Shown: one piece after another, positions 1 to 64,000 of the stretch
How positions within the stretch are numbered: position 1 is the first letter of the stretch
Layout of the letters: each line of letters opens with the position of its first letter
IMG/VR virus record: IMGVR_UViG_3300044655_001360
DNA length: 64,000 bases
Reading direction: 5' to 3' (one strand)
DNA from: a virus
Notes under the pieces: model-generated
What the model saw: the letters and a program-made list of their open reading frames with translations, nothing else
What the model was told of the DNA's origin: nothing
The model's database searches: none
Made by a program: the position numbers and the translations under genes

Positions 1-1023
1 GGTAAAATTAATTCGGGTGTAAACTTAAACAACCCAGTTACTATATTAGACAAAGCTAACTTCCATGGTGGTTTACCAGTATTTTCAGGAACAGCAACTG
101 CTGCAACTCAGTTAATTGTTGGAAAAGAAACTGTTGAATCTTCTAAGTTCTTACGTACTGATAAAATTAACAACACCGAGTATGCAATTAACATTAAACA
201 TAACGATGGACTTGCAATTGGTACTGATAGAAATCTAATAGTTACGTATAGTGCTAGTACAAAAGCTGCTGCTTTATACAATAGCAGTGAAGGTAGCATC
301 GAATTACAAACCAAAATCGACCATGCACCAAAAACCGTATTAAAAGTTACTGGTACAACAGTCGGAATTAATACCGAACACCCAGCTGCTGAATTGGATG
401 TAACTGGAAATGCTAAAGTAAGTGGAAAACTAACAATTGCTGGAATTAATGGTGATGGCCTTGATATTACCGGTAAAGTGACAAAAGGGTTAATCGTAGA
501 TCAAACGCAAAAAGATAGTGTTCTACCTACTGATACGATATTAATGTATCGTGATGGCGATTATTTGAGCAAAACTACAGTCGCTAATCTTTTAGCAAGT
601 GTACAACCTCAACAGCAAGTATCAAACGCGTTGCCTGCTAGAAAAACCCTACAACAAACTACTACCAATCTAGCAGCTGGTGCTTCTATTAAGTTAACAT
701 TACCTGGTGGATATAAAGGATACGCATTGTATTCGATTAATGTATCATCCTCTGCGTGGGTTAGAGTTTATACAACCAGCACTGATGCAACTTCATTTGC
801 CGAAGTGAATCGAGTAGAAGGAACACCAGCAGCAGCAAATTCAGGGGTTGTTGCGGAGATATCAACTACTACTGATAACGAAACCATCAAATTTACACCT
901 GCACTAATCGGGTATAATTCCGAAACAAACCCAAATAATGATGTTGTTATACGATTGAAAAATAAAGGTGCATCTGCAGTGGATATTACCGTTAAGTTAA
1001 CTATTTTACAATTGGAGGCATAA
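1..1023 (+). CDS. Tail fibre/baseplate-associated structural protein, 5'-truncated by the window edge
   Basis: Frame 1 is open from base 1 and continuous with ORF 394..1023. T/G/N-rich fibre-like sequence (VGINTEHPAAELDVTGN motif), followed by paralogous fibre genes. Confidence 0.65.
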   Translation, partial: GKINSGVNLNNPVTILDKANFHGGLPVFSGTATAATQLIVGKETVESSKFLRTDKINNTEYAINIKHNDGLAIGTDRNLIVTYSASTKAAALYNSSEGSIELQTKIDHAPKTVLKVTGTTVGINTEHPAAELDVTGNAKVSGKLTIAGINGDGLDITGKVTKGLIVDQTQKDSVLPTDTILMYRDGDYLSKTTVANLLASVQPQQQVSNALPARKTLQQTTTNLAAGASIKLTLPGGYKGYALYSINVSSSAWVRVYTTSTDATSFAEVNRVEGTPAAANSGVVAEISTTTDNETIKFTPALIGYNSETNPNNDVVIRLKNKGASAVDITVKLTILQLEA

Positions 1024-1026
1024 TCA

Positions 1027-2223
1027 ATGGCTTATACTATTAATGTAGCAGGAAACCAAGACATTATTGTTAATGACGGTACTGTTGATAAAGATTCTAC
1101 CGATTTAACCCTAATTGGTAAAAACTATTCTGGGTTTGGTCAGTCATTAAATGAGAATTTCATAAAGCTATTGGAAAACTTCTCATCTGATGAAGCTACA
1201 CCAGTTAACCCAATCACCGGACAACTCTGGTATGATAAAAAAATAGCAAAACTAAAAGTGTATAGCGGAACCGCGTTTGTACCAGTTAGTTCTACTACAG
1301 TAGCCGCACAGCAACCACTTAACATGGGTGTTGGTGATATGTGGTATAATACAACTACTAAACAATTAAACTTCTGGGATGGTAGTTCTATTATCTTATT
1401 AGGACCAACTTATACTTCAACCCAAGAAAAAAGTGGATTTGCAGTATACACGGTAAAAGATAACGTTGGGCAAGATAAAGTTATCACCTGTATCTATAAC
1501 AATGGTTTACTAGCTGGATTATTTGCAAATGAATCATTTACACTTCAAGACCCAACAATTATCACTGGATATTCACCAGATGGTATTATTCGTGCTGGAT
1601 TTAACCAAGGTACAATTCCAAATTTTAAGTTTAACGTTAATGCAGTAGATTCAGAAAAGCTAGGTGGTAATCCAGAATCAGCTTATATCAGAAGTGGTCG
1701 TGATGGTATTTTAGATCATCGTTTATATATCGACAGCAATGATGGCTTGTCTATTAAAATGGGTAACTTGAATATCGATTCAAATGCAGTTGTTTTGGAA
1801 AATACATTTTCTAATCAACCTCTCAAGTTAAAAGCTAAACATAGTAATACTATGGATACTGCGATTGATATACAACCTGGTAGTAGAACGGTGTATATTG
1901 GCAGTTCTGATGTACCCTATCAACTGAATTTGTATCAAGACCCAGTAATTAATAGCAGTGTCACTAATAAGACATACGTTGATCGTGAAATTTTAAAAAG
2001 AACAATGCTGTTGAGTATTATAGTAGATAACAGCACATCTGATTCTCAGCTTTTAAATATTGTTACCAAAATGGCACCTCTTGATAATCATTATCCAACA
2101 GATACCGCATTTAGACTACTTTGTTCACCTGCTAATCCAAGTGCACAAAAAACAATCAGAGTTTATCGAATAAACAGTTCTGGTATTTGGGAGTTCCGCC
2201 CATTAGAAACTGTGACAGTATAG
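1027..2223 (+). CDS. Baseplate/short tail fibre protein
   Basis: N-terminal 'DGTVD..TDLTLIGKNYSGFGQ..NENF..LLENF...P..P..GQLWYD' module is shared with the next two ORFs and is typical of jumbo myophage fibre proteins. Confidence 0.7.
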   Translation: MAYTINVAGNQDIIVNDGTVDKDSTDLTLIGKNYSGFGQSLNENFIKLLENFSSDEATPVNPITGQLWYDKKIAKLKVYSGTAFVPVSSTTVAAQQPLNMGVGDMWYNTTTKQLNFWDGSSIILLGPTYTSTQEKSGFAVYTVKDNVGQDKVITCIYNNGLLAGLFANESFTLQDPTIITGYSPDGIIRAGFNQGTIPNFKFNVNAVDSEKLGGNPESAYIRSGRDGILDHRLYIDSNDGLSIKMGNLNIDSNAVVLENTFSNQPLKLKAKHSNTMDTAIDIQPGSRTVYIGSSDVPYQLNLYQDPVINSSVTNKTYVDREILKRTMLLSIIVDNSTSDSQLLNIVTKMAPLDNHYPTDTAFRLLCSPANPSAQKTIRVYRINSSGIWEFRPLETVTV

Positions 2224-2236
2224 GAGCCAATGAATA

Positions 2237-3997
2237 ATGTCTTACCCAATCAATAAATCAAACGGCGATCCGCTTGTTACGTTAGAAGATGGTCAACTTA
2301 ATACCGATACCAGCGTTGGTTTAGTCGGTCGTAATTACGTCGGTTATGGCGAAATACAAAATGAAAACTTCTTACATTTACTTGAAAACTTTGCAAGTAG
2401 TGGACCACCAACTAAACCAATCAGTGGACAACTTTGGTTTAATACTTCACAGAAAATACTAAACATCTACGATGGGTCAGTTAAATCATGGAACCCAGTT
2501 GGTGGTTCTGCTACGGTAGCACAGGCATCACCTAACACACCATCAGCTGGTCAACTCTGGTATAATTCCAAAAACAATCAACTTAATGTCTATACTGGAT
2601 CTAGTTGGGTAGTTGTTGGCCCAGAAGCAATTGCAGATTTTGGTGAAACTAAAGCCAAAGCCTCTGTGTTATTGGATACAACTAATACAAAAAGACCTGT
2701 TGTTTTATTAGTAGTTAATAATAAGGTAATAGCTGTTATTGCAACCGATACCTTTAGAATAAATTCGTCCAATTCGATCAATGGTTTTGAAAGCATTGTT
2801 CCAGGTATCAATATATCAACAACCGTTGAATTTAATGGTACCTTGAACGGAACTGCCGATTATGCAAATAGATTAACCAGAGCAGCAAGAATCAATAATG
2901 TTGGTTTTGATGGTGCGGCTGATATTACAGTAAAAGCAAGTACATCAAAATCGTTAAAGATAGGCAATTATCTTTTAGGTAGTGATTTTGATGGTTCTGC
3001 TGAAGTTACTTTAGCTGTTAAAGCAGGTACTGCTAATACACCGAATACACTTGTTGCACGAGATGCATCTGGTAACTTTGTTGCCAATGAAATCACTGCT
3101 ACCTTAAAAGGTCAAGTAAATGCACCTTCTGGAACTAGCACGTTTGATAATATCACCTTTAATTCTATTACTGGTAATGGTGTTATTCAAGGAACAACTT
3201 CTTCTGCTAGCAGATTAAATCCAGGTGCAAGAATCAACGGTGTATTATTTGATGGATCTGCGGATAAGTTAATTCCTGCTGATGCTAATACCTTAACTGG
3301 TACCAATATAAATGCAACTGTAGTTGATTCAAGTTTACGAACTGTTGGTGTCTTACAATCTTTAAATGTAGGTGATGCTACACGTAAATTAACTGTAAAT
3401 CTAGTATCAAATGTACCAACAATAAGTGCATCTACCGGTAAATTGACAATCACAGCTGGTTCAACTGGTTCAGCTTTGACATTCTTGGATTCTGCGCAGT
3501 CAACTGCTGCAGGGTTGTCGAAAGTTTCAATTATACCGTCAGCTGATACTAACTTAGGCTCTTCTACTAATAAGTTCAATGAGATTCATGCAACTGAATT
3601 TAAAGGCGTTGCAACATCTGCATATTATGCTGATTTGGCAGAATGTTATGTATCAGATGAAGATTATAAAGCAGGTACAGTTGTTCAATTTGGTGGTGAT
3701 TATGAAGTAACCATTGCTAGAAATAAAACATCAAAGGTTGCAGGAGTTGTGTCAACTAATCCAGCATATTTGATGAATTCATTACAAGAAGGCGAACATG
3801 TAGTTGCGGTTGCATTACAAGGTAAAGTACCATGTAGAGTTGCAGGTTATGTGTCTAAAGGTGACATGATGGTTAGTGGAGGACAAGGATATGCTATGTC
3901 ATGCGATAATCCAACAATTGGTACCGTCATTGGCAAGGCGTTGGAGGATTTTCATGGTGAATTCGGCGTAATTAACATTGTTGTTGGTCGAGTATAG
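2237..3997 (+). CDS. Tail fibre protein with C-terminal intramolecular chaperone (peptidase G2/IMC-like) domain
   Basis: Same N-terminal module, 'ARINxVxFDGsaD' fibre repeats, and C-terminal 'YADLAE.Y...GTVV..GG..EVT...GVVSTNPAYLMN...G.VP'. Confidence 0.75.
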   Translation: MSYPINKSNGDPLVTLEDGQLNTDTSVGLVGRNYVGYGEIQNENFLHLLENFASSGPPTKPISGQLWFNTSQKILNIYDGSVKSWNPVGGSATVAQASPNTPSAGQLWYNSKNNQLNVYTGSSWVVVGPEAIADFGETKAKASVLLDTTNTKRPVVLLVVNNKVIAVIATDTFRINSSNSINGFESIVPGINISTTVEFNGTLNGTADYANRLTRAARINNVGFDGAADITVKASTSKSLKIGNYLLGSDFDGSAEVTLAVKAGTANTPNTLVARDASGNFVANEITATLKGQVNAPSGTSTFDNITFNSITGNGVIQGTTSSASRLNPGARINGVLFDGSADKLIPADANTLTGTNINATVVDSSLRTVGVLQSLNVGDATRKLTVNLVSNVPTISASTGKLTITAGSTGSALTFLDSAQSTAAGLSKVSIIPSADTNLGSSTNKFNEIHATEFKGVATSAYYADLAECYVSDEDYKAGTVVQFGGDYEVTIARNKTSKVAGVVSTNPAYLMNSLQEGEHVVAVALQGKVPCRVAGYVSKGDMMVSGGQGYAMSCDNPTIGTVIGKALEDFHGEFGVINIVVGRV

Positions 3998-4038
3998 ACC
4001 CTAAATACTACTAAATATATTCCCACGGAGTCCAAGTA

Positions 4039-5895
4039 ATGGCATACACAGTAAACAAATACAATGGTGATGTGATTGCAACCGTACTAGATGGTACAGT
4101 CGATCACACTACCGATTTAACTTTTATCGGTAAGAACTACGCAGGTTATGGAGATGTTCAGAACGAAAACTTCTTACATCTACTTGAAAACTTTGCAAAT
4201 ATAACCGAACCACCAAAACCAGTAGAAGGTCAGATTTGGTACGACAAAACATCCAAAGTTTTGAAATTCTACAATGGACTGCGTTTTAAAGCATCTGCAG
4301 TTGAATATGGCCCAACTATACCAACTGATCCATCACTTGGAGATTTATGGTTGGATTCAGTATTAAACAAATTATATTCATATACTGGATCTGGTGAGCG
4401 AAGTGGGTTTCATTTGGTTGGTCCTGATAATAATACAAGTCATACTTCACTTCAGGTAAGAACGATTCGTGATACAACAAGTGCTGACTCAGTGCATGAT
4501 ATCGTTCAAATTATTGCAAATGATGTGGTAGTTGCTATCTTTAATAGTGATGATGCGTTTGATGTGGTTGAAACCGACCCAATTGATGCAAGAGACCCTG
4601 ATGCATTTAGATCAATCAAAAAAGGTATTACACTACGTCACACCAATGCAAGTGGTGCTAGTTACTCAGTGGGTAATCCATGGCAATTCTGGGGTACTGC
4701 ATCTGATGCAAATACATTAGGTGGCGTTTCCTCTAATTTATTTGCGTTAACTACTGGTGCGACGTTTACTGGAGTTACTGATTTTAATGCTGGTTTAACT
4801 GTAAAATTGTTGACAGTTTCTGAAGATGTCAATAATAACACTGTATTTGCAAAAACTGGTGCGAATCCAATCAAGTTTACCGTTAATTCGTTATCCAATT
4901 TGGTTATTTCTTCAACATCAGTTGCACCTGACACAAATGCCACCTTGAATACTGGTACAATTGATTTAGGAACTTCGACTGCTAAATGGAAAGATATTTG
5001 GGCTAGTGGCACGGTCTCGGCAAACGCATTCTCTGGGGCTTTAACTGGTAATGTAAAAGATTCAACTGGTGCAGTCTTATTAGATAATACTGCTAAAATG
5101 TTCAAAGGTAGTATTAAAGCATCAGATGATACAACATTATTAGATAATACATCTAAAACGTTTAAAGGTAGTATTAAAGCATCTGATGATTCACCAGCAT
5201 ACGATTATACAACAAAAACTTTTACGGGTACATTAGTTGGTAGTTCAACCACTACAACTTCATTAAAAAAACAAACAACTGAAACTGCAGGTACTTCAGA
5301 TAGTTTCCTACCAGCAATTACAGAATTAGCATACACGGTAGTTGTTAGAGATGCCGATGGTAAAATCAACGTTGGTGCTATTGGTGGTAATGCTGAAGGT
5401 GCTAAAACACTATACCTACCAGGTGTTAATCTTTATAAACCTGCTGATATTGCTACAACCGCAAGCACTATTGCTGCTAGAGATACCAATGGAAATCTTG
5501 CAGCTGTTGAATTCAAAGGTACTGCATCATCGGCATACTATGCAGACTTAGCAGAAAAATACGTAGCAGATGCTGAATATGAAACAGGAACAGTGGTTGT
5601 TGTTGGCGGTTCTGAAGAAGTAACAGCGTGTTCAGTTGGTGGTTTTGCGATTGGTGTTGTTAGTAAAAACCCGGCATATATGATGAATAGTGGATTAGCT
5701 AACGGTACTTATATTGCTCTAAAAGGACGAGTTCCAACAAAAGTAGTTGGTGCGGTTAATAAAGGTGACAGATTGATTGCCGCTGCCGATGGGTGTGCAA
5801 CTGCCAATAACAGCACAGCCAACCATTGTTTTGGTATTGCTTTAGAAAGCAGTTCTGATATAGCAGTTAAATTAGTTGAAGTTTTGGTATTATAG
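4039..5895 (+). CDS. Tail fibre protein with C-terminal IMC-like domain
   Basis: Paralogue of 2237..3997 at both ends (NENFLHLLENF; YYADLAEKY). Preceded by CTAAATA late-promoter-like motifs at 4001 and 4011. Confidence 0.75.
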   Translation: MAYTVNKYNGDVIATVLDGTVDHTTDLTFIGKNYAGYGDVQNENFLHLLENFANITEPPKPVEGQIWYDKTSKVLKFYNGLRFKASAVEYGPTIPTDPSLGDLWLDSVLNKLYSYTGSGERSGFHLVGPDNNTSHTSLQVRTIRDTTSADSVHDIVQIIANDVVVAIFNSDDAFDVVETDPIDARDPDAFRSIKKGITLRHTNASGASYSVGNPWQFWGTASDANTLGGVSSNLFALTTGATFTGVTDFNAGLTVKLLTVSEDVNNNTVFAKTGANPIKFTVNSLSNLVISSTSVAPDTNATLNTGTIDLGTSTAKWKDIWASGTVSANAFSGALTGNVKDSTGAVLLDNTAKMFKGSIKASDDTTLLDNTSKTFKGSIKASDDSPAYDYTTKTFTGTLVGSSTTTTSLKKQTTETAGTSDSFLPAITELAYTVVVRDADGKINVGAIGGNAEGAKTLYLPGVNLYKPADIATTASTIAARDTNGNLAAVEFKGTASSAYYADLAEKYVADAEYETGTVVVVGGSEEVTACSVGGFAIGVVSKNPAYMMNSGLANGTYIALKGRVPTKVVGAVNKGDRLIAAADGCATANNSTANHCFGIALESSSDIAVKLVEVLVL

Positions 5896-5904
5896 GATAT
5901 TAAT

Positions 5905-8900
5905 ATGTCAACTCAAATTACAATCAATAGATACAATACTTTACAATCAGCAATAAATGAAATTCTAGGAACCGGTGCTACTGGATATGGGCAAGTTTTA
6001 AAAAGTTCACAGTTATCAATTCCAAGTGGTACCAGTAGATTGATTTATGCACAAGATGTTAACAACTTAGTTGCTGATTTGCGTAGAATACTACAACATC
6101 AAGATGGTGTTGATTATTCTACTAATATACCAACGGTTACCGCTGGTACAACAAAAGCAGCTGAAACAACATATGTAAATTTAGAAACTTACTTAGCACA
6201 AGCAACTACTAATCGTTGGAAAATGTCAGGTGATGCTTCGCAGTCAGCTACTGTTACTGGTGTTACAACACAAAGAACAACTAATTGGAATAGTGAAATA
6301 TACCATGAAGCAGTTGCAAATTTTAGTTCAGAATTGAATGCAAAGTATTTCTTTAATGCTGGTGGCGAGCTGATTGTGTCAACTTCAATGACTGGACAAT
6401 CTGGTGATAAAAGTAATGCATGGGCGCAGATGTTAAATTCAGTTGGTAATGTGACGATGAATTATACCACTACGTCAACTGGTACTAGTGTTTCTCAGAT
6501 TGGATTTAACGATTTGACTTCTGCATATCAGCTGTTGTATTCAGGGGCATGTAGTGCACCTTATACTACCAATACTTATACAGTGTCTGCTAAAAAAGAT
6601 GGTCAGTTTGTGTATTTTAAAATGACATATACAGATGCTGTCTCCGGTACACCAGATGAATTAATCAATGGTACTATTACAAGCACTGTGAAATATAGAG
6701 GTGCAGTCGGCGCAAGTGTCGTAGCACCCGTACCAACTATCACGACATTAAATGGCCTAGATTCTGGTGGTGTATCACAAGGATATACAGTATTATTATC
6801 TCCAAATTCAGTATCAGAAGGTAATGACATTCATGTTACCATTAGTTCATATCCACCAGTAGCCAGTGTCTGGTATGAAATTACAGGTGATGGACCAGGT
6901 GTTACGGTTGATGATTTCGATGATGGTAAAGTGAAAGAAAGTAAAACATTAACAAACGGTGGAATTCAATTTAATAAAGCGGTAGCAGTTGATGTATTAT
7001 CAGATTCATCAAACGTCACGATGAAGCTATATGATAAAGATCCAGCGATACCAGGCGCAGTTTTACTTAAAACCAGTAATACAATTTTGATAAATGACGG
7101 TAATCTTGATTTAACGCTATCGTTGGTTTCACCACTTACTCCAGTATTAGACGAATCAAGTAATAATATTGGTAATTTTGCAGTGGTTGGAACTGGTTTA
7201 CCAGCCACGACAACTGCTACTTGGACTGCAACTGGAACTGGAGCGACACATTTAACTAAAACAACCGATACGTTCACGATTAGTGGTGGTTCTGGAACCT
7301 TTGCAGTAACCGTTAGTCCAGATCATAAAACAACTGGCGATTTACCAGTGCAGGTTAAAGTATCTATTGGTGCAATCCAATCTAATACTATAGATTTAAC
7401 TATTAATGATACTTCTAAGCCAATTATAACGTATCATTCAACGAAAGATCCAGATTTTGGACTCTCTGCGTTTACATACGACGCGGATTTGTATTTCACG
7501 ATCACTGGTGGACCTCCAGGTGGTACATTCACGTTTACTCGTGATACCAATGAAACACCGGTGACTTATACATTGGGTAATACTGGTATATTCCCGCATG
7601 GTAGTTTTGATAATAAGATCGCTGCACTGACTTCACCTGGAACATTACACACAAAAATTGTATTTGCTGGTGAATCCCATGATTACCTACATGATATCGC
7701 ATTCACGAATGATGTTCAGGAAATAACAATACCATCGATACCCCCAGATATTACTAGTGGAAAAACATTACAAATTGATTTTTCATTGTCAAAATGCTAT
7801 ACACCTGCGATTATCAATTGGGAATTGATTGCACCAATTCCACCAATTCCAAATGGTATATACAAATCCGGTACTACAACAACTAGTGGTACTATAACAA
7901 CTACTGTAAACACTGGTAATGGTCTTGGTAGCCTTATATTAGAAGCTAATAGTGCAACGGTGGTCAAAGGAACTTCATTTACTGTTAAGTTTACGTTGAG
8001 TACACTTACCACAATTAATGCAACTACATCTGCTATTCGAATTATTGACGCGTTCCCATACACGACAAATGTCGATGCCCAAGTATTCTTACCAACGTTA
8101 GCTTCTGCTGTTACTATTAAAGCACGCGGTGGTGCTGGTGGTGGCGGTGGCCGTGATGGTAGCAATGGTGATGGTGGTGACGGTGCTTCAGCAAATACTA
8201 TCATAACAAAAGAACCAGTTGGTTCTGTTAGAACATTATCGGCTGTTATCGGTAAAGGTGGGAATCCAGGTACATCGAATGCAACTTCTGCTGGTGGTGG
8301 ATTGGGCGGTACTGGCTACAAAAAAGGTGGCGATGGTGGTGCGGTTCGTAATGATAATACTAGCGGTGGTGGTGCTGGTGGTGGTGGAGCGACAGCCGTT
8401 TCAGCTGATACTACCGTTTTAGTGGTTGCTGGTGGTGGAGGCGGTGGTGCCGGTGGTAGTTTGGATAGAGACGGAATAGACGCAACCGGTACAAATACCA
8501 CCGTTACTGTTTTAACAGGAACTGATGGTATTGCAGGTGACGGTGGTGGAAGCGGTGACGGTGGTGGTGCAGGTGGTAGTGGTGGTTTTGTCACAACTAT
8601 TGGAACTAACCTTAAAGGTGCTGATAGTAGCAGAAGTGCGACTGCTGGAACATCTGGTAACATTGCGTATAATAACTCACAACCAGCTGTGACCGGCACA
8701 CCTATTATATTATTAAATTCCTATACTGGTGGTTTGGGAGCTACTACTAAAATAGCAAGTACTGCTGGGTTAGACGGTGAAGTAACTATTTACGTTCAGC
8801 CAATGGCGCCTCAATATCCAGTCGCCGAATTACATCTAGGGTTGTCTGGTGCGGAAGAGTATTATATCAATGCCGATACACCATTAAAAGATGGTTCTGC

Positions 8901-10344
8901 ACCTGTTGATAATTACACAGTTACTGGTAGTAGTCCAGTAAACGGTGTTATTTCTGATACTGGTGCACTACCGATGACTGATTTCACATTTACTACCGGA
9001 CAACGTGCTGCGTTCAAAATAGCTGCAAATAACGTTTTTGGTAAAGGTGTCGAAATAGCAGTGCCAGTTCAAACGTTTAAAATAACAGACAACACAACGT
9101 TAGGTTCGAATATCGGGATTTCAGCTGCGATGTCTGGAGATGGTAATTATTTGGTAGTTGGCGCACCGTATGCTAATACTAAAGGATGCGCCTATGTGTA
9201 TCAGAGAAGTGGAAATAGATGGATTCAATCGGATATTTTGTTTGGGTTTGACACGGTTTCAGGTGATAGATTTGGTTATTCCGTCGATATTTCATATGAT
9301 GGTAGTAGAGTTATCGTTGGGTCTCCTGATAAAGCATTTATTGTTGGTGGAACGTCTTATCCAAAAACTGGAGCAGCCCATATATTCTTACGACTTCCTT
9401 CTGGGAAATACCTCGAAGAAGTTTTCTTAGAAAGCGGGAATAGTGATCACGATTTAACACCAATCGACAAACCAAATGATTTCTTCGGTACAGATGTGAA
9501 AATAAGTAGTGATGGAACCGTGGTGTTAATTGGTGCACCAGGTGATGATAGTGGTTCTACCTATAGTATTGGTTATATATGGCACTATTATATTAATTCA
9601 ACGACAAATTCATGGGCTGGCGTTTCTGGTACCACCGGTTCGAATTATTTACCAACTGGTGCTACTGAAGCACAGGCGTTGCACGGTTCATCGTTAGCAA
9701 TATCGTCAAATATGTTAGTTTGCGCTGAAGGCGCACCAGGCGATAATAACAAAGGTTGGTTTGCATCTGTATCTGTTGATTTGAACAATGCCGGTACGGT
9801 TTGTCTATTTAAAAGATCAAGCACGGCTGCTAAAACTTGGTCTGCGTTGAAAACTTACATGTATTCACCAACCCCGATTATTGACGGAAACTTTGGTTCA
9901 AGCATAGCATTAAATTCTACTGGTACTATATTAGTTGTTGGTGCACCTGGTGAATCTGCTTTTGGATTAGCCAAAGCTGGTGTAGTTCATATATTTGCTG
10001 GTTCTGGTACTGTTTGGGATATTCAAGCGAAATTAACCGCATCTGATGCACAAGCAGGTGCTAATTTTGGAACATCAGTATCTATCAATGACGCTGGTGA
10101 TGTCATATTAGTTGGTGCAAATAACGCGACTGCTGGTGGTAGAACTGGGTCTGGTATAGTTTATAAATATGTGAAAACTGGAACTACTTGGATTCAGGAT
10201 GCGATTATTACACCGTATGACAAAGCAGCAACCGATGCATTTGGTACTTCAGTTTCATTGAATTCAACTGGTGATTTGGCAGTTATCGGTGCACCAAACA
10301 CAGACCCAACGAAAGCAGGTGCTGCATACACCTTCCAAATTTAG
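5905..10344 (+). CDS. Large virion structural/adhesin protein: phage N-terminal domain, Ig-like segments, Gly-rich region, C-terminal FG-GAP propeller
   Basis: Gly-rich stretch at about aa 740-900 and repeated 'FGxSVxIsxdG..vvVGAP' FG-GAP motifs in the last ~420 aa. Confidence 0.7.
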   Translation: MSTQITINRYNTLQSAINEILGTGATGYGQVLKSSQLSIPSGTSRLIYAQDVNNLVADLRRILQHQDGVDYSTNIPTVTAGTTKAAETTYVNLETYLAQATTNRWKMSGDASQSATVTGVTTQRTTNWNSEIYHEAVANFSSELNAKYFFNAGGELIVSTSMTGQSGDKSNAWAQMLNSVGNVTMNYTTTSTGTSVSQIGFNDLTSAYQLLYSGACSAPYTTNTYTVSAKKDGQFVYFKMTYTDAVSGTPDELINGTITSTVKYRGAVGASVVAPVPTITTLNGLDSGGVSQGYTVLLSPNSVSEGNDIHVTISSYPPVASVWYEITGDGPGVTVDDFDDGKVKESKTLTNGGIQFNKAVAVDVLSDSSNVTMKLYDKDPAIPGAVLLKTSNTILINDGNLDLTLSLVSPLTPVLDESSNNIGNFAVVGTGLPATTTATWTATGTGATHLTKTTDTFTISGGSGTFAVTVSPDHKTTGDLPVQVKVSIGAIQSNTIDLTINDTSKPIITYHSTKDPDFGLSAFTYDADLYFTITGGPPGGTFTFTRDTNETPVTYTLGNTGIFPHGSFDNKIAALTSPGTLHTKIVFAGESHDYLHDIAFTNDVQEITIPSIPPDITSGKTLQIDFSLSKCYTPAIINWELIAPIPPIPNGIYKSGTTTTSGTITTTVNTGNGLGSLILEANSATVVKGTSFTVKFTLSTLTTINATTSAIRIIDAFPYTTNVDAQVFLPTLASAVTIKARGGAGGGGGRDGSNGDGGDGASANTIITKEPVGSVRTLSAVIGKGGNPGTSNATSAGGGLGGTGYKKGGDGGAVRNDNTSGGGAGGGGATAVSADTTVLVVAGGGGGGAGGSLDRDGIDATGTNTTVTVLTGTDGIAGDGGGSGDGGGAGGSGGFVTTIGTNLKGADSSRSATAGTSGNIAYNNSQPAVTGTPIILLNSYTGGLGATTKIASTAGLDGEVTIYVQPMAPQYPVAELHLGLSGAEEYYINADTPLKDGSAPVDNYTVTGSSPVNGVISDTGALPMTDFTFTTGQRAAFKIAANNVFGKGVEIAVPVQTFKITDNTTLGSNIGISAAMSGDGNYLVVGAPYANTKGCAYVYQRSGNRWIQSDILFGFDTVSGDRFGYSVDISYDGSRVIVGSPDKAFIVGGTSYPKTGAAHIFLRLPSGKYLEEVFLESGNSDHDLTPIDKPNDFFGTDVKISSDGTVVLIGAPGDDSGSTYSIGYIWHYYINSTTNSWAGVSGTTGSNYLPTGATEAQALHGSSLAISSNMLVCAEGAPGDNNKGWFASVSVDLNNAGTVCLFKRSSTAAKTWSALKTYMYSPTPIIDGNFGSSIALNSTGTILVVGAPGESAFGLAKAGVVHIFAGSGTVWDIQAKLTASDAQAGANFGTSVSINDAGDVILVGANNATAGGRTGSGIVYKYVKTGTTWIQDAIITPYDKAATDAFGTSVSLNSTGDLAVIGAPNTDPTKAGAAYTFQI

Positions 10345-10353
10345 GTAATACTC

Positions 10354-12318
10354 ATGAGTGGATTTTTATCAGTATTAGTTTCATATGGCGCTACCGCAGT
10401 GAAGGCCGCGTATCAAAAGATAATTGCATCTGACACTGCTTCGCAGACAGGTGCAAACTTTGGTTCTGCCGTTGCATTGAGTGGTAATGGTAATTACATC
10501 GTCGTTGGATCCGCATTAGCTGGTTCGGCTGACGACGGTGCAGTCTATGTTTATTATAACAATAGCGGAACTTGGGAAGAACAGGCTAAATTGGTTGCAT
10601 CCAATGCCGTTGTTGGTGATTGGTTTGGTTGTGCAGTTGATATTACCAAAACCGGTGATAGAATTATCGTTGGTGCTCAGAAAGCCAACGCATTACCTTA
10701 CAACCAAGATAACTCAGGTGCTGCTTATATATTTCAACGGTCTGGTACTACATGGACTGAAGAATTATATTTGCCTGGTGGTAATGGTGGTTCTAATGAT
10801 TACTGTGGTAATTCGGTAGCAATTAATGACAATGGTACTGCTATTTTTGTTGGTGCCTATGGTGATGAAGGTGACGGTACTAATGTAGGGTTTGTGCACA
10901 CGTTTCTAATAAAAGGCAATACTTGGGCTGGATTAAAATGGAACACTGATGATGATATGTTACCAACATCAGCAACTGAAAGTAATTCTCATCATGGATG
11001 GTCGGTTGCATGCAATGCCAATGGTGAAAGATGTATCGAAGGTGGGCCAGGTGATAATAATCAAGGAAAAACTAATTCTGGTGTAGTTACTATTCATCGG
11101 AGAGCTAGTCTCACTGGGGCATGGACTAGAGATATCTGGTTAGAACCACCATACCCATCAAATGACGGTCAGTTTGGTTGGAGTGTTGCGATGGATGCTA
11201 TAGGTGATCGAGTTGTTATTGGTGCAATAGGTGAAAGTCCAACTGGAATTATAAGTGCTGGTGCTGCTTATATCTACAAAAGAACCGGCACCGTATGGGC
11301 TTTAGAAGCGCAATTGACTGCGGATGCCAAAGAAGCTGGTGATAAGTTCGGTTATTCGGTATCTATCAATGCAGCAGGTGATAAAGTTACCGTTGGAACG
11401 ATATACGCGAATATACCAACTAAAGCAGCTGCTGGCGTTGTGTATGTGTTTGAACGTAGTAGTTCAATCTGGACTCAGTCATCAAAACTAACAGCTGGTG
11501 ATGCTGAAGCTGGTGATAACTTAGGTAGTGCGGTATCATTAGATGATGCAGGAACGGGTGTAGTCGTTGGTTCACTTGGTAATGACCCGTTTGGTAGTAT
11601 AGATTCAGGCGCTGCGTATTATTTTCCGTTAACGGTTACGCCGCCATATGTTCCAGTAGATCCTTATTGGAATGATGTAGTGTTGTTAATAACTGCTGAC
11701 AATGGTGCACAAGGAAGTAAAATATTCGTTGATTTGTCAAAAAATAACATCGGATTGACTTCACATTTAGCGGTCGTCACAGATACCAGTATTAAGAAAT
11801 TTGGTTCTGGATCGATTGCATTCCCTACTGCTGGTTACCTGATAACACCAACTACTAGTATTTTAGATTTCACTGACGCGCTGATGACCATCGAGGCTTG
11901 GGTATATCCAACCTCATTCGCGGCACCGCACAGCTGTATCGTAATGAATCCGTCTGCTGCTTCTGGGAAAGGTTGGGAATTGCAAGTCGAAGACAATTCC
12001 CGGTTGACTTTTCAATATAATTTTGCAGTATCTGGTTCAGTATTAACCGGTGACCCGTTAAATCTTAACGAGTGGAATCACGTTGCTGTTACTTACGATG
12101 GTAGTACCATTCGATTGTATTCAAATGGCGTCTTGGGTAATTCTATCACAACCACATTACGTATGGGAACTGGTGGTATTCGGATTGGATGGCATGCTAG
12201 TACCGGAGGTGGTGATGCCGATTATCGAGGATTCATGGATGAAGTGCGAATAACGAAAGGTGTTGCTAGATATACCGGTGCAACTTACACTATTCCAACA
12301 AACTCATTCTATTCTTAA
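10354..12318 (+). CDS. FG-GAP repeat beta-propeller plus LamG/concanavalin A-like domain protein (virion adhesin)
   Basis: Seven FG-GAP repeats. C-terminal 'TIEAWVYP...WNHVAVTYDG...LY.NG...G.MDEVRITKG' is a LamG signature. Confidence 0.8.
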   Translation: MSGFLSVLVSYGATAVKAAYQKIIASDTASQTGANFGSAVALSGNGNYIVVGSALAGSADDGAVYVYYNNSGTWEEQAKLVASNAVVGDWFGCAVDITKTGDRIIVGAQKANALPYNQDNSGAAYIFQRSGTTWTEELYLPGGNGGSNDYCGNSVAINDNGTAIFVGAYGDEGDGTNVGFVHTFLIKGNTWAGLKWNTDDDMLPTSATESNSHHGWSVACNANGERCIEGGPGDNNQGKTNSGVVTIHRRASLTGAWTRDIWLEPPYPSNDGQFGWSVAMDAIGDRVVIGAIGESPTGIISAGAAYIYKRTGTVWALEAQLTADAKEAGDKFGYSVSINAAGDKVTVGTIYANIPTKAAAGVVYVFERSSSIWTQSSKLTAGDAEAGDNLGSAVSLDDAGTGVVVGSLGNDPFGSIDSGAAYYFPLTVTPPYVPVDPYWNDVVLLITADNGAQGSKIFVDLSKNNIGLTSHLAVVTDTSIKKFGSGSIAFPTAGYLITPTTSILDFTDALMTIEAWVYPTSFAAPHSCIVMNPSAASGKGWELQVEDNSRLTFQYNFAVSGSVLTGDPLNLNEWNHVAVTYDGSTIRLYSNGVLGNSITTTLRMGTGGIRIGWHASTGGGDADYRGFMDEVRITKGVARYTGATYTIPTNSFYS

Positions 12319-12320
12319 AC

Positions 12321-12355
12321 AAAAAAGCCCATCACGTTTTATGTGATGGGCTTTT
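12321..12355. terminator. Bidirectional rho-independent terminator between convergent genes
   Basis: AAAAAA-GCCCATCAC-loop-GTGATGGGC-TTTT. Confidence 0.85.
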
Positions 12356-12367
12356 CAACATTCAAAC

Positions 12368-13141
12368 TTATACGTCAGAAGTTTCCTTTGATTCAACTAC
12401 TTTAGAAGTAGTCTTAGCAACGGTTTTAGCTACTGTTTTTACAGGAGCTTTAGTAGCAGTCTTTGCAGCAGGTTTAGCCTGTGCTTTTACTGCTGGTTTG
12501 GCTTCAACTGCTGCAACCACATCAGGTGGATCTAAGTCATCAGCTTGTTTTCGTAACTCAGCAGCCTCTTTCAAAAGAGATTCTGCTTGGCTACGATAGC
12601 TTTTAGCAATATCTGCATCTGATAATACAGCATTTGCATTGGCTTGTAGCGGCGCAACTGCGGCTTGTGCTCTAGCTGGTTCACCAACATCACGACCAAC
12701 ATCTTTAACTGGTTCAGCGGCTTCATTTGCAGCAGCATTTGCTTTAGCACCAGAAACAAACTGGCACAAATCATCAACTGCACAATTACGTTGTTCTGCA
12801 ATTAAAACATTCAAATCTGACAACAAGATTTCATCATTCAACGTAGGCATCATCATAACTGAATCAGTTGGTACTTTATGTAACAACCCATCAGCACGTA
12901 ATGCACGTAACATTGGACGACCATCTGGGAACATACGAGTGAATAAGATTTCACCAAACTCAAATGATTCTTGTGCTTGAATTGTTTCAACCAACTGATT
13001 AACTGCATCATGATACAAATCTGACAAACCAGCAGTTGGTAATACTAAAGCACTGTCTGAATCACCTGGTAATGTTCTGAATATAACAAGAACATTTTCC
13101 TTGGTTTTTGCAATTTTACCAATGTGTTTGAGAGTTCTCAT
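12368..13141 (-). CDS. Conserved-type hypothetical phage protein with an A/K/T-rich histone-H1-like C-terminal tail
   Basis: 257-aa ORF with C-terminal PAAKTATKAPVKTVAKTVAK repeats. Confidence 0.6.
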   Translation of the reverse strand: MRTLKHIGKIAKTKENVLVIFRTLPGDSDSALVLPTAGLSDLYHDAVNQLVETIQAQESFEFGEILFTRMFPDGRPMLRALRADGLLHKVPTDSVMMMPTLNDEILLSDLNVLIAEQRNCAVDDLCQFVSGAKANAAANEAAEPVKDVGRDVGEPARAQAAVAPLQANANAVLSDADIAKSYRSQAESLLKEAAELRKQADDLDPPDVVAAVEAKPAVKAQAKPAAKTATKAPVKTVAKTVAKTTSKVVESKETSDV

Positions 13142-13147
13142 GATTGA

Positions 13148-13420
13148 TTAGCCTTGTGATGCAGCAGCGTCTAAGAAAGTAGATAATTTGTTGAATGCTT
13201 TACCAACAGATTCCAATTCAGCTGCTTTGAATGTACCACGTTGTGATGCCACTTCAATGATTTGACGTAATACAGCTAAGTCATTTAAAGTTAATTCAGG
13301 AGCAGGTGCTGCATCAGCTGCTTGTGTAGATGCTTCTGCTGCGGTTGTAGTAGTTGTAGTATCAACAGTTTCTGTAGATTCTACGGTTGCGGTTGTTGCT
13401 TCTAATACAGCTTCAGTCAT
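13148..13420 (-). CDS. Hypothetical protein
   Basis: 90-aa ORF with an AGAGG RBS, in an operon. Confidence 0.6.
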   Translation of the reverse strand: MTEAVLEATTATVESTETVDTTTTTTAAEASTQAADAAPAPELTLNDLAVLRQIIEVASQRGTFKAAELESVGKAFNKLSTFLDAAASQG

Positions 13421-13421
13421 T

Positions 13422-13679
13422 TTAATTTCCTCTAAAGAATGTGCATGCTAACGCGAAATACGTGAGTTCATGCATGTTTTCAAAAGCCACATATGTGGCG
13501 GTTTTTCCAGAATCCTTGTTATTACTAGGATATCTAACTATACAAAATCGTCCTGAAAGTCTATTTCGAATCCATTCTCTTACTTCAGATTCCTTATCAT
13601 AACACATCTCGATTTTATGGAAATGTGGTGGTAAGGTTTTTAATTCTCTTTTCTTTACAATATCTAGTGGAGTATACAC
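13422..13679 (-). CDS. Hypothetical protein
   Basis: 85-aa ORF tightly packed in the operon. Confidence 0.55.
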   Translation of the reverse strand: MYTPLDIVKKRELKTLPPHFHKIEMCYDKESEVREWIRNRLSGRFCIVRYPSNNKDSGKTATYVAFENMHELTYFALACTFFRGN

Positions 13680-13684
13680 GATAT

Positions 13685-14080
13685 TTAGTCTCCGATTTCT
13701 TGCTGGAATTTCTTAGCAGATGCTTTGTTATTACCCATCTTCTTAAGATCACCATCGAATATCATCAATTCAAATGCCATTTTCTCACAGAATACAACAA
13801 TTATACCATGTTTTGCGAACCATGGGCAAGTAATAAACTCATCTAATTGCAACAAAAGTTGAGCAGTTACATCACCTTCGATCTTTAAATTGACTTCATA
13901 AGATGTAATATTAGCACGATAAAGTAAAAATTGCAACCCTTTTTCGGTTAATCTTAAACCTCGATTAGTTGCTCTTAGGTTGGCCCACCAGCGACTTCTA
14001 TGTTCTTTAACAGAAATGTCGTCAACTGGCAGTCCTGCTACCTCGAGGAATATCCTAGTGTACTTGGATTTCAAGTCCAC
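13685..14080 (-). CDS. Hypothetical protein
   Basis: 131-aa ORF whose start overlaps the upstream stop. Confidence 0.55.
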   Translation of the reverse strand: MDLKSKYTRIFLEVAGLPVDDISVKEHRSRWWANLRATNRGLRLTEKGLQFLLYRANITSYEVNLKIEGDVTAQLLLQLDEFITCPWFAKHGIIVVFCEKMAFELMIFDGDLKKMGNNKASAKKFQQEIGD

Positions 14081-14316
14081 TAGAAACCACCACCATCAAA
14101 CTTAACTTCAACTGATGTAGAAGATTCTTTGATTTCAGCCAACATGCTATGAATTTCAGTAACTGTTTTACCTAGATTCATAGTCATACCAGCCAATTCA
14201 GTGGCTAACTCACGAGCTTCTTGTATAGAAAGTCGAATATCTTTCTGTTGAGATTTCTCAGCAGCTGCAACTCGTTGAAACAATCTTTCAATTGTCGGCA
14301 AAGTCATGTTGCTCAT
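14080..14316 (-). CDS. Hypothetical protein
   Basis: 78-aa ORF with a GGAG RBS. Confidence 0.55.
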   Translation of the reverse strand: MSNMTLPTIERLFQRVAAAEKSQQKDIRLSIQEARELATELAGMTMNLGKTVTEIHSMLAEIKESSTSVEVKFDGGGF

Positions 14317-15307
14317 GTTTTACTCCGTTTGTGGTATATGAAGCACCTAATGGAGATGCATACTTAATGGATTGGTCTGAAATCTTCTTTAAATCATACA
14401 ATCCGCAAAACTTAATTAACCTAGAACCCACTTGATTAATAGACTTTGGTTCAACTGACCGAATAGTTTCATCAATAATAGCACGTACATCAGCTGGCTG
14501 TTTAGTCAAATCAATCAGGGTACAATTACGATTATAATCATCTAAAACACGATGGTCAGTACCGTTGTGATCTGTCCATTTCTGCAACATTAGATTATTC
14601 CAACTGAAACCTTTATGTTTTTTGTCTTCAAATGCTTCAAGTAAACCAACTTTGTTTTTAGTTCCTTTGGTACGAACCCCAGGATAAGCAGAAAACACAT
14701 TATCTGACGTATCACCACGTATACATTTTTCAAATAGCAACCATTGTGGATCTGGTGGTGGTTTTGGTAAGTTTGTTTTCTTATCAATAACTAACTTACC
14801 TTTTACATCAAAGAAACCACTTTCACATACGGTAGTTTCACTAACACCGTTATACTGACGTACATTCGGTGCAATTAACTGATAAAAATCACTATCTGTA
14901 CTAATAATAACATGATTATCATTGGGATGGTTTTGAATCCAACCAGCAATCAAGTCATCTGCTTCTAAACGAGGATGTTGTAATACTGTACAGTTAGTCT
15001 TTTCAGTTAAGAAGTTTGCTAACTTTTCATACGCTTCCCAGAAAACCTTTTCTTCAATGGCTTCTTTTTCAGTGTGTGCTGCTCTGGTATCAGAACGATT
15101 ACGTTTATAAGGTGGATAGAAGTCTTTACGCCAACTACGACCTTCTAAGAAGACAACCACATGACTGCCATCGAAGTCTTCCCATGCTTTCTTGATAGAA
15201 TGCAACGTAATATGAAATGCCATACCTAATTTAAGGTCAACATCCCCATTAATAGAGAATCTTGCTCTATAAAACGTATTTGATAAATCAACTAGGATGT
15301 GGCTCAT
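14288..15307 (-). CDS. rnh: T4 RNase H-like 5'-3' exonuclease (FEN/PIN family)
   Basis: Motifs LVD, WRK..YP.YK.NR, EADDLI, STDSDFYQL, GD.SDN. Confidence 0.9.
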   Translation of the reverse strand: MSHILVDLSNTFYRARFSINGDVDLKLGMAFHITLHSIKKAWEDFDGSHVVVFLEGRSWRKDFYPPYKRNRSDTRAAHTEKEAIEEKVFWEAYEKLANFLTEKTNCTVLQHPRLEADDLIAGWIQNHPNDNHVIISTDSDFYQLIAPNVRQYNGVSETTVCESGFFDVKGKLVIDKKTNLPKPPPDPQWLLFEKCIRGDTSDNVFSAYPGVRTKGTKNKVGLLEAFEDKKHKGFSWNNLMLQKWTDHNGTDHRVLDDYNRNCTLIDLTKQPADVRAIIDETIRSVEPKSINQVGSRLIKFCGLYDLKKISDQSIKYASPLGASYTTNGVKHEQHDFADN

Positions 15308-15798
15308 GCGTTTGCTCTCAAAACAGAGGCAATATCAAGTGTACCAGTAGTAATGTCACTTGGGTAATCATCTTCCATTACAACATTAGCACATAATTCT
15401 TTAAACCAACGATCGATAATACTTTCATCAGAATCGCCATTAGCACCATAGCCGTTATTTCTCAATTGGGTGATAAACATATCATTCCAATCAAGTTCAA
15501 AGAACCCATTACGGATATTATCAGCATTTACATGAGTTTCAAGTACACCAACCCAAGGTTCGCCATTGGCGGTTGCCTTATCTTTAGGTGATGCGTAATT
15601 GGCTTGTTGCTGCTCTGCTTTGATAATAGCTTCTTCTGCTTCGGCTTTTGCTTGTTCAGCAGCTTTAGTTGCTTTCTCAGCAGACTTAATCTTTTTCTGA
15701 AGTCTAGCCTCTGCTTCTTCTAATTGTTTAATAGTTGCTGCTGCAGTTTCTTCCATTGCAGCAATACCTGTTATCTTTCTAAGTGCGTCTTTAATCAT
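15304..15798 (-). CDS. Hypothetical protein with N-terminal coiled coil
   Basis: 164-aa ORF overlapping the rnh start (ATGA). Confidence 0.6.
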   Translation of the reverse strand: MIKDALRKITGIAAMEETAAATIKQLEEAEARLQKKIKSAEKATKAAEQAKAEAEEAIIKAEQQQANYASPKDKATANGEPWVGVLETHVNADNIRNGFFELDWNDMFITQLRNNGYGANGDSDESIIDRWFKELCANVVMEDDYPSDITTGTLDIASVLRANA

Positions 15799-15850
15799 TA
15801 TTGATTCCCGTATTGGTGGAAAACCGTGGGTAGATAACTACCCACACGTA

Positions 15851-16183
15851 TTACTTTGTATTTAATATGAACTGAGCAGACCAACCAGCTTTGACTGGCG
15901 TTAATTTCGTCAAACCTTTCATGGTTTCATAATACACCACTGAATCTACTGGAGTCAAGTCTAATGGCCAGTCAATGATCTCATCATACGAACTAAAGTC
16001 TAATTGCGTAGAATCTACCACATAATCAACTCGTTTAATAGTCCAAGATCCATCTTTATTATCAATCCATTCTACGTCATCACCACCGTTTAAGTCAACT
16101 GTATCTAAAAGATCATCAGGTAAGATGATAAAGTGTGAATCGGTTGTTTCGTCGTATTGTACTTCTGTTGTCCACTGCTTCAT
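15851..16183 (-). CDS. AbrB/MazE-like small DNA-binding protein
   Basis: 'IILPDDLL...L..GD.VEW' swapped-hairpin motif. Start taken at MKQW (ATGA overlap with the upstream stop). Confidence 0.5.
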   Translation of the reverse strand: MKQWTTEVQYDETTDSHFIILPDDLLDTVDLNGGDDVEWIDNKDGSWTIKRVDYVVDSTQLDFSSYDEIIDWPLDLTPVDSVVYYETMKGLTKLTPVKAGWSAQFILNTK

Positions 16184-16689
16184 ACTTGCCACCATCTTGA
16201 ATAAGGAAAAGTTATAAGGTATTCTTCTTTTTGGTAATGCATTTCAAAACCACAAAAGTCAATATTTTTGTTAAACTTACTAGTGGTATTATCAGCTACT
16301 ACTGCAAATTTAACGTTTGAGTTCCAAATGGAATCCCATTCAGGAGAATCTGGTAAACAAGCAGATTGCCAATCATCAACAATCCAGTTTAGGGTTTCAC
16401 CAGTTTCGTTTAAGTCATCAACTACTAGGATATTATTACGTTCACCTGATTCACCAAACACATCACATGGAATCCAGCAGTTATGCTCAGTATTTGAATG
16501 GGTGTGCAAGTTTACGCCAACTGAATGGTAGGGCACATCAAAATATTGGCTAATCATTACTGCTGGAACTGCACCACCACGGCCAATACCAACAACATAA
16601 TCAGGTTTCCAATTGGTTTTTGCGATTTTTCTACAGATATTAGCAACATATCCGTTAAACTCTCGCTGGTCAATTGTTATTAATTCCAT
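16180..16689 (-). CDS. Phosphoribosyltransferase-family protein
   Basis: VGIGRGG and ILVVDDLNETGET (PRPP-binding loop). Confidence 0.85.
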   Translation of the reverse strand: MELITIDQREFNGYVANICRKIAKTNWKPDYVVGIGRGGAVPAVMISQYFDVPYHSVGVNLHTHSNTEHNCWIPCDVFGESGERNNILVVDDLNETGETLNWIVDDWQSACLPDSPEWDSIWNSNVKFAVVADNTTSKFNKNIDFCGFEMHYQKEEYLITFPYSRWWQV

Positions 16690-16716
16690 CTTTCACCTCT
16701 TGATTTGTAAAAGCCT

Positions 16717-16745
16717 AGTTTAGTCTAAAAGATAATAGAAGTCAA
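16717..16745 (-). promoter_or_regulatory. Sigma70-like promoter with the 12-mer box in its spacer
   Basis: TTGACT-N17-TAAACT; the spacer contains ATTATCTTTTAG. Confidence 0.7.
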
Positions 16746-16748
16746 CCA

Positions 16749-17102
16749 TTAAATCCATCCGCATGGAGTATACCGTTCAGCCCATCGCCAATAAAGACCT
16801 ACCTTTGGTATATGCTTATCAGCAAATCTTCTTTCAGCAGAAGTCCATTTTGATTGAATCGGTAATGGTGCATGATAAGCTAGATAATGCAATTGACCAT
16901 GTATTTTCATCAAGGTTTTGCGATTTATAGTAGTTTGACTTTCCCAACCATAATACTTCTCAAACGCATAGTTTTCCCATTGACCTCTAAGTTTGGCTTT
17001 AAGTTTGAATATTGGACAGAAATACTGTGGTCTAAATCTAATAGTATAAGGAGCAGTGTCGTTTTCAACTGCATCGAAGAATTCTTCAGGAGTCATAATC
17101 AC
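16749..17102 (-). CDS. Hypothetical protein
   Basis: 117-aa ORF with a GAGGTG RBS. Confidence 0.55.
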   Translation of the reverse strand: MIMTPEEFFDAVENDTAPYTIRFRPQYFCPIFKLKAKLRGQWENYAFEKYYGWESQTTINRKTLMKIHGQLHYLAYHAPLPIQSKWTSAERRFADKHIPKVGLYWRWAERYTPCGWI

Positions 17103-17145
17103 CTCAAATTAAAAGAGCAGATTATCTAATCTGCTCTTGTCTGTT

Positions 17146-17376
17146 TTACGAATTTTGGTATTTCTTGTTTCTAGGATTATTACCTAGATACGGTTTTCGC
17201 GGACGTTTACTTGTAAGATAGGCAGTGTAATTTGCAGAATCTCTGCGATATAACTCCGCTGGGTTGTACTCTCTTAACTCTAAACGGCAGAAATCAAGAT
17301 ATGAATCTAAATCGTCAAAGATTTGGTCAACTGTACGTCGTCCATGATAAAAAACTGATGGTTCAATAGTAGCCAT
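17146..17376 (-). CDS. Hypothetical protein
   Basis: 76-aa ORF with an AGGA RBS, an upstream CTAAATA and a downstream hairpin terminator. Confidence 0.6.
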   Translation of the reverse strand: MATIEPSVFYHGRRTVDQIFDDLDSYLDFCRLELREYNPAELYRRDSANYTAYLTSKRPRKPYLGNNPRNKKYQNS

Positions 17377-17443
17377 TGTTTGGTTCCTAATTGTGTTATT
17401 GAAAAGGGTTTAAATTGCTTACTTAAGCAATAGTATTTAGCCC

Positions 17444-18040
17444 TTACAATGACTTCGTTGTTATTGTCATCCTTCGCATTTTCCCAACTTTTGCAGGAGT
17501 CCAGATAATATCACCCATCTTAGCATAGAATGATTTCCAATATCCTACGTCTGGAATGTGCTGCGTCGTTCGTTTTTCAAAATCAACGTAGTACACCTGT
17601 AGACCCTTATCAAATGCCTTTGGGATTAGACCCATCCAATATCGCGCACCGTCCCAAGACTGTCGAGAGTCAGTTAATACGGTTCCGTATGTCGGTATTA
17701 AATATTCAAAGAACACCTTATCAGGTAATCCGGTGGTGATTGGATCAATCTTAGAATGCCACACACTAGCTTGCCACACAAAGGTACCAATCAACGGATC
17801 GGTTTTTGTATTAAATTCCATATCATACGTCACTCGTTGGATGCTAGAATCTAAACAATAGATTTCCTTCGAATGAATATAAACCTTTGAAGTAGCTGAT
17901 AATGAAAATAATTCATCCTTGTTTGGCATTCGAGAAAACTGCAAATACAATTCATGATTATTTTCTTTGTTATGCAACTCATTTGGTTTATACGTGCTAA
18001 ACGTCTGTGGCATTTCGTTAATGAATTCCGATGCTTTCAT
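17444..18040 (-). CDS. Probable internal head protein, paralogue of 27784..28404 (possible GNAT-like fold)
   Basis: Leader MKASEFINE. Shares 'DS.Q..DG..[YF]W......AF..GL.VYY.D' with 27784..28404. Confidence 0.5.
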   Translation of the reverse strand: MKASEFINEMPQTFSTYKPNELHNKENNHELYLQFSRMPNKDELFSLSATSKVYIHSKEIYCLDSSIQRVTYDMEFNTKTDPLIGTFVWQASVWHSKIDPITTGLPDKVFFEYLIPTYGTVLTDSRQSWDGARYWMGLIPKAFDKGLQVYYVDFEKRTTQHIPDVGYWKSFYAKMGDIIWTPAKVGKMRRMTITTKSL

Positions 18041-18043
18041 AAA

Positions 18044-18235
18044 TCACCAATTACTCACATCTGTAATATCAATCGTAATTTGCAATGAACCATGTTCAAA
18101 CTTAACATAATCATTAACCCCAATACCAGATTCGGATTTCTCCCAAATCTCAAACTGTGGTATATCTTCAAACCTATCAGCGATTTCACTCAACTTACTG
18201 ATCTGTTCACGGGTTAATATCGTAACTCTTTGCAT
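18044..18235 (-). CDS. Hypothetical protein
   Basis: 63-aa ORF with a GGAG RBS. Confidence 0.55.
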   Translation of the reverse strand: MQRVTILTREQISKLSEIADRFEDIPQFEIWEKSESGIGVNDYVKFEHGSLQITIDITDVSNW

Positions 18236-18276
18236 AATGTCTCCGAAAAAGGGTGGCTATTAACCACCCTAAAAGA

Positions 18277-19017
18277 TTACTTACTAGATAATGCAGGTAA
18301 GATGTACTTATATACCGCAATACCACTATCAACAATAATTTGCATCGCACCAACATCAGAAATGTTCATAGTTTTAGTACCAGCTAATCCAAGAATCTGA
18401 ATGATTTGATGCACTGGCCAAGACCAAGTATATTTTAAGGATTCAGTAGCAGTAACTGTATGGAATATAAAACTACCAGCATGAGTAGATGCATCACCAA
18501 AACTAACGATTAAGTTATTGTTCTTTGTACTTATTTCCAGAACTGGTTCTTGTGAATGAGCCGTACTTTGATACTTCAAACGCGTAATACTTGCAATAGT
18601 CGGTTCAAATGAAATCTTCCATTGTGCGCCATTGAATATAGCATTCTTGATCTTTTCGTTAATAACCGCAGTACTCATAAAACGGTAGTCATTTGAAAAG
18701 TCACCTGCTGCATTTTCAAAATGTAGGGAAGTAGGTACTTCAACTCCGTCACGTACTTCACGTACAACTTCAATTTTGCCATCTTCACGGTATTCAGGAC
18801 ATTTTAAATGAATGTTTAGTTTATCTAAGTTGGGTAAACCAAATACACCTTCGAATTCTGCAACTGGCTTATGTACTTCAGCCTGCAAAATAACCGATTT
18901 ATCTTCGGCAATAGATTCAATAGAAGTTGAAGTTGGTGTTCCAGTTACTTTTACTGTTGGTAAAATGCCTAATGAATGAGTGTGTGCTACGATGTCTTGT
19001 AGAGTATCTTTAATCAT
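18277..19017 (-). CDS. Probable DNA polymerase sliding clamp (gp45/PCNA-like)
   Basis: About 246 aa with an alpha/beta pattern, adjacent to polB, with a clamp loader in the window. Start taken at MIKDTL. The function is inferred, with no decisive motif. Confidence 0.45.
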   Translation of the reverse strand: MIKDTLQDIVAHTHSLGILPTVKVTGTPTSTSIESIAEDKSVILQAEVHKPVAEFEGVFGLPNLDKLNIHLKCPEYREDGKIEVVREVRDGVEVPTSLHFENAAGDFSNDYRFMSTAVINEKIKNAIFNGAQWKISFEPTIASITRLKYQSTAHSQEPVLEISTKNNNLIVSFGDASTHAGSFIFHTVTATESLKYTWSWPVHQIIQILGLAGTKTMNISDVGAMQIIVDSGIAVYKYILPALSSK

Positions 19018-19083
19018 AATATAATCTCGAGGTTTGAAGTTAAAATAATCCACATATAAGTGGAATCTGGTACTGCTTTGTGT

Positions 19084-19112
19084 AGTTTAATAGTTTGTCA
19101 CTGGATTGTCAA
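19084..19112 (-). promoter_or_regulatory. Sigma70-like promoter
   Basis: TTGACA-N17-TAAACT. Confidence 0.7.
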
Positions 19113-19154
19113 GTTAAATATGTACCTAGTGGATACTAGGTACAATATACCAAT

Positions 19155-19176
19155 GCGAGGCGCGTTAGTGCCGAGC
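19155..19176 (+). repeat. Hairpin element, copy 1
   Basis: GCGAG GCGC GTTA GTGC CGAGC (one G.T pair on this strand). Confidence 0.75.
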
Positions 19177-19181
19177 CTTAG

Positions 19182-20201
19182 TTAAAAAGAAAACAACGAA
19201 TTGAAGAAGTTATCCTGACGAGTTTCACTCAAATCCCAGTTGAGTACACCAATCAAGTTGTCCAACTTGTCATCAATCAACTTCTCTTCCATGATAGCTT
19301 CATCAAATGGAAGTTCCTTAAACCATTGAGGTAAACGTTGTTCATCAACTGGATACGCTACGCTCTTGAATCCCATCGGGTTATCTTTAAGTGTACAAAC
19401 CACCACTTTGGAACCATCGATAATAGACATAGTATACTTGTCACTATTCATGCGTTTTAAGGTATTCCAATTGATACTAGCTCTGACTTGACCTGGCATC
19501 GTTGCTTTGCCTTTATCGGTTAATAACGTACCATACTTGGTAATGTTATTAGCTCGTTTTGGTGAACCCTTTTCCCAACCATTCCATTTCTTGAATTCTT
19601 GTCTGAATTCGGTAATGTAATTGATTGTATCCTCTTGTGGTTTGCCATTGAGAACCATATCTAATACATTACTTAAGAAGTCTTGAATTGCCGGTGGCGT
19701 GTCAGATCGTCTTAAGTCCAAACCCATTGCTTTTACTTTACCAGCTTTGCCATTCACATCCATACGTTTACCTTCCTTGTCGAAGTAAAGAACCGCGTAT
19801 CGTTTTTTGGTGATGAACAGCGCTTTAGAACCAATGATCTCGCGGCCTGCTTTGATTACTGAACCACGTGCTTTTGGGCAATGAAATGCAGTAGACATGA
19901 ATTTTGGGAAAGTCTCGTTAACTTCCTCACCAATCGCATCATAAAACTGAATGATTGATTCTTTATCCCATGGGATTTGACCAGAATCAATCAATGGTTT
20001 CAATGTTGGGTATGCAGAGAAATACACCGAGTTATGAATTAAAATGTCGTTACCAAAAAACCATGGATGATCTTCGTTTTTCATACCAATGTCATATACA
20101 TATTCATCCTCTGCTTTTCTTAGAAGTTTAACTGACTTCACTTTTCCACGGTGTAAACTTATTGTGTTAGTTTGTTGCATAATACCATTCCTTAATTTCA
20201 T
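19182..20201 (-). CDS. polB: Family B DNA polymerase, C-terminal part, with N-terminal split-intein C-fragment (20031..20201)
   Basis: 'YVYDIGM...FFGNDILIHN|SVYF' gives intein blocks F/G plus the +1 Ser. Followed by PolB motifs KKRYA and KAMGLD..RSD. The real start may be MQQTN at 20180. Confidence 0.93.
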   Translation of the reverse strand: MKLRNGIMQQTNTISLHRGKVKSVKLLRKAEDEYVYDIGMKNEDHPWFFGNDILIHNSVYFSAYPTLKPLIDSGQIPWDKESIIQFYDAIGEEVNETFPKFMSTAFHCPKARGSVIKAGREIIGSKALFITKKRYAVLYFDKEGKRMDVNGKAGKVKAMGLDLRRSDTPPAIQDFLSNVLDMVLNGKPQEDTINYITEFRQEFKKWNGWEKGSPKRANNITKYGTLLTDKGKATMPGQVRASINWNTLKRMNSDKYTMSIIDGSKVVVCTLKDNPMGFKSVAYPVDEQRLPQWFKELPFDEAIMEEKLIDDKLDNLIGVLNWDLSETRQDNFFNSLFSF

Positions 20202-21171
20202 TGATGACAGTCTCTTTGTCTTTATACCATGCTTTTTCCCAGATTACAAATACTTCATATCCTTGATTATTGGCATATGTACGTTTTGCTTGATCGCGGG
20301 ACCAAATGAAATAAGCATGTTGTCCTTTTTGTTTAAAGTAAAAATCTCTATCATATAAGTCTGGATCAGCATGCCAGTATGATCCATAAAACTCAATCAA
20401 CTTCTTACGCGATGGATCACCGTAATCATATGGTCCAATATGTGGATTATCTAGTCTAAAGGATAATTGTAAATCTGGCATTACTGCAACTAAATCCTCA
20501 TATGCAGATAATTCGATTTTTGATTGTATTCGTTCAACCGATGCACGACCAATACAAAACGCATCATACTTTTCAGTTCCATCTTCAAGACCATAAGTTT
20601 CCACAAAATATTCCAATGACGTGGTATATCGTTGTTGCTCGCAGTATATATTCCAATTAACCATACCAGCAACTACACCATGGCGGTCTATCATGTTTTG
20701 TATCGTTTGAGATCTTGAATTATTATACGCATTGAATTCATCAATAGTCATACCATATTTTGCTTCCTTGTACTCGAAGGTGTTAGTTTCTGCCTGTACA
20801 TCACAGTAACTTTTCCATCTGATCTTTCCTTCTTCTTCGCCGTATTTTTCAATCATCGCGGCTTCTGTAACACCGCACAATTCTTTTAAGTTTTCTGACA
20901 CGATTGGCGATGTTGGATACCTATGTATATATTCCGCTATTGTAATACTTTCAACACATTTACTTTTCAAATGGGTTGGTGTGATACGTTTATATGATTT
21001 CCCACACATTGCACATTTCACTTGGCTATTTGGGTCCGCAGAATCGACGGATCTTCTACTAACACCATACTTGTTAGTCTTTATGGTTATCCCATTAACA
21101 GGGGGGTTAACGCCCAACGAGTTCAATAACTCACCATACAACTGTTTTGTTTCATCGTCAACATTGTTCAT
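20167..21171 (-). mobile_element. Free-standing Vsr-like (very-short-patch/DUF559-type) homing endonuclease gene between the polB halves
   Basis: N-terminal CxxC..H..C Zn-finger, KYG.E.G repeats and C-terminal 'IEFYGSYWH...RD..K...A...GY.V.VIWE'. Has its own AAGGA RBS. Confidence 0.8.
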
Positions 21172-21183
21172 GCTATATCCTTA

Positions 21184-23370
21184 TTAGTTTATAAAATCTG
21201 AGTGTTTCACCGATATCAATATATCAGTCTCTAAAATGTCAATCGGTTTAGTTTCAATTAAATTACCATCTCTCTCAACCATAACTGAATGGTCTTCAGT
21301 TACAATTATGGTGTTTCCAAGTTCATCTTCAATTTCGTACAAATCCTTTGATACTTTATGTCGGTATATGTAGTTAATATTACCATAATACGGTGCATCA
21401 TCTTTTAGACTATACGATAAAACTTGTAGATCTGGGTTACATGCATACTCCTTATCACCATTATTCCAAAACTCAGTACACCCGTTAAACAACTCTTCGA
21501 TTGTCTTAACTCCTTGATTTGTATGGTGTTTCGTTTCGGAAAATTCGGAATCCGTGTCGTTATAAATGATTGATTTTCCTAGATAATTATATTCACCACA
21601 TACAATCTCGTTAACTTGTGCTGTCATATGACGGGTAATCGACCGTCCAGTTAATGTTGTACTTTGACCAATGCGTTTATCGAAAAACCTACAACCACTG
21701 TTCAAAATCGCCCCATAGCAGGAGTTCAAAAGTAATTTGGTATACTGTTCTTTAATACTCCAGTATCTTTCCTCGATGTCAAGTCCAGCATCCCGAGCAA
21801 CTTTCATTTTTTTCTGCATTACTTGACGATCAGCATACCATTGTTTTAACAAACCGGGAATGATTCCCTCTTTTTCAAAAGTAAAGATAGTACCATTTGC
21901 ACTTAACATCCATGATTGACCAGATTTGAAAATTAAATCATAGGTTTGAGCAGCACTAAGTTCATCACTACTACCCTCTTCCCAATCTATAGTAAGCATA
22001 CGATTCGAATCTCTTGACATAACATCATCATATTCTAAAGTCGAAAATACGCCTTCCCAACATGAAGCAAACTTCTTACCTGTAGCCATTTGATCCGCAA
22101 TAAACTTATCAGTTGCCACTGGTCTAAGTTGACCGATAATAGTCTCTGGACTCATATTAAGTGCACGGATTGTACTAGGGTACAGCGAGTTGATATCTAA
22201 TGAAGCAACCCAATCATGTAGACCTTTTTTGGGATAAGCAACATACGCACCAGCAGCTTGCGTGTTTTCATTATCATTACGTGGCTTTCTATTAGGTGCA
22301 ATCTGCCCTTTACTATGCGCCTCATTGATAATAGCTTGTTCAATAGCTGCAACGGAACCTAACGTAGTTGGTAACAATACAGTACAACCATGAGCAGTCG
22401 TATTAGCCAAATCCATAAACTTCAACTTCTTATCCATTCTATCTAACAGTGCAACGTCTTGTCGGTTATATTCGATAAAAGTCTTAAAGTCTTGATTGTA
22501 TAGCTGTTCTAACGTACCATCATAAACAGTTTTATGGTCACCTAATTCATATTCAGCAATCGCATCTAATCGATAAGATGGCTTTTCTTCATGAGTATAC
22601 TTACGATAAATGTCCAAGTAATCCATATGAACTCGACCAACCAAATCGAAAGTAGTCGAAACCTTACCAAACTTCTCGAATTCACGTTTCTTAGGAGATT
22701 GATCCCATAAACAGAATCGACGAGTATCGTTCTTACTTAAAACCTTAGCAACACGATTAACGGTATATGGAATATCGAATGATTCAGAATTCCAACCACT
22801 TAATACATCAGCATCTTCGATAATAGTAAGGAACGTATCTAATAATTCCTTTTCTGTTTTAAAGATAAACGTATTCTCAAACTCAGCTACTTGCTCTTCA
22901 GCTTCTTTGATACTCATATGTTTTGGTGGAATTGCCAAACAAATCATAGTTTCAGACCACTGTAGATATACAGCAATAGAAACAATTGGCATAAAAGGAT
23001 CATCTGGTGCGGCATAGCCGCGTTCAGGACACATACTGGTCTCGATATCGAAATACGCGACATTGAGTTTAGGTGCATCTGCGTTAAGGTAATGGTCTTC
23101 AAGACAACGATAGGTAACATTGATATCACTTTCATATAACTTCTTGGTTTGACCAAATATAGCAATATTCTTATGATGTTCTTTGTGGGTTTTACTTTTA
23201 ACCCTAGACAATGGTTTACCTTTCATTGAATGATGGTTACCATTTGGGTCTTCGTAATAAAAGACATAGTTTGCTGGAAATTCTCGGTAATGGCGAATGC
23301 CATCTGTATCACGTTCAACTACGTGGATAATATCGCGATCTTTTTCATAAAAAGCATCTACATAACTCAT
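21184..23370 (-). CDS. polB: Family B DNA polymerase, N-terminal part, ending in split-intein N-fragment (21187..21549)
   Basis: Exo motifs FDIET, GWNS..FDIPY and YN.QD. Pol motifs DINSLYPS, KLLLNSCYG and YNDTD. Then 121 aa of intein (S-start, block B 'VTEDHS') and a TAA stop. Confidence 0.93.
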   Translation of the reverse strand: MSYVDAFYEKDRDIIHVVERDTDGIRHYREFPANYVFYYEDPNGNHHSMKGKPLSRVKSKTHKEHHKNIAIFGQTKKLYESDINVTYRCLEDHYLNADAPKLNVAYFDIETSMCPERGYAAPDDPFMPIVSIAVYLQWSETMICLAIPPKHMSIKEAEEQVAEFENTFIFKTEKELLDTFLTIIEDADVLSGWNSESFDIPYTVNRVAKVLSKNDTRRFCLWDQSPKKREFEKFGKVSTTFDLVGRVHMDYLDIYRKYTHEEKPSYRLDAIAEYELGDHKTVYDGTLEQLYNQDFKTFIEYNRQDVALLDRMDKKLKFMDLANTTAHGCTVLLPTTLGSVAAIEQAIINEAHSKGQIAPNRKPRNDNENTQAAGAYVAYPKKGLHDWVASLDINSLYPSTIRALNMSPETIIGQLRPVATDKFIADQMATGKKFASCWEGVFSTLEYDDVMSRDSNRMLTIDWEEGSSDELSAAQTYDLIFKSGQSWMLSANGTIFTFEKEGIIPGLLKQWYADRQVMQKKMKVARDAGLDIEERYWSIKEQYTKLLLNSCYGAILNSGCRFFDKRIGQSTTLTGRSITRHMTAQVNEIVCGEYNYLGKSIIYNDTDSEFSETKHHTNQGVKTIEELFNGCTEFWNNGDKEYACNPDLQVLSYSLKDDAPYYGNINYIYRHKVSKDLYEIEDELGNTIIVTEDHSVMVERDGNLIETKPIDILETDILISVKHSDFIN

Positions 23371-23449
23371 TTAAACTCCTGATTGTTTATGGCCAATCTT
23401 ACCGTATAATCCGACACTTATGGCGGTCGTAAACCTTATTGATTATAAC

Positions 23450-23692
23450 TTATTTGCCGTGTTTTAAGCAATACATAGTCACCAGTGGATTTTCTTCCAT
23501 TACGATTAAGTCAAACTGATACTTGCGATAATGCCTATTACGCTCTCTGTCTATTTCTGTTATCATGATTAGTTTTGGGCATACCTTAGTTACTACGCCA
23601 ACTCGTAAGTCGTTATGATGTGCAAATGCTACGAAGTTACCTGCTACTACTGGTCTACCTAGTTTGTCACTTTGTTCGATTATTTTAGCCAT
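23450..23692 (-). CDS. Hypothetical protein
   Basis: 80-aa ORF with an AGGA RBS. Confidence 0.55.
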   Translation of the reverse strand: MAKIIEQSDKLGRPVVAGNFVAFAHHNDLRVGVVTKVCPKLIMITEIDRERNRHYRKYQFDLIVMEENPLVTMYCLKHGK

Positions 23693-23714
23693 TTTGAATC
23701 CTAATATCAGTTAA

Positions 23715-23736
23715 GCTCGCACCTAGCGGTGCTCGC
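23715..23736 (-). repeat. Hairpin element, copy 2
   Basis: Minus strand GCGAG CACC GCTA GGTG CGAGC. Confidence 0.9.
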
Positions 23737-23791
23737 AAGGTACGAGCAATGCACAAGTGAGGTACGAGTGAGGTACGAGCAAGGTACTAGC
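23737..23791. repeat. Short iterated AGGTACGAG repeats
   Basis: AGGTACGAGC, AGGTACGAGT, AGGTACGAGC, AGGTACTAGC. Confidence 0.8.
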
Positions 23792-23860
23792 GTAAACTAA
23801 TATTTAGACTCAAAATTAACTATTACAAAAAGAGCAGCCTGTAGGCTGCTCTATAATAGA

Positions 23861-24118
23861 TTAATCTAACCGTTTAGTGATATCAAGGATAGCTTCAACT
23901 TCTTCCCAGTCTTCATTAAAGGTAGACCAATTGCCTTTGTGAGCAATCTTGATGGCTTTGTTGATAATAGAAGGTTTGATTTGAAGTTCTTCAGCTACTG
24001 CTTTTACAGTATCTTTAAGACCCATAGAAAGGTCTTCAACTTCACGTAGTACGTTAGAACCTTCATTGATTAAACGTTCTAATTTTGCTTTTTCTTCTGG
24101 ACCGTAGATTTTTGACAT
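23861..24118 (-). CDS. Small dsDNA-binding protein (T4 DsbA-like/transcription regulator)
   Basis: 85-aa helical ORF 'LKDTVKAVAEELQIKPSIINKAIKIAHK' with its own promoter and terminator. The family call comes from recalled similarity only. Confidence 0.45.
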   Translation of the reverse strand: MSKIYGPEEKAKLERLINEGSNVLREVEDLSMGLKDTVKAVAEELQIKPSIINKAIKIAHKGNWSTFNEDWEEVEAILDITKRLD

Positions 24119-24147
24119 TTGATTCTCTCGTTGTGGTTAAAAATGAT

Positions 24148-24176
24148 ATTGTAAGTGAGTGGTTGGTAGTTGTCAA
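24148..24176 (-). promoter_or_regulatory. Sigma70-like promoter
   Basis: TTGACA-N17-TACAAT. Confidence 0.75.
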
Positions 24177-24283
24177 GCGTTATTTTTAGATACTTGAAAC
24201 TGCCAACTGAGAATGCAGTATAACATAGTAAAAACTAAAAAGCCAGCACGGTGGCTGGCTTCTTGTTCGATTATCTTTTAGAA

Positions 24284-25690
24284 TTAACGAAGTTTGTAGT
24301 GAACTGGGCGTTCATAACGACCGTCTGTTTCACGAGTTACTGAAATAAGGCGTTCACCATCATTTGATTTTACACGCACAGTTTGACCATATGAAATGTT
24401 ACGACCAGTTGGCCATTGGTCAACCAAACCTTCTGATTCTAATGCTGCGTTTAGAGTTTCAAACCAGTTTTGTTTAGCTTGATGTTTACCAAATGCTTCT
24501 TCGAATTCTTCGTCGAATGATTCTTGGAATGAATCGCCGATCATATCATCACTTGCTTGTTTTTGATAATGACCTTTGTTTTGTTGCATATACTGGTCAA
24601 TAGCATTACCATAAAGGTCTTTAACAACATGAACCAGTTGGGCTACTGCGTTAGCATCATTTTGGTTAGTAACGTGAGCTCTACCAATTGCTTTAATAGC
24701 ATCAACAAAGTCAACTGATTCATCGAAGTTATGCCATGCAAAGTCATAGAAATCTTCATCGAAGTCGGCAACAACATTATCAGGAACTGAATGATCTTGT
24801 TCACCACGGTTTGCTAAATCCATTTGTCTAGCCATTTGTGGGCGAGTTAATGTCGCTTCCGATAACACATCGAACATACGGAATTCACCACCCATGTTTT
24901 CGTATACCATACCAGCATAAAGTTCTTGTTTAACACCTTCGTATTTGGCACTAGCAACGCGTTGTGCCCATGCAAACAATTCAGTATCAACTGCATCAAT
25001 TTGTTGTTGACCACCGCTTTCTTGAACTAAAGTGACCATTTGTTTGAAAGTTAGTTTAGGTTCGATTGATTCCTTAACTGCTTTCTTTTTAGCTTGGCCT
25101 TTCCACATAGCGGCTGCTGCAACTGCTTTAGGGTCTTTAGCTCCACTTTTCGCTGCTGCTTTTTCAACTTTCTCGAAGCCTTTACCTTTTTTGCCAATAT
25201 CCTTACCGGCAACTGCTTTCTTAACTACTGCAGATTTCTCTTTTTTAGTTAAACCAGCACTTGGTTTAGAATCTTCTTTCATGTGTTGATCGAGTTCTTT
25301 TTTGAATGCTGCACCACCTTTACCATCTGGTTTTTTACCTTTACCAGATTGTGATTTTAATGCGTCGGTTGCAGTACCAGATTTAGCGGTTGGTGAAACT
25401 TTAGTAACTAAGTTTTTGAATTTTTCTTGTGCTGCGATTTGAGCAGCAGATTCTTCCAAATCTTCTTCCATGTCATCATCCAAACATTCAACTTGTTGTT
25501 CTTCGACTTTTTCTTCTTTCTTAGCTTTTGGTTTCTTTACCTTAGCTGCTTCAGTTAAAAGTGAAGATTGGCCTGCTAGTACACGTAATTGTGCACTTTC
25601 ATCCAATTGAATTGGTGATGGTAATGTGGGTGCTGCTACACCAGCTACTGGTGTTTCGATTGCATCGAGTTTATCTAAAATGTCTTTCAT
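24284..25690 (-). CDS. Probable prohead core/internal head protein
   Basis: Start at MKDILDKLDAIE. K/A/E-rich, with many [LVI]-x-E-[SA] candidate prohead-protease sites (LDES, LTEA, LEES, VKES, VQES, LSEA). Confidence 0.55.
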   Translation of the reverse strand: MKDILDKLDAIETPVAGVAAPTLPSPIQLDESAQLRVLAGQSSLLTEAAKVKKPKAKKEEKVEEQQVECLDDDMEEDLEESAAQIAAQEKFKNLVTKVSPTAKSGTATDALKSQSGKGKKPDGKGGAAFKKELDQHMKEDSKPSAGLTKKEKSAVVKKAVAGKDIGKKGKGFEKVEKAAAKSGAKDPKAVAAAAMWKGQAKKKAVKESIEPKLTFKQMVTLVQESGGQQQIDAVDTELFAWAQRVASAKYEGVKQELYAGMVYENMGGEFRMFDVLSEATLTRPQMARQMDLANRGEQDHSVPDNVVADFDEDFYDFAWHNFDESVDFVDAIKAIGRAHVTNQNDANAVAQLVHVVKDLYGNAIDQYMQQNKGHYQKQASDDMIGDSFQESFDEEFEEAFGKHQAKQNWFETLNAALESEGLVDQWPTGRNISYGQTVRVKSNDGERLISVTRETDGRYERPVHYKLR

Positions 25691-25700
25691 TTTGGGGTCC

Positions 25701-25955
25701 TTAAGGTTGTCTTTTGATGGGAGTTCCACCAAATAAGTTATCTTTTATATTTAGTGCGTTTTTAGCCGTACCATCTGAATTCGTTGGTTGAACCACTTTG
25801 GGTGGTTTCGGTGCTTTTGTTCCGGGTTTACCTGGGCTACCTGCGTAACTTTTTGATCTTTTACCAATGGCAAGATTTGGATTGTATACTGCCGCTATAT
25901 CACCTGCACTGGTTGCACCGGCACTAGCTTCTTCAAATAATTCGTGCAATCTCAT
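25701..25955 (-). CDS. Small probable head protein
   Basis: Leader MRLHELFEEA followed by 'SAGATSAGDIA'. Confidence 0.5.
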   Translation of the reverse strand: MRLHELFEEASAGATSAGDIAAVYNPNLAIGKRSKSYAGSPGKPGTKAPKPPKVVQPTNSDGTAKNALNIKDNLFGGTPIKRQP

Positions 25956-26164
25956 TGCTTGTCTCCAAATGGTGATTCACCAGTTAAGTGTGTTTGTGCA
26001 AACCAAAGTCTAAACCATTCTGGAGTTCCAGGTTGGATGTTATTTGATTTTTCAAAATCACGTTTCATAGTAGCAGTTGCGTGTTGTTCTGATGGCTGGT
26101 ATGTGGATAATCCAGCAAATGGCTTAATCCCTGCCAATAGTTTAATTCGTTCTAGTTCGTCCAT
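25952..26164 (-). CDS. Small conserved-type hypothetical protein
   Basis: MDELERIKLLAGI ... IQPGTPEWFRLWF. Confidence 0.55.
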   Translation of the reverse strand: MDELERIKLLAGIKPFAGLSTYQPSEQHATATMKRDFEKSNNIQPGTPEWFRLWFAQTHLTGESPFGDKQ

Positions 26165-26740
26165 TTACCTATTCTCGTGTATTTTATTTGATTGCTGGCT
26201 AAAAGATCCGGTATTACCAATAGCAGACTTTGCTTGATTTGATTTAAACGCAACGTAAGTTCCAATAGTTGGGTAATATAGTCCATCATGCCCAGCTTTT
26301 TCAACTTCAATCCGTGCGTATCTAGCACCATCAGTACCGTGTTTTTTGATAAGATCACGCAAGAACTCTTCAGGTTCGTCCACAATCACTGGGTTTTTGA
26401 TTGATAGAAACATTGGTTTTACGTTACCATTTTCTCTTTTCGCATAATCACTTGCAACTTGCGTGTCCGATGAAAAGAAAAATCCACCATCAAATGTATA
26501 GAATCCAGGTGAGACTTTATCACGATCATACTCATCAAAATCGCTAGGAGATCCGTTATAAACCACTAAGGGTTCACCGTTTCCATCAACCACTTTACTA
26601 TCACCAAACCATGATTTGAATTCAGGTGTTCTTACTTGTTGGTATTGAACCGGATTCAAATTACTTGGCTTTCCATTTGGTGCTAGTAATTGCTCAGATT
26701 CAAGTAACTTTAATTTGTCTAAAAGATAACGGATTTCCAT
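26165..26740 (-). CDS. ART-PolyVal-like ADP-ribosyltransferase domain protein
   Basis: LAPNGKPSNL...VRTPEFKSWFGDSKVVD.NGEPLVVY.G...GFFFS...A..YA...FL.IKNP...G.DG...KSAIGN.G.F. Confidence 0.7.
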   Translation of the reverse strand: MEIRYLLDKLKLLESEQLLAPNGKPSNLNPVQYQQVRTPEFKSWFGDSKVVDGNGEPLVVYNGSPSDFDEYDRDKVSPGFYTFDGGFFFSSDTQVASDYAKRENGNVKPMFLSIKNPVIVDEPEEFLRDLIKKHGTDGARYARIEVEKAGHDGLYYPTIGTYVAFKSNQAKSAIGNTGSFSQQSNKIHENR

Positions 26741-27552
26741 TAGAGTTCCTCGTGCATTTTGTCAGATTTGGTACTGAATCCTACATTACCAATCGCAGAT
26801 TTAACTTGGTTTGGGTTGAATGCAACGACGATTGCACCTTCATGTTTATTTTCGAGGAACATCATACCATCATAGCCAGCTGATATTAAATCATTACGTA
26901 GTAATGAACCACCACCGGTTAAGTATTTGTGGGTATCATGTAAATCAAATGAGGAACGGACACCATTCAAATAATTGACGATACTATCCAATGTATCAGA
27001 TGATAATGACACATTAGCGGTTTTCATTAATTTAACAAACTCGTCCATATCAGAAATGTATTCTTGCCGTAATCTTATTGGATTTCTTATATTTAAAAAT
27101 ACGGCTTGTGTATTACCCGTGTCACCTGTGTAATGGGTGGCATCGCTCGAGTCTGTACTAAAGAAAAATCCAAATGTATTACTTACTGATTTATGTGTTA
27201 GGTTTTGCTTATCATAAGAGAATGTATCACCAAAATCTTCGACGTTGCCTCGATAGCATACTAATGGTTCTTCATTCGCGCCAACGATTTCACTAGATTG
27301 ATACTTATGTTCATCGTGTTCCCAATCACCAAACCATGCTTTGAATTCAGGGGTTCTTACCATGCGGTATTGACCAGCATTTAATTTGGAAGGTTTTCCA
27401 TTTGGTGCCAATCGTTGTTCTGGTTTATCAACCTTTTGAGGTTCTTGTTTGACTGGTTCTGCCTTAACGGGTTCTTGAACTTCATCATCTTTTGGCTGTT
27501 CTACCTCAGATTCAATCAACTTTAATTTGTCTAAAAGATAACGGATTTCCAT
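26740..27552 (-). CDS. ART-PolyVal-like ADP-ribosyltransferase domain protein (paralogue)
   Basis: Same motifs as 26165..26740. Start taken at MEIRYLLDKLKL (27552). Confidence 0.7.
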   Translation of the reverse strand: MEIRYLLDKLKLIESEVEQPKDDEVQEPVKAEPVKQEPQKVDKPEQRLAPNGKPSKLNAGQYRMVRTPEFKAWFGDWEHDEHKYQSSEIVGANEEPLVCYRGNVEDFGDTFSYDKQNLTHKSVSNTFGFFFSTDSSDATHYTGDTGNTQAVFLNIRNPIRLRQEYISDMDEFVKLMKTANVSLSSDTLDSIVNYLNGVRSSFDLHDTHKYLTGGGSLLRNDLISAGYDGMMFLENKHEGAIVVAFNPNQVKSAIGNVGFSTKSDKMHEEL

Positions 27553-27553
27553 A

Positions 27554-27787
27554 CTATTTCTTCTTTTTCTCAGGTAGGCCTTTATGCTTAGTGCTAGCAA
27601 AGTCTTTAACATCTGATTTACTAATTGACTTAGCCATCTTTGCTATTTTAGGGCTGGATGCATCACCAGTTTCTTGGGCATGTTTAACCGCACCAAACAA
27701 CCGTTGTTGTGCTTTACTCAACGACTTTTCAGCTAGTATTTCTGATTCAATCAAATCCAGTTTATCAAGTATATCTCTCATGTTCAT
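27554..27787 (-). CDS. Small basic protein (DUF3008-like) with head-protein leader
   Basis: MNMRDILDKLDLIESE leader and 'SKAQQRLFG...DFASTKHKGLPEK'. Confidence 0.6.
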   Translation of the reverse strand: MNMRDILDKLDLIESEILAEKSLSKAQQRLFGAVKHAQETGDASSPKIAKMAKSISKSDVKDFASTKHKGLPEKKKK

Positions 27788-28404
27788 TCCGTCACTCTCA
27801 GTTTTTTGCTCGAAATAACAAAAACCTTTTCAAGTGAAGATTCTGCTCTGGTCCAAACACCATAAGCAAAGTCATAACGACTAATATCACCCGGTTTCTG
27901 TAATTGCTTTAATACATTTTTGTTTAAATCGGCATAGTAGACATTCAAACCACTACCAAATGCTGTATGTAGTTGTCGCATCCAGAACTTTTTACCATCG
28001 GGTGTTTGTTCTGAATCCGCAATAACCGTAAAGTAATCATCTATAAGTTCATTAAACATGCGAGTTGGAAGATTACCAAGTTCGCCTTTATACGCTTTAT
28101 CCATCCATAACCAACGTTGGATAGCAAATTCACCTAATAGTCTATTTGAATCTCGTTCAAATTCCATTAAGTAAACAACTTTATCATCACCGTCAACGCC
28201 TTCACTTTTAGCTGCCATGTAAACATTTCTGGTATTACCTTCGCCGTAGTACAATGTAATCGTATCGGATAGTTTCTCAACTGGCTCGCAAAAACGTCTG
28301 TATTTTGCGAACATCGAGTTATCGGCTTGGCTTGCCATCTTGGGAGTCACTGGATCGATGATCTGTGACATTTCACGGACATTAAACAATTCTAAAAGTA
28401 ACAT
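27784..28404 (-). CDS. Probable internal head protein, paralogue of 17444..18040
   Basis: Start at MLLLELF; shared C-terminal motif. Confidence 0.5.
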   Translation of the reverse strand: MLLLELFNVREMSQIIDPVTPKMASQADNSMFAKYRRFCEPVEKLSDTITLYYGEGNTRNVYMAAKSEGVDGDDKVVYLMEFERDSNRLLGEFAIQRWLWMDKAYKGELGNLPTRMFNELIDDYFTVIADSEQTPDGKKFWMRQLHTAFGSGLNVYYADLNKNVLKQLQKPGDISRYDFAYGVWTRAESSLEKVFVISSKKLRVTE

Positions 28405-28405
28405 A

Positions 28406-28897
28406 TTAAACCAACTTAAAAGCCTTAAGGTTTTTCCGAATAGTGCCTGGTCCAACATCTTTTGTTGAGTTTTGTTTGGTAACAATACCAACACCAGCTG
28501 CGTCTTCCATGTTAACCGAGTTCAAATACTCGCCATTACGAATATGCTCTTCTTGTTCAGCAGCGATGTGTCTTGCCAATTCTCTTATTAAAGAATCTGG
28601 GAATTTCTCATCTCGATCTTCAATATCAAAATGATCACAGTATTGGTCAATACTGGTTAATATAGGTTTGATGTAGATTTTATAGATATTTGCATTACCA
28701 ACATACTTGAGATGTTTCTTGGTAACTGGAAAGAAGTGGTTATTCAGTAACTTATCGTCATTATCGATATAGAACTTTAGGTCACCGAGCCAATCAATAT
28801 CCTGCGAATCATCTTCTGATGGGGCACCAATAGGAGAATACTCCTTAGCGTCTTCTGTTAATCGTTTGGTCGATGCGAATAATTCTAGTAATTGCAT
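28406..28897 (-). CDS. Hypothetical protein with head-protein-like leader
   Basis: MQLLELF...LTED; AAGGA RBS. Confidence 0.55.
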   Translation of the reverse strand: MQLLELFASTKRLTEDAKEYSPIGAPSEDDSQDIDWLGDLKFYIDNDDKLLNNHFFPVTKKHLKYVGNANIYKIYIKPILTSIDQYCDHFDIEDRDEKFPDSLIRELARHIAAEQEEHIRNGEYLNSVNMEDAAGVGIVTKQNSTKDVGPGTIRKNLKAFKLV

Positions 28898-28918
28898 TTG
28901 TATTCCTTTTTCTTGGTA

Positions 28919-29272
28919 CTAAATCTGATACCGGATTTGTACGATAGTACCTTGTTCTAGTTGATAAGCAGCCCTAATCCAAATGAATTTACCCCAGAAT
29001 GTATATGAGGAATTTGCACTGGATATATATGAACTATCACCACCTAATAAAGTTTCGGGCACGTCAAACCAATCCTGTTCACCCGGATATAACTCTAGGG
29101 TTGCTTGGATTTTAACTGTACCTTTAAACTGGTCAAATTGATAAACAACGAGATGACTTCCATCGTTATTATGTTGATAACCTGCACCTTTTTGCTTAGA
29201 AGTATAGGCAAATTCGGTAGGCATCGAATCATTTGAGTAGTTTGATATTAATATTTGACTTTCTTTTTGCAT
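28919..29272 (-). CDS. Hypothetical late (probably structural) protein
   Basis: Start taken at MQKESQ, just downstream of CTAAATA (29277..29283). Confidence 0.5.
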   Translation of the reverse strand: MQKESQILISNYSNDSMPTEFAYTSKQKGAGYQHNNDGSHLVVYQFDQFKGTVKIQATLELYPGEQDWFDVPETLLGGDSSYISSANSSYTFWGKFIWIRAAYQLEQGTIVQIRYQI

Positions 29273-29305
29273 ACCGTATTTAGCTTGAAAGTTCGGTATT
29301 TCTAG

Positions 29306-29327
29306 GCTCGCTCCTAGCGGAGCTCGC
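29306..29327 (-). repeat. Hairpin element, copy 3
   Basis: Minus strand GCGAG CTCC GCTA GGAG CGAGC. Confidence 0.9.
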
Positions 29328-29377
29328 ATATTATGCGTATATATTGATATATACAAGTTTAACTCTAATATTGGATA

Positions 29378-29399
29378 GCGAGTGCCGATAGGCACGAGC
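29378..29399 (+). repeat. Hairpin element, copy 4
   Basis: GCGAG TGCC GATA GGCA CGAGC. Confidence 0.9.
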
Positions 29400-29438
29400 C
29401 ATAAAAAAAGGGCAGTACCTGAGTACCACCCTTTGGGG

Positions 29439-30098
29439 TTAAGTTACGACATGTTCATAGATTCTACCGATAATGGCTTGGTTTCGCATCCTTAGCATCA
29501 AAAGAGTTTGCTCATCTTCTACTAGGATATATCTTGCATCACCAGACCATCTTGTATACATAATCCAATCTTGGATTGCTTCAGAGAATGTAATACGAGG
29601 TACTTGTGTATTCATCCACTTGATATATTCCTGCTTTTCAGCTGGATCAAGTATCTTATGTGGTTTCAAGAAAACCTTGAACCTATACTTACCATATGGT
29701 AATTTCTTAACAGAAATAACATTGGGTGTATCCAATATAGGATTTGTTAAGTCAGGTTCCCATCTTTCTAAGATTGGAAACTTAGCACTAATCGCATTAT
29801 ACATATTCACGTCATTTGTAAAGATAGAAATATCAAATTCCGTTCTAGCAGTCCAATCCGTTTTTGGATACATATCTACAAAATCAATCAATTCAATGAT
29901 TGCATCTTTATGGAGGTTCAACAAACGTTGTTGATGTTTGGAAAAACTCCAACAATAAGAACCGTTTTCGCAGAATTCTTTCATACGATTGCGGAACTTA
30001 TTGAAGTTTAACAACGCAGCACTGTATTGACTAACATCTATTGTGACTTTGTAAAGCCACTTGTCATAATACTTCTTAGTTGTCGTCTGCGTGATCAT
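29439..30098 (-). CDS. Hypothetical protein
   Basis: 219-aa ORF overlapping the clpA end. Confidence 0.6.
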   Translation of the reverse strand: MITQTTTKKYYDKWLYKVTIDVSQYSAALLNFNKFRNRMKEFCENGSYCWSFSKHQQRLLNLHKDAIIELIDFVDMYPKTDWTARTEFDISIFTNDVNMYNAISAKFPILERWEPDLTNPILDTPNVISVKKLPYGKYRFKVFLKPHKILDPAEKQEYIKWMNTQVPRITFSEAIQDWIMYTRWSGDARYILVEDEQTLLMLRMRNQAIIGRIYEHVVT

Positions 30099-32400
30099 CA
30101 GCTAATACCAATTGCCCATCTTCAACGATCAGTTTTTGATCTGATTCCACTACTGGTTTAACATACTCAGAAACTGTGAAAACGGGTTCGTCATTTTCGA
30201 TAGTAACTTTAACATGACCACCGTTAACCAAATCACCGAATAAAACACGACGACTTAATGGACTTTTCAGTTTAGTATCGATTACTCTTGAAAGAGGTCT
30301 AGCACCCATTTTCTTATCGTATCCAAGTTTAGCTAACCATTCAGCTGTAGTTTCATCGATTTCAATTAAGATATCTTTGTCTTTTAACTGGGCGTTTAAT
30401 TCACCAATGAATTTATCCACGATTTTAAGAACTGTACTATGTTCTAATGGAGCAAACTTGATGATAGCATCTAAACGATTGCGGAATTCAGGTGCAAAGT
30501 ATTCATTAATTGCTTTATCATCTTCACCAGTTCTAGCTAAATCACCAAACCCAATAGTATTACGTTCACTGTCACGAGCACCCAAGTTACTCGTCATAAT
30601 AAGAATACAGTTACGACCATCTGCTTGTTTGCCGTTAGAACCAGTTACAAAGCCATTATCCATGAATTGTAACATGATATTTGTTACATCAGGATGTGCT
30701 TTTTCGATTTCATCGAGTAGAAGAACACAGTGTGGATTTTCTTGCAGTTTAGTAATTAACTGACCTGCGTTGTCTTCAAATCCAACATAACCAGGAGGTG
30801 AACCAATCAATCTTGCCACTGAGTGTTTCTCTTGATATTCACTCATGTCAAAACGAACTAATGGCATGTGCATGTACTTAGCAAGTTGCATAGAAAAATT
30901 TGTTTTACCAACGCCGCTGGGTCCTGGGGCAAGAAAACATCCAATTGGTTTGTTAGGAGCTTTCATACCAGCTTGTGATAAGAAGATTTTATCAACCATT
31001 TTCTCAATAGCTTCGTCTTGTCCAAAGATAACCGATTTCAAATGAGGTTCTAATTCTTGCAAATCCGAACTTTCACGTTGATTCATTGATTCAAGTGGCA
31101 TACCTAGCATTTTAGACAATTCAAATGAAATCTGTTCGATGTCAACTATTTCAGTTACACCTTCAGTTGTCGGATCATCGTTCAATTTGAATCGAGCAGA
31201 AGCACAATCCAAGATATCAATTGCTTTATCTGGAAGTTGCTTGTCATTGATATACTTAACGGACAATTTAACTGCTTGTTCGATAGCTGCTGTAGTAATT
31301 TTCACATTATGATGTGCTTCATAATACTTACGAATACCTTTTAAGATTTTAACTGCCATTTCTGGTGATGGCTCATCCGCAGTAACTCGTTGGAAACGAC
31401 GCATTAATGCACGGTCATTTTCAAAGTGTTTGCGATAATCTTCCCATGTAGTAGAAGCAACAATTTTGATAGTACCTTTAGTTAATAAAGGTTTCAACAT
31501 ATTAGATAAATCATTAGCACTATTACTTGATGCACCAGCACCTTGCATCATATGAGCTTCATCAATGAATAATATAATTTTACCTTTTTTCACTAATGCT
31601 GCCAACACGCCTTTGATGCGTTCTTCAAAATCACCACGATACTTGGTACCAGCTAGTAACGAACTGATATCCAATGAATAAACTTCGTGGTCTTGAATGA
31701 ACTTAGGTACATCTTTCTCGTGAATTTTACGGGCTAGGCCAGCTATAATGGAAGTTTTTCCAACTCCTGGTGAACCGATTAAAAGTGCATTACACTTATG
31801 TCTACGAGCAAGAATCAATTGGATTTCTTCTAACTCGGTTTCACGACCGATAACTGGATCTATTTTGTTATCACGAGCAAGAGCACTCAAGTTAGTGCAA
31901 TACGCATCCAATAACTTATCTGGGTTTTTCGCACTACCAACTGCTTGATCACCCAAGTCACCATCTTCACGATTGGCATTGAAGTGTTTAGCAAACTTTT
32001 CTTTAGAAACACCACCACGATTAAAGAAGTAGTAAGCAAAACTGTTCTTTTCACTTAAGATACTAATGATAACATCAGTAACTTCAGTTGTATTACGACC
32101 ACTGAATACAACTTGAGTAAAGCAACGATGTAATACACGGTCAACCGAATTGGTTTTACGTGGTACGTGATTAGGATCATCGATTACGATTTCAGCCAAA
32201 TTGGTTTTCAAGTAGTGATCTAAGTTCATTTTAATAAACTTAGCATCTGCGCCAAAACCTTCGATTAAGTTATATGAATCTTGATCACTCATAATTGCAT
32301 ACGCAATATGTTCAAGAGTAATATACTCATGACTGTGTTCTTTTGCAATCTCAGTTGCTGCCTCAAAGATTGATTGTAAGTTTTTACTCGGTTCAATCAT
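30076..32400 (-). CDS. clpA: ATP-dependent Clp protease ATP-binding subunit ClpA
   Basis: Clp N-domain, two AAA+ modules (GSPGVGKT, GPSGVGKT, FIDEAH, LLLDEIEKAH), IGF ClpP-docking loop, no long M-domain. Confidence 0.93.
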   Translation of the reverse strand: MIEPSKNLQSIFEAATEIAKEHSHEYITLEHIAYAIMSDQDSYNLIEGFGADAKFIKMNLDHYLKTNLAEIVIDDPNHVPRKTNSVDRVLHRCFTQVVFSGRNTTEVTDVIISILSEKNSFAYYFFNRGGVSKEKFAKHFNANREDGDLGDQAVGSAKNPDKLLDAYCTNLSALARDNKIDPVIGRETELEEIQLILARRHKCNALLIGSPGVGKTSIIAGLARKIHEKDVPKFIQDHEVYSLDISSLLAGTKYRGDFEERIKGVLAALVKKGKIILFIDEAHMMQGAGASSNSANDLSNMLKPLLTKGTIKIVASTTWEDYRKHFENDRALMRRFQRVTADEPSPEMAVKILKGIRKYYEAHHNVKITTAAIEQAVKLSVKYINDKQLPDKAIDILDCASARFKLNDDPTTEGVTEIVDIEQISFELSKMLGMPLESMNQRESSDLQELEPHLKSVIFGQDEAIEKMVDKIFLSQAGMKAPNKPIGCFLAPGPSGVGKTNFSMQLAKYMHMPLVRFDMSEYQEKHSVARLIGSPPGYVGFEDNAGQLITKLQENPHCVLLLDEIEKAHPDVTNIMLQFMDNGFVTGSNGKQADGRNCILIMTSNLGARDSERNTIGFGDLARTGEDDKAINEYFAPEFRNRLDAIIKFAPLEHSTVLKIVDKFIGELNAQLKDKDILIEIDETTAEWLAKLGYDKKMGARPLSRVIDTKLKSPLSRRVLFGDLVNGGHVKVTIENDEPVFTVSEYVKPVVESDQKLIVEDGQLVLADDHADDN

Positions 32401-32431
32401 TCGTAACTCCTAGGTTGTTAATGTTATAGTT

Positions 32432-32526
32432 AGTTTAACTTGTTTTCTAGTACAAGTCAAGGTTTGTTTAAAAGTATTAATGTATGTAGCGAATATGTAG
32501 TATACTCTTGATTTTAGAATTGTCAA
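32432..32526 (-). promoter_or_regulatory. Two tandem sigma70-like promoters upstream of clpA
   Basis: TTGACT-N17-TAAACT (32432..32460) and TTGACA-N16-TATACT (32499..32526). Confidence 0.7.
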
Positions 32527-32536
32527 GTGTTTATTG

Positions 32537-32558
32537 GCTCGCTCCTAGCGGAGCTCGC
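32537..32558 (-). repeat. Hairpin element, copy 5
   Basis: Minus strand GCGAG CTCC GCTA GGAG CGAGC. Confidence 0.9.
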
Positions 32559-32569
32559 AAGATTATGGT

Positions 32570-32869
32570 TCAATTATCTTTTAGATCACGAATGGCTCTA
32601 ACACTGTTTATGTTTTCCTTGTATAGAGATGTTTGTATTCCGTTTTGGTTGAAACTTTTACACCAAACATAACTGATATTGTGTTCTGTGAACGACCAAT
32701 ATCGTTTCTTATCAAAATCATTATCTGATTCATATATTCTGTTTAATTCATCTTTAGTGGGTAATCGCCATCCAGTCTTACCATCTATATTAAGAGAAAA
32801 ACAATACAACTTGGCATCAAACCAGTTTAGTCTAATTTCAGTTGATTTAGGTGCTATTTCAAAGTTCAT
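32570..32869 (-). CDS. DUF1566/Lcl-like (C-type lectin fold) small protein, paralogue 1
   Basis: MNFEIAPKS...W.DA..YC..L.I.G..GWRLPT..EL...YWS...VRAIRDLKDN. Confidence 0.75.
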   Translation of the reverse strand: MNFEIAPKSTEIRLNWFDAKLYCFSLNIDGKTGWRLPTKDELNRIYESDNDFDKKRYWSFTEHNISYVWCKSFNQNGIQTSLYKENINSVRAIRDLKDN

Positions 32870-33059
32870 GATGATCATTATCCTCAACCGACCATTCAAT
32901 ATAGTCAATCAAATTTTGAATATCGCTACGTAGGACAGTTGCACGATATTGCCATTGGTTATTCTCGGTTACGAGTTTATCTTCGAGTGATTCAACAGTC
33001 GCTAAAAGATTATCGAGTTTTAACATTAAGATTTGTTTATGTGATAGGGATTTTCTCAT
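32859..33059 (-). CDS. Hypothetical protein
   Basis: 66 aa with a GGAGG RBS, downstream of the promoter. Confidence 0.6.
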   Translation of the reverse strand: MRKSLSHKQILMLKLDNLLATVESLEDKLVTENNQWQYRATVLRSDIQNLIDYIEWSVEDNDHHEL

Positions 33060-33084
33060 GATTGCCTCCGGTTAAGTTTTGCCT

Positions 33085-33112
33085 ATTATAACTAAAAGAT
33101 AATCGATGTCAA
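33085..33112 (-). promoter_or_regulatory. Sigma70-like promoter with the 12-mer box in its spacer
   Basis: TTGACA-tcgATTATCTTTTAGt-TATAAT. Confidence 0.8.
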
Positions 33113-33165
33113 CCATTATTTGCGAGCCCTAATAAAAGAATACCCAGACTAGCTGGGTATTGAAT

Positions 33166-33963
33166 TTAAGTAGCAACTGCTTGTATATGCAGTATTTGAT
33201 CTGGTGTTAAGTCTTTGGGTATCTTGATTTTAACTTTAATCAAAAGATTACCACGACGTTTAGTTTGCATATTGGGTAACCCTTCACCATTACAACTTAA
33301 AACAGTTTCGGGTTGGATACCAGCTGGGATTGTCAGGTTTAGCGTTCTGTCATCTAAGGTATGAATTTCAAGTTTAGTACCTAAAAGAGCATCCCAAACT
33401 GATATGGTTTTTTCAACTACTAGCGCATCACCTTCACGTCTAAACATTCGATGAGGTCTAATGTTAATATTAACAATCAAATCACCAGGAGGAATACCAG
33501 CAATCGAATCATCACCCAGACCTTGATAACGAATCTGCTGACCATGTAACACACCAGCAGGAACTTCAAGTTTAATCGTTTTCTTCTGACCAGATGGGTA
33601 AGCCAAGTCAGCATCAAATGATTTACCAGTTAGCACTTCTTCAAGTGAAACTTCTACATGGATAGAAAGACTGGTATTACGTTGTACGTGATGAAACCCA
33701 TGAGGACCACCGCCATGGAAAAATTCAAATGGATTAAATCCACCATGGAATTGCGGTTCAGGATTATTTGGATCTTGTCCATTATCAACCCGTTGTTTTT
33801 TAACTGGGTCACTTAAGACTTCATAAGCCGTTGCAATGTCTTTAAATTGTTCTTCAGAACCACCTCGGTCTGGGTGATGTTTCATTGCCAGTGAGCGATA
33901 GGCTTTCTTAATTTCATCTGCCGATGCGCCACGTGTTAAACCTAAAATCTTGTAGTAATCCAT
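33166..33963 (-). CDS. dnaJ: DnaJ/CbpA-type co-chaperone (J domain plus C-terminal domain, no Zn finger)
   Basis: DYYKILG...IKKAYR.LA..HHPD, G/F-rich linker, and DnaJ_C motifs (GDL, ALLG, G.GLP). Confidence 0.9.
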   Translation of the reverse strand: MDYYKILGLTRGASADEIKKAYRSLAMKHHPDRGGSEEQFKDIATAYEVLSDPVKKQRVDNGQDPNNPEPQFHGGFNPFEFFHGGGPHGFHHVQRNTSLSIHVEVSLEEVLTGKSFDADLAYPSGQKKTIKLEVPAGVLHGQQIRYQGLGDDSIAGIPPGDLIVNINIRPHRMFRREGDALVVEKTISVWDALLGTKLEIHTLDDRTLNLTIPAGIQPETVLSCNGEGLPNMQTKRRGNLLIKVKIKIPKDLTPDQILHIQAVAT

Positions 33964-33972
33964 ATTCCCAAA

Positions 33973-34587
33973 TTAAGGTAAATGTTTAAGGGCCAATGCG
34001 TAATTCGCATTGCGTTCTTCTAAACCATTAGTACCACCATTGATTTTCTTAGTAATGGTTAGCATATCTTTCTTGTCTGCATGGGTGTTAAGGTCGTGTT
34101 TATCCCAGAACCAGCAAGCAGATTCTAAAGCACCTTCCATGCTACACAGGTATTCACACAAATGATCTACTTCTACACCTAAGTCTTTAGCCATACTAAG
34201 GTAATTTGCTTTACCAGTCAATTGGATTAAACCACGACCACAAAACTTAAAGCCTTCACCAGTAGCTTCTGGACCATTCCCCATTCTACCACCATATACT
34301 TTATTTGCAATCTTTTCTGGTTGCTTTGCATATTGTTTGGCTACTGCTAAGGTAGGAAAGTACTTGGGGAATACTTTAACTAAGGTTTCAGCACGATAGT
34401 TCAAGTTTTCACGTAAGACAGTAAACTGACCACTTTCATGTGAACACTGGGCAATAAATGCAGCAACTCGTAACTTGGTATTGATTTCATACTTTGGTAA
34501 AATCTTATCTAATGCCGCTTTCCATTCATCAATGTGTTTGTTATTTGGTAATATAGCCGCCAAGTCAGCTTTTGTTATTTCATACAT
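33973..34587 (-). CDS. Glycoside hydrolase family 19 (chitinase-like) endolysin
   Basis: FIAQCSHESG, ENLNY, GRGLIQLTGKANY, SACWFW, INGG.NGL.ER. Confidence 0.9.
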   Translation of the reverse strand: MYEITKADLAAILPNNKHIDEWKAALDKILPKYEINTKLRVAAFIAQCSHESGQFTVLRENLNYRAETLVKVFPKYFPTLAVAKQYAKQPEKIANKVYGGRMGNGPEATGEGFKFCGRGLIQLTGKANYLSMAKDLGVEVDHLCEYLCSMEGALESACWFWDKHDLNTHADKKDMLTITKKINGGTNGLEERNANYALALKHLP

Positions 34588-35325
34588 TTAGTCAATCCTT
34601 TTTAATAGCATTGTGTTTGAATCGTTAGTAAACACAAAGTTCTCACCTATTTTGTTGATGTTATAATCACCTAGTACTTTAGTTAACCAAAAGATTTCAC
34701 TCATAGTGGCTTCATCCATTACATAACCTTCAGTACCTTCTAAAATGGCATTCTCTTGTACCAATCGAAGTTTGATTCGATTACCATAAGGTTTTACAAT
34801 AGTGATAACATCGTCTTCTAAGGTAAAATCATCCATTAAAGTCTTTGTAAAGAACTTACGAATGCTTTCAGTTCTGATATCACCTAACATAGCAACGTAG
34901 TCAGCTGGGCTAGACGGAACTATAGCAGTTAAAGTTTCTTCATTGGCTTCGTGTTCAGCTTCATTGGTATGAAACTTGAACTTAAAGTTTTTAATACCAG
35001 TCAACTTAGTAACACCATATAAGATTTCAGTGATATGATTGGCTAAATGAGATTCTCTTGGTAATTCAACGAATACATAGTAATCACCTGCATTCGATTC
35101 ACCAGCACTTACATCAGCATCCAACACATAATGGTATCCTTTTTCAATGAAATCCATTAAGTCCTTGGCAGGTGATCTATCTTTAAGTTGGAAACTCAAA
35201 ACACAAACGTCTTGATCTTCACCCATCTTAGACCGATACGTGTCAATCTCAAAGAATGGGTAAATCATATGTTCTAAATCTAAAGGTCTTAAACCTTCGG
35301 TCAAGTTAGAGTGGTGGAAGTTCAT
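34588..35325 (-). CDS. Conserved-type hypothetical late protein
   Basis: Start taken at MNFHHSNLTEGL; 'ID.Y.SKMG.D.DV.VLSF'. Confidence 0.55.
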   Translation of the reverse strand: MNFHHSNLTEGLRPLDLEHMIYPFFEIDTYRSKMGEDQDVCVLSFQLKDRSPAKDLMDFIEKGYHYVLDADVSAGESNAGDYYVFVELPRESHLANHITEILYGVTKLTGIKNFKFKFHTNEAEHEANEETLTAIVPSSPADYVAMLGDIRTESIRKFFTKTLMDDFTLEDDVITIVKPYGNRIKLRLVQENAILEGTEGYVMDEATMSEIFWLTKVLGDYNINKIGENFVFTNDSNTMLLKRID

Positions 35326-35839
35326 TCTCAGCCTCCATTGCTTGTGTTTCAGCTGGGTCAACATGCGCATTCACGCCCTGATTCATCGTAGCAATATCAT
35401 CTAACTTGTTTTTATCCAAATTAGTATAGCCACGTGTGATATCAGTCATGAGTTTCTTTGGCATGCCAATTTTAACTAGCCAAACTTCTTCGCGGTCAAT
35501 CTTACCTTTACGCGTGCCTGGTCTGATGTCATCAACTTTCTTAATCTTTCGAACTCTTGAAAAATGGGAACTAGCAAACTCAACTTTACACCCATACTCC
35601 ATTAGTCTTAATCCACCAATGGGTTCTGGCATTTGCTTTTTAGGCCACATAAAAGTACATTCAACAAAGTAACGACTTTCATTTGGTCCAACAACTAATT
35701 CACCATCAATCCAGTTATCATAGACATACGTGTCTAATTCATCTATAACCCGTTCGAAATCTTTTAGCAAAGCGAGACTGTTATTAGAACCATAAATCTG
35801 TTCAATATTCTGTATTACGTCTTTAATATCGGTTGCCAT
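35306..35839 (-). CDS. Conserved-type hypothetical late protein
   Basis: 177 aa with a GGAG RBS and CTAAATA at 35857..35863. Confidence 0.6.
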   Translation of the reverse strand: MATDIKDVIQNIEQIYGSNNSLALLKDFERVIDELDTYVYDNWIDGELVVGPNESRYFVECTFMWPKKQMPEPIGGLRLMEYGCKVEFASSHFSRVRKIKKVDDIRPGTRKGKIDREEVWLVKIGMPKKLMTDITRGYTNLDKNKLDDIATMNQGVNAHVDPAETQAMEAENELPPL

Positions 35840-35941
35840 AAATTCTCCTATTGACGTATTTAGGCGAATTTCATTTGGGTAGAAAAGAAAAAGGCTACCT
35901 GAGTAGCCTTTGTTTGTATGGATTATTGATCACACCTGATC

Positions 35942-36208
35942 TCATACGCGTTTAATCTCTAACTGGTTGACAATACCAGATAGGTTAAATAAAGCGATGA
36001 ACTTATCAAAATCAATTTGATTGCTGAATTTGATACTGGTTATATCATCATAGACGCTAGTTCGTAGTTTTGCATTGAAAGCCAACTTACAATACTCCTT
36101 ATATCCGTCTGTTCTTGACCAGCCTTGTGCTTTGGCTGCAGATCTGATTACATTAATGAATTGATCAGAAGTTACATCGTTATATTTGAATTTAATTGTA
36201 ATAGTCAT
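35942..36208 (-). CDS. Hypothetical early protein
   Basis: 88 aa with a GGAG RBS and promoter TTGACA-N16-TATACT at 36240..36267. Confidence 0.6.
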   Translation of the reverse strand: MTITIKFKYNDVTSDQFINVIRSAAKAQGWSRTDGYKEYCKLAFNAKLRTSVYDDITSIKFSNQIDFDKFIALFNLSGIVNQLEIKRV

Positions 36209-36274
36209 GTTGTTTACTCCAGTTAGTTAAGGTGTGAGTAGTATAATATATTATTTGGGAATGTCAAGTGTTTT

Positions 36275-36574
36275 TCAATTATCTTTTATATCTCTCACGG
36301 CGCGTACCCGAATATTATCACTTGATTTACCATGAGCGTATCGACTACCATCTCTAAATGATAAAGCATCAGCAAGTATATTAGTAATCTCAACAGATGT
36401 CCAGTAGTATGAACTTGCGAAATCATTTCCTGATTTGTATATTTCGTTTAATTCTTCATTGGTTGGTAGCCTCCATCCGGATTTACCGCCTATATCAAGG
36501 GAGAAACAATACAAACGGGCATCATCCCAGTTGGATCGGATCTCTGTTGATTTTGGTGCTATTTCAAATTTCAT
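36275..36574 (-). CDS. DUF1566/Lcl-like protein, paralogue 2
   Basis: Family motifs present; promoter TTGACT-N16-TATACT at 36608..36635. Confidence 0.75.
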   Translation of the reverse strand: MKFEIAPKSTEIRSNWDDARLYCFSLDIGGKSGWRLPTNEELNEIYKSGNDFASSYYWTSVEITNILADALSFRDGSRYAHGKSSDNIRVRAVRDIKDN

Positions 36575-36726
36575 GTTATTAACTCCGGTTCTGTTTAAGA
36601 TGCTGGTAGTATAACAACGAAACTAATAAAGTCAATACCTAAAACAAAGAAACCTCAAATAGAAATATTTGAGGTTTTCTAAGAGGTGTGATTTCTCAAA
36701 AGTATTATTTGATTATATTACTGATA

Positions 36727-36747
36727 GCTCGCGCTATTCGCGCTCGC
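36727..36747 (-). repeat. Hairpin element, copy 6 (21-nt variant)
   Basis: Minus strand GCGAG CGC GAATA GCG CGAGC. Confidence 0.8.
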
Positions 36748-36809
36748 ACAAATAGAAATGAAATAGATAATTGAACCCACCAGATTTTGGACGTAACTGT
36801 CCATTTAAA

Positions 36810-37260
36810 AGAATAATACTAAAAGATAATTGAACTATGATTGTCTTATAGATGATGTCGATTACTAAAAGATGATTGAACTATTATAGACTTATAGATG
36901 ATGTTTATATTTGATCTATTATCTTTTAGTTATGATATTCTTATTGATGATCTTATTGATGATCTTATTGATGTGAGTTATTAATGAATTATCTTTTAGT
37001 TCAAAATGTATATGTTCGAATAGATCTAAAATGTATGTGTGCAAATGGAAACAGCTAAAATGTATGGGTTCGTATAGAGTTAAAATGTATGTGCGCGAAT
37101 GGAAACAGCTATAAGGCAATTATCTTTTAGGTTCAAAATGTATGTGCGCGTGGCTTAAGCAGGTAGGATATAAGGGAAGATAAAGTTGAATCTATTATCT
37201 TTTAGATGCTCCTACAATAATAGATTAATTATAGATTAATTATAGATTCTAATAGAAGCT
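36810..37260. repeat. AT-rich iterated-repeat region, candidate replication origin
   Basis: Two ~40-bp direct repeats starting CTAAAAGAT, three short TCTTATTGATG repeats, AAAATGTAT x5 within longer duplicated units, ATAGATTAATT x2, and six 12-mer boxes. Confidence 0.6.
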
Positions 37261-37269
37261 CCTAATACT

Positions 37270-37900
37270 GCGGTATGTGGAGCTGAACATCTTAACCCGA
37301 AAAACTCGGGTTAATTCAAAGCATTCTGGAGGATACATTCTCAAGAAGTTCTGCGTACAAGTATCGCATCACAGCAGCAGTAGAGCATTACAGAGGCGGT
37401 CAGCCGGTACCTCGAGCTCAGTCTTATTAATCTGACGGTGGCTTGCTGGACAACTGCTACCTCATCCAACAAACGCGGGTTTTCTCAACCCATCTTTAGC
37501 CTTTGTTATATCTTTTTGCTGTAACTCAAATGGGTTGTATGAAGGCATATCCCATAACTCATCTGGTGGGGTAGTGAGTTACATCTCCGTTGCTAAATTC
37601 GGAACTTCCATCCCCTATGTGACAAGTAGACTAGGGTTTAAGGGCACGTAATGGTCGCCTGTGCGCGGCTTTCTTAGCAATTCTCTCGTCTTTCTATGTT
37701 CTATCTAGTAATTCGACGAGCAATGGTGGCGGGTGCCTAAAAGATAATTGAAGTAGTATTGAGATGGTCTCTGAAGTTGTAAAAGCGAATAGACTAGGTG
37801 TCGGTAGGGATTTGAGTTGGTCTCTAAAAGATCATTGAGTAATAGACTGGGTGTCGGTAAGCATTTGAGATGGTCTCGGTAAACTGCTTTTGAGTAGAAT
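37270..37900 (-). ncRNA. Candidate large structured non-coding RNA
   Basis: ORF-free, GC-elevated core with many helices whose G.U pairs favour the minus strand. Consensus promoter directly upstream. Ends are uncertain. Confidence 0.6.
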
Positions 37901-37907
37901 ATGATTA

Positions 37908-38019
37908 ATTATAACTTAGATTATGGGGACTGTCAACCTTTTTTCAAGGCTTCTCGTTAACTTCTTTTGGGTAATTTCATAATATGGTTAATTGTACCTT
38001 GTATAGAAATGGATGTCAA
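37908..38019 (-). promoter_or_regulatory. Two sigma70-like promoters pointing into the non-coding interval
   Basis: TTGACA-N17-TATAAT (37908..37936) and TTGACA-N17-TACAAT (37991..38019). Confidence 0.8.
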
Positions 38020-38025
38020 GTGTTT

Positions 38026-38316
38026 TTAATCATCTTTTAGATCTCGAACTGGCATAGTAACTGCTTCGCTTTCGTTTTTGTCCCATTCTATGAAGTGCAT
38101 TCCGTGTGGGCGCACTTGCATTGCATCCAATCCAAGGTCCTCGGAAGTCCAGTACCAATGATTGACAGCTGATGTGACTTGATTTGCGTGAAAATAATCT
38201 ATATCAGGTAAATGCCAACCGGTTTTACCATCGATATTAAGACAAAAACAATAAAACTTGGCTTCATACCAATTCAAATCGGATTTCCAATATTCTTCAG
38301 GTGCTATCTCAATCAT
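38026..38316 (-). CDS. DUF1566/Lcl-like protein, paralogue 3
   Basis: Family motifs; ends PVRDLKDD. Confidence 0.7.
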   Translation of the reverse strand: MIEIAPEEYWKSDLNWYEAKFYCFCLNIDGKTGWHLPDIDYFHANQVTSAVNHWYWTSEDLGLDAMQVRPHGMHFIEWDKNESEAVTMPVRDLKDD

Positions 38317-38576
38317 CTTTTAATTCTCGAGAAAAATCTAGGGTGAATAAGACAAAGTATTCTATTAAATATAGTTGGTTCAATATCTCTAACTGGTACT
38401 AGATGAAATTCGCAAGGACTATGTTGTAAATCATCATTTTGGTACCACATAACATGTTCAATGGCTTTGTATTCGTCAAGAGTTGGCAGTCTCCAACCAT
38501 CACCTAAACAAAAACAATACAAAACAGCATCTACATACGACATTCGGTTTTCTGGTGGTTTTCCTACTTCAATCAT
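38313..38576 (-). CDS. DUF1566/Lcl-like protein, paralogue 4 (short form)
   Basis: DA.LYCFCL..GWRLPT..E...PVRD. Confidence 0.65.
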   Translation of the reverse strand: MIEVGKPPENRMSYVDAVLYCFCLGDGWRLPTLDEYKAIEHVMWYQNDDLQHSPCEFHLVPVRDIEPTIFNRILCLIHPRFFSRIKR

Positions 38577-38832
38577 CGGTTATATCTCGCACTGGTATGG
38601 TATTCGAAACTTCATTTGTATTACTTTCACCCTCGCTATCCCAAAAAAGATAGCATGAACTTCTCAGTTGATTAAATTGCTCCCACAGAGTCACACCAAT
38701 TAAGGCATGTTCTGCGCTAGTCGGTAATCTCCAACCAGTCTTACCATTAATCGTAAGAGAGAAGCAATACATCTTAGCTTCATCGAATGTTAAATCTTTC
38801 CAGTATTTCTCGTTTGCAAACTCAAAGTTCAT
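38569..38832 (-). CDS. DUF1566/Lcl-like protein, paralogue 5
   Basis: Start MNFEFANE; YCFSLTINGKTGWRLPT...PVRD. Confidence 0.7.
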   Translation of the reverse strand: MNFEFANEKYWKDLTFDEAKMYCFSLTINGKTGWRLPTSAEHALIGVTLWEQFNQLRSSCYLFWDSEGESNTNEVSNTIPVRDITDD

Positions 38833-39047
38833 GTTATATCTCGCACTGGGGTTACTGGTAATGGTTCTGGACATTGCTCGTTTAAGTACCAACCTCGTAT
38901 GTTATAATGGTATTGAAATTCTTTGTCAGTCGGCATTCTCCATCCAATCTTACCATCGATGTTCAATGCAAAGCAATATAGCAATGCCTCGTCGTATGTT
39001 AACCAATTTTCCGATGTAGGTGCTATTTCAATTTTTGATTTCATCAT
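38829..39047 (-). CDS. DUF1566/Lcl-like protein, paralogue 6 (short form)
   Basis: IEIAP...YCFALNIDGKIGWRMPT...PVRD. Confidence 0.7.
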   Translation of the reverse strand: MMKSKIEIAPTSENWLTYDEALLYCFALNIDGKIGWRMPTDKEFQYHYNIRGWYLNEQCPEPLPVTPVRDIT

Positions 39048-39340
39048 CTTTTAGATCTCACGGCTCTAACCTTATTTTTACTTTCACGATGGGCATGAAA
39101 CTGGTGGTGAATTCCTCGATACGCGAAGCCTTTTTGAACCCAAATGCTTACATCACCCCATTCTTCGCTAGTCCAATAATAATCATTACCATTGAGAAAA
39201 TCAACCATTATATTCAACTCTTTCTTGGTTGGCAACCGCCATCCTGTTTTACCATCTATACGAAGAGCAAAACAATACAACCTGGCATCATTCCAGTTGG
39301 CTAGTATCTCGGTTTCTTTAGGTGCTATTTCGAATTTCAT
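39044..39340 (-). CDS. DUF1566/Lcl-like protein, paralogue 7
   Basis: Family motifs; ends VRAVRSKR. Confidence 0.75.
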   Translation of the reverse strand: MKFEIAPKETEILANWNDARLYCFALRIDGKTGWRLPTKKELNIMVDFLNGNDYYWTSEEWGDVSIWVQKGFAYRGIHHQFHAHRESKNKVRAVRSKR

Positions 39341-39627
39341 AGTAAATCCCTAACTAACCTAGTTCTAATCTTATCATCAAGTTTATTTGCCTTGTGAAAA
39401 CTGTTTGACAAGAAACTTTTAACCCAGGCGCGTGTGGTATCAATCTCGGTCGAAGACCAATACCAACCATCGAAATCGTTATCGGATTTCCAAATTTCAC
39501 TAAATTCGTTTTTAGAAGGTAATCTCCATCCGATCTTACCATCGATATTAAGAGAAAAGCAATACAATCGGGCATTATCCCAGTTGGTTCGGATCTCAGT
39601 AGATTTTGGTGCTATTTCAAAGTTCAT
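39337..39627 (-). CDS. DUF1566/Lcl-like protein, paralogue 8
   Basis: Start MNFEIAPKS; YWSS...AWV..F...RLVRD. Confidence 0.75.
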   Translation of the reverse strand: MNFEIAPKSTEIRTNWDNARLYCFSLNIDGKIGWRLPSKNEFSEIWKSDNDFDGWYWSSTEIDTTRAWVKSFLSNSFHKANKLDDKIRTRLVRDLL

Positions 39628-39890
39628 AAGATTTCCAAACATTCTACAATTACGTTTTCAGAATCATCGCCTCTAAAGCGATTGCAAGAACGGGCATAAG
39701 ACTCAGCATCTATACGATTGCCATATACCTTGTGGATTTCATTACCAAACTCATTGCAACAAACCCAAACAACATCTAGTTTTTCAGAACGACTCTCTAT
39801 TTCACCCCATTCGGAATCGCCTGCGTTACGATGCGCAGTTAACCCAGTGGAATCTTTGCGTATATAAACAGTATGTTGGTGGTATTTCAT
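39624..39890 (-). CDS. Hypothetical early protein
   Basis: Start taken at MKYHQ with an AGGA RBS, downstream of the promoter. Confidence 0.55.
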   Translation of the reverse strand: MKYHQHTVYIRKDSTGLTAHRNAGDSEWGEIESRSEKLDVVWVCCNEFGNEIHKVYGNRIDAESYARSCNRFRGDDSENVIVECLEIL

Positions 39891-39918
39891 GTTGGTTCCT
39901 ATTAGTTGAGTTTTGCGT

Positions 39919-39946
39919 ATTATAACTAAAAGATAACTGATGTCAA
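39919..39946 (-). promoter_or_regulatory. Sigma70-like promoter with the 12-mer box in its spacer, driving the six-gene DUF1566 array
   Basis: TTGACA-tcaGTTATCTTTTAGt-TATAAT. Confidence 0.8.
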
Positions 39947-39993
39947 GCATATATTACTGTATTGTATTGCATTGTATTCTCGCGAGTAATGTC

Positions 39994-40015
39994 GCGAGCA
40001 CCGATAGGTGCGAGC
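39994..40015 (+). repeat. Hairpin element, copy 7
   Basis: GCGAG CACC GATA GGTG CGAGC. Confidence 0.9.
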
Positions 40016-40118
40016 CATAACCATTATGACAACTCAAATACTACCAAAATGGCAAACTAAATACAAGCAGTGCAGTACTTAACGCAGTTCAAACTTCAAC
40101 CAAAAAGGACTTCAAAGC

Positions 40119-41678
40119 ATGACGAGAAAAAGATCAAGACACACGGATTCACGCGAGTATTTCAACGAAACGCATGAACCAAATACCCCACCCCAAAGCA
40201 AAAAAGCCCGTAGTAAAAACTCCAGTAGTAAACACCAGCAGTCCCATCAACAAAACCACCAGCAACAACCAGACCCACAGCAAATGTCAATCGATCAACG
40301 ATTGGCTGCTAAACGTAAACGGGTTCAAATTCACCCCAAAAACCTTAGCCAAGAACAATACTTAATGGAACTTAACAATCCTAAAAAACAAATTGTTTTT
40401 GCTATCGGGCCAGCTGGTACTGGTAAAGCTCAACCACTGTTTTCAAAAATAAAAATTCCAGGCGGTTGGACTACTATGGGTGATATCGCAGTAGGTGATA
40501 AAGTCACTACTCCTGATGGTAATACCGCTAATGTCGTCGGCTTATTCCCACAAGGTAGTAAACCGACTTATTCAATCACCTTGCACGATGGTCGTTCTAC
40601 TCTAGCCTGCGCTGAACACCTATGGGAAGTATTCCTTGATAATAAACCTGCAGTCATCAATACACTAGAACTACTTAAACTGCGTTATCATGGCTCTATT
40701 ATGCCTTATATTCGCCTACCTAAACACGAAATCATGGACGATGTAGAACTACCAATCGACCCTTTCCAATTAGGTACTATGCTCTTAAAAGACGATAAAG
40801 CTATCCCAGCGGAATATCTCAACGCTTCTCGTTCACAAAAAGTTAAATTACTACAAGGTCTGCTCGATACCAGTATTCATGCTGTCGATTCTGGTAACCT
40901 AGTCTTTACTGCCGGTGCCTTGTTACAAAACTCTGTTGTCTACCTTGTGCGTTCTATCGGTGGTTCTGCTTGTATCAAAGACACTGGTGTTCATATTCGG
41001 TTTAGTATCGTTGAGAGTCCTTTAGAGTTAATGCCGGTGTTGTCAGTTGTCGAATCCGAGGTGGAAGAGTGTCAGTGTATCTTGATCGATAGTGAGGAAC
41101 ACTTGTATGTTACTGATAATTATATAGTTTCCCACAACACGCTAATCGCAACTCAGTGGGCCGTTGATCAATTTAAAGCTGGTAAATGTGATAAGATTAT
41201 TGTAACTAGACCTGCAGTTTCAAACTCAGAATCTCTCGGTTACCTTCCTGGTAATTTGGAAGAAAAAATGCTACCGTGGACTGTTGGTATGTTTGACGTT
41301 TTTTACGAAAACTGGACTAAGGCAGAAGTCGAGTGGTTGATGTCCCGTGACTGTATATCCATTTCCCCGATGTCGTATATGCGCGGACGTACAATGAAAA
41401 ATGCTTGTGTTATTGCAGACGAGGTGCAGTTATGTAACCCAAGCCAAATGAAAATGCTTCTTACTCGAATAGGTGATCAGTCAAAAATGATTTTGACAGG
41501 TGATCTCGCACAAGCAGATAGAGGAGAATTTAACGGGTTAAAAGATTTTATGGGTTTATATGACAAGGCGTCTGTGAATAAGGAAGAATCCCGAATTGCT
41601 ATTGTTAGGTTTAGCCATTCAGATATCGAGCGGCACCCGGCAGTTGCCGAGGTGCTGAAATATTACGGTGAAGATTAG
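40119..41678 (+). CDS. phoH: PhoH-family ATPase containing an intein
   Basis: GPAGTGK|intein|T, TRPAV, LGYLPG..EEK..P, YMRGRT, DE.Q, LLTRIG, TGDLAQ.D, DI.RHP. Confidence 0.93.
   Translation: MTRKRSRHTDSREYFNETHEPNTPPQSKKARSKNSSSKHQQSHQQNHQQQPDPQQMSIDQRLAAKRKRVQIHPKNLSQEQYLMELNNPKKQIVFAIGPAGTGKAQPLFSKIKIPGGWTTMGDIAVGDKVTTPDGNTANVVGLFPQGSKPTYSITLHDGRSTLACAEHLWEVFLDNKPAVINTLELLKLRYHGSIMPYIRLPKHEIMDDVELPIDPFQLGTMLLKDDKAIPAEYLNASRSQKVKLLQGLLDTSIHAVDSGNLVFTAGALLQNSVVYLVRSIGGSACIKDTGVHIRFSIVESPLELMPVLSVVESEVEECQCILIDSEEHLYVTDNYIVSHNTLIATQWAVDQFKAGKCDKIIVTRPAVSNSESLGYLPGNLEEKMLPWTVGMFDVFYENWTKAEVEWLMSRDCISISPMSYMRGRTMKNACVIADEVQLCNPSQMKMLLTRIGDQSKMILTGDLAQADRGEFNGLKDFMGLYDKASVNKEESRIAIVRFSHSDIERHPAVAEVLKYYGED
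40428..41138 (+). mobile_element. Class-3-type intein (237 aa) in the PhoH P-loop, with degenerate LAGLIDADG remnants
   Basis: Starts AQPL; block B HLW, block F CQCI, block G YVT...SHN; +1 Thr. Confidence 0.88.
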
Positions 41679-41689
41679 TTAGTAATAAG

Positions 41690-41712
41690 AAAAGGGCCTT
41701 ACGGCCCTTTTT
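41690..41712 (+). terminator. Rho-independent terminator after phoH
   Basis: AAAAGGGCC-TTAC-GGCCCTTTTT. Confidence 0.8.
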
Positions 41713-41721
41713 GTTTATATG

Positions 41722-41743
41722 GCTCGCACCTATCGGTGCTCGC
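41722..41743 (-). repeat. Hairpin element, copy 8
   Basis: Minus strand GCGAG CACC GATA GGTG CGAGC. Confidence 0.9.
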
Positions 41744-41829
41744 ATGATAAAAAGTATAAATACAAATGAGATTCGCGACTGTAGGAAGTCCAATCCCTCT
41801 AACATTTAATCTTAAAGGAGAATGCCAGC

Positions 41830-43134
41830 ATGAGTATTTATGCACCAGTCAAAAACCCAATTTCATTGGGTACACAATCAAACACTGTACAACCACAACC
41901 AACAACTTTACCCGAAGATAATCAAATCCCAGGGTATGTATATCGACTTACCTGTATACCTACTGGACAGTTTTATATAGGATCTCGTGTTGGGAATATC
42001 ACCGAAAAGAAAATGCCGAAAGAAGACTTTTGGATTAATTATCATACCAGTAGTGAATATGTCACTGAGTTAAGAATACTGTATGGGAAAGCTAGTTTCG
42101 AGTATGAAATCATTTACGAGGATTGTGATAGAGATAAAGTATTTTGGTATGAACAGGAACAAATCCAAAAACATTATAATGACCCATTGATTTTGAATAA
42201 ACAGGTTAATGGATATAAAGATAAACATAAAGGTAAATCTATACCAATATCCACATCAGGAAAACATAGAAAATGGGAAGTTACAGCACCGTGTGGTGTT
42301 GTGTGGGTAGTGAGTAACCTTGAACGATATTGCAAAAATAACGACTTAGATCCAGAAACGATGCGTGGTTTAGCGAGAGGAAAAGGTAAGCAATACAAAG
42401 GCTTTAAGTGCAGACTACAACCCAAATTACCAGTTCCAGCTTGGTATGTTACTATTGACATGGGTGACATTATAAAACCAATCGAACCTATTATGATATT
42501 AGGTAAAGTTCCGGTCATCGATATCAATATCAATCTAGTAGTACCGGAATTGCATGTGATTAAGTTTAAGCATAAGGAAAAGACTGAATCGTTGAGATCA
42601 CAGTATAAGAAATTAACTGCTGCTAAACCAGCAAAGAAACCAAAACCAGTGATACCATACAGCCCATCTGTTGCTAAAGGCTTGGCTAAAAAGAAAGCCA
42701 ATGGAACTCTTAGCTCGGCAGCTATAAAAGGTCAGGCAACACAGAGAAAGAATGGAACACATCAAAATGGTAACAAGGCTACCGTGTTAGCAACTAGAAA
42801 AGTGTGGGAGATTACTGATCCAGCTGGTAATATTACTATTACCAATGATTTGACTGGTTTTTGTAAAGAAAACGGCTTATCAGTTGCTTGTATGCGAGAT
42901 GTTGCATTTAATAGGCAGTTACAACATCGTGGTGGGTGGAAATGTAAAGAATGCGTTGGTGCTAAACCAGCAATTCATTGGGAGATTACGGACCCATTTG
43001 GTAATATAATTACAACTGATAATATAAAACAATTCTGCGAGGATAATAGTTTGAGTGAACCAGGTATGCGAAAAGTTGCACTTGGTTCCGCAAAATCACA
43101 TCGAGGCGGCTGGAAGTGTAAACGATTAGACTAA
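41830..43134 (+). CDS. Free-standing GIY-YIG-type homing endonuclease with three NUMOD-like repeat modules
   Basis: GYVY...FYIGSR and Y.TSS; three 'W.[IV]T.P.G......NL..[FY]C..N.L....MR..A.....GWKC'-like repeats. TATAAATA at 41755. Confidence 0.7.
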   Translation: MSIYAPVKNPISLGTQSNTVQPQPTTLPEDNQIPGYVYRLTCIPTGQFYIGSRVGNITEKKMPKEDFWINYHTSSEYVTELRILYGKASFEYEIIYEDCDRDKVFWYEQEQIQKHYNDPLILNKQVNGYKDKHKGKSIPISTSGKHRKWEVTAPCGVVWVVSNLERYCKNNDLDPETMRGLARGKGKQYKGFKCRLQPKLPVPAWYVTIDMGDIIKPIEPIMILGKVPVIDININLVVPELHVIKFKHKEKTESLRSQYKKLTAAKPAKKPKPVIPYSPSVAKGLAKKKANGTLSSAAIKGQATQRKNGTHQNGNKATVLATRKVWEITDPAGNITITNDLTGFCKENGLSVACMRDVAFNRQLQHRGGWKCKECVGAKPAIHWEITDPFGNIITTDNIKQFCEDNSLSEPGMRKVALGSAKSHRGGWKCKRLD

Positions 43135-43177
43135 AAGATAATGGGGCTCACGCGAGTGGGCCCTTTCTTTATAACAA

Positions 43178-43199
43178 GCTCGCACCTAGCGGTGCTCGC
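43178..43199 (-). repeat. Hairpin element, copy 9
   Basis: Minus strand GCGAG CACC GCTA GGTG CGAGC. Confidence 0.9.
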
Positions 43200-43215
43200 A
43201 ACACACAATAATAAA

Positions 43216-43503
43216 CTAAGCAGAAACAAACCCATGTTCACGTAGCAACATAAGGTCTACGAACTCCCAGCTGATAACCCGATAGAACATAGTCATAGCT
43301 TCACTATGATCGTCGTAGTCTCTTTCCATACCAGTATCATCTTCACCCCAAACGCAAACACGCCATTGGCCATCCCCATTTGTTGGATCTGGACCAGTCT
43401 GTGTAAAGGAAACACAAACAAGTTGCAGGTTATCCCAACCTTTTACTTGGTATGAAGGGTACCAATCATCGTGGGTTGGTTTGTATACGTCAATTCTTTT
43501 CAT
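43216..43503 (-). CDS. Hypothetical protein
   Basis: 95 aa with an AAGGA RBS. Confidence 0.6.
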   Translation of the reverse strand: MKRIDVYKPTHDDWYPSYQVKGWDNLQLVCVSFTQTGPDPTNGDGQWRVCVWGEDDTGMERDYDDHSEAMTMFYRVISWEFVDLMLLREHGFVSA

Positions 43504-43529
43504 AGTGGATTCCTTGTTTTAATTATCTT

Positions 43530-43865
43530 TTATAGGTCACGAACAGGTAATACAAAATACCGATTGTATGGTATATTGTTTTTGCCTGGTATGCAATACG
43601 TTTGGAATCCTTTTCTGAAATCTTGAGTCCAAATGGCTTTGTCGAAATCTGGGTTATCACATACAATATACGGGGTACATGACCAGTAACAAACTGGGTC
43701 AAACCTTTGCACCTGTAATCGATTATCAAGGTATATTTGATTCAATTCATCCATAGTTGGTAGTCTCCAACCTGTTTTACCCTCAATGTTTGCCATACAG
43801 TAGAATCTGGCATCATCGTAGTTTGCTTCAATTACTGCTGACTTCGGTGCTGTTTCAAAGTTCAT
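43530..43865 (-). CDS. DUF1566/Lcl-like protein, paralogue 9
   Basis: Family motifs (GWRLPT..EL, YWS, PVRDL). Confidence 0.75.
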   Translation of the reverse strand: MNFETAPKSAVIEANYDDARFYCMANIEGKTGWRLPTMDELNQIYLDNRLQVQRFDPVCYWSCTPYIVCDNPDFDKAIWTQDFRKGFQTYCIPGKNNIPYNRYFVLPVRDL

Positions 43866-44215
43866 AGGATTTCTCTATATCCGTTCCATTTGTAGATCAA
43901 CCTACCAAACCAACCGACTTCTGGTAGGGTTCTAACTGGGACTACCAAACGTGGAGTATTAAGTTCGTAGTCATTGATAAGTGGCCATGGTAACGACCAA
44001 CAATCACGTAAGATAGTATAACCATCAGCACTCCAACAACCACGGTTAGAAGCCCATTCCTCGTAATCTATGGATTTCGTAATCTTATGCAATTCGTTGG
44101 TGGTTGGTTCACGCCAGCCTACCTTACCGTCAATGTTAAGGGAGAAACAATACATCTTTGCTGTATTTTGTGGCATTTTAACCTGATATTCGGGTGGTGC
44201 TATTTCGATGTACAT
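43862..44215 (-). CDS. DUF1566/Lcl-like protein, paralogue 10
   Basis: IEIAP...YCFSLNIDGKVGWREPT...PVR. Confidence 0.7.
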   Translation of the reverse strand: MYIEIAPPEYQVKMPQNTAKMYCFSLNIDGKVGWREPTTNELHKITKSIDYEEWASNRGCWSADGYTILRDCWSLPWPLINDYELNTPRLVVPVRTLPEVGWFGRLIYKWNGYREIL

Positions 44216-44538
44216 AGTCGGTTAATAATCCGTTTGAAGAGATTTGGAGTTTTGAAAATAGGTTGTTTAGTTCTAATTGGCAAAACCAAACATTTACTAC
44301 TAACCCGTGAACTGGTGCAACCACCTCTGCCTTTTTGTAAGTTAATGTAAACATATCTGAACTCAAGACGAGGAGGTTCACTAGTCCAATAAGGGCCTTC
44401 AAATCTAAATTCAGCAACTGAGAGTTCAAGGAATTCTTTTTCTGTTGGTAAACGATAACCTAGCGTGAAGCAATAGAATACTGCTTCATCGTAGGGTAGG
44501 CGAGTCCAATACTTTTCTGGTGCTATTTCGATGTTCAT
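44200..44538 (-). CDS. DUF1566/Lcl-like protein, paralogue 11
   Basis: Start MNIEIAPEK; YCF...YRLPT..E...YWTS...PIR. Confidence 0.7.
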   Translation of the reverse strand: MNIEIAPEKYWTRLPYDEAVFYCFTLGYRLPTEKEFLELSVAEFRFEGPYWTSEPPRLEFRYVYINLQKGRGGCTSSRVSSKCLVLPIRTKQPIFKTPNLFKRIINRLCTSK

Positions 44539-44554
44539 ACGGTTTTCCTTAATA

Positions 44555-44576
44555 GCTCGCACCTAGCGGTGCTCGC
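44555..44576 (-). repeat. Hairpin element, copy 10
   Basis: Minus strand GCGAG CACC GCTA GGTG CGAGC. Confidence 0.9.
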
Positions 44577-44582
44577 GTTGAT

Positions 44583-44894
44583 TCAATTATCTTTTAGATC
44601 TCTCACTGGTCTAACTCCTAGTATTTCATGTGATTTCCCACCAGTTGAATGATATCCCGTGTCGAAAAGTGAGTAACAATACACGCAGTTATTATCATAG
44701 TCTACCTCAGTAGATGACCAGTAATACCCACCCAGTACAAAATCACTGTCTATTTTTCTTATTGACATCAATTCATCAATGGTTGGTAATCGCCAATCAT
44801 TTTTCCCATCGATATTAAGAGAGAAACAATACAGTTTAGCATCACTCCACGTAAGTCTTGTTTCGGTTGATTTAGGTGCTATTTCAATATTCAT
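44583..44894 (-). CDS. DUF1566/Lcl-like protein, paralogue 12
   Basis: Family motifs; ends VRPVRDLKDN. Promoter TTGACT-N17-TAGACT at 44926..44954 overlaps a 12-mer box. Confidence 0.75.
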   Translation of the reverse strand: MNIEIAPKSTETRLTWSDAKLYCFSLNIDGKNDWRLPTIDELMSIRKIDSDFVLGGYYWSSTEVDYDNNCVYCYSLFDTGYHSTGGKSHEILGVRPVRDLKDN

Positions 44895-44950
44895 GTGATT
44901 CTCGATTGGTTGTTATGTTTCAAGTAGTCTAAAAGATAATGCGAACAAAG

Positions 44951-45247
44951 TCAACTATTATCTTTTAGATCTCTCACTGGTCTAGCGTAACGAATGTGTT
45001 CTTTAAAGCTATGAGATCCCAGTTCGGAATGCCAGTTGTAGCATACTATCCAGTCGCCATCGTCGTTGGAAGTCCAATACCATTCATCGGAACTTTCAAT
45101 GTTTTGTGATTTTAGAAACTCTTGTTCCTTATTGGTAGGTAAACGCCATCCAATTTTCCCATCAATGGTCAACGAAAAACAATATAATTTAGCATCTTCC
45201 CAGTTCAATTCTTTTTGGAATTCAATAGGTGCTATTTCGATGTTCAT
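44951..45247 (-). CDS. DUF1566/Lcl-like protein, paralogue 13
   Basis: Family motifs; ends RPVRDLKDNS. Confidence 0.75.
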   Translation of the reverse strand: MNIEIAPIEFQKELNWEDAKLYCFSLTIDGKIGWRLPTNKEQEFLKSQNIESSDEWYWTSNDDGDWIVCYNWHSELGSHSFKEHIRYARPVRDLKDNS

Positions 45248-45324
45248 TCAAAGTCCGTAAGAAAATCAGCAAGCATAAAAGCAAAAACAAATAAGAATGC
45301 GATAAAAGTAAGAGTGTAAAACAT
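45244..45324 (-). CDS. 26-aa hydrophobic membrane peptide
   Basis: MFYTLTFIAFLFVFAFMLADFLTDFE; AGGAGA RBS; stop overlaps the next ATG. Confidence 0.55.
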   Translation of the reverse strand: MFYTLTFIAFLFVFAFMLADFLTDFE

Positions 45325-45355
45325 GTTGATTCTCCTAGTAGTTGATACTGTATGT

Positions 45356-45383
45356 ATTATACCTAAAAGATAATGGATGTCAA
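45356..45383 (-). promoter_or_regulatory. Sigma70-like promoter with the 12-mer box in its spacer
   Basis: TTGACA-tccATTATCTTTTAGg-TATAAT. Confidence 0.8.
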
Positions 45384-45480
45384 CATTTTTCGATGGGTAA
45401 AGAAAAGGGCCTATTGGATAGACCCTTTTGATACTTTGCGAGCTCAATATGACTAAAAGATAATCGTGTATTACCTCCTA

Positions 45481-45502
45481 GCGAGCGCCGCTAGGCGCGA
45501 GC
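45481..45502 (+). repeat. Hairpin element, copy 11
   Basis: GCGAG CGCC GCTA GGCG CGAGC. Confidence 0.9.
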
Positions 45503-45506
45503 CTAA

Positions 45507-45800
45507 CTAAGCCTTAATGACTTCAGCTGACTCAACCGCATCAGAACCGAACTCTAATCCAAGATGAGCAATATATGGATCTAGTTGGGCACCGATCTCG
45601 TTTCTATAGATTGTCAATACTTCTAAGAAATCATATTTCTTTTGTAGACTGTTCTTGATAACTTTCTGATCTTTAAGATCTAAGATTACGCTTGCTTGTT
45701 GCAAATTGCTAGGTGATACTCGGTTTTTGAAATCAGTTAACTCATCGTATGAACCGTTTTTGGTTAGTACATAAGTTACGATCATAAAGCGTTCTTTCAT
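45507..45800 (-). CDS. Hypothetical protein
   Basis: Start taken at MKERF (AAGGA RBS, ATGA overlap). Confidence 0.55.
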   Translation of the reverse strand: MKERFMIVTYVLTKNGSYDELTDFKNRVSPSNLQQASVILDLKDQKVIKNSLQKKYDFLEVLTIYRNEIGAQLDPYIAHLGLEFGSDAVESAEVIKA

Positions 45801-46240
45801 TTGTTTTCCTTTACTTGGTGGACGGGGATGTTGCATTTTTTCAGGAACTCGATACCATCAGTTGATTTGTATTCAATTGAATAGTATACCTCTGAGATTC
45901 CTGCTTGGTAAATCATTTTTGCGCAATTTATACAGGGTGAGTGTGTTATGAACAAGGAGGCATCTAACGCAGACTCGTGACTTCTAGCTAATTTCAAAAT
46001 CGCGTTGGATTCTGAATGCGCTACCTCTGGTTTAGTTTTTAATTCAACTTCACCTGTATCTGGGTTTACTATCCGGTCTTCACAGTCATTTGACCAGCCT
46101 GAAGGCGTGCCATTATAACCAATCGATATGATACGGTTATCTTTGACCACGATAGAACCAACCTTCATTTTTTCAGCTGTACTAAGTTCAGAGAATGTAA
46201 AGGCAGTTTTCATGTAGGCTTGTATAAATTTAGGTTTCAT
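45797..46240 (-). CDS. cd: dCMP deaminase
   Basis: GYNGTP, HSESNAI and SPCINC Zn-binding motifs. Confidence 0.92.
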   Translation of the reverse strand: MKPKFIQAYMKTAFTFSELSTAEKMKVGSIVVKDNRIISIGYNGTPSGWSNDCEDRIVNPDTGEVELKTKPEVAHSESNAILKLARSHESALDASLFITHSPCINCAKMIYQAGISEVYYSIEYKSTDGIEFLKKCNIPVHQVKENK

Positions 46241-47172
46241 GACTTATTTAGCATCCTCATAATACGGATTAGACAAGCAGCCAGGTTGATTTCTGGATCT
46301 GCCACTGCCTGGTGGTCCACTAAAGATTGCTTAACTATTAAGATGATAGAATCTTGAACTGTGGAATCCTCACTGAAAATGGATAGGTTATCGTAGATAA
46401 ATCTATACACATCCTCCATTTCATCTGCTGAGATTTTACCACATAGTAATGCACGTGCATCGTTTATCTTACCAGCTTTGAATAACTCAACCATCTGAAA
46501 ACGCCATTCAGCCGTGCTATTATCACCATCACCTGGCGACACTAACTTATTTGAAATCGTATTTTGTTGTAATTCGTTGATACATTTCCGCAAATCTGGA
46601 TAGGTTGCTCTGACATACGAATCGAGAACATCCAATGAAAATTCAACGTTTTCGTTGATTAAAATTGTGGCAACTCTAGTAGTAAACTCGGTTACGTCAG
46701 GTTTCTCGATATGAAACCCTTGACAACGACTTTTCAACGCAGGGATGATCCGATGCGGGTAATTATAGGTTAGAATAAACCGTGCAGTATCACTATATGC
46801 CTCGATAACACCACGCAATGCCTGTTGGCCACTAAAAGATACGCCATCAGCTTCATCCAATAATATAATCTTAAATGCGCCAAATGGCATCATTTGAGCA
46901 AAGTTTGTTATACGGTCTCTGACTTCGTCGATACTAGAATTTCGACTTGCATTAATTTCTAAGAAATCGTATGGATTAACACCTAGTTCATTTACAAGTA
47001 ATCGTGCCAGAGTTGTTTTACCAACTCCTCCCGGACCGCTGAGACCCAAATGCCCAATGTTTTTCTCTTTAACCCACTTTTCAATAGTTGCTTTTTGTTT
47101 AGGATCAGTGAAAACATATCCTTCGAGTGTGGACGGTCTGTATTTTTCAACCCATAATTGTGGAATTGCCAT
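46237..47172 (-). CDS. Clamp loader small subunit (T4 gp44/RFC-like AAA+)
   Basis: LWVEKYRP, GPGGVGKTT, EINAS, LLDEAD, QQALR, SRC. Confidence 0.92.
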   Translation of the reverse strand: MAIPQLWVEKYRPSTLEGYVFTDPKQKATIEKWVKEKNIGHLGLSGPGGVGKTTLARLLVNELGVNPYDFLEINASRNSSIDEVRDRITNFAQMMPFGAFKIILLDEADGVSFSGQQALRGVIEAYSDTARFILTYNYPHRIIPALKSRCQGFHIEKPDVTEFTTRVATILINENVEFSLDVLDSYVRATYPDLRKCINELQQNTISNKLVSPGDGDNSTAEWRFQMVELFKAGKINDARALLCGKISADEMEDVYRFIYDNLSIFSEDSTVQDSIILIVKQSLVDHQAVADPEINLAACLIRIMRMLNKS

Positions 47173-47175
47173 ATC

Positions 47176-47388
47176 TTAGTTCTCTTTAAAGTTCATATAA
47201 GGAAGGATGTCATTATCGAATATCTTGGCCATACTACACCATAACGAAGTAGTTTTCATTCGTGGATCGTAAGCACGTCTTACATGCTTTGTTTCACCGG
47301 TTGGTCTTGGTAAGTATTCAAAATCAGGACGTGTACTGTAACACATATTTGTAATTATCGAAAGTCTTTTTTGTTCAAAGTCAGTCAT
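47176..47388 (-). CDS. Hypothetical protein
   Basis: 70 aa with an AGGA RBS. Confidence 0.55.
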   Translation of the reverse strand: MTDFEQKRLSIITNMCYSTRPDFEYLPRPTGETKHVRRAYDPRMKTTSLWCSMAKIFDNDILPYMNFKEN

Positions 47389-47450
47389 GGTGGATTCCTA
47401 TAGGTATAAACAGGAAATAGCCAGTTGGCTATTTCCTTGGTAGATCAATA

Positions 47451-47828
47451 TTATGCTACGTTTTCAAGAAACTGTGCTAGATTCGGTTCAGAGAATGTGG
47501 CTGGTTTAATCACCTTACCGTCTTCTCGACGGAGAACAGTACCGGTTTCAGGATCAATTTTGCTCTTATTGGAGCGAATAACTTCATTCCATATGGAATG
47601 AGGATTTACACCACGTGATAACAATGCACCAGCGCATACCACTATGATATCTGCCAATGCATCAATTTGTTCAACTGCATTTTTATCTTCGATCGCTTCT
47701 TGTAATTCAGTATATTCTTCAGATACTAAATTAAGATACATGTTGTATTGTGATGGATTGAAAGTAGTAGTTGATTGACCCCATGCTTCCATGCAGAATT
47801 TTTGATCTTCAAAAACGTTAGTACTCAT
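47451..47828 (-). CDS. MazG-like NTP pyrophosphohydrolase (PRA-PH-like family)
   Basis: EEY.EL.EA, DALAD, EV.RSN.SK, R.DGKV.KP. Confidence 0.85.
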   Translation of the reverse strand: MSTNVFEDQKFCMEAWGQSTTTFNPSQYNMYLNLVSEEYTELQEAIEDKNAVEQIDALADIIVVCAGALLSRGVNPHSIWNEVIRSNKSKIDPETGTVLRREDGKVIKPATFSEPNLAQFLENVA

Positions 47829-47837
47829 TTGATACCT

Positions 47838-47929
47838 CTAAAAGATAATTGAAAACGACTAAAAGATAATTGCTTTTAGTATTGAAAACGGCTAAAAGAT
47901 AACTGAACCATAAGGCAATTATCTTTTAG
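47838..47929. repeat. Cluster of four 12-mer boxes (three direct, one inverted)
   Basis: CTAAAAGATAA[T/C] at 47838, 47859 and 47892; ATTATCTTTTAG at 47918. Confidence 0.85.
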
Positions 47930-47945
47930 CCAAGGAAAGACTAGT

Positions 47946-48443
47946 TTACACCAATTCTGGTGTTTCGTAAAGGGGTTTCATGACATCAGTAACAACAAAC
48001 ATTTTCAACGAATCTACGTCAGAGGAAACAAGGGTATAACCTTTGTCATCAAGCCATTCGTATGCGTTTGTGATCGTATCTCGACCATCTTTGATATCGA
48101 TATACACCGATTGGTTATATCTAGCCGAATGAATCTTTAGTTGATAAACACCAGCATCGTTTTTCACTGTTGAAATTTCCAACACATGAGAAACGGGTAC
48201 ATTGTATTCGAAAAGATCAGGTACTGCACCTTCAAAATCGCAAACTATATGATTCATCATACAACCTAACACAGTGATATTCTTCTTCTGCAACCAGTTC
48301 ATTGCTGTGAAATCTGGTGTAGTAGTGTGATCTCGTGGAATGGTAACTCGTTTGTTATACTTCGGATCGAAGATTTCCAAACTATCAGGACTATTTTCTT
48401 CTTCGTAGGTATAATATAAAACTCTGGTATAAACTTGTGACAT
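47946..48443 (-). CDS. Hypothetical protein
   Basis: Start taken at MSQVY (AGGAGA RBS). Confidence 0.55.
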   Translation of the reverse strand: MSQVYTRVLYYTYEEENSPDSLEIFDPKYNKRVTIPRDHTTTPDFTAMNWLQKKNITVLGCMMNHIVCDFEGAVPDLFEYNVPVSHVLEISTVKNDAGVYQLKIHSARYNQSVYIDIKDGRDTITNAYEWLDDKGYTLVSSDVDSLKMFVVTDVMKPLYETPELV

Positions 48444-48451
48444 GGATTCTC

Positions 48452-48799
48452 CTAGCACTTAGATGGAATGTATTGATCGCCAATAGGTGGTTCTACATCA
48501 GATACAAGTAAAATTGCATCATTGTCTGCTCGTTGCAGATCCATTGGACCTTCTGGTGTTTCTACTCGTACTTTTCGTGTCCAACGAGCATGTTCAAGCA
48601 AAATCCAATCATCCTTCTTGATATATTTCTGATCCGGACCCACCATGAACACTTGAGCCCAACGAGGGCGTATACCGTGCGATTTTCCTGAATCAGAATT
48701 TAAAATTATACCAGATTGTAAAACGGTTTCACTATGACGCATGTTTCTGATTAAAATGTGATCCCGTATAGTTCGATCAATTGTAATTACTTCACTCAT
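48452..48799 (-). CDS. groES: Co-chaperonin GroES-like protein
   Basis: D.IL...E....SGIIL.....K.......V..VGP pattern. Confidence 0.8.
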   Translation of the reverse strand: MSEVITIDRTIRDHILIRNMRHSETVLQSGIILNSDSGKSHGIRPRWAQVFMVGPDQKYIKKDDWILLEHARWTRKVRVETPEGPMDLQRADNDAILLVSDVEPPIGDQYIPSKC

Positions 48800-48807
48800 A
48801 GAAAGCC

Positions 48808-49005
48808 TTAAATGTTACGTGGATTTTGATTGTAATAGTCTTGAAGTAATTCTTCGCGTGATTTGACAACTTTGCCATTTTCCAAAAGATCACCGCGAGC
48901 GTTGGATTTCATATTACCAACAGCAACACTGGATTCATTTTCTAAAGCTAAACGAGCCATGTCAACGGATTTACCTTTTGCAGATTTATAAACTTGATCA
49001 GTCAT
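48808..49005 (-). CDS. Conserved-type small hypothetical protein
   Basis: YKSAKGK.VDM..L...NE...AVGNM..NARGD; CTAAATA upstream. Confidence 0.6.
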   Translation of the reverse strand: MTDQVYKSAKGKSVDMARLALENESSVAVGNMKSNARGDLLENGKVVKSREELLQDYYNQNPRNI

Positions 49006-49034
49006 ATTTGTTCTCCTGATTAATAAAGCAGTAT

Positions 49035-49271
49035 TTAGTCAGCCATCTCAGCTGCGAAGTTTGGAAAGTTAAGATATTTGAATAGGAGTCGATCATCCCA
49101 TAGTTTGCAGATTCTATCTAATTCTTCCTGTGAAGCGTTTTCGGCATCAAAGTTTTCGATAGCGAATGCGTGGAAGTTTTCTGGTTCGATGTGATAGATG
49201 TTACTAGCATAGGTGCCATTGAGTGATACTACGGTTACGTCGCCTGCATCGGTTGTATTTAAAGTAATCAT
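49035..49271 (-). CDS. Hypothetical early protein
   Basis: 78 aa with an AAGGA RBS and promoter TTGACA-N17-TAAACT at 49305..49333. Confidence 0.6.
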   Translation of the reverse strand: MITLNTTDAGDVTVVSLNGTYASNIYHIEPENFHAFAIENFDAENASQEELDRICKLWDDRLLFKYLNFPNFAAEMAD

Positions 49272-49343
49272 TTGTAAAGTCCTTGTTAAGTTGAAAGTGG
49301 GTGTAGTTTAGTTGAATTAGAATTGTTTGTCAAGGGTTAATTA

Positions 49344-49799
49344 TCAACGCAAAAACTCATTAATGGCTAAACCGTATTTGATACTATCGATTTTATGGAC
49401 ACCGATAAGGAATAAGACGTAGCTTGACACTGAACTACCTCTACCTACACCCCATACTATATTATGGGCACGTAGGGTATCAACAATATAAATCATGCAT
49501 TGTAGGACTGGGAATAGGTTACGTGATTTAAACTCGGTTAGTTCTAATTCCACTCTTGCGACTTCCGTATCAGTGCTGCATTTGGCTAAACACCATTCTG
49601 CGATATCTAAGTTTTTGTAGGAATCTGGGATAAACCAGTTGTTTGGATTGGTTTCTTCGAGTGGTACTGGGTAATTAAGTCTTTCATCTAAAAGATAATT
49701 GACGTACTTTGAAATGTCATCGGAACATGTGCAATATCCCAGAATATCTGGGCCATGTCTTAAAACGCCTGTGACTAATTGGTCTACAGTATTGGTCAT
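49344..49799 (-). CDS. Stand-alone fragment of DNA polymerase III alpha (DnaE) domain
   Basis: R...EL......GVGRGSSVSSYVL.LIG...ID..KY.L matches DnaE GPGRGSAAGSLVAY.LGIT.IDP..Y.L. Confidence 0.8.
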   Translation of the reverse strand: MTNTVDQLVTGVLRHGPDILGYCTCSDDISKYVNYLLDERLNYPVPLEETNPNNWFIPDSYKNLDIAEWCLAKCSTDTEVARVELELTEFKSRNLFPVLQCMIYIVDTLRAHNIVWGVGRGSSVSSYVLFLIGVHKIDSIKYGLAINEFLR

Positions 49800-49808
49800 T
49801 TGGAACTC

Positions 49809-50042
49809 CTAATCTACGTTAATTAATTCTCCAAGGTCACCGTTTTCGGATTGGGTAATCTTAGCACGGAATCGGTTGGACATTTCTTCTTTGTAGATAT
49901 TAACAAAGGTAGCCAACTGTGTCAAGAGTTCTTGGTTACCTAGTCTATAAGCCGTGTGATATTTTTTCATGAGTTCGTTGAGTTTCAACTCGACTTCATC
50001 ATCTCGCATGGCGGTTAAATCAGGTGCGAATGGGTGGTTCAT
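49809..50042 (-). CDS. Hypothetical protein
   Basis: 77 aa with an AAGGA RBS. Confidence 0.6.
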   Translation of the reverse strand: MNHPFAPDLTAMRDDEVELKLNELMKKYHTAYRLGNQELLTQLATFVNIYKEEMSNRFRAKITQSENGDLGELINVD

Positions 50043-50060
50043 CGTGGTGTCCTTAAAAGA

Positions 50061-50084
50061 AGGGGCCTCTGGAAGAGGCCCCTT
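50061..50084 (-). terminator. Rho-independent terminator
   Basis: AGGGGCCTCT-GGA-AGAGGCCCCT, with the U-tract on the minus strand. Confidence 0.8.
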
Positions 50085-50093
50085 GTGTGAAAA

Positions 50094-53000
50094 TTAACGT
50101 GCTTGCCCGCCAGTCACCGTCAATTCGATATCGGTTGTTTGGGTGATTGCAGTGTCATCTGGGAAAGATGTGATTGTTAGCGGTGAACTTACCAGGTCAG
50201 TTGCATCAGTATCTGTGAACGTCAATTCAAATTCGGTTATTGCACTAGCATCCGTGATGGTAATATCAACTGCGGTTGTTCCTAATATATTATTACCAGT
50301 CACACGGTCTAGCGTTATAACACCGCTTGCATACTCAAGACCATTCGGGAATATATTATAACTAATGTAAACGTTCGAACTATCTACTTTGATATCACTG
50401 AATATACTTAGGTTAGTGAATACGCGTTTTGATAAAAGCGTACCAGATGCGTCATATGTTGCGTACAGTCCACCACCATCACAAGAACCAACAACATGTA
50501 TTATATTACTGGAGTCAACATCGATCGCGTAGAAATGAGAGTCAGCTGATGCTGATAATGCTTTAGTCCACAGGAGTGATCCAGTAGGCGAGTATTTCAC
50601 AACGAATGCATTTCTGGGAGAAACCCCACCATCTGAGGATTTAGTACCAGAAATATAAAAATTGTTGTTAGAATCGGCTGCTATACTTACATCTGTTATA
50701 TTGGCAGTACCAATATGTGTGTTAATTCGTTTCCATAGCAAGTTACCCGCATTATCGGATGCTGCGACTACGAAGTTAGTTATTCTACTACCAACAACAC
50801 CGATCGTATTGGTATTGGTAATCGCACACCCTGTTATATAGCAATCAGCTAATGATGTTGCCCATTGTAATACATTTGAACTACTATATTTTGCAATAAA
50901 ACCAGGGTTAGTACCACCGTTATTGAATGCATCGATACCGTAGTTACCAACTAATATCATATTATCGGCATGATCGATATGCACACTAGCATAACCTCTA
51001 TACCAACTGTTACTGGTTGATAAGTCCAATTTCTTCGCCCACAATAAAGTTCCTGTACTGCTATATTTTCGTACAAAGCCATCTCGAGAAATATCACCAG
51101 TAATATACACATTATTACTTGAATCGATAGCAACAGATGTACAGTGAAGCCAGGTATCGGTGATATCTTGTAGGTTGATTTGATGGGTTATTGCGTTATT
51201 GGTATAATACGTTAAACTCCCATGAAAGACACCAGGCATATCGAATTGAGTACTAACGGTTGCGTAGTTACCCGATAATAACGCAATCCCGTATATTCTA
51301 TCCGATGCCAAGTTTGTGCCGTCTCTTCTGGATGGTATCTGTTTGGTAGCATACCAACCACCGTCAATCGCGGCGATTGTGATGTTAATCGCTGGGCTTT
51401 TTCCACTTTCACCTGCTTGATTACTCAGAGTGTACTTAAAGTCGTAGTTACCGTCTGGTAACGCGGTGTCGGGGGTTAATGCTCCAGTTGCTGAATTGTA
51501 GGTTGCTGGTATATAAGTATTCCCGTTGTATAATTTCACTGTATCGGTTAAACCAGTTGGGATATTAATGCCTGGAGTTGTGTCATCGGTTGTCGATGCG
51601 GTGCTGGTATCGGATGTAACTGGTCCTGAATTATCCACGTATGATGCAGGTGCACTGGTCGGTGTTGTTGGAACCGTACCACCAGAACCACCATTAGTCG
51701 CGGTGCTATTGTTAATTCCGGTCATTGTTAACGAGGTAGCTTTATTGCCAGCCAAATCTTTTATTGCATCAGTACCTGATGGTGCGGTGTAGCTCATTGA
51801 TACAGTTTGATTTTGTTGTATTGCAATTGCTAACGTCAATGTAACATGACTGCTAGTGGCAGATACACCACTTACTGTTACTGGCGAACTATTCACTGAT
51901 ACTACAAATGCCGTTGTCGGTGCAGTTGTTGCATTCAAGGGTTCATCGTATGTTAAAATTACATTAAGGCCAGTTGTGTCGGTAGCAACACTTTGTAGTA
52001 CAGGTGATGTTGAATCGACCACTACCGTGCTATTATTAATTCCAGTCATTGCTATCGTAATTGCTTTATTACCAGCCGAATCTTTTATTGCGGCATTACC
52101 GGACGGTGCGGTATAAGTAACGTTAACTGTTTGTCCTTGTTGGATCGCTGTAGCTAATGTTAGTGAAACTGTGTTGTTGGTTACTGAAACCCCACTAACG
52201 GTTGCTGGTGAGTTATCTACCGAGACTGCAAACGCGGACGTAGGAGCAGTGGTTGCATTTAAAGGTTCGTTATAAAGCATGTCAACGGTTAATCCAGTAC
52301 TGACAACTGTAACACTTTGTAGAACCGGTGATATCGTATCAACTGTACTGCTATTTGTTAATGGTGTAAGAGGTATGGTAACTGCTTTGTTACCAGCCAA
52401 ATCTTTAATTGCGTTACCAGATTGAGGTGCTATATAGCAGAATTTTAAATCTTGCCCTTGTTGAATCGCAGTGGCTAATGTTAACGTGACGGTGCTGTTA
52501 CTAGCAACTGCACTACTGATAGTTGCTGGAGTATTATCGACTGTTACGGTAAATGCAGAAGCAGGAGCAGTGGTTGAACTTAAGGTTTCGCTATAGGTCA
52601 ACACAACATTCAGTCCATTTGAACTAACTGCTGCAGTTTGTAATGCTGGTGATATAGTATCAACTGTAAAACTAGTCGTATTGCTCACTGCAGGATTTCC
52701 TGCTAAATCAGACACTACTGTCACTAAATTGTAACTATTTCCGTTTGTCAGTGCGGTTAAATCTGCTAATGGTACAACTATAGATGTTGCGTTGTTAAGA
52801 ATAGTACCATGGTAATCCATTGAGTTTAATGTAGTGGTTACTATTTGATTATTTTCAACACCGGTCGTAGTTACATCGATAGTTCCATCGGTAGATATAT
52901 CAGTTGCATCTAGTACAAAACCCCAACTTGGCGTTACTGATACTATAGTTGGAATTTCGGTATCGATTGTAATATTAAGAGCAGCACTTAATCCACTTTC

Positions 53001-53864
53001 ATTGCCTAATGCATCAGTTAGAGTATATGCGAAACTGTATACGCCAGGTGATAGTTCTGCGTTTGGTGTTAATGACCCAATAGTTGAGTTATACACGGCT
53101 GCGGTTTCAGTACCATTAATGTATAATTTTATAGTCTTGGTTATATTAGCACCAATTAGAATTCCTGGTTTGGTGTCATCGGTTTTAATTGAGGAACTGC
53201 TTGGATTTTGTACAGCACCGACATTATCAACGTAGCCGCGTGGTTGTGGTGGTATCCATGCATTGTATTGGAATGATCCAATGTGTTTAATATAAATCGA
53301 TGGTGTTAATGTACCATTGTTTACCTGCCAAATATCAACAATCGTTGCAGTCTCTGTGACTGAGCCTTTTATTGTTATTTTACTTGTGTCTACAAATGGG
53401 TAATTTGAATCATATTTCAATGCCGCGTTAGTTGCGGTAAATTCAACCTTTCTATCTGTTGAATCTGCTGAAATATGAAGTCTAACTTTACCAACTTTAA
53501 AGTTGTCTGTTGTATCAGTTGGGAAATTAACAAGATTAATGGTTAAATTAGCACCAACTTTGACGTTTTGGTATAATCCATTGTTGTAATCTAAATTGAA
53601 ATTATTAACTTGTAAACCAGTGATAGCGTGGCGATACTCTGCCGTGGCTTTCATTACACACGTAGATAGTATATTACCATTTAAACTGCTTACTGCAGCA
53701 TCATCACGAACACCATGATTTAAGAATTGTTCAATTTCAGTTTTTGCACTAGCTAAACTTGTTTTTATGGTGGCGAAATTATCTCGGAATACTTGACTAT
53801 CGTTGGTAACTCCTTGAACTGGGAATTGATCATTGATAGTAGTTTTGATTGCTGAGTCTGTCAT
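50094..53864 (-). CDS. Modular virion protein: shared phage N-domain, Ig-like repeats, three SwmB-like repeats and a C-terminal beta-propeller
   Basis: N-terminal 'FP.....NDSQ.FRDNF..IK..L..AK.E'; three 'D..SP.LQ......G..V.L.Y.E.L....AP..AF.V.V....V.LTLA.AIQQ.Q....Y.AP....AIKD.AGNKA' repeats; 'V.KY...G.LLW' blades. Confidence 0.75.
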   Translation of the reverse strand: MTDSAIKTTINDQFPVQGVTNDSQVFRDNFATIKTSLASAKTEIEQFLNHGVRDDAAVSSLNGNILSTCVMKATAEYRHAITGLQVNNFNLDYNNGLYQNVKVGANLTINLVNFPTDTTDNFKVGKVRLHISADSTDRKVEFTATNAALKYDSNYPFVDTSKITIKGSVTETATIVDIWQVNNGTLTPSIYIKHIGSFQYNAWIPPQPRGYVDNVGAVQNPSSSSIKTDDTKPGILIGANITKTIKLYINGTETAAVYNSTIGSLTPNAELSPGVYSFAYTLTDALGNESGLSAALNITIDTEIPTIVSVTPSWGFVLDATDISTDGTIDVTTTGVENNQIVTTTLNSMDYHGTILNNATSIVVPLADLTALTNGNSYNLVTVVSDLAGNPAVSNTTSFTVDTISPALQTAAVSSNGLNVVLTYSETLSSTTAPASAFTVTVDNTPATISSAVASNSTVTLTLATAIQQGQDLKFCYIAPQSGNAIKDLAGNKAVTIPLTPLTNSSTVDTISPVLQSVTVVSTGLTVDMLYNEPLNATTAPTSAFAVSVDNSPATVSGVSVTNNTVSLTLATAIQQGQTVNVTYTAPSGNAAIKDSAGNKAITIAMTGINNSTVVVDSTSPVLQSVATDTTGLNVILTYDEPLNATTAPTTAFVVSVNSSPVTVSGVSATSSHVTLTLAIAIQQNQTVSMSYTAPSGTDAIKDLAGNKATSLTMTGINNSTATNGGSGGTVPTTPTSAPASYVDNSGPVTSDTSTASTTDDTTPGINIPTGLTDTVKLYNGNTYIPATYNSATGALTPDTALPDGNYDFKYTLSNQAGESGKSPAINITIAAIDGGWYATKQIPSRRDGTNLASDRIYGIALLSGNYATVSTQFDMPGVFHGSLTYYTNNAITHQINLQDITDTWLHCTSVAIDSSNNVYITGDISRDGFVRKYSSTGTLLWAKKLDLSTSNSWYRGYASVHIDHADNMILVGNYGIDAFNNGGTNPGFIAKYSSSNVLQWATSLADCYITGCAITNTNTIGVVGSRITNFVVAASDNAGNLLWKRINTHIGTANITDVSIAADSNNNFYISGTKSSDGGVSPRNAFVVKYSPTGSLLWTKALSASADSHFYAIDVDSSNIIHVVGSCDGGGLYATYDASGTLLSKRVFTNLSIFSDIKVDSSNVYISYNIFPNGLEYASGVITLDRVTGNNILGTTAVDITITDASAITEFELTFTDTDATDLVSSPLTITSFPDDTAITQTTDIELTVTGGQAR

Positions 53865-53916
53865 TATTTAATTCTCTCTATGTTATGGGAATGCTAGGTA
53901 TTTAGGGACATTTACG

Positions 53917-56202
53917 TTATAAATCCCCAGTATTTGTTGATGGGAATGCACGGTTAGACCCCCAAATGATACGGACTGCGCCATTACCACCTTCGGAATC
54001 TGGACGGCTACCATCAGAACCGCCACCGCCACCGCCACCGTACTGGCCACCATTACCACCTTGATTATTTGAAACCGATCCAGGATCACCACCGGAACCA
54101 TTAGAACCACCAGAACCACCAGAACCACCAGAGTCTGATGAACCCATGCCACTGGCACCTTCGCCGAGAAGTCCAACACCGCCACCACCGCCACCGCCAT
54201 GGTTAGAGCAGCCACCACCGCCACCGCCACCAGAACCATTGGAACCGAGTCGATGATAATCAGACCCATCTGCACCAGCACCACCATTTCCAGAATAACC
54301 AGCTGCACCGCCACCACCACCGCCATATAGACTGGTAAACGCATCACCACCGTTACTACCACCATTTCCACCCCAACCACCACCATCGCCAACAAAGTCG
54401 CCGCCGGTACCAATAAAGTTCACGGATGATCCCTTACCAGGATAACCACAGACGGTACCCGTGCTAATGAAATAACTAACTCCGCCGCTGCCACCTCCAG
54501 TACCACCGACACCAACGACTACTGTATAACTACCGCCAGGCGTTACTTGGATGTTATTTTTCCATCCTAATCCACCACCACCTCCACCAGCTTCATCTAA
54601 GGGGGAAGACCCTTGACCACTTCCACCGCCTCCAACAGCTACAACACAAACAGATGTTACTCCAGGTGGTGCTGTCCATACATGTGTACCTGGCGTTGTG
54701 AACGCAATTTGACCTCCGCTTGGTGGCGGTGGGGCTATAGTTATTTCTATTGTATTGGTTGCCATGCTTGTTTGTATATTACCGGCCACGTCTGTTTGTC
54801 TAACCTTTAATTGCCCTATTGGATATGTACCATTAGATACTGTAAATGAAGTACCAGACCCCGCAGTCCATGTACTACCGCCATCGATGCTATATTCCCA
54901 GGTTGCATCTGGTTCTAATCCACTAACTGTGATCCCACCAACAGAAGAATTACCATCAGATGAACTCACACCATCATCGACTGTCAATGATAATGTACCA
55001 GAGGTTGGAGCATTGGTATCAACCGTTATAGTATACGAGTTGGTAGGTATATTTACGGTTTGTACACTACCAATCGCATTTATTTGTCTCATTTTAATTT
55101 GACCAATACCGTACGTACCAGATGCTAACGTAAACGAATTACCTGTACCATCTACCCAGTTATTACCACCATCTATACTATATTGCCAAGAACAACCAGA
55201 ATCTAAATTGCTTACTGTTATTTGACCATTGTTAGTAATACCATCACTTGAATTAGAGCCGGTATCATATGCGAGTGAAATAGAACCAGTAGTTGGTGCA
55301 GATGTATCTATTGTTATTACTAATGGTGTACTTTGCATACTCTCATTACCCTGTGTGTCAGCTAAGGTATATGTGAAATTGTAGGTACCAGGCAATACGA
55401 TGGCTGTTGGTGTTAATATACCAGATATCGAATCATAAACCGATTCAGTATACACACCATTAATATATAAGACTGGTGTAAAATTAGTCACGTTAGTTAT
55501 CTTAATACCAGGTGTAGTGTCATCGGTAATTACAGACGTGCTATTTTGACTAGTTATAGTCCCTTGGTTATCAACATATGAAACAGCTGGTGACGGTGGT
55601 GCTGCACGATATGAATAACAACCAATGTATTTGATATAAATAGTTGGCGTTGAATTGTTATCATTTACTTGCCATATATCTACTATAACTGGGTCCTTTC
55701 CACCAGAACCAGGTATATTAAGTTTTTTAGTATTAACCAATGGGAAATTAGGATCATATTTTATCACAGCAGTTGTGCTGGTGAATTCTATCTTTCTAGT
55801 GGTTCTATCTGTTGCGATATGCAAGCGTAATTTACCAACATTAACAGAGGTTGAATCTGTCGGGAAGTTTTTTAACTTTATACCAACATCAGCACCAATT
55901 TGTACAGTTTGATATTGCCCATCAGTATAATCAATTTCAAACGATTGTAATTGCAACCCGGATATATCATGTCTATAAATTGCCATTCCACTATGTACTT
56001 GATTTTTAATCAAGGTATTATTGAAATTATCGGATGTATTATCAGATCTAATAGAATTAGACAACAAATCGGATAATTCCAGTTTAGCCGTAGTTAAACT
56101 GGCTTTAATTGTGTTAAAATTGTCACGAAATATCTGGCTATCATTATCATTAGCTGTTGGATAATGAATGTTTATATTTGTATTGATTTTAGATTGTGTC
56201 AT
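53917..56202 (-). CDS. Modular virion protein: shared phage N-domain, bacterial Ig-like repeats and Gly-rich C-terminal domain
   Basis: Same N-domain; two 'L..D.G..SSDG......W.YSIDGG..W..G.G.SFT' repeats; 'FTTPGT..WTAP.GVTSVCVVAVGGGG...GAVRIIWG..RAFPST' tip domain. Confidence 0.75.
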   Translation of the reverse strand: MTQSKINTNINIHYPTANDNDSQIFRDNFNTIKASLTTAKLELSDLLSNSIRSDNTSDNFNNTLIKNQVHSGMAIYRHDISGLQLQSFEIDYTDGQYQTVQIGADVGIKLKNFPTDSTSVNVGKLRLHIATDRTTRKIEFTSTTAVIKYDPNFPLVNTKKLNIPGSGGKDPVIVDIWQVNDNNSTPTIYIKYIGCYSYRAAPPSPAVSYVDNQGTITSQNSTSVITDDTTPGIKITNVTNFTPVLYINGVYTESVYDSISGILTPTAIVLPGTYNFTYTLADTQGNESMQSTPLVITIDTSAPTTGSISLAYDTGSNSSDGITNNGQITVSNLDSGCSWQYSIDGGNNWVDGTGNSFTLASGTYGIGQIKMRQINAIGSVQTVNIPTNSYTITVDTNAPTSGTLSLTVDDGVSSSDGNSSVGGITVSGLEPDATWEYSIDGGSTWTAGSGTSFTVSNGTYPIGQLKVRQTDVAGNIQTSMATNTIEITIAPPPPSGGQIAFTTPGTHVWTAPPGVTSVCVVAVGGGGSGQGSSPLDEAGGGGGGLGWKNNIQVTPGGSYTVVVGVGGTGGGSGGVSYFISTGTVCGYPGKGSSVNFIGTGGDFVGDGGGWGGNGGSNGGDAFTSLYGGGGGGAAGYSGNGGAGADGSDYHRLGSNGSGGGGGGGCSNHGGGGGGGVGLLGEGASGMGSSDSGGSGGSGGSNGSGGDPGSVSNNQGGNGGQYGGGGGGGSDGSRPDSEGGNGAVRIIWGSNRAFPSTNTGDL

Positions 56203-56225
56203 TTAAGTACCCAGCGGTAATCATT

Positions 56226-56825
56226 TTAGCTATACATCCCTTCACAGTTTATGTATATAGTTGGGGTTGCAGTTCCATTGTTTACTTGCCAGATATCCAA
56301 TATTGTCGGATCCCATGTTGGAGAACCAGTGATGCTGAGTTTGGTAGTATCAACAAATGGAAATCCATCATTGTATTTTATTACAGCATTTGTTGATGAA
56401 AATTCAACTTTTCGAGAACTAGCATTTGAGAATAAATGCAATCTTATAATACCAATCTGGTTGGCATTAGCTGTATCGATAGGGAAATTCTTCAAATTTA
56501 TCGTTAAATCAGCCCCAATTTGAGCAGTTTGGTAAACTCCATTATTATAATCTACATCAAAGTTAGCAGTTTGTAATCCAGGAAACGTGTATCTTAATGT
56601 AGTTGTATTCTTAAGAACTACATTTGTTATTATCTGACCATTATAGTCAATTTCTCCGGTGTCTTTTCTAATAGTATTGGTTAGTAAATCTGATATTTCA
56701 TCTTTTGCAGTTGTTAAACTGTTTTTGATAATGGAGAAATTGTCACGAAATCCTTGTAAGTCATTGTCTACCCCTGGGTATGGATATCGTTCATCGATGT
56801 TTGGATTGATTGCTGAGTTTGCCAT
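56226..56825 (-). CDS. Virion protein consisting only of the shared N-domain
   Basis: 199 aa; aligns along its full length with the N-termini of the two downstream ORFs. Confidence 0.7.
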   Translation of the reverse strand: MANSAINPNIDERYPYPGVDNDLQGFRDNFSIIKNSLTTAKDEISDLLTNTIRKDTGEIDYNGQIITNVVLKNTTTLRYTFPGLQTANFDVDYNNGVYQTAQIGADLTINLKNFPIDTANANQIGIIRLHLFSNASSRKVEFSSTNAVIKYNDGFPFVDTTKLSITGSPTWDPTILDIWQVNNGTATPTIYINCEGMYS

Positions 56826-59504
56826 TTAATTCTCTCTATTATTTGGGAATGCGAGGTATTTATCAGCAATTTGGTCACTGATAGCATCGATAACATAACG
56901 ATCTGCGGTGAAATTAAGTGCTTTGAACTCAAAATTGCGAGACCAGTTAACAGAATTATCGGATGGTTTTGAATTTGTGTTATTAACGGCACACGTATAG
57001 TAAAAACCAAGATATGAAACAGTGTCACCTATTTGATATGCTGCTTGATTATTCCAAGCACCACGCGATGCAGTGTGTAGTTTTGCTTTAATTCTAGCAA
57101 GTACGTTTGGTGCATTGCCTGGTTTAACATAACAAAGAACGACCACACTTGCATAACCAGCTGAGTATATACCTGTCATCCATGCTGGAAGATATGTACT
57201 GGTATGAGCTCCTGAGTTTGCAATTCGGGCTCTCATGTTTTCAATTGAGTTAGGGAATACTTGTTGTTTATCACTATCACTGACATACGGTATATCGCTA
57301 TCGATGGTGATGGTATCAACGCTGGTTAGTATCTTTGCTTTTAAGTCATCAGATAAGTCTTGTGATGTTTCGGTGCTTATTCCTGCTATGTCGTCGATTA
57401 TTTCAACATAAACCACTTCGTAAATTGGTTCTTTGGAAGATGGATCGTAAGCAGTTGCATATTTGATATCTCCAAACAACATTTGTTTCTTGTTATGATT
57501 GCGACTTACTGCTTGTACAAAGTTAACAATATCTGAGTTTTCAACACCCGCGTAGATGAGAGTTCTCAACTCTGTTTGAACGCCGTAGTTCACGTCGCCT
57601 GGGCGGTAGAATTCATTTGCTTTAAATAAATTGCTATCTGTGATGAAGTTATACCACTCATTACGTTGTTCTTTACTCAAAAATGCTTTTACGTACAGAT
57701 TACAATACTTGGTTGGGTTTGGATCTGCTACTTTTAACGTAAATGTTCTATCTACTGCTGAAAGATTAGTTGCATCGTGTGCAGTTACTGTAAACTTATA
57801 GGTTCTGTTAAACGTGGTGTACCCAGCGTCGAATGTTATATCAAATGTAGTAACACCATTAACAATATCATAGAATCGATTGTTGTCTTCGGCTTTACCG
57901 ATAATGTTACCATTGGGTAGTAAAGACAATCCTTTAGGTAAAGAACCTGATTTTAATTCGACTGAAACTTGTGCATCTGCAAGTAAACTAATTGCTTCTA
58001 GGTGTAATGTACTGTCATGATACGGTAGAATACTACCTAGATCAGCAGGAGTAACCCATTCAATAGAGCTTTCTATTTCACCTATTACATCGACAGTAAA
58101 CGTTCTAGTTGAGAATACTGAATTAGTGTACCAAAGATTCTGATTATACAACTTAGGTATTTCATTTTCACTAGCTATAGAATTTTTTTCTTTGCATATA
58201 TAGATTTCATATTCATATCTCACTGCTTGATATGGAAAGTAAGTTACACCATATACTAAGTCTACTGGCGCGGTGACATACCAGTAATCAGTATAGATCT
58301 GCTTATCAATATCTTCGTCGTAGTTTGGTTTTACATTTATATTATCTTTTATGCAAATATATAGCTTTGTATCACCATTATCAATCTTTGGGTCTCTATA
58401 TCTAACTGCTTGACTGGTAGTATACGCGGTCACAGCATTCCAATCACCAACCACCTTAAATGTTGGAGTTTCGAATGTAGTATGGAACTTAGTTGCTTTT
58501 ATTGTAAATTGATGTCTGGTAGTTACCGCATTTTGTTTTGGTATAGAACCTTGTAAAGTACCAGCGTGAGTATCTAATATTAACCAATCTGGTAAACTTA
58601 CATTAACAACGCTAAAAGATATTAAACCAGGTAATGTTGGTGGATCATATACTTCAAGTGGAATTGTGATCTTGTTATTTGCACGAAATCTTCCAAGATA
58701 AGGTTCGGTAATCCAATAAGGAACTCGATGATATGATATATTGTTTTGTATTAAGAAATCGTCAGTGATAATGTAGATTTTAAACATGCGTGAAATGGAA
58801 GTTGTTCCATCTGATGCTTCTACTGAAAAAGTATAGACTCTATTCAATCTCACTGGGTTTGTATCTACTTCAGAGAAATCGTAAGTATCGATGTCGTATG
58901 AATAATCATCGAAGCCTGATACCGAGTCGGTGACAATATCTAACGGTAAAGTATCCCACGGGGTTGTATCATAACCTGCTTGCACACCATCGAAATTGAG
59001 TGCTAGAATTGGTTGAGTAAACCCAGTGATACGACCAGTTGGCGATAGGGTTAATCCAGGTGGAAACTGACCAGCGTTAGGTAATAATCTATAAGTTAAT
59101 ACATTACCTGCGGTTGTATCACTATCTGTTGCTTCTAATTGGAAATCAACATAACTATTATCTAATACATATTCGGTTCCAAGAACTCCCATAGGCAAAA
59201 AACCACTAGGTGTAACCCATTGTGGTTCATCTGCACCCTCTACGATTAATGTAAATGTTCTATCTGCGATATCAACACTCGTTGATGCCCTAATGACAAA
59301 TTTAAATTCAGTGATATCAGCGACTTCGTGAGGAGTACCTGAGATTAAACCAGTTGAACTTAATCGCAAGCCAGCAGGTAAATTACCTGCTAATACTTTA
59401 AACGTTACCGGTAACGTTGATAGTGCTACTAACTGAAACGAGTATGTTACAGACTCTTGTATAGTATTAATGTTACCAGCTGGTGTTACCCATTGAATTT
59501 CCAT
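56826..59504 (-). CDS. Baseplate/structural protein with putative Ig (He_PIG-like) repeats
   Basis: Repeated 'W.TP.G.L...G.LP.GL.L...G.I.G' units; baseplate gene context. Confidence 0.65.
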   Translation of the reverse strand: MEIQWVTPAGNINTIQESVTYSFQLVALSTLPVTFKVLAGNLPAGLRLSSTGLISGTPHEVADITEFKFVIRASTSVDIADRTFTLIVEGADEPQWVTPSGFLPMGVLGTEYVLDNSYVDFQLEATDSDTTAGNVLTYRLLPNAGQFPPGLTLSPTGRITGFTQPILALNFDGVQAGYDTTPWDTLPLDIVTDSVSGFDDYSYDIDTYDFSEVDTNPVRLNRVYTFSVEASDGTTSISRMFKIYIITDDFLIQNNISYHRVPYWITEPYLGRFRANNKITIPLEVYDPPTLPGLISFSVVNVSLPDWLILDTHAGTLQGSIPKQNAVTTRHQFTIKATKFHTTFETPTFKVVGDWNAVTAYTTSQAVRYRDPKIDNGDTKLYICIKDNINVKPNYDEDIDKQIYTDYWYVTAPVDLVYGVTYFPYQAVRYEYEIYICKEKNSIASENEIPKLYNQNLWYTNSVFSTRTFTVDVIGEIESSIEWVTPADLGSILPYHDSTLHLEAISLLADAQVSVELKSGSLPKGLSLLPNGNIIGKAEDNNRFYDIVNGVTTFDITFDAGYTTFNRTYKFTVTAHDATNLSAVDRTFTLKVADPNPTKYCNLYVKAFLSKEQRNEWYNFITDSNLFKANEFYRPGDVNYGVQTELRTLIYAGVENSDIVNFVQAVSRNHNKKQMLFGDIKYATAYDPSSKEPIYEVVYVEIIDDIAGISTETSQDLSDDLKAKILTSVDTITIDSDIPYVSDSDKQQVFPNSIENMRARIANSGAHTSTYLPAWMTGIYSAGYASVVVLCYVKPGNAPNVLARIKAKLHTASRGAWNNQAAYQIGDTVSYLGFYYTCAVNNTNSKPSDNSVNWSRNFEFKALNFTADRYVIDAISDQIADKYLAFPNNREN

Positions 59505-60106
59505 TAGACTATAGCACCCATATCAATACCAAAAGAACTTGGTGTAGTTACTGTACCAAAATCAATTGGTGTAGTAGCTAAGTATAATTCAAATACGTTG
59601 TTTACAGCACTATCCAGTTGACCAAAGTCATACGTTTTTATGAGTTGACCAAGTGGTAAGTTACTTCTAATATTAACAACACCTGGTATTGTTTGTCCTG
59701 GTGGAATTGAAGTACTTGGAATTGGTTGCGTGAGTGTAACATTAATATCAGCATCACCAGCAAATTTCAAGGTAGAAGTTAGTGCTGAATTGATTTCACT
59801 GGTTGCTGTTGCAACCTTTGAAAACATTGATGCGTTATTTGAAATGATAACCGAATTTGGAGTTTCATTAAACGAAATGTTTCTACCAGCGGCTAAGTCT
59901 TTAAATTTCAATGCTGAATTTTCAAGACCTGTGAATATGCTATAACCAGATGGGTTTGCTGGTGCAGTAATACTAACAGTGGTAATTGCGTTTGCAACTA
60001 CTGAAAGCTCTGTGAAATTAGCATTTACTTTTTCAAATGCAGTTCTTAGGTTATCACCTAAACCGTCGTTTGCATTATTACCTATGTTAATTGTGGTTAT
60101 AGACAT
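59504..60106 (-). CDS. Baseplate wedge/tail-fibre connector-like protein (T4 gp9/gp10-type N-terminus)
   Basis: INIG..ANDG.GD.LRTAF.KVNANFTEL. Confidence 0.7.
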   Translation of the reverse strand: MSITTINIGNNANDGLGDNLRTAFEKVNANFTELSVVANAITTVSITAPANPSGYSIFTGLENSALKFKDLAAGRNISFNETPNSVIISNNASMFSKVATATSEINSALTSTLKFAGDADINVTLTQPIPSTSIPPGQTIPGVVNIRSNLPLGQLIKTYDFGQLDSAVNNVFELYLATTPIDFGTVTTPSSFGIDMGAIV

Positions 60107-60117
60107 ATTGTTTCCTG

Positions 60118-60498
60118 TTATGCGCAGCCAACTGCGATTTCTATCGTTCCGATATGATCAGAACTAAACTCTTGTAGTGCTTTACCGATTATCGTACCTG
60201 CGATTGCACCGCTGGTTGGAACAACAGCTACACCTGCGATTCTTGATGTTACTAAAAGATCACCTTTTTCAACTTTACCTACTACCCTGTATGGTGCTCT
60301 TCCATGACTAGCTACTGGGATATTAAATCCAGGAAATAGGTGTACTGGGTCTGCAATAGTCGCAACAACACCAGCAACTCTTGTATCTGAGTATTGGTTT
60401 GAAATAGTGACTTCTCGTTCACCACCGAAGATAACTACAGTTCCTACTGCATATTCTCGATCTCCGTCGTAGTGGTCAATAGTTGGGTGTACAGACAT
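60118..60498 (-). CDS. Stand-alone IMC/peptidase-G2-like chaperone domain protein
   Basis: GTVVIFGG.REVT...RVAGVV...G.V.KGDLLV...GTIIGKAL, matching the C-termini of the fibres at 2237 and 4039. Confidence 0.65.
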   Translation of the reverse strand: MSVHPTIDHYDGDREYAVGTVVIFGGEREVTISNQYSDTRVAGVVATIADPVHLFPGFNIPVASHGRAPYRVVGKVEKGDLLVTSRIAGVAVVPTSGAIAGTIIGKALQEFSSDHIGTIEIAVGCA

Positions 60499-60592
60499 TT
60501 TTGTTCCTTTAATGGTTTGTATATCTGGTATTTATCCGATTTTGGCTTAAACTAAATACGTTATCTTTAAACAATCCCCAAAGGAGCAGTAC

Positions 60593-61036
60593 ATGTTTGA
60601 TTTTATCAAAAACATTTTCAAGAAAGAACCACAAGAGGAGCAAGTCGTGGAAGTAGAAGTTAAAGCGAAGCGTAAGTATAAGCCTCGCAAACCTAAAACG
60701 GAAGTTAAGGTCGAAGAATCTGTGGTGGAACCTGTTGTTGCTGAAGCACCGGCAGAACCAGTTAGAGCACGTATCATGGCTAGACAATTAGTTGGAGCTT
60801 CTACACCTGTTGCACCGGCAGAAGCGGTTGCCGAACCAGTGGTAGAAGAAGCGGTTAAAAAAGCACCGGTGAGAAAGAAACCTGCTGCTAAGAAACCAGT
60901 TGAAGTTGCGGTTGTAGAACCAGTAGTAGAAGTAAAAGTCGAACCTGTGGTTGTAGCATCGGCACCTAAGAAACCCGAAAACAAACCAAAGGTGGTTCAG
61001 AACAAACCACCACGTGGCAAAAAGAAAAAACGTTAA
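60593..61036 (+). CDS. Low-complexity P/E/V/K/A-rich hypothetical protein
   Basis: AAGGAG RBS, CTAAATA at 60552 and a terminator at 61042..61064. Confidence 0.65.
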   Translation: MFDFIKNIFKKEPQEEQVVEVEVKAKRKYKPRKPKTEVKVEESVVEPVVAEAPAEPVRARIMARQLVGASTPVAPAEAVAEPVVEEAVKKAPVRKKPAAKKPVEVAVVEPVVEVKVEPVVVASAPKKPENKPKVVQNKPPRGKKKKR

Positions 61037-61066
61037 AACACAAAAGGGGCTTATTAGCCCCTTTAC

Positions 61067-61762
61067 TTAATCTATTCGCTTGAGAATTTCCCAAGTATCC
61101 TTCCAATTGGCAACAGTCTCAAACGTTCCTCGACGTTGTTCGACTGTAGCATAAGCTAATGCATAATCATTACCAATTGGGTCGGTTCTATCACCAATGA
61201 ATAAGATATCTCCTTTAATCCATTCTAGGACTTGTGATTTATCTGCTCCAATACTTGCTATATCAATACTAGTTTCACCACCAACAACTGCATGTAAATC
61301 AGGCCAGGTTTCATTGATGGTATTTACAATCCTAGTACGCTCGTTGTTCTTCAAATCCCAGTCGTAGTAATCTACTCTATCGCGACCTTTTGCATTTCTA
61401 CCAACAATAGAAAAGTTAAGCATACCTGTGCGATGTTCAAAATGTTTACCGAAACGTTCTTCGTATGGACTTGTGAATAGTTCAGATTTTAAGTAATCCA
61501 TTACGGGTTCTGGTACTGACCAAGCATGTTCATATATAATTTCGCCATTCTCACGAACAACGTTACCAGAACAACTGAATATAAACTTCGTAGCTTCTAC
61601 TATATCTGGTCCTAGTTGCTCTAAGGTTTTTTCATAATCACCACCAGAAACAAGTGATACGTTGTGGGTTCGAGCAAATCCTAGAAACCAATGACCAAAT
61701 GCTGGGTTTATCTTTTCACGGCTTGGTGTTAATGTTCCGTCTACATCAAACAGATAGTGCAT
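61067..61762 (-). CDS. HAD-IIB hydrolase, eukaryotic-type phosphomannomutase-like
   Basis: FDVDGTLTP.R, VSG.D, E.R.GMLNFS..GR, GG..SID, F.GD.....GND. Confidence 0.85.
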   Translation of the reverse strand: MHYLFDVDGTLTPSREKINPAFGHWFLGFARTHNVSLVSGGDYEKTLEQLGPDIVEATKFIFSCSGNVVRENGEIIYEHAWSVPEPVMDYLKSELFTSPYEERFGKHFEHRTGMLNFSIVGRNAKGRDRVDYYDWDLKNNERTRIVNTINETWPDLHAVVGGETSIDIASIGADKSQVLEWIKGDILFIGDRTDPIGNDYALAYATVEQRRGTFETVANWKDTWEILKRID

Positions 61763-61908
61763 CTATAATCTCCAATTCAATTAAGTTTTCTGCGTTCGTA
61801 AACGGTTTGCGATCGGTTTAATGGCCGTCTGTAGTCTACCTCACGTACTTTTAACCAGGTTGCTGTTATAAGTGCCTCCAATACTAGTCTTAACATATAT
61901 CTCTCCTT

Positions 61909-62607
61909 TTAAACCCAGTTATCAATAATGAACTGGTCTTGAACTTCGTGTGGTTTTGGTTCGCCGTGAAATACTAATACACAGCATTCGTCTGATATAA
62001 CAGGGTTGTCTACTTTAGACTCAAAGTTTCGTTTACCATCGGTTAATACTAACTCGTTTCTATTACGAACTTCCCATTTGTAACTTTGTATCCATGAATC
62101 AGGCCAAAAGATAATTTTAGACTTGGCAATCCGCCATATCCAATCTTGGTCTCCGTGGGTTCGCATTGCTTCTTCTGGCAGTTTGATGAATTGTTCCCAT
62201 ATAATACCATGATCACCATGTGACCATGACATAACTGAACTATTTAAACATTTGTAGTCCTTGTTAAACTTACGATTGAAGTCACGGATACCATAGAAGT
62301 TTCCTTCTTTTGATATCAACTTATCAATATTACCAGTGATAACAACATCTAAGTCAAAATATAAGATGGTATCTTCTACAGGTAGATTAGGGTCAAACAT
62401 GTGTACTTTGTACCACCAACCACGTTTATAATCTGCAGTTGGTTGTACGATAAGTCTAACGCCTTCGATTGCGGTTGGATCATCTGTTAGGCAAACAAAT
62501 TCATATGGAACTGTTAAGTACCTATTTACCATGTTACGTAGTCTAATAACGTAATCGGGGGAGTAAGCAGTTCCAAATTTAACACATAATACGGTTATTT
62601 TCTTCAT
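61909..62607 (-). CDS. Glycosyltransferase (GT-A fold, GT8-like)
   Basis: CVK.G..Y...YV..L..MV, GWW.K..F, YFDLDVVI, NSSVM, GDQD, FHG.PKP. Confidence 0.8.
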   Translation of the reverse strand: MKKITVLCVKFGTAYSPDYVIRLRNMVNRYLTVPYEFVCLTDDPTAIEGVRLIVQPTADYKRGWWYKVHMFDPNLPVEDTILYFDLDVVITGNIDKLISKEGNFYGIRDFNRKFNKDYKCLNSSVMSWSHGDHGIIWEQFIKLPEEAMRTHGDQDWIWRIAKSKIIFWPDSWIQSYKWEVRNRNELVLTDGKRNFESKVDNPVISDECCVLVFHGEPKPHEVQDQFIIDNWV

Positions 62608-63583
62608 GTTGGTTAAAAAGTTGTTGAGATGCTAGGTTTTTTGATTTTGCTTCGCACATGATGTCAGCCCAAGCAAGATGAGTTAATGCCCAATCGTTAA
62701 TCTTGGTGTTATTGAACATATCGCTATGTGCACGAAGTTTACTTTTGCTTGATTCCAGCAATAGGGTATCCATTGATGGTATATCTATGTATTTACCTAA
62801 AAACTCTTCTTTGGATTGGCTATAGTGGATAACTGGTCTAACACCTTGCCAACTATCAATAACATGCTGAATTCTTGGATCAGTGGCTTTAATGTATTCA
62901 CCAGTCATAATCAAATGATGATGAATATCAAGCACGATGCCTACCTTATCTTTTAGTTCTAAAAGATCATCGAGACCTTTTTGATACTCGTCGTTTTCTA
63001 AAGTTAATGTATTTCGGAGTTCTGGACACATGCGATTCCAAGCTGCATTAAAGCCATCAGCACCTAGTTTACCACTAAGGTGTACATTGAGTTTAAAATC
63101 TAATTTGGATCGACCATAGCCCATCCAGCGTGCCATATTTGCATGGTATTCTAGTTCTTCAAGAGAACTATCAACGACTTCTGGTCTATCACTGACGATA
63201 CAGCAGAACTGACCTGGGTGAAAACTCAATCTAACTTGCTTTTCACGGGCTAAATTGCCAATCTTACTGAATCCTTGTTCTAAGTAGTTGATGACGTCTG
63301 GTTGTTGATAGAAGTTACTGAAATCTTTGTGAGTATAGGCAGTTAGTACATCAGAACCTATGCGAAGCATACGTAAAGATTCTGGTAGTTGGCCAACACG
63401 TTCAACTAACTTATAGGTAGCAGTTAAGTTAGCTTGCATTAAATCGGTTAGTTTTTGTTCTGCTGCTGCCCGTGATTGACGATTAAGCCAAGCGATTGTA
63501 GTAGTACCCATGTTTAATTCTGGTACGTTGACTACGCCTTTTGACGTTTGTTGAACGTATTTACAAGCAAATCCTATTCTCAT
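62579..63583 (-). CDS. uvdE: UV-damage endonuclease (UvdE/UvsE)
   Basis: RIGFAC, R.SFHPGQF, LENDE, VLDIHHH, HYS, RAHSD, DIMCEAK.K. Start at MRIGF; promoter at 63614..63642. Confidence 0.92.
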   Translation of the reverse strand: MRIGFACKYVQQTSKGVVNVPELNMGTTTIAWLNRQSRAAAEQKLTDLMQANLTATYKLVERVGQLPESLRMLRIGSDVLTAYTHKDFSNFYQQPDVINYLEQGFSKIGNLAREKQVRLSFHPGQFCCIVSDRPEVVDSSLEELEYHANMARWMGYGRSKLDFKLNVHLSGKLGADGFNAAWNRMCPELRNTLTLENDEYQKGLDDLLELKDKVGIVLDIHHHLIMTGEYIKATDPRIQHVIDSWQGVRPVIHYSQSKEEFLGKYIDIPSMDTLLLESSKSKLRAHSDMFNNTKINDWALTHLAWADIMCEAKSKNLASQQLFNQHEENNRIMC

Positions 63584-63644
63584 GATGTTCTCTGGTTGGT
63601 TTAAGTTGGGCATATACTAACTTACTAATTACATGATGTCAAAC

Positions 63645-63675
63645 AAAAAACCCAGATTTTTAAGTCTGGGTTTTT
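63645..63675. terminator. Rho-independent terminator
   Basis: AAAAAACCCAGA-loop-TCTGGGTTTTT. Confidence 0.8.
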
Positions 63676-63678
63676 AAG

Positions 63679-63999
63679 TTAATGTACTTTAACAAGTATC
63701 TGATTGGGATTTATCCTACCATTTGCCTTTATTTCAACGGTAGTAAGACTATCAAAGAACTTGTTAATCGCTGTCTTACTACCGGCCTTGAATATTGCCA
63801 GTTGTTCTGCTGGTTTCCTGATTGTTTTACCAATCGATTTATTTGGGTCGTAACCTATTATAGTAGTACCTTTGACACCTAATGGTCCGTCTATCTCGTC
63901 GGCTAGATACCTGAATAACTTCTTAGTTTTACTATCGTAACACCATAGTATAGCAGCACCAATGATAGTTACTGGATTAATAGATACTAACTTAGAATT
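63679..63999 (-). CDS. C-terminal part of a conserved-type phage hypothetical protein, truncated by the window edge
   Basis: Open frame NSKLVSINPVTIIGA...VKGTTIIGYD...KTIRKP...NGRIN...LVKVH*; absent from the ORF track. Confidence 0.65.
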   Translation of the reverse strand, partial: NSKLVSINPVTIIGAAILWCYDSKTKKLFRYLADEIDGPLGVKGTTIIGYDPNKSIGKTIRKPAEQLAIFKAGSKTAINKFFDSLTTVEIKANGRINPNQILVKVH

Positions 64000-64000
64000 A

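Follow-up and report, generated by a model that had tools for sequence, protein, structure and literature searches.

Our analyses have identified a 12-bp word, CTAAAAGATAAT (hereafter the box), that recurs in exact form in a 64-kb stretch of DNA (the window), which is part of the genome of an uncultured freshwater (lake-water) jumbo phage distantly related to T4. The conserved unit is the 12-bp word itself. The interpretation that we prefer, and to which we assign an even chance of being correct, is that the box is the asymmetric operator of a putative early-transcription regulator, which has been built into cassettes resembling the promoter-early stem-loop (PeSL) modules of T4-type phages and in which recombination between copies is a side effect.

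No other 12-mer recurs as often in the window as the box, which has 21 exact matches against 0.03 expected from dinucleotide shuffles and 40 matches at up to one mismatch against 0.73 expected; its core, TAAAAGATAA, is present 31 times. Exact and one-mismatch copies occur at a ratio of about 1:1, whereas chance would give about 1:24 (0.03 vs. 0.70). All of the 20 exact copies reported in a first-pass annotation of this DNA were recovered at the same coordinates and on the same strands, together with one more at 2967–2978 (-), and its 10 one-mismatch copies are likewise real; nine further one-mismatch copies start at 16105, 20456, 21397, 33002, 58341, 58612, 62104, 62945, and 62959. The edges of the word are sharp: in 57 non-redundant contexts the information content is about zero directly 5' of C1, and on the 3' side only G14 and A15 are partly conserved, a weak extension (nGA) that yields the form CTAAAAGATAATnGA. 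The word is unvarying and sharp-edged in more than 100 non-redundant contexts, and the stems of the surrounding cassettes covary outside the box, whereas the box itself never varies.

The identical exact box is also found in related contigs from IMG/VR, at 3–15 copies per 10 kb. Each of nine related contigs that were checked over their full length contains 5–45 exact boxes and no match to a reversed control pattern, the highest count being 45 boxes (vs. 0 for the control) in 72 kb. Extrapolation from these densities gives an estimated 100–200 copies per genome. Boxes stay exact in relatives whose flanking sequences are 77–93% identical, with some turnover of single sites between close relatives; the box at 32573 is missing in L004, that at 45453 is degenerate in L001 and L002, and that at 49688 is kept in L005 and lost or degenerate in L002. 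At the ends of DUF1566 genes, the box has been kept through a frameshift and a premature stop, which indicates that selection acts at the DNA level.

Although about 91% of the window is coding, the interiors of coding regions hold only 2 of its 21 exact boxes, viz. 2967–2978 (-), antisense in gene 2237–3997 and with no recognisable regulatory context, and 49688–49699 (+), antisense in gene 49344–49799; three others form the last codons of genes. When the window is combined with G005 and G008, about 17 of 85 boxes are in coding interiors, though 87–93% of the sequence is coding. The placement proposed in the first-pass annotation (promoters, gene ends, and clusters) is confirmed and extends to sites after terminators; its remark that the structural blocks lack boxes was nearly right, but they hold an exact match at 2967 and five others with a single mismatch. 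Outside coding interiors, 44 boxes are sense and 24 antisense, the latter being mostly spacer copies and members of arrays.

At promoters, the box is found in fixed registers and with a fixed polarity. Among 118 non-redundant copies for which distances to TTGAC[AT] were determined, 11 lie exactly 2 nt upstream of this hexamer and about 11 lie 9–12 nt upstream when one hexamer mismatch is permitted (four with exact TTGAC[AT]), while inverted registers downstream of the -35 account for five copies at 3 nt and eight at 8 nt; the remaining registers near the -35 are almost empty. The upstream registers consist of forward boxes and the downstream registers of inverted boxes, and inverted neighbour pairs are convergent in 17 cases and divergent in one, hence the GATAAT end of the box faces the -35. 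No helical phasing is apparent between adjacent direct copies (Rayleigh p ~0.4–0.6). Strong promoters (at least 11/12) carry a box in 19 of 49 cases in the window, G005, and G008; the 32–50 kb section of the window has four 12/12 and four 11/12 promoters, and the relative G005 has 31 strong promoters.

The first-pass annotation had placed the box within the -35/-10 spacer of five promoters. All five are real consensus matches and the spacer position holds for four of them, but the register of the fifth (44926–44954) is different. The 12/12 sigma70-type promoter at 33085–33112 (-), TTGACA-16-TATAAT, contains an inverted box (33092–33103) that begins 3 nt past the -35 and ends 1 nt before the -10. 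This design is shared by the 12/12 promoters at 39919–39946 (-), whose box (39926–39937) has the single mismatch T12C, and at 45356–45383 (-), whose box (45363–45374) is exact in four relatives with flanks 82–93% identical. The promoter at 16717–16745 (TTGACT-3 nt-box-2 nt-TAAACT, spacer 17) has its inverted box (16725–16736, +) in the same register as the 12/12 set. It precedes a minus-strand phosphoribosyltransferase-like gene (16180–16689), and the box is inverted relative to the minus-strand genes. The fifth case is part of a composite promoter at 44926–44968 (-), which consists of a forward box (44957–44968), 2 nt, TTGACT, 8 nt, and an inverted box (44929–44940). The inverted box overlaps the -10, its TAG starting TAGACT, and with the forward box it makes up a convergent 12-bp inverted repeat enclosing the -35; the forward box doubles as the last codons of the DUF1566 gene 44951–45247.

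The gene-end boxes constitute the stop region of paralogous DUF1566/Lcl_C genes, an association that the first-pass annotation had missed, and ORFs close inside the box in all three frames (TAA at positions 2–4, TAA/TGA at 9–11, and TGA at 13–15). On the minus strand, the forward box at 44586–44597 supplies the last codons (LKDN, stop) of the DUF1566 gene 44583–44894 and lies 9 nt before a G.A hairpin (44555–44576), and that at 32573–32584 supplies the last codons of the DUF1566 gene 32570–32908, with a G.A hairpin (32537–32558) standing between the box and the promoter 32499–32526. One-mismatch forward boxes on the same strand mark the ends of four other DUF1566 genes, viz. 36275–36574 (box 36278–36289, 10 nt ahead of the -35 in promoter 36240–36267), 38026–38316 (box 38029–38040, 9 nt ahead of the -35 in promoter 37991–38019), 39044–39340 (box 39043–39054, in another frame, with the stop at box positions 9–11), and 43530–43865 (box 43522–43533, stop at positions 2–4, exact in L005 and L006). 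The TAA (2–4) of the box at 43131–43142 (+) is the stop of the SegE-like GIY-YIG/HNH gene 41830–43134, and a terminator (43143–43164) follows directly. A forward box at 24270–24281 (-) lies 2 nt past the stop of gene 24284–25732; 3' of it are a terminator-like hairpin and then the promoter (24148–24176) of a DsbA-like gene (23861–24118). The box at 45453–45464 (+) opposes the local gene direction and is followed, after 16 nt, by a G.A hairpin on the same strand (45481–45502).

Other boxes are grouped locally. Directly upstream of a MazG-like gene (start 47828), an array at 47838–47929 comprises boxes at 47838, 47859, and 47892 (one mismatch) on the plus strand and at 47918 on the minus strand, with start-to-start spacings of 21, 33, and 26 nt and a copy number that differs among relatives. 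An AT-rich, ORF-free repeat region at 36819–37205 has six boxes (36819 and, with one mismatch, 36865 on the plus strand; 36918, 36988, 37119, and 37194 on the minus strand) and is conserved, with turnover, in L014, L020, L026, and L033. At 37737–37835, two plus-strand boxes (37737, exact, and 37824, one mismatch) lie inside ~53-nt repeats between the promoter 37908–37936 and the core of a Polynucleobacter-1 RNA.

The suggestion that the box is the binding site of a phage protein provides the best fit to this anatomy, and among the functions listed in the first-pass annotation a transcription regulator is favoured. We favour a binding site because of the sharp-edged invariance in so many contexts, the fixed registers and polarity at the -35, and the intergenic placement; we infer the binding itself, the identity of the protein, and the sign of its effect. 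A sequence-specific, phage-encoded protein would bind beside the -35 from either side, with the same end of the site directed toward the -35. Host RNA polymerase would be obstructed by boxes that lie in the spacer or extend into the -10, so that early promoters would be shut off, or tuned, globally; boxes centred near -43.5 or farther upstream could either block the alpha-CTD/UP contact or recruit the polymerase. The gene-end, post-terminator, and array boxes would have the role of insulators, roadblocks, or landing pads for cooperative binding, like the stoperators of mycobacteriophages. A cassette runs from the upstream stop codon through the box, an optional hairpin, the -35, the -10, and the Shine-Dalgarno sequence to the start codon, and since a genome is estimated to hold 100–200 copies, the box supplies microhomology for the loss and gain of cassettes. 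Certain considerations count against an operator, among them the lack of helical phasing and the turnover of single sites described above. Twelve invariant positions exceed the usual specificity of one small DNA-binding domain, the alpha-CTD of RNA polymerase might be the sole reader in the 2-nt register, and concerted evolution of the repeated cassettes could contribute to the exactness of the box. Scans of the window's products with Pfam and PHROGs identified no box-binding protein; the sole DNA-binding candidates in the window are the DsbA-like protein (Pfam 26.4 vs. a threshold of 25 bits) and a sub-threshold MazE/AbrB-like protein.

A precedent for such an operator is found in the Cluster A mycobacteriophages (L5 gp71 type), in which monomeric, two-domain repressors recognise an asymmetric 13-bp sequence that occurs more than 20 times, in promoters and between genes (PMC9283540). 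Both systems possess an asymmetric word of 12–13 bp (here 12–15 bp, with 21 exact copies in 64 kb) with more than 20 copies per genome, located in promoters and short intergenic gaps and with its orientation tied to context. In contrast to the present T4-related jumbo phage, however, the Cluster A phages are temperate siphoviruses in which the binder is the immunity repressor, and their sites follow the direction of transcription throughout, whereas here the in-promoter boxes are inverted relative to the upstream ones. No repressor combining an HTH with a stoperator domain was found among the window's products (Pfam, PHROGs). The MotA box of T4 is likewise short and specific to the phage, and a phage activator reads it beside sigma region 4, but it is 9 bp long, centred at -30, and replaces the -35 (PMC2988021), whereas here the box stands next to a consensus -35 that has been retained. 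The presence of TTGACA, the location of the box at about -49 to -38, in the spacer, or at the -10, and the unrelated sequences set the box apart from the MotA type.

The arrangement seems to be a familiar type of phage promoter cassette in a new form. It resembles the promoter-terminator cassettes termed PeSLs, which are repeated composite modules in the hyperplastic regions of T4-related phages and are excised as mini-circles during infection (Arbiol et al., 2010, PMC2839356; Comeau et al., 2014, PMC4122927). Common features are an upstream stop codon in an A/T-rich tract just before a near-consensus sigma70 -35/-10 of early type (here the box or an A-tract abuts the -35), a stem-loop beside or over the promoter (here convergent pairs of boxes surround the -35, and covarying stems enclose the -10 in the G005 modules), then a Shine-Dalgarno sequence and start codon, and, probably, small ORFs that are gained or lost at the modules between close relatives. 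In PeSLs, however, the sequence before the -35 is no more than an A/T-rich tract, whereas here it is an invariant 12-mer, which is also present inverted in spacers, over the -10, in arrays, after terminators, and in the leader of the RNA gene.

The main alternative, which is possible though rather unlikely, is that the box is a multi-purpose block of PeSL-type mobile cassettes that has no dedicated binder and serves as a UP-like A-tract for the host alpha-CTD, a three-frame stop for any upstream ORF, and, when paired with an inverted copy, a stem arm. Recombination and gene conversion would then keep the box identical, and the box would in turn promote cassette shuffling. The order of the elements matches the published PeSL description (PMC2839356, PMC4122927), the closure of ORFs within the box in every frame fits a stop function, and the box occupies the spot where box-less strong promoters carry a generic, variable A-tract, a correspondence overlooked in the first-pass annotation. 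Boxes 44586 and 44957 give a 28-nt direct repeat bracketing a cassette (44598–44956). The relatives L001, L002, L005, and L006 lack this cassette, the crossover lying within the box-containing repeat, and a second clean junction lies within a 22-nt hairpin. The window also contains two genes for ART-PolyVal ADP-ribosyltransferases, which are reminiscent of Alt and ModA of T4, enzymes whose action is mediated by the alpha-CTD, and UP elements are A/T-rich tracts at -38 to -59 that are contacted by the alpha-CTD at strong sigma70 and T4 early promoters (PMC2988021). A box in the 2-nt register extends from about -49 to -38, i.e., over the proximal UP subsite, and contains an A-tract, but the other registers do not fit, and UP elements are degenerate and bound to orientation and position rather than being exact 12-mers in spacers, arrays, and gene ends. 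A generic UP function needs no exact word, because box-less strong promoters have variable A-tracts at this position, and the invariant C1, T2, and G7 are thus left unexplained. The UP and stop roles also do not account for the inverted spacer copies, the MazG-like array, and the RNA-leader copies; the sharp edges speak against the mere spreading of longer repeats; and either order of a pair would make a stem, yet 17 of 18 inverted pairs are convergent. Five of 18 breakpoints lie at most 16 nt from a box (p = 0.0016 under a uniform null), but this enrichment does not go beyond intergenic location (p = 0.23 under an intergenic-only null).

Action at the RNA level, in which sense boxes in mRNAs would pair with antisense boxes of an abundant non-coding RNA or of neighbouring transcripts to influence processing, decay, or translational control, appears improbable. 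Base pairing would suit twelve exact bases better than reading by a protein, the leader of the Polynucleobacter-1 RNA gene has 2–3 antisense boxes, the Shine-Dalgarno sequence of the MazG-like gene adjoins one inverted box, and metatranscriptome contigs spanning the RNA gene, including box 37737, point weakly in the same direction. However, the best-defined boxes are in spacers or upstream of the -35, where they would be transcribed by read-through only, the fixed registers to the -35 are DNA-level features, the two orientations are similar in number, and a 12-bp A/U-rich duplex is weak.

Iterons of plasmids and phages are direct repeats about two helical turns apart, with inverted operator copies at promoters. 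The 21-nt tandem unit at 47838, the inverted boxes at promoters, and the six boxes in the AT-rich region 36819–37205, beside a strongly promoted RNA gene, are reminiscent of this organization. It is nevertheless very improbable that the boxes serve as replication-origin iterons or as a partition site, with secondary dispersed copies, as most are single, dispersed genome-wide (over more than 45 kb of the window) at promoters and gene ends, and without consistent phasing; no Rep-like, ParB-like, or other initiator gene was found beside the clusters 36819–37205 and 47838–47929, and GC skew has no clear switch there. The origin-binding or parS-like roles raised in the first-pass annotation could apply only to the two local clusters. 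Lastly, it is scarcely credible that a site-specific recombinase or endonuclease uses the box as its target to move or invert gene cassettes, for although inverted boxes (a promoter copy and a gene-end copy) bracket DUF1566 cassettes, direct boxes flank a cassette indel, and the SegE-like homing endonuclease gene that ends in a box is missing from L002, a dedicated recombinase as reader finds no support in the window, which contains no recombinase gene, the inverted-box spacing of 14–33 nt implies no fixed core, homologous exchange within 22–28-nt repeats explains the observed junctions, and an enzyme cutting so dense a word genome-wide would be self-destructive.

Under the operator interpretation, we tentatively suggest, as a possibility rather than an expectation, that this lytic, T4-related jumbo lineage may employ one asymmetric 12–15-bp operator, at ~100–200 copies per genome, together with a dedicated monomeric protein that clamps the -35 from either side and insulates transcription units. 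The mechanism by which T4 early promoters are shut off is still unknown (PMC2988021). If the suggestion is correct, the box and its reader would represent a stoperator-type, genome-wide silencer of early genes outside the temperate phages, and they would provide a specific candidate explanation of how early promoters in the T4 superfamily are shut off.

Our analyses indicate that the non-palindromic 12-mer CTAAAAGATAAT, referred to below as the box, is a real, strongly non-random and lineage-wide cis element that is tied to early promoters. It occurs in 21 exact copies on the two strands of the 64-kb window, where 0.03 copies are expected from dinucleotide-preserving shuffles. When up to one mismatch is allowed 40 copies are found (0.73 expected), so that exact copies are about as numerous as one-mismatch copies, a ratio that by chance would be about 1:24. 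All 20 of the exact positions reported in the first-pass annotation were confirmed, and one additional copy was located at 2967 (-). In a k-mer census the box is by far the commonest 12-mer of the window, and its core TAAAAGATAA occurs 31 times. In 57 non-redundant contexts the information content falls at once to about zero 5' of box position C1, and 3' of T12 only G14 (72%) and A15 (67%) are partly conserved; hence, the conserved unit is the 12-mer itself, with sharp boundaries and a weak nGA extension, and not a core within some longer repeat. Positions 1, 10, and 12 account for most of the tolerated mismatches. A literature search for the box word returned only chance matches in unrelated papers. 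To our knowledge, the consensus sequences of DnaA, Fur, IHF, and MotA share at most one hexamer with the box (GATAAT, with Fur), and we know of no fit between any of them and its invariant CTAAAA half.

Megablast searches covering 30–50 kb of the window found no close phage relative in GenBank. The family-B DNA polymerase shows 49% identity to its counterpart in the Pseudomonas jumbo phage PA5oct, and other jumbo T4-like phages encode related enzymes; the window gene (19182–23370, -) is apparently split into at least two ORFs (21184–23370 and 19182–20201), between which an endonuclease-like ORF (20167–21171) is located. Other products of the window include a Lon-like ATPase/protease, a PhoH-like protein, a clamp loader, dCMP deaminase, a MazG-like pyrophosphohydrolase, a DnaJ-like protein, a SegE-like GIY-YIG/HNH endonuclease, two ART-PolyVal ADP-ribosyltransferases, and a DsbA-like small DNA-binding protein; no tRNA genes were found in the window. 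The contigs used for box comparison were recovered by two pattern scans of IMG/VR. Six of them (L001–L006) are 77–96% identical to parts of the window between 28 and 50 kb, and two others (G005 and G008) align with it at the RNA gene region only. The same exact box is present in all of these related contigs at 3–15 copies per 10 kb, and the nine contigs checked in full contain 5–45 exact boxes each and no copy of a reversed control pattern. The 45 copies in G005 (72 kb, an estimated 20% of its genome) extrapolate to something like 100–200 copies per genome. Matches to the stretch in public runs come from lake-water and freshwater metagenomes. Parts of the stretch are present in lake-water DNA runs, where unitig ends or joints often lie next to boxes, hairpins, or DUF1566 paralogues, and scattered parts occur in two freshwater metatranscriptome runs, in which depth is greatest over the segment with the Polynucleobacter-1 RNA gene (37380–37751). 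These data are Logan contigs throughout, which cannot show transcript starts or ends, and they therefore do not bear on the mechanism of the box.

The boxes occupy a small number of fixed positions relative to promoters. Of the four 12/12 promoters (TTGACA-N16/17-TATAAT) between 32 and 50 kb, three, viz. 33085, 39919 (box with one mismatch), and 45356, contain an inverted box that is separated by 3 nt from the preceding -35 and by 1 nt from the following -10, and a promoter at 16717 is of the same design. Two further fixed designs are found in an array of small ORFs in G005, each ORF lying behind a module of ~75 nt: a forward box, with its centre near -43.5, that is separated from the downstream TTGACA by exactly 2 nt, and an inverted box 8 nt past TTGACA, whose last three bases open the -10 (TAGAAT or TAGACT). 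Some promoters combine both, as exemplified in the window by 44926–44968. Among 118 non-redundant box copies, the occupied registers are 2 nt (11 copies) and 9–12 nt (~11 copies, one hexamer mismatch allowed) for forward boxes upstream of the -35, and 3 nt (5 copies) and 8 nt (8 copies) for inverted boxes downstream of it, the remaining registers being nearly empty. A box is present at 19 of the 49 strong promoters in the window, G005, and G008, and in all 19 its GATAAT end is directed toward the -35; where the 2-nt-register box would sit, strong promoters that lack a box have an A-tract that varies and often includes the stop codon of the upstream gene. Among inverted pairs of neighbouring boxes no more than 100 nt apart, 17 are convergent and one is divergent. 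The sole divergent pair (62945–62970), in which two copies with one mismatch each are separated by 2 nt within the gene 62579–63613, is probably a coding coincidence.

The modules in positions 1–17000 of G005 share the order box or A-tract, TTGACA, stem enclosing the -10, leader ACCTTAACAAAGCACTAC, GGAG, and start codon, with stems that covary from module to module; a shorter form of the leader, ACCTTAAC, precedes the window genes at 36208 and 33059. Other promoter roles for the box were considered and rejected. The forward box could itself be a promoter, with GATAAT as the -10, in isolated cases only (G005 5171 and weak matches in the window), and this is rejected as a general role because about half of the boxes would fire antisense. 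When the box end plus TGA is read as a TTGA -35, no -10 is found at the correct distance in the window copies inspected, and the window has just 3 copies of the T4-type late promoter word TATAAATA, which is unrelated to the box.

The window is ~91% coding, yet only two exact boxes (2967 and 49688) are located in coding interiors; three others supply the final codons of genes, and all remaining copies are intergenic. In the window, G005, and G008 together, ~17 of 85 boxes are in coding interiors. The gene-end boxes belong to paralogous DUF1566/Lcl_C proteins of ~100 aa (C-termini ...VRDLKDN-stop), and the box word is also kept where this protein reading is lost, the copy at 39043 lying in another frame and that at 43522 having a stop at box positions 2–4. 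When a TGA at positions 13–15 is counted, the extended box contains stop codons in all three forward frames, and window ORFs end at each of the three, including the unrelated SegE-like gene at 43131. Boxes are also found directly after terminator T-runs, and copies in G005 adjoin tRNA genes. The region 32570–45247 (-) contains at least 11 small paralogues of the DUF1566/Lcl_C type, in which the N-terminal half is conserved and the C-terminal half variable; their copy number varies among close relatives, with several extras in L004 between the equivalents of 32560 and 32694.

Boxes also occur in clusters. An array at 47838–47929, just upstream of the MazG-like gene, consists of three direct boxes and one inverted box and differs in copy number among relatives, and six boxes are found in an AT-rich repeat region (36819–37205). 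The 12/12 promoter at 37908–37936 precedes a Polynucleobacter-1 RNA (Rfam RF01718; 37519–37669, -, within ~37290–37936; 68 bits vs. a gathering score of 37), and two boxes lie in repeats between them. Neighbouring direct boxes show no signal of helical phasing (Rayleigh p ~0.4–0.6). A separate element of 21–22 nt, the G.A hairpin (GCGAGCNCC-GNTA-GGNGCGAGC), which has tandem G.A mismatches and covarying inner stems, is often found 9–16 nt downstream of a box; its 11 copies in the window are at 19155, 23715, 29306, 29378, 32537, 36727, 39994, 41722, 43178, 44555, and 45481. Of the mosaic junctions with relatives, two lie in or at this hairpin.

At orthologous positions the box is usually exact despite differing flanks (45363 in four relatives; 37737, 36988, and 47838 in several). 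Losses or degeneration are seen at 45453 and 49688 in L001 and/or L002 and at 32573 in L004, and other copies have been gained between relatives; such retention with losses and gains is the pattern of redundant regulatory sites. A DUF1566 cassette (44598–44956) is extra in the window compared with L001, L002, L005, and L006, the crossover lying within a 28-nt direct repeat that contains the box, and L002 also lacks 41746–44554, with a junction inside the 22-nt G.A hairpin. Five of 18 distinct alignment breakpoints are within 16 nt of a box (p = 0.0016, uniform null), an association that is not significant for the same 18 against an intergenic null (p = 0.23). Thus, recombination within repeats is shown at two junctions, but for the box itself no special recombinogenic role is shown. 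A free-standing SegE-like GIY-YIG and HNH endonuclease gene (41830–43134, +), with a T4 late-promoter word upstream (41755–41762), is missing in L002, and its L001 copy is 77% identical.

The invariance of the box within sharp boundaries over many unrelated contexts, its discrete registers and its constant polarity to the -35 argue that double-stranded DNA close to the promoter is recognised in a sequence-specific manner, as does the contrast between the box and two other features, the A-tracts at promoters that lack a box, which vary, and the stems of the same cassettes, which covary and are thus variable. The box is most likely an operator-type site with a putative reader, inside cassettes like the promoter-early stem-loop (PeSL) cassettes of T4-type phages. 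These are its nearest architectural relatives (PMC2839356, PMC4122927), differing in that PeSLs have an A/T-rich tract upstream of the -35 and the box cassettes an exact word in its place. The nearest mechanistic precedent is the operator/stoperator system of Cluster A mycobacteriophages, in which a monomeric two-domain repressor binds an asymmetric 13-bp sequence at >20 promoter and intergenic sites (PMC9283540). A protein bound to spacer or -10-overlapping boxes would exclude RNA polymerase, and one bound at ~-43.5 could activate or compete with the alpha-CTD.

A cassette block without a dedicated binder, serving as UP-like tract, stops, and stem arm and kept uniform through recombination, would also account for the 2-nt register as well as for the stops and indels; we regard this reading as possible but doubtful, since it fails on the exactness of the copies, the spacer copies, the arrays, and the convergent-only polarity. 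RNA-level pairing is very unlikely, an iteron or partition site marginally more so, and a target for a dedicated recombinase or endonuclease the least probable, each accounting for a subset of the boxes and being at odds with the register data or the gene content.

For the operator-type site, the DsbA-like protein (23861–24118, -; PF11126, 26.4 bits vs. a 25-bit cut-off; phrog_639 "transcriptional regulator") is only a candidate reader. It belongs to a family of small DNA-binding proteins of T4 whose A/T-rich sites have no known role (PMC2988020); the window gene has its own promoter (24148–24176) and, unlike T4 dsbA and gene 33, does not overlap the next gene. Two adjacent ART-PolyVal ADP-ribosyltransferase genes (26165–26740 and 26740–27612, -; Pfam E = 1e-22 and 2e-16) may be the equivalents of T4 Alt/ModA/ModB. 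Close to the 5' end of each lies a box with one mismatch, within a segment that is duplicated in the two genes. In T4, ADP-ribosylation of the alpha-CTD by Alt/ModA modulates early promoters, the shut-off of which is unexplained (PMC2988021).

These results extend the PeSL-like cassette architecture to jumbo T4 relatives, with an added invariant element, and in metagenomic contigs of this clade the box can serve to locate early transcription units and the borders of cassettes. The array at 47838–47929 provides a ready probe for finding the binder. If a dedicated protein reads the box, it would constitute a simple genome-wide switch for the early genes of uncultured giant phages that form a widespread freshwater group, and it would offer a testable model for the still unexplained shut-off of early promoters in T4-type phages (PMC2988021).

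What the first reader, a model, noticed from the sequence alone, without database searches (positions are those of the whole stretch)
19155..45502. Dispersed 21-22-nt hairpin element with covarying stem, tandem G.A pairs and GNTA loop (11 copies)
Seen: consensus GCGAG-N4-G[C/A/T]TA-N4'-CGAGC at 19155(+), 23715(-), 29306(-), 29378(+), 32537(-), 36727(-, 21-nt variant), 39994(+), 41722(-), 43178(-), 44555(-) and 45481(+). All are intergenic and GC-rich in an AT-rich genome. The N4 arms vary but stay complementary (CACC/GGTG, CTCC/GGAG, TGCC/GGCA, CGCC/GGCG, and GCGC/GTGC with a G.T pair), so structure is conserved rather than sequence. The invariant flanks fold as GC-GA/GA-GC, a tandem G.A mismatch closed by two G-C pairs, and this works on one strand only. 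Established: sheared tandem G.A pairs and GNNA loops make very stable ssDNA hairpins. Strand-specific imperfect hairpins are recognised by HUH nucleases (REP/RAYT, IS200/IS605), N4 virion RNAP and DGR target sites. The element has no U-tract and occurs in both orientations relative to transcription, so it is not a terminator. Inference: a phage REP-like structural signal read by a dedicated protein.
Basis: partly seen in the sequence, partly recalled or inferred. Interest (0 to 1): 0.9.

Follow-up and report, generated by a model that had tools for sequence, protein, structure and literature searches.

The report
Dispersed covarying hairpin repeat in jumbo phage
An uncultivated freshwater giant phage and its relatives scatter a sharply defined 22-base hairpin through the gaps between early and replication genes; it resembles bacterial REP elements and the T4-type "PeSL" cassettes, and its function is still unproven.

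Summary
The window has 10 exact copies of GCGAG-N4-GNTA-N4'-CGAGC plus one 21-nt variant, against 0 expected by chance. A covariance model finds exactly these 11 sites and nothing else.

The element is a family. IMG/VR and metagenome contigs of related, roughly 350-kb T4-like jumbo phages give 135 non-redundant sites. The flanks and loop T-A are invariant and the 4-bp stem covaries (98.7% paired; 0/500 shuffles). Some orthologous sites with near-identical flanks show double compensatory changes.

It is not an intrinsic terminator: only 9 of 135 sites have a T-rich tail. It matches no Rfam family and is absent from PA5oct, SCTP-2 and Phosso.

Its placement follows rules:
- It lies 0-14 nt after stop codons.
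- It lies 9-16 nt downstream of a second motif, CTAAAAGATAAT.
- It lies about 10 nt upstream of early -35 boxes and 20-45 nt upstream of late CTAAATA promoters.
- It also occurs in back-to-back pairs and tandem arrays.

Orientation relative to flanking genes is mixed (50 sense, 35 antisense). Copies sit at cassette indel and flank-swap junctions.

No HUH, reverse transcriptase or integrase gene was found in the sequence available.

My best reading (about 0.4) is a protein-read RNA stem-loop that marks transcription-unit boundaries and is also a recombination hot spot. A REP-like single-stranded-DNA role remains open. The scan had not noted this element before.

The parts
19155..19176 (+). Hairpin copy, stem GCGC/GTGC with a G.T pair, loop GTTA. 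Lies 5 nt past the stop of the minus-strand PolB C-terminal-half gene (19182-20201) and is antisense to it. On the minus strand a 10-bp hairpin (19144-19121) and a TTGACA-17-TAAACT promoter (19112-19084) follow.
23715..23736 (-). Hairpin copy, CACC/GGTG, loop GCTA. Sense orientation, 22 nt upstream of the ATG of the 80-aa gene 23450-23692 and 64 nt downstream of a CTAAATA late-type motif (23807). Preceded by three CTCGTACCT-like repeats.
29306..29327 (-). Hairpin copy, CTCC/GGAG, loop GCTA. Sense orientation. TTGTAT-17-TAATAT abuts its 5' end. Lies 22 nt upstream of CTAAATAC (29283) and 33 nt upstream of the ATG at 29272.
29378..29399 (+). Hairpin copy, TGCC/GGCA, loop GATA. Back-to-back partner of 29306, 50 nt away, and antisense to the flanking minus-strand genes. 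A TTGATA-16-TAATAT promoter-like site ends 6 nt upstream. The terminator hairpin 29407-29434 starts 7 nt downstream.
32537..32558 (-). Hairpin copy, CTCC/GGAG, loop GCTA. Sense orientation, 11 nt after the stop of the Lcl_C/DUF1566 gene 32570-32908, 14 nt after the 12-mer (32573-32583), and 10 nt upstream of the -35 of a TTGACA-16-TATACT promoter (32526-32499).
36727..36747 (-). 21-nt variant, stem CGC/GCG, loop GAATA. Lies in the large non-coding region, about 50 nt upstream of the terminator 36677-36650.
39994..40015 (+). Hairpin copy, CACC/GGTG, loop GATA. Lies in a divergent gap, sense to the downstream PhoH-like gene (ATG 40119), and 41 nt upstream of CTAAATA (40057).
41722..41743 (-). 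Hairpin copy with a 22-mer identical to 39994. Lies between the PhoH-like and SegE-like plus-strand genes and is antisense to both. The bidirectional terminator 41689-41712 lies 10 nt away. It is one end of the indel seen in L004.
43178..43199 (-). Hairpin copy, CACC/GGTG, loop GCTA. Lies 16 nt after the stop of minus-strand gene 43216-43503 at a convergent junction, 13 nt before the terminator hairpin 43143-43164. The ortholog in L001 has AGCC/GGCT.
44555..44576 (-). Hairpin copy, CACC/GGTG, loop GCTA. Sense orientation, 6 nt after the stop of the DUF1566-family gene 44583-44894, 9 nt after the 12-mer (44586-44596), and 16 nt before the ATG of the next family member, with the AAGGA ribosome-binding site 4 nt after the hairpin.
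45481..45502 (+). Hairpin copy, CGCC/GGCG, loop GCTA. Lies 4 nt past the stop of minus-strand gene 45507-45836 and is antisense to it. Lies 16 nt downstream of a plus-strand 12-mer (45454-45464), so the whole 12-mer-plus-hairpin module is inverted here.
32573..32583 (-). Example of the associated motif (C)TAAAAGATAAT. In 130 related sites a forward copy lies upstream of the hairpin 56 times (most often 9-16 nt away) and a reversed copy upstream only once. Other window copies next to hairpins are at 44586-44596(-), 45454-45464(+) and 43132-43142(+).

Best explanation
This is a clade-specific dispersed intergenic hairpin module of an uncultivated, T4-like freshwater jumbo phage of roughly 350 kb. 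It is the functional counterpart of bacterial REP elements and of the stem-loops in T4-type PeSL cassettes. The conserved strand folds into a 5-bp stem whose four inner pairs covary. The stem is capped by a G-N-U/T-A loop and extended by a tandem G.A and two G-C pairs. The helix is kept from extending any further. The module marks the boundaries of early and middle transcription units. It sits just after stop codons or after the CTAAAAGATAAT motif, just upstream of early and late promoters, sometimes directly after a promoter, and sometimes just before a canonical terminator. The most likely mode of action is inferred, not shown. The transcribed hairpin would be a very stable stem-loop read by a protein through its invariant loop and G.A platform. 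It would punctuate polycistronic RNA, protecting 3' or 5' ends or attenuating read-through into the next unit. Because the same 22 bases recur, it is also a hot spot for recombination and gene conversion that shuffles gene cassettes.
For: Family and structure (shown):
- There are 11 clean copies in the window and 135 non-redundant sites in relatives.
- Positions 1-5, 12-13 and 18-22 are invariant. The stem is 98.7% paired, with 52 double-change cells against 17 in shuffles, 0/500.
- Double compensatory changes occur at orthologous sites whose 80 flanking bases differ by 0-3.
- G.T pairs occur only on the conserved strand, in 4 sites; there are no A.C pairs.
- Positions -1 and +1 avoid pairing: 5 of 135 are paired.
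- As RNA the sense strand folds at -12.6 kcal/mol, with 95% of the ensemble in that fold.

Placement rules (shown):
- Late CTAAATA motifs lie 25 times downstream in the same orientation (7-70 nt) and 0 times downstream in the opposite orientation.
- TTGAC[AT] lies downstream in the same orientation 32 times, most often at 10 nt.
- The hairpin lies 5-14 nt after a stop codon in 14 of 50 sense cases.
- The ribosome-binding site of the next DUF1566 gene lies 3-5 nt after the hairpin.
- Consensus promoters fire straight into some copies, for example L016 2490 (TTGACA-17-TATTAT, 12 nt, hairpin, terminator) and L029 1501.
- -10-like hexamers are about 3-fold enriched 0-9 nt upstream.

Recombination (shown):
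- L004 joins the upstream flank of the 44555 copy to the downstream flank of the 41722 copy across a single hairpin. About 3 kb with the SegE-like gene and several DUF1566 genes is removed.
- Further flank swaps and array-length changes occur at hairpins.

Precedent: PeSL cassettes of T4-type phages combine a stem-loop with early promoters and mediate cassette shuffling (PMC2839356, PMC4122927).
Against: - Between co-directional genes the element is sense in 50 cases and antisense in 35. That is not significantly biased, so a role that needs transcription of the conserved strand requires antisense promoters at many sites, and few of those are convincing.
- In several copies a -10-like hexamer ends 0-3 nt upstream. 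A transcript from it would start inside the 5' arm.
- GNUA is not a canonical stable RNA tetraloop, whereas G-NT-A with a sheared G.A closure is known for DNA (from my own knowledge).
- No RNA data could be obtained.
- No binding protein is identified.
- Tandem arrays and iteron-linked copies are not needed for simple punctuation.
Confidence: 0.4

Rival explanations
1. The element is a single-stranded-DNA signal. The hairpin would extrude on one DNA strand during replication or recombination. A dedicated nuclease or recombinase (HUH/RAYT-like, integron-integrase-like or a homing-type nickase) would then read it, spread the element and recombine gene cassettes at it.
For: - Orientation is independent of flanking genes: 50 sense, 35 antisense.
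- There are inverted back-to-back pairs, tandem arrays and truncated or decayed copies.
- Exchange points fall at or inside the invariant 5-nt arms. The variable core travels with either flank (L001 2681 against L121 1761 and L108 1297; L002 8499 against L005 2283). Different stem variants sit at orthologous sites (L003 2295 against L093 895).
- The plus-strand gene island at 40.0-43.2 kb is bracketed by inverted copies.
- A G-NT-A loop with a sheared G.A closure and tandem G.A pairs are known stabilisers of DNA mini-hairpins (from my own knowledge).
- A freestanding SegE-like GIY-YIG/HNH gene is flanked by copies.
Against: - No Y1_Tnp, RVT_1 or Phage_integrase match was found in five related contigs totalling 253 kb, nor in the window ORFs scanned. 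All of these are fragments.
- There is no GTAG head and no target-site duplication.
- The fixed orientation and spacing relative to the 12-mer and to late and early promoters look like regulatory grammar.
- Sites are positionally conserved among relatives.
- The predicted DNA hairpin is only -6.1 kcal/mol.
Confidence: 0.25
2. The element is a passive repeat with no dedicated reader. A stable hairpin is tolerated or mildly useful in gaps between genes. It is copied together with whole regulatory cassettes by the phage's own homologous recombination, template switching and quasi-palindrome correction.
For: - Many spacings look like paralogous copies of one cassette, for example hairpin-caataaacac-TTGACA and 12-mer-14 nt-hairpin.
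- DUF1566 gene arrays are tandem duplications that carry the junction sequence.
- PeSLs are thought to use the ordinary T4 recombination machinery (PMC2839356).
Against: - Twelve asymmetric positions are absolutely invariant over 135 sites, while the stems and flanks vary freely.
- The G.A pairs are maintained instead of stronger Watson-Crick pairs.
- Helix extension is selected against.
- Loop positions T12 and A13 are conserved while N11 is free.
All of this points to sequence-specific recognition.
Confidence: 0.15
3. The element is a late-transcription aid. A strand-specific structure upstream of T4-type late promoters would be nicked, or used as an entry site for the sliding clamp that activates late promoters.
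For: - There are 25 same-orientation copies 7-70 nt upstream of CTAAATA, against 0 downstream-opposite and 1 inside a late leader.
- T4-like late machinery is implied by the DsbA-like and clamp-loader genes and by CTAAATA motifs in front of structural genes.
Against: - About 80% of copies have no late motif within 120 nt.
- The 25 cases reduce to about 8-10 independent loci.
- There are no copies in the structural-gene blocks of the window.
- There is no evidence of nicking.
Confidence: 0.05
4. The element is a DGR target-site hairpin for a multi-target diversity-generating retroelement that acts on the DUF1566/C-type-lectin-fold gene arrays.
For: - Sense copies lie 4-33 nt after the stops of Lcl_C/DUF1566 genes in the window and in relatives.
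- DGR target hairpins have 7-10-bp GC-rich stems that may vary, a sequence-dependent 4-nt loop (GRNA on the sense strand), and lie 4-34 bp after the variable repeat (PMC3240598).
Against: - No reverse transcriptase was found (and the window scans).
- The last 150 nt of the 15 family genes share only the terminal 20-30 nt. They have no template-repeat-like partner and no adenine-specific mismatches.
- Most copies are not next to such genes, and 35 are antisense.
- 85 of 135 loops (GCTA, GTTA) break the GRNA rule.
- Only 3 of about 15 family genes in the window carry a hairpin.
Confidence: 0.03
5. The element is an ordinary intrinsic transcription terminator.
For: It is a GC-rich hairpin placed after genes, and both strands fold.
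Against: - Only 9 of 135 copies have at least 5 T in the next 8 nt. The mean T content there is 27%.
- The phage has separate canonical terminators, 12 of them 5-26 nt downstream of a hairpin.
- The invariant asymmetric flanks are not explained.
Confidence: 0.03

Closest known systems
PeSL (promoter-early stem-loop) cassettes of T4-type phages RB49/phi1, nt-1/KVP40 and PST/T4 (Arbiol et al. 2010, PMC2839356; Comeau et al. 2014, PMC4122927)
   Same: The host genome is a T4-like phage. The repeats are intergenic and combine a stem-loop with sigma-70-type early promoters, next to small accessory genes. Cassette insertions and deletions between relatives have their junctions in the repeat.
   Different: PeSL stem-loops are loosely conserved polyG/polyC or A3-4G3/C3T3-4 hairpins that act as terminators inside a motif of about 100 bp. 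Here the unit is a sharply defined 22-mer with 12 invariant asymmetric positions, tandem G.A pairs and a GNTA loop. It has no T tract, occurs in either orientation and is often separate from the true terminator.
REP/BIME (REPIN) elements of proteobacteria and their RAYT transposases
   Same: Both are short, GC-rich imperfect palindromes. Both are dispersed in gaps just after genes, in both orientations, as inverted pairs and arrays. In both, structure is conserved and the stems covary.
   Different: This element is in a phage, not a chromosome, and is 22 nt rather than 35-40 nt. It has no GTAG head and no RAYT gene was found. The two members of a pair have different stems, so they do not form one long REPIN hairpin. 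It is tightly coupled to a 12-mer and to promoters.
boxB/nut RNA hairpins read by lambda N and HK022 Nun
   Same: Both are short phage hairpins in which the stem needs only to pair, while the loop, closed by a sheared G.A, is read in a sequence-specific way. boxB modulates elongation at unit boundaries.
   Different: boxB occurs twice per genome, always in the transcript sense, with a boxA partner and a GNRA-like pentaloop. Here there are dozens of copies, mixed orientation, no boxA and a GNUA loop. No N-like protein is identified.
DGR target-site hairpin/cruciform (Guo et al. 2011, PMC3240598)
   Same: Both have a GC-rich stem of similar length and a 4-nt loop starting with G and ending with A on the sense strand, a few bases after a C-type-lectin-fold gene. 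In both, the stem sequence is free and the loop is fixed.
   Different: There is no reverse transcriptase, template repeat or adenine mutagenesis here. Most copies lie elsewhere, and the loop rule is different.
Integron attC sites
   Same: Both are strand-specific folded recombination sites that follow small cassette genes, with structure conserved rather than sequence.
   Different: No integrase or attI was found. attC sites are 57-141 bp with extrahelical bases and R/L boxes. Here only a minority of cassette genes carry the hairpin.

Membership tests
REP/RAYT | Dispersed, intergenic, imperfect palindromes in both orientations, often as pairs or arrays | tested here: met
   135 non-redundant sites. 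50 are sense and 35 antisense. Back-to-back pairs lie 25-70 nt apart and tandem arrays of 3-4 copies occur.
REP/RAYT | Conserved 5' GTAG tetranucleotide at the foot of the hairpin | tested here: not met
   The upstream flank shows only T at -2 (77%) and no G at -1. There is no GTAG.
REP/RAYT | A Y1 HUH transposase (RAYT) gene in the same genome, flanked by REPs | tested here: inconclusive
   PF01797 gave no match in five related contigs totalling 253 kb. None was found among the window ORFs scanned. All sequences are fragments of a genome of about 350 kb.
PeSL cassettes | T4-type phage genome | tested here: met
   PolB is nearest to PA5oct-like and T4-superfamily phages. DsbA-like, gp44-like clamp-loader, RNase H, dCMP deaminase and SegE-like genes are present. 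CTAAATA late-type motifs precede genes.
PeSL cassettes | Stem-loop joined to a sigma-70-type early promoter in the gap between genes | tested here: met
   TTGAC[AT] lies within 27 nt downstream in the same orientation at 22 of 130 sites, most often at 10 nt, and at 11 more in the inverted arrangement. This holds for a subset only.
PeSL cassettes | Stem-loop works as a transcription terminator or attenuator | not testable with these tools
   There is no T tract. A reporter or Term-seq experiment is needed.
PeSL cassettes | Recombination between copies creates cassette indels between related phages | tested here: met
   L004 compared with the window. Further flank swaps and array-length variants occur.
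boxB/nut | Always in the transcript sense just downstream of early promoters, with a boxA partner and a GNRA-like loop | tested here: not met
   Orientation is mixed. The loop is GNTA with T invariant at position 3. No conserved second box is seen other than the 12-mer, which also occurs reversed inside promoter spacers.
DGR target site | Reverse transcriptase plus a template/variable repeat pair with adenine-specific differences | tested here: not met
   There was no RVT_1 match. No template-repeat-like match to the 3' 150 nt of 15 family genes was found in the window.
DGR target site | Hairpin with a GRNA loop 4-34 bp after the variable repeat of the target gene | tested here: inconclusive
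   Position fits for the copies that follow DUF1566 genes. The loop fits in 48 of 135 sites (GATA, GGTA) and fails in 85 (GCTA, GTTA).
Intrinsic terminator | GC-rich hairpin directly followed by a U tract | tested here: not met
   9 of 135 copies have at least 5 T in the next 8 nt.
Any Rfam family | Match to a curated covariance model | tested here: not met
   No Rfam match overlaps any copy at E<=1.

The most novel reading that the evidence does not exclude
The hairpin is the folded single-strand recognition site of a still unidentified phage recombinase or nickase. That enzyme would run an integron-like cassette exchange system in a T4-like jumbo phage. Crossovers would fall in the invariant 5-nt arms, the CTAAAAGATAAT motif would be an accessory site, and the DUF1566, homing-endonuclease and other accessory genes would move as hairpin-bounded cassettes.
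Probability: 0.12. Interest if true: 0.9.

Novelty: new variant of a known kind. Interest (0 to 1): 0.6.

Why it matters
Dispersed structured repeats are well known in bacterial chromosomes (REP/BIME) and, in a loose form, in T4-type phages (PeSL). I found no description of a phage repeat this sharply defined in Rfam or in the papers searched. It has 12 invariant asymmetric bases, a tandem G.A platform and a covarying stem. It follows strict placement rules relative to a second motif and to early and late promoters.

It offers three things. It is a clean test of how giant phages mark and insulate transcription units. It is a visible mechanism for cassette shuffling in their accessory regions. 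It is a compact hairpin-protein recognition pair to look for.

It is also a practical marker for recognising contigs of this uncultivated freshwater jumbo-phage clade. The exact 22-mer scans recovered 20 viral and about 50 related metagenome contigs.

Tried and rejected
- Whole genome: none is held for the window.
- Near relatives in GenBank phages: none.
- Host-borne REP family: a scan of 185,579 species genomes for the C-N-CC stem class gave 21 hits. Most are in high-GC genomes, and nearly all carry the CGCC/GGCG stem. The five genomes checked hold only 1-2 copies each, so there is no dispersed family outside this phage clade. I cannot explain why that one palindromic variant recurs sporadically in unrelated MAGs.
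- Helix extension into the flanks: none. Positions -1 and +1 avoid pairing.
- The hairpin as a promoter, with the downstream CAWWAW as a -10 box: rejected. The sixth position is not conserved, and ribosome-binding sites lie 3-5 nt after the hairpin.
- The hairpin always at a transcript's 5' end: only about 10% of sites have a promoter scoring at least 9/12 directly upstream, and the spacing is variable.
- Enrichment at metagenome contig ends, as a sign of population heterogeneity: 11 observed against 8.8 expected, not significant.
- Link to homing endonucleases: two cases only (the window's SegE-like gene and the L083 DUF723 gene), and the two proteins are unrelated.
- Type III toxin-antitoxin reading of the tandem arrays: the downstream genes are ClpP and a DUF723 protein, not ToxN-like.
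- DGR reading: no reverse transcriptase and no template repeat.
- Clean empty sites with target duplications: paralogous junctions with and without the hairpin exist, but their flanks differ too much to define insertion boundaries.

Full report
**1. The observation.** The pattern GCGAG-N4-GNTA-N4-CGAGC occurs 10 times in the window, at exactly the coordinates and strands given. Dinucleotide-preserving shuffles give none. The eleventh copy is a 21-nt variant at 36727-36747(-). Relaxing the pattern to two mismatches adds nothing. A covariance model built from 33 distinct variants returns exactly these 11 sites and no other hit at E<=10. The family is therefore sharply bounded. All copies lie between 19.1 and 45.5 kb, in the replication and early-gene block. 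The structural-gene blocks at 1-12 kb and 50-64 kb have none.

**2. The genome.** No whole genome is held for the window and no GenBank phage is close at the DNA level. The family-B DNA polymerase is 49% identical to those of PA5oct-like Pseudomonas jumbo phages. The window also encodes:
- a T4 DsbA-like protein, a gp44-like clamp loader, RNase H, dCMP deaminase and MazG;
- DnaJ, a Clp ATPase, two ART-PolyVal proteins and a PhoH-like protein;
- a SegE-like GIY-YIG/HNH endonuclease;
- about 15 small Lcl_C/DUF1566 genes.

CTAAATA(C) motifs stand in front of structural and other genes, like T4 late promoters. Related IMG/VR contigs of 30-72 kb are rated 8-20% complete, which implies a genome of about 350 kb. 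An Rfam hit to the Polynucleobacter-1 RNA (68 bits) and the origin of the related metagenome contigs suggest a freshwater betaproteobacterial host. That is inference.

**3. The family beyond the window.** Scans for the commonest 22-mer found 20 viral and 56 metagenome stretches. The general pattern was then read in these loci. After high-GC chance hits were removed there were 155 distinct canonical contexts and 135 non-redundant sites.

- *Invariant positions:* G1 C2 G3 A4 G5, T12 A13, and C18 G19 A20 G21 C22. G10 is 98% conserved. Loop position 11 is free (C 70, A 42, T 17, G 6).
- *Stem:* at least 11 fully Watson-Crick stem variants occur.
- *Covariation:* on 33 distinct sequences 98.7% of cells pair. 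There are 52 double-change cells against 17.3 in shuffles (0/500). Sliding the partner by 1-3 columns destroys the signal.
- *Orthologous sites:* among 18 pairs whose 80 flanking bases differ by at most 16, four differ in the stem. All four differ by exactly one compensatory pair swap, and their flanks differ by only 0-3 of 80 bases, one of them by none.
- *Wobble pairs:* G.T pairs occur only on the conserved strand, at 4 sites. A.C pairs never occur.
- *Flanks:* they do not extend the helix. Positions -1 and +1 pair in only 5 of 135 sites. T at -2 (77%) and C at +1 (87%) are preferred.
- *Shorter variants:* copies with 2-3-bp stems exist.
- *Distribution:* the model finds nothing in PA5oct, SCTP-2 or Phosso. 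No Rfam family matches.

**4. Folding.** Both strands fold into the same shape. As RNA the conserved strand reaches -12.6 kcal/mol and its complement -10.2. As DNA the values are -6.1 and -5.5. The asymmetry therefore lies in the tandem G.A (against U.C/C.U on the complement), the loop and the wobbles. Because the G.A pairs are kept instead of stronger Watson-Crick pairs, and the helix is kept from growing, I infer that a shape is being read, not merely a stable hairpin.

**5. Placement rules.** Only 9 of 135 copies are followed by a T-rich stretch, so these are not intrinsic terminators. Canonical terminators are separate objects, 12 of them 5-26 nt downstream of a hairpin.

Between co-directional genes the element is sense in 50 cases and antisense in 35, which is no significant bias. 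In either orientation it often lies 0-14 nt beyond a stop codon.

Orientation is nearly absolute relative to two other motifs (130 sites, 120 nt each side):
- A forward CTAAAAGATAAT lies upstream 56 times, most often at 9-16 nt, and a reversed one upstream once. Sixteen reversed copies lie downstream, most often at 20 nt.
- The late-type CTAAATA lies downstream in the same orientation 25 times (7-70 nt), downstream reversed 0 times and upstream in the same orientation once. These 25 reduce to roughly 8-10 independent loci.
- Early -35 boxes lie downstream in the same orientation 32 times, most often at exactly 10 nt.

Some copies sit directly behind good promoters. Examples are L016 2490 (TTGACA-17-TATTAT, 12 nt, hairpin, terminator) and L029 1501. 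-10-like hexamers are about three-fold enriched 0-9 nt upstream.

Other contexts are:
- 12-16 nt before the start codon of a DUF1566 gene, with the ribosome-binding site 3-5 nt after the hairpin;
- back-to-back divergent pairs 25-70 nt apart whose two stems differ;
- tandem arrays with 34- or 45-nt periods, and an array interleaved with attataacccg iterons.

Truncated and decayed copies exist.

**6. Recombination.** In L004 a single hairpin joins the upstream flank of the window's 44555 copy to the downstream flank of its 41722 copy. About 3 kb is removed, including the SegE-like gene and several DUF1566 genes. Clustering the flanks separately shows 14 upstream classes joined to more than one downstream class, and 22 of the converse. 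Some of these are ordinary divergence or array neighbours. Others are true swaps in which the variable core travels with one flank or the other:
- L001 2681 against L121 1761 and L108 1297;
- L088 2485 against L091 1105;
- L094 2814 against L123 5858;
- L002 8499 against L005 2283.

At some orthologous sites a different stem variant is present (L003 2295 against L093 895). The exchange points thus fall in or next to the invariant arms. Enrichment of hairpins at contig ends was not significant.

**7. Candidate readers.** No Y1 HUH transposase, reverse transcriptase or tyrosine recombinase was found in 253 kb of related contigs or in the window ORFs scanned. These are fragments, so absence is not established.

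The DGR idea was tested because sense copies follow C-type-lectin-fold genes at the distance described for DGR target hairpins (PMC3240598). The 3' ends of the 15 family genes share only their last 20-30 nt and have no template-like partner. Most loops also break the GRNA rule.

**8. Interpretation.** Shown:
- a clade-specific, structure-conserved, strand-asymmetric hairpin family;
- fixed placement rules at transcription-unit boundaries;
- association with mosaic junctions.

The mode of action is inferred. I favour, at about 0.4, an RNA stem-loop read by a protein that punctuates or insulates early and middle transcripts. It would be the functional analogue of the stem-loop of T4-type PeSL cassettes (PMC2839356, PMC4122927), with recombination as a side effect of its repetition.

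The main weakness is the 41% of copies that are antisense to their neighbours. That fraction, together with the pairs, the arrays and the exchange points in the 5-nt arms, keeps a REP- or attC-like single-stranded-DNA role alive at about 0.25. A passive repeat (0.15), a late-transcription aid (0.05), a DGR target hairpin (0.03) and an ordinary terminator (0.03) are less likely.

**9. Novelty and score.** Dispersed intergenic hairpins are a known kind of element. This one is a new and unusually crisp variant in an unstudied phage clade. I found no description of it in Rfam or in the papers searched. Earlier notes of this scan on the same genome concern the DUF1566 arrays, the 12-mer and the large non-coding RNA, not this hairpin. 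I score interest at 0.6. The element is real, clean and experimentally tractable, but its mechanism is open and it is conceptually close to REP and PeSL.

Noticed in passing
window 16726-49699, both strands; e.g. 32573-32583(-), 36278-36288(-), 45364-45374(+), 47839-47928: CTAAAAGATAAT(TGA) recurs about 24 times exactly, and more with one mismatch. In forward orientation it overlaps the last codons and the stop (..DLKDN*) of DUF1566 genes and carries stop codons in all three frames. In reverse orientation it fills the spacer of near-identical consensus promoters (TTGACAtcnATTATCTTTTAGnTATAAT at 16726, 33093, 39927 and 45364). In L029 its GATAAT serves as a -10 box behind a TTGACA. It looks like the operator of a DNA-binding regulator. 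Clusters lie at 36.76-37.20 kb, 37.74-37.84 kb and 47.84-47.93 kb.
   Followed up: partly
window 37519-37669 (-): Full-length match to Rfam RF01718, Polynucleobacter-1 RNA (68.3 bits, gathering score 37). It lies inside the ORF-free region behind a consensus promoter. It hints at a Polynucleobacter-like freshwater host and puts a name on the 'ornate non-coding RNA' noted by other readers.
   Followed up: partly
window 39994-43199: The only plus-strand genes inside the minus-strand block, PhoH-like (40119-41678) and SegE-like GIY-YIG/HNH (41830-43134), form an island. It is bracketed by inverted hairpin copies, 39994(+) on one side and 41722(-)/43178(-) on the other. The 39994 and 41722 22-mers are identical. 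This is compatible with an old hairpin-mediated inversion or insertion. The relatives L001 and L014 share the arrangement.
   Followed up: partly
window 23737-23790 (-): Three direct repeats of (G)CTCGTACCT lie between a CTAAATA motif (23807) and the 23715 hairpin, in the leader of the 80-aa gene. They contain the reverse complement of the hairpin's CGAGC arm. Their meaning is unknown.
   Followed up: no
window 4001, 13688, 17440, 23807, 25754, 29283, 35863, 40057, 46251, 49038, 53905, 60552: CTAAATA(C) motifs lie 10-60 nt upstream of many start codons, including those of structural genes. They are probably the T4-type late promoter of this phage.
   Followed up: partly
window 40119-41678 (+): The PhoH-like ORF is 519 aa. 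Its C-terminal 180 aa match PhoH. Residues about 50-235 match helicase-loader, primase and terminase PHROGs of the kind that often mark inteins or fused domains.
   Followed up: no
window 26165-27612 (-): Two adjacent ART-PolyVal ADP-ribosyltransferase paralogs both begin MEIRYLLDKLK. Their first codons contain a one-mismatch reverse copy of the 12-mer.
   Followed up: no
L083 5190-5335 and 7673-7796; L089 11382-11546: In related contigs the hairpin forms tandem arrays: four copies with a 45-nt period upstream of a ClpP promoter, and four copies with a 34-nt period followed by a terminator. It is also interleaved with attataacccg iterons, which could be an origin or a regulatory array.
   Followed up: partly
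L053, L056, L058, L061, L067, L070 (unrelated MAGs): The exact 22-mer with the CGCC/GGCG stem (GCGAGCGCCGNTAGGCGCGAGC) turns up once or twice per genome in Xanthobacteraceae/Pseudolabrys repeat units, Saccharibacteria (abutting a tRNA-Met gene), a Woesearchaeota contig and a Kiritimatiellae contig. It is not a dispersed family there. I have no explanation for the recurrence.
   Followed up: partly
window 19182-23370 (-): The family-B DNA polymerase is split into an N-terminal gene (21184-23370) and a C-terminal gene (19182-20201). A separate 334-aa ORF with a weak endonuclease-type match lies between them. One hairpin copy lies 5 nt after the C-terminal half.
   Followed up: no

Follow-up and report, generated by a model that had tools for sequence, protein, structure and literature searches.

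A giant-phage family-B DNA polymerase gene broken at motif C by a predicted split intein and a Vsr-like endonuclease gene

The window analysed here, a 64,000-nucleotide stretch of DNA (IMG/VR record IMGVR_UViG_3300044655_001360), derives from an uncultivated giant phage that has PA5oct/MIJ3, SCTP-2 and the Rak2-like phages among its relatives. The ORF listing and the sequence itself place three ORFs on the minus strand at 23370..19182: PolB-N (23370..21184, 728 amino acids), an endonuclease (21171..20167, 334 amino acids) and PolB-C, which runs from 20201 or 20180 to 19182. All features described below lie on this same strand. PolB-N terminates in tandem stop codons, TAA TAA (21186..21181), the first of which is CAA in the variant L008 so that a single stop is present there. 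The endonuclease ORF has a ribosome-binding site, AAGGA, at 21182..21178, six bases 5' of its ATG, while that of PolB-C, AAGGAA at 20193..20188, is found seven bases 5' of the ATG at 20180. The latter start codon, whose equivalent is used by relatives, overlaps the stop codon of the endonuclease gene (ATGCAACAAACTAA). PolB-N and the endonuclease ORF share one frame, being separated only by TAA TAA GGA TAT AGC, and this shared frame is also present in L008; the frame of PolB-C is different. The spacer from PolB-N to the endonuclease gene measures 12 bases (9 in L008) and contains no hairpin.

A scan of positions 18900-23700 found no terminator between the three ORFs, and a hairpin scan located a terminator-like 10-bp hairpin 3' of PolB-C (19121..19144). 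Promoter scanning of 18900-23700 yielded 25 sites, to be compared with 19.5 +/- 3.5 in shuffled sequence; since there is no excess, a separate promoter for the endonuclease gene cannot be claimed. The three tightly packed ORFs are probably co-transcribed.

The two outer ORFs carry complementary parts of a DNA polymerase. The N-extein (residues 1-607; 21550..23370), delimited by Pfam, PHROG and PDB matches, comprises an exonuclease domain, motif A (DINSLYPS), motif B (KLLLNSCYG) and, at its very end (..IIYNDTD), motif C as far as its fifth residue, so that the aspartates of motif C are all on the N fragment. It is matched by the Pfam families DNA_pol_B_exo1 and DNA_pol_B, the second of which is found in both polymerase halves, and by PHROG 262 (E 5e-143). 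The C-extein (19182..20030), defined by PHROG and PDB matches, consists of the 282 residues from Ser+1 (SVYF) to the stop codon and contains the end of motif C, a KKRYA motif and the thumb domain. It matches both PHROG 1918 and PHROG 262 and, in PDB searches, residues 700-851 of RB69/T4 gp43 (E 4e-14), the two exteins matching complementary portions of solved family-B polymerases. The exonuclease domain, motifs A, B and C, the KKRY motif and the thumb, by which a T4 gp43-like family-B polymerase is recognised, are all present. Joining of YNDTD to SVYF would, as anticipated by the initial annotation, rebuild a motif C (YxDTDS) that agrees with those of contiguous relatives and solved polymerases.

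The same annotation had proposed that motif C is interrupted by a split intein, with YNDTD leading into a 121-residue, Ser-initiated N-terminal part (IntN) closed by TAA TAA, and with a C-terminal part (IntC) ending in HN before SVYF; ORFs and sequence confirm this description. IntN (21187..21549), identified through alignments and its match to 9HTH, starts with Ser1 (S608 of the ORF) and ends ..HSDFIN, directly before the stop codons. Its block A, SEFSETKHH, is a Glu2/His8 variant, block B is T691-E-D-H694 (Thr-x-x-His) and motif NX is Arg670-His671, aligning to ..MKH.. of 9HTH; Arg or Lys followed by His, before and at the NX histidine, is a signature defined in PMC10189870. Neither of the two Cys residues in IntN is catalytic. 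IntC (20031..20180), delimited by alignments and PDB matches, has 50 residues when counted from the ATG at 20180 or 57 from that at 20201, bearing out the range of 50-57 given beforehand. It consists of a basic N-terminal segment of 24 residues, block F (VYDIG, with Asp30) and block G (His49-Asn50), and ends ..ILIHN immediately before SVYF. The net charge of IntN is -14 and that of the first 24 residues of IntC +5, opposite values which, as calculated from sequence, fit the capture-and-collapse model of split-intein assembly.

Ser1, the NX Arg-His pair, the block-B Thr and His, the block-F Asp, the terminal His-Asn and Ser+1, i.e. all the splicing residues, are the same in all 34 N-halves aligned (A4) and in all 36 C-halves (A5). 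Matches to the Pfam Intein_splicing model fall below its curated threshold, with E-values of 4e-8 (IntN) and 0.05 (IntC). Among solved structures both halves find their best match in the Aes PolB intein, 9HTH (E 2e-11 for IntN); IntC is matched best by 9HTH and 8CPN, and 5OXX/5OXW are found among the weak matches of IntN. By sequence criteria the intein is of class 1, in the Ser1/Ser+1 'cysteine-less' subgroup.

The middle ORF encodes a free-standing Vsr-like (EDxHD) homing endonuclease (20167..21171), assigned through homologues, of which there are more than 200, profile and fold. In its N-terminal part is a CCHC zinc-finger-like motif (C53, C56, H67 and C72; 20956..21015), Ros/MucR-like in character and at least 90% conserved in endonuclease alignment A3. 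The profile match of this region to Ros (2JSP) is weak, and PF05443 is annotated on some of the homologues. There follow three helical repeats (20527..20865), evident in A3, in the structural model and from PHROG 22677, with the consensus K/R-Y/H-G-x3-G-x3-W/Y-x2-Y/F-C; this region, presumed to bind DNA, is all-helical and of high pLDDT in the AlphaFold2 model. The Pfam NUMOD models have no match in the protein, where the CCHC finger and the three repeats are found instead. The nuclease core (20170..20526), defined by A3, profile and fold, contains D249, E260, W266-H267, D293 and W311-E312, of which D249, E260 and H267 are invariant in A3 and D293 and the others are at least 90% conserved or invariant.

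A PDB search with the single endonuclease sequence returned chance matches only, Vsr being reached by the family profile, which matches 1CW0 at an E-value of 0.003 and aligns D249, E260, W266-H267 and D293 to D51, F62, W68-H69 and D97 of Vsr, Glu thus occupying the F62 position. When the AlphaFold2 model (pLDDT 86) was submitted to Foldseek, ranks 1-4 were taken by 1CW0, 1VSR and 3R3P (Vsr and I-Bth0305I), all at a probability of 1.00 and with E-values of just 0.007-0.06 for the whole multi-domain model as query. As modelled, the endonuclease has the EDxHD catalytic residues and a Vsr-like fold, and the earlier claim of a 334-residue Vsr-like enzyme with its own ribosome-binding site is upheld by the AAGGA sequence, the profile match and the top Foldseek ranks. 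The EDxHD prototype I-Bth0305I (3R3P; PMC3239194) resembles it in catalytic set, in Vsr-like core (Foldseek TM 0.70 on target) and in a bipartite organisation of N-terminal DNA-binding part and C-terminal nuclease, but is encoded by a group I intron and bears NUMOD repeats, whereas the present enzyme is free-standing within an intein gene and has the CCHC motif and three helical repeats.

Contiguous relatives of the intein run from ..ILISxK.. straight into ..ISLHRxxVKSV.., from which it follows that the endonuclease gene sits exactly in the canonical intein loop. Its distribution among orthologous inteins is patchy, a pattern that is consistent with mobility. By analogy with the Dassa model, its target would most likely be an endonuclease-less allele of the intein and not necessarily an intein-less polB.

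Taken together, we consider it very probable that the locus is a fractured replicative family-B polymerase gene, with a split intein at motif C and a Vsr-like endonuclease in the intein loop, for which trans-splicing, cleavage and homing are inferred. In this scheme a mini-intein would have lodged in the catalytic motif (YNDTD|S), and the homing endonuclease gene would have entered the loop that ordinarily houses an intein's endonuclease. The acidic 121-residue IntN and the basic start of IntC would associate and fold as a HINT domain, as suggested by tested homologues. Splicing would then proceed by the class-1 oxyester route, using the invariant residues listed above, and would yield a polymerase of 889 amino acids with an intact YNDTDSVYF. 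The endonuclease is presumed to be a selfish passenger that cuts endonuclease-less polB alleles during co-infection, its gene then presumably being copied into the cut allele by repair.

This layout is real, but it has already been described, and bench-tested, in related phages. The initial annotation recognised it as the known 'fractured gene' architecture, which the gene order and the published or annotated phage relatives bear out; the precedent is narrower than the general architecture of 2009, in that this very intein family has already been published for this PolB site. In the fractured genes that Dassa et al. described in 2009 (among them gp41-1, NrdJ-1 and IMPDH-1; PMC2677866) a host N-terminal part with IntN, a free-standing gene for a GIY-YIG or Vsr-like endonuclease and IntC with the host C-terminal part are found on one strand, as here. 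PolB is missing from the eight host types given there, and at those loci 27-51 non-coding bases, often including a hairpin, lie ahead of the endonuclease gene, in contrast to the short hairpin-free spacer seen here; the longer spacer is a described, not a strictly defining, feature of fractured genes.

A homologous split intein at the identical PolB site is known from the Pseudomonas jumbo phages MIJ3 and PA5oct (Imam et al. 2019, PMC6892783). Insertion point (..DTD|S) and split loop are those observed here, an endonuclease gene again separates the halves, and the inteins are around 51% identical over the junction region, with the near-identical blocks TIEELFN, VTEDHS, VYDIGMKN and ILxHNS. The intervening gene encodes a 560-residue 'Hef-like' protein, called HNH in PMC6892783, which has only the nuclease motif IE(F/Y)xGxYWH in common with the present 334-residue Vsr-like enzyme, and block A is of the usual kind, SVDGSTIL against SEFSETKH here. 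The family, with a Vsr endonuclease, is annotated in GenBank in Aes508, AS-gz and PTm1/PTm5 (Aeromonas and Tenacibaculum phages). Aes123/Aes508 PolB1, from T4-like Aeromonas phages, is likewise a Ser1/Ser+1 split intein at ..DTD|S, with genes that overlap in the manner seen here and an intervening gene for a homologous Vsr-like endonuclease (32% identical over 230 residues); its IntN, on the other hand, is only around 33% identical to the present one. These phages belong, unlike the present one, to the Straboviridae, and in Aes508 polB is interrupted a further time, upstream, by a group I intron and a GIY-YIG gene. The Aes intein literature goes by the name Aes123 PolB1, not Aes508.

Trans-splicing has been demonstrated experimentally for Aes123 PolB1 (PMC11923092), and also for LCGC14 PolB2 and PolB16 (PMC12707363, PMC10189870). 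Members of the family characterised as tools for protein engineering include Aes123 PolB1/CL/CLm, LCGC14 PolB2, CP21, GOM-OPS-1 and PolB16 (PMC11923092, PMC12707363, PMC10189870). LCGC14 PolB2, GOM-OPS-1 PolB2, CP21 PolB1 and PolB16 OarG are cysteine-less split inteins placed, as here, in motif C, with Ser1, Ser+1 and the NX histidine (PMC12707363, PMC10189870). They have an IntN of 115-120 and an IntC of 39-46 residues, share YRHKVSK, DHS, EYVYDI and FFGN.ILVHNS with the present intein and represent other natural alleles, PolB16 being split after residue 15. The family-B polymerase of Nanoarchaeum equitans (Neq Pol) also contains a naturally split Ser1 intein but, unlike the present locus, is archaeal and thermophilic, with halves at separate loci and no endonuclease between them.

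Selection was gauged by comparison with L008, a JGI metagenome contig of 93.5% DNA identity with the identical three-ORF layout. In this single pairwise comparison, where IntC has few changes, dN/dS was 0.006 for the N-extein, 0.027 for the C-extein, 0.028 for IntN, 0.10 for IntC and 0.14 for the endonuclease; as judged from these substitution ratios, all parts are under purifying selection. The strong selection on the intein halves, the invariance of residues needed for splicing chemistry alone (Ser1, NX His, block-B Thr/His, the terminal Asn and Ser+1) and the in vitro splicing of the homologous Aes123 and LCGC14 inteins (PMC11923092, PMC12707363) all argue against the idea that the halves no longer splice and serve only as a non-covalent dimerisation module for the polymerase fragments. 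Such an arrangement, which we regard as improbable, has a documented parallel, cited in PMC2677866 and PMC3045599, in the non-covalent working of intein-less split gp43 (Aeromonas phage 25) and NrdA (Aeh1), and would accord with the unusual block A and with an N fragment bearing every motif C aspartate. Judged from this locus, it is very unlikely that the polymerase gene is decaying while replication relies on another polymerase elsewhere in the phage genome: a PolA-like protein does adjoin polB in the relative SCTP-2, but the low extein dN/dS values, the intact polymerase motifs and the conservation of the layout across a large phage clade all speak against decay. That the stops and the frame change arose through errors of sequencing or assembly within one large continuous intein containing an endonuclease domain, an alternative named beforehand, or are bypassed by read-through and frameshifting, is scarcely credible despite the single frame of PolB-N and the endonuclease here and in L008, since the separate Logan assembly L006 is 100% identical over 4401 bases and L008 keeps the layout, while the endonuclease and PolB-C have their own ribosome-binding sites, the former its own ATG and the latter another frame, and the three-gene layout recurs in PA5oct, KP13-7, Aes508, PTm1 and many metagenome contigs, where the frame relation varies.

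For the fractured-gene reading, the consequence is that replication in such jumbo phages should depend on protein splicing, PolB motif C being a recurrent target of invasion by inteins and homing endonucleases there. Current understanding is unchanged, the gain being incremental: a catalogue entry and a family-wide view of evolutionary intermediates. Cysteine-less split inteins are rare and are wanted for protein ligation under oxidising conditions; only a few of those available are efficient, and further pairs that are orthogonal have practical value. The locus supplies another natural candidate, drawn from a family with many members. It is possible that the present pair is a new orthogonal split intein, one of dozens of natural relatives. 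These metagenome relatives include contiguous mini-inteins, inteins split with either of two unrelated endonuclease types and a split form that lacks an endonuclease.

The usual block A of the family is Ser-Val..Ile8, in place of which the present intein has Ser-Glu-Phe..His8. Glu2 and His8 occur together in 40 of 66 relatives, contiguous inteins included, and Glu2 without His8 in none of the 66; the Glu2/His8 block is absent from the construct sequences of characterised relatives that were compared. Degeneration of block A (SEFSETKHH) was considered and rejected, given the retention of the variant in those 40 relatives and the IntN dN/dS of 0.028. More speculatively, and with considerable doubt on our part, Glu2/His8, which covary perfectly, might mark a distinct serine-intein subclass with an altered N-terminal active site, in which case the 121/50-residue pair might be efficient, free of catalytic cysteines and orthogonal to Aes/CLm and LCGC14. 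As a separate matter, the family might keep every stage of the proposed route of gene breaking. Were this so, the origin of split inteins could be reconstructed, and tested, inside a single lineage.

Three tightly packed ORFs occupy 19182-23370 on the minus strand. The first (23370..21184, 728 aa) encodes the N-terminal part of a family-B DNA polymerase that includes the exonuclease domain as well as motifs A and B of the palm (Pfam DNA_pol_B_exo1 and DNA_pol_B; E 5e-143 against PHROG 262). This part ends ..IIYNDTD at residue 607 and is followed from Ser608 by a 121-aa segment, the intein N-half (IntN), terminating in ..VKHSDFIN and then TAA TAA. Twelve bases separate the final sense codon from the start of ORF 2 (21171..20167, minus strand), a 334-aa endonuclease preceded by an AAGGA ribosome-binding site. 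ORF 3 has two candidate start codons. The ATG at 20180 lies seven bases downstream of an AAGGAA site and overlaps the ORF 2 stop (ATGCAACAAACTAA), and its equivalent is used as the start in close relatives (protein P0189; the gene call in the Logan contig L006). From this ATG, a 50-aa leader, the intein C-half (IntC), terminates in ..GNDILIHN and is followed by SVYF; beyond the leader come 282 aa of polymerase, including the KKRYA motif and thumb, which match residues 700-851 of RB69 gp43 (E 4e-14). The initial annotation had described the same Ser-initiated N-part with paired stops, the C-part ending HN, and the intervening endonuclease with its own ribosome-binding site. It had also proposed that splicing would rebuild motif C, and computed joining of YNDTD to SVYF does restore this motif, in an 889-aa enzyme. 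Directly past the PolB-C stop lies a perfect 10-bp hairpin (TGTACCTAGT..ACTAGGTACA; 19121-19144, minus strand), terminator-like and with a poor T-run.

The possibility, raised at the outset, that the stops and frame changes are assembly errors is ruled out by two further contigs: L006 (SRR27430846), assembled separately, is 100% identical across the 4401-base region, and the JGI metagenome contig L008, 93.5% identical there, likewise has the three ORFs, CAA replacing the first TAA so that a single stop is left. In the one pairwise comparison made, window against L008, synonymous changes predominate in every region, with dN/dS of 0.006 for the N-extein, 0.027 for the C-extein, 0.028 for the intein N-half, 0.10 for the intein C-half, where changes are few, and 0.14 for the endonuclease. 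Within the limits of that single comparison, this argues that the two exteins, two intein halves and endonuclease are all functional.

The full residue set of the class-1 splicing pathway is present. In metagenomic alignments, Ser1 and block-B Thr691/His694 are invariant among 34 N-halves, as are block-F Asp30, His49-Asn50 and Ser+1 among 36 C-halves. Arg670-His671 of IntN form the 'NX' signature, a His that invariably follows Arg or Lys and that, according to PMC10189870, is found only in inteins having Ser at each junction. For each half the top solved-structure match is 9HTH; this is the intein of Aes123 PolB1, and measurements of its trans-splicing are published (PMC11923092). Both cysteines of IntN are non-catalytic. 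Split inteins are known to use an electrostatic capture step, and the predicted charges, strongly acidic in IntN (net -14) and basic in the first 24 residues of IntC (+5), fit such a step. Block A reads SEFSETKHH, compared with SVDGSTIL in Pseudomonas phage PA5oct and the like. Decay of this block is ruled out by its conservation and covariation among 66 PolB homologues from metagenomes in which the DTD|S junction is recognisable: Glu2 is found in 40, with His8 in 40/40 of these (His8 totalling 43), while the remaining homologues are hydrophobic at positions 2 and 8. Since Glu2 is always paired with His8, block A is, as judged from these homologues, a conserved covarying variant.

Among the same 66 homologues, 45 are split, ending after a 115-128-aa N-half, and in the other 21 the mini-intein is contiguous and 160-205 aa long. 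The endonuclease of an intein usually occupies one particular loop. Since ..ILISxK.. continues straight into ..ISLHRxxVKSV.. in the contiguous forms, the endonuclease gene of the window can be placed at exactly that loop. The gene between split halves is Vsr-like in the window, L008, KP13-7, Aes508 and PTm1, and Hef-like/DUF723, of 560-574 aa, in PA5oct and the related contig L009 (6191-7915, 574 aa). In contig L010 (6380-6500) the split halves lie nine bases apart with no endonuclease between them, and in L007 (1075-2052) the intein is contiguous, yet a Vsr-like gene breaks polB further upstream. Because contiguous forms, split forms with varied endonuclease genes and split forms without one all exist, the Dassa gene-breaking model can be traced through all of its stages, at the level of sequence, within one orthologous intein family. 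The homing target of the endonuclease would be that expected from this model. In SCTP-2, KP13-7 and the proteins P0253-P0257 the intein sits two residues upstream (YGD|TDS versus YGDTD|S), with Thr or Ser chemistry, and that of SCTP-2 has Lys-Asn in place of a terminal His-Asn. Within one homologous family the site of insertion seems to have shifted. An extra 35-40-aa segment (MKT.NLKDAFK.LILS..) precedes the ISLHR strand in about two thirds of related C-halves, e.g. P0190 and P0217 (IntC alignment A5, columns 1-45), and in the longer contiguous inteins; it is absent from the 50-aa IntC of the window.

As initially recognised, the 'fractured gene' architecture was already known: its general form dates from 2009, when eight host types were listed, PolB absent among them (PMC2677866). 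The same intein, split at the same site with an endonuclease between its halves, was described in 2019 in the PA5oct-like phage MIJ3 (PMC6892783), and the MIJ3/PA5oct intein blocks are nearly identical to those of the window. GenBank entries for Aes508, AS-gz, PTm1 and PTm5 have an 'intein-containing split DNA polymerase precursor' adjoining a 'VSR endonuclease'. Split inteins without catalytic cysteines that have been characterised experimentally include Aes123 PolB1 with its engineered forms CL/CLm, LCGC14 PolB2, CP21 PolB1, GOM-OPS-1 PolB2 and PolB16 (PMC11923092, PMC12707363, PMC10189870); since DTD precedes and Ser follows them, these inteins are, judging by their flanks, at the same PolB site as that of the window. 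Given MIJ3, the GenBank annotations and the characterised inteins, the window locus is one more member of an already described kind. Orthogonality to CLm is known for LCGC14, which shares 35% identity with Aes, making it plausible by analogy that the window intein, about 33% identical to Aes, is orthogonal to the characterised split inteins.

The endonuclease has more than 200 homologues, at least seven of which, from equal listed contig sizes, probably share contigs with PolB halves of the same family. Its initial description as Vsr-like is borne out in both catalytic residues and fold. A profile of 32 homologues matches E. coli Vsr (1CW0; E 0.003), aligning D249, H267 and D293 with Vsr D51, H69 and D97 with E260 taking the place of Vsr Phe62, an arrangement identical to that reported for Vsr-like/EDxHD homing endonucleases (PMC2677866, PMC3239194). 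In Foldseek, the four top matches of an AlphaFold model built on the 32-homologue alignment (mean pLDDT 86) are Vsr and the catalytic domain of I-Bth0305I; as a multidomain query it gives modest E-values. A CCHC zinc-finger-like motif (C53, C56, H67, C72) and three helical repeats precede the nuclease core, the repeats having no match to Pfam NUMOD models. Codons 1-100 (20872-21171, minus strand) show far higher divergence from L008 (dS 1.57) than the remaining codons (0.1-0.2), which suggests a mosaic origin, the 5' part having recombined from another allele. Most homologues have a fourth KYGEExG repeat in this region, absent from the window copy.

Another intein, contiguous and 237 aa long (40428-41138, plus strand), lies within the ORF at 40119-41678, where it interrupts the P-loop of a PhoH-like ATPase (..GPAGTGK|AQPLF....YIVSHN|TLIA..); Pfam finds only two PhoH pieces in this ORF. 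In the PDB it matches best to the DnaB intein 6BS8 (E 4.5e-11) and next to gp41-1. With Ala as first residue, Trp after the block-B His, Cys in block F and Thr at +1, it may belong to class 3. Also encoded in the window are a full-length double AAA+ chaperone of the ClpB/ClpA type (30076-32400, minus strand; PHROG 4871, E 5e-242) and a UV endonuclease of the UvdE type (62579-63613, minus strand; Pfam E 9e-38).
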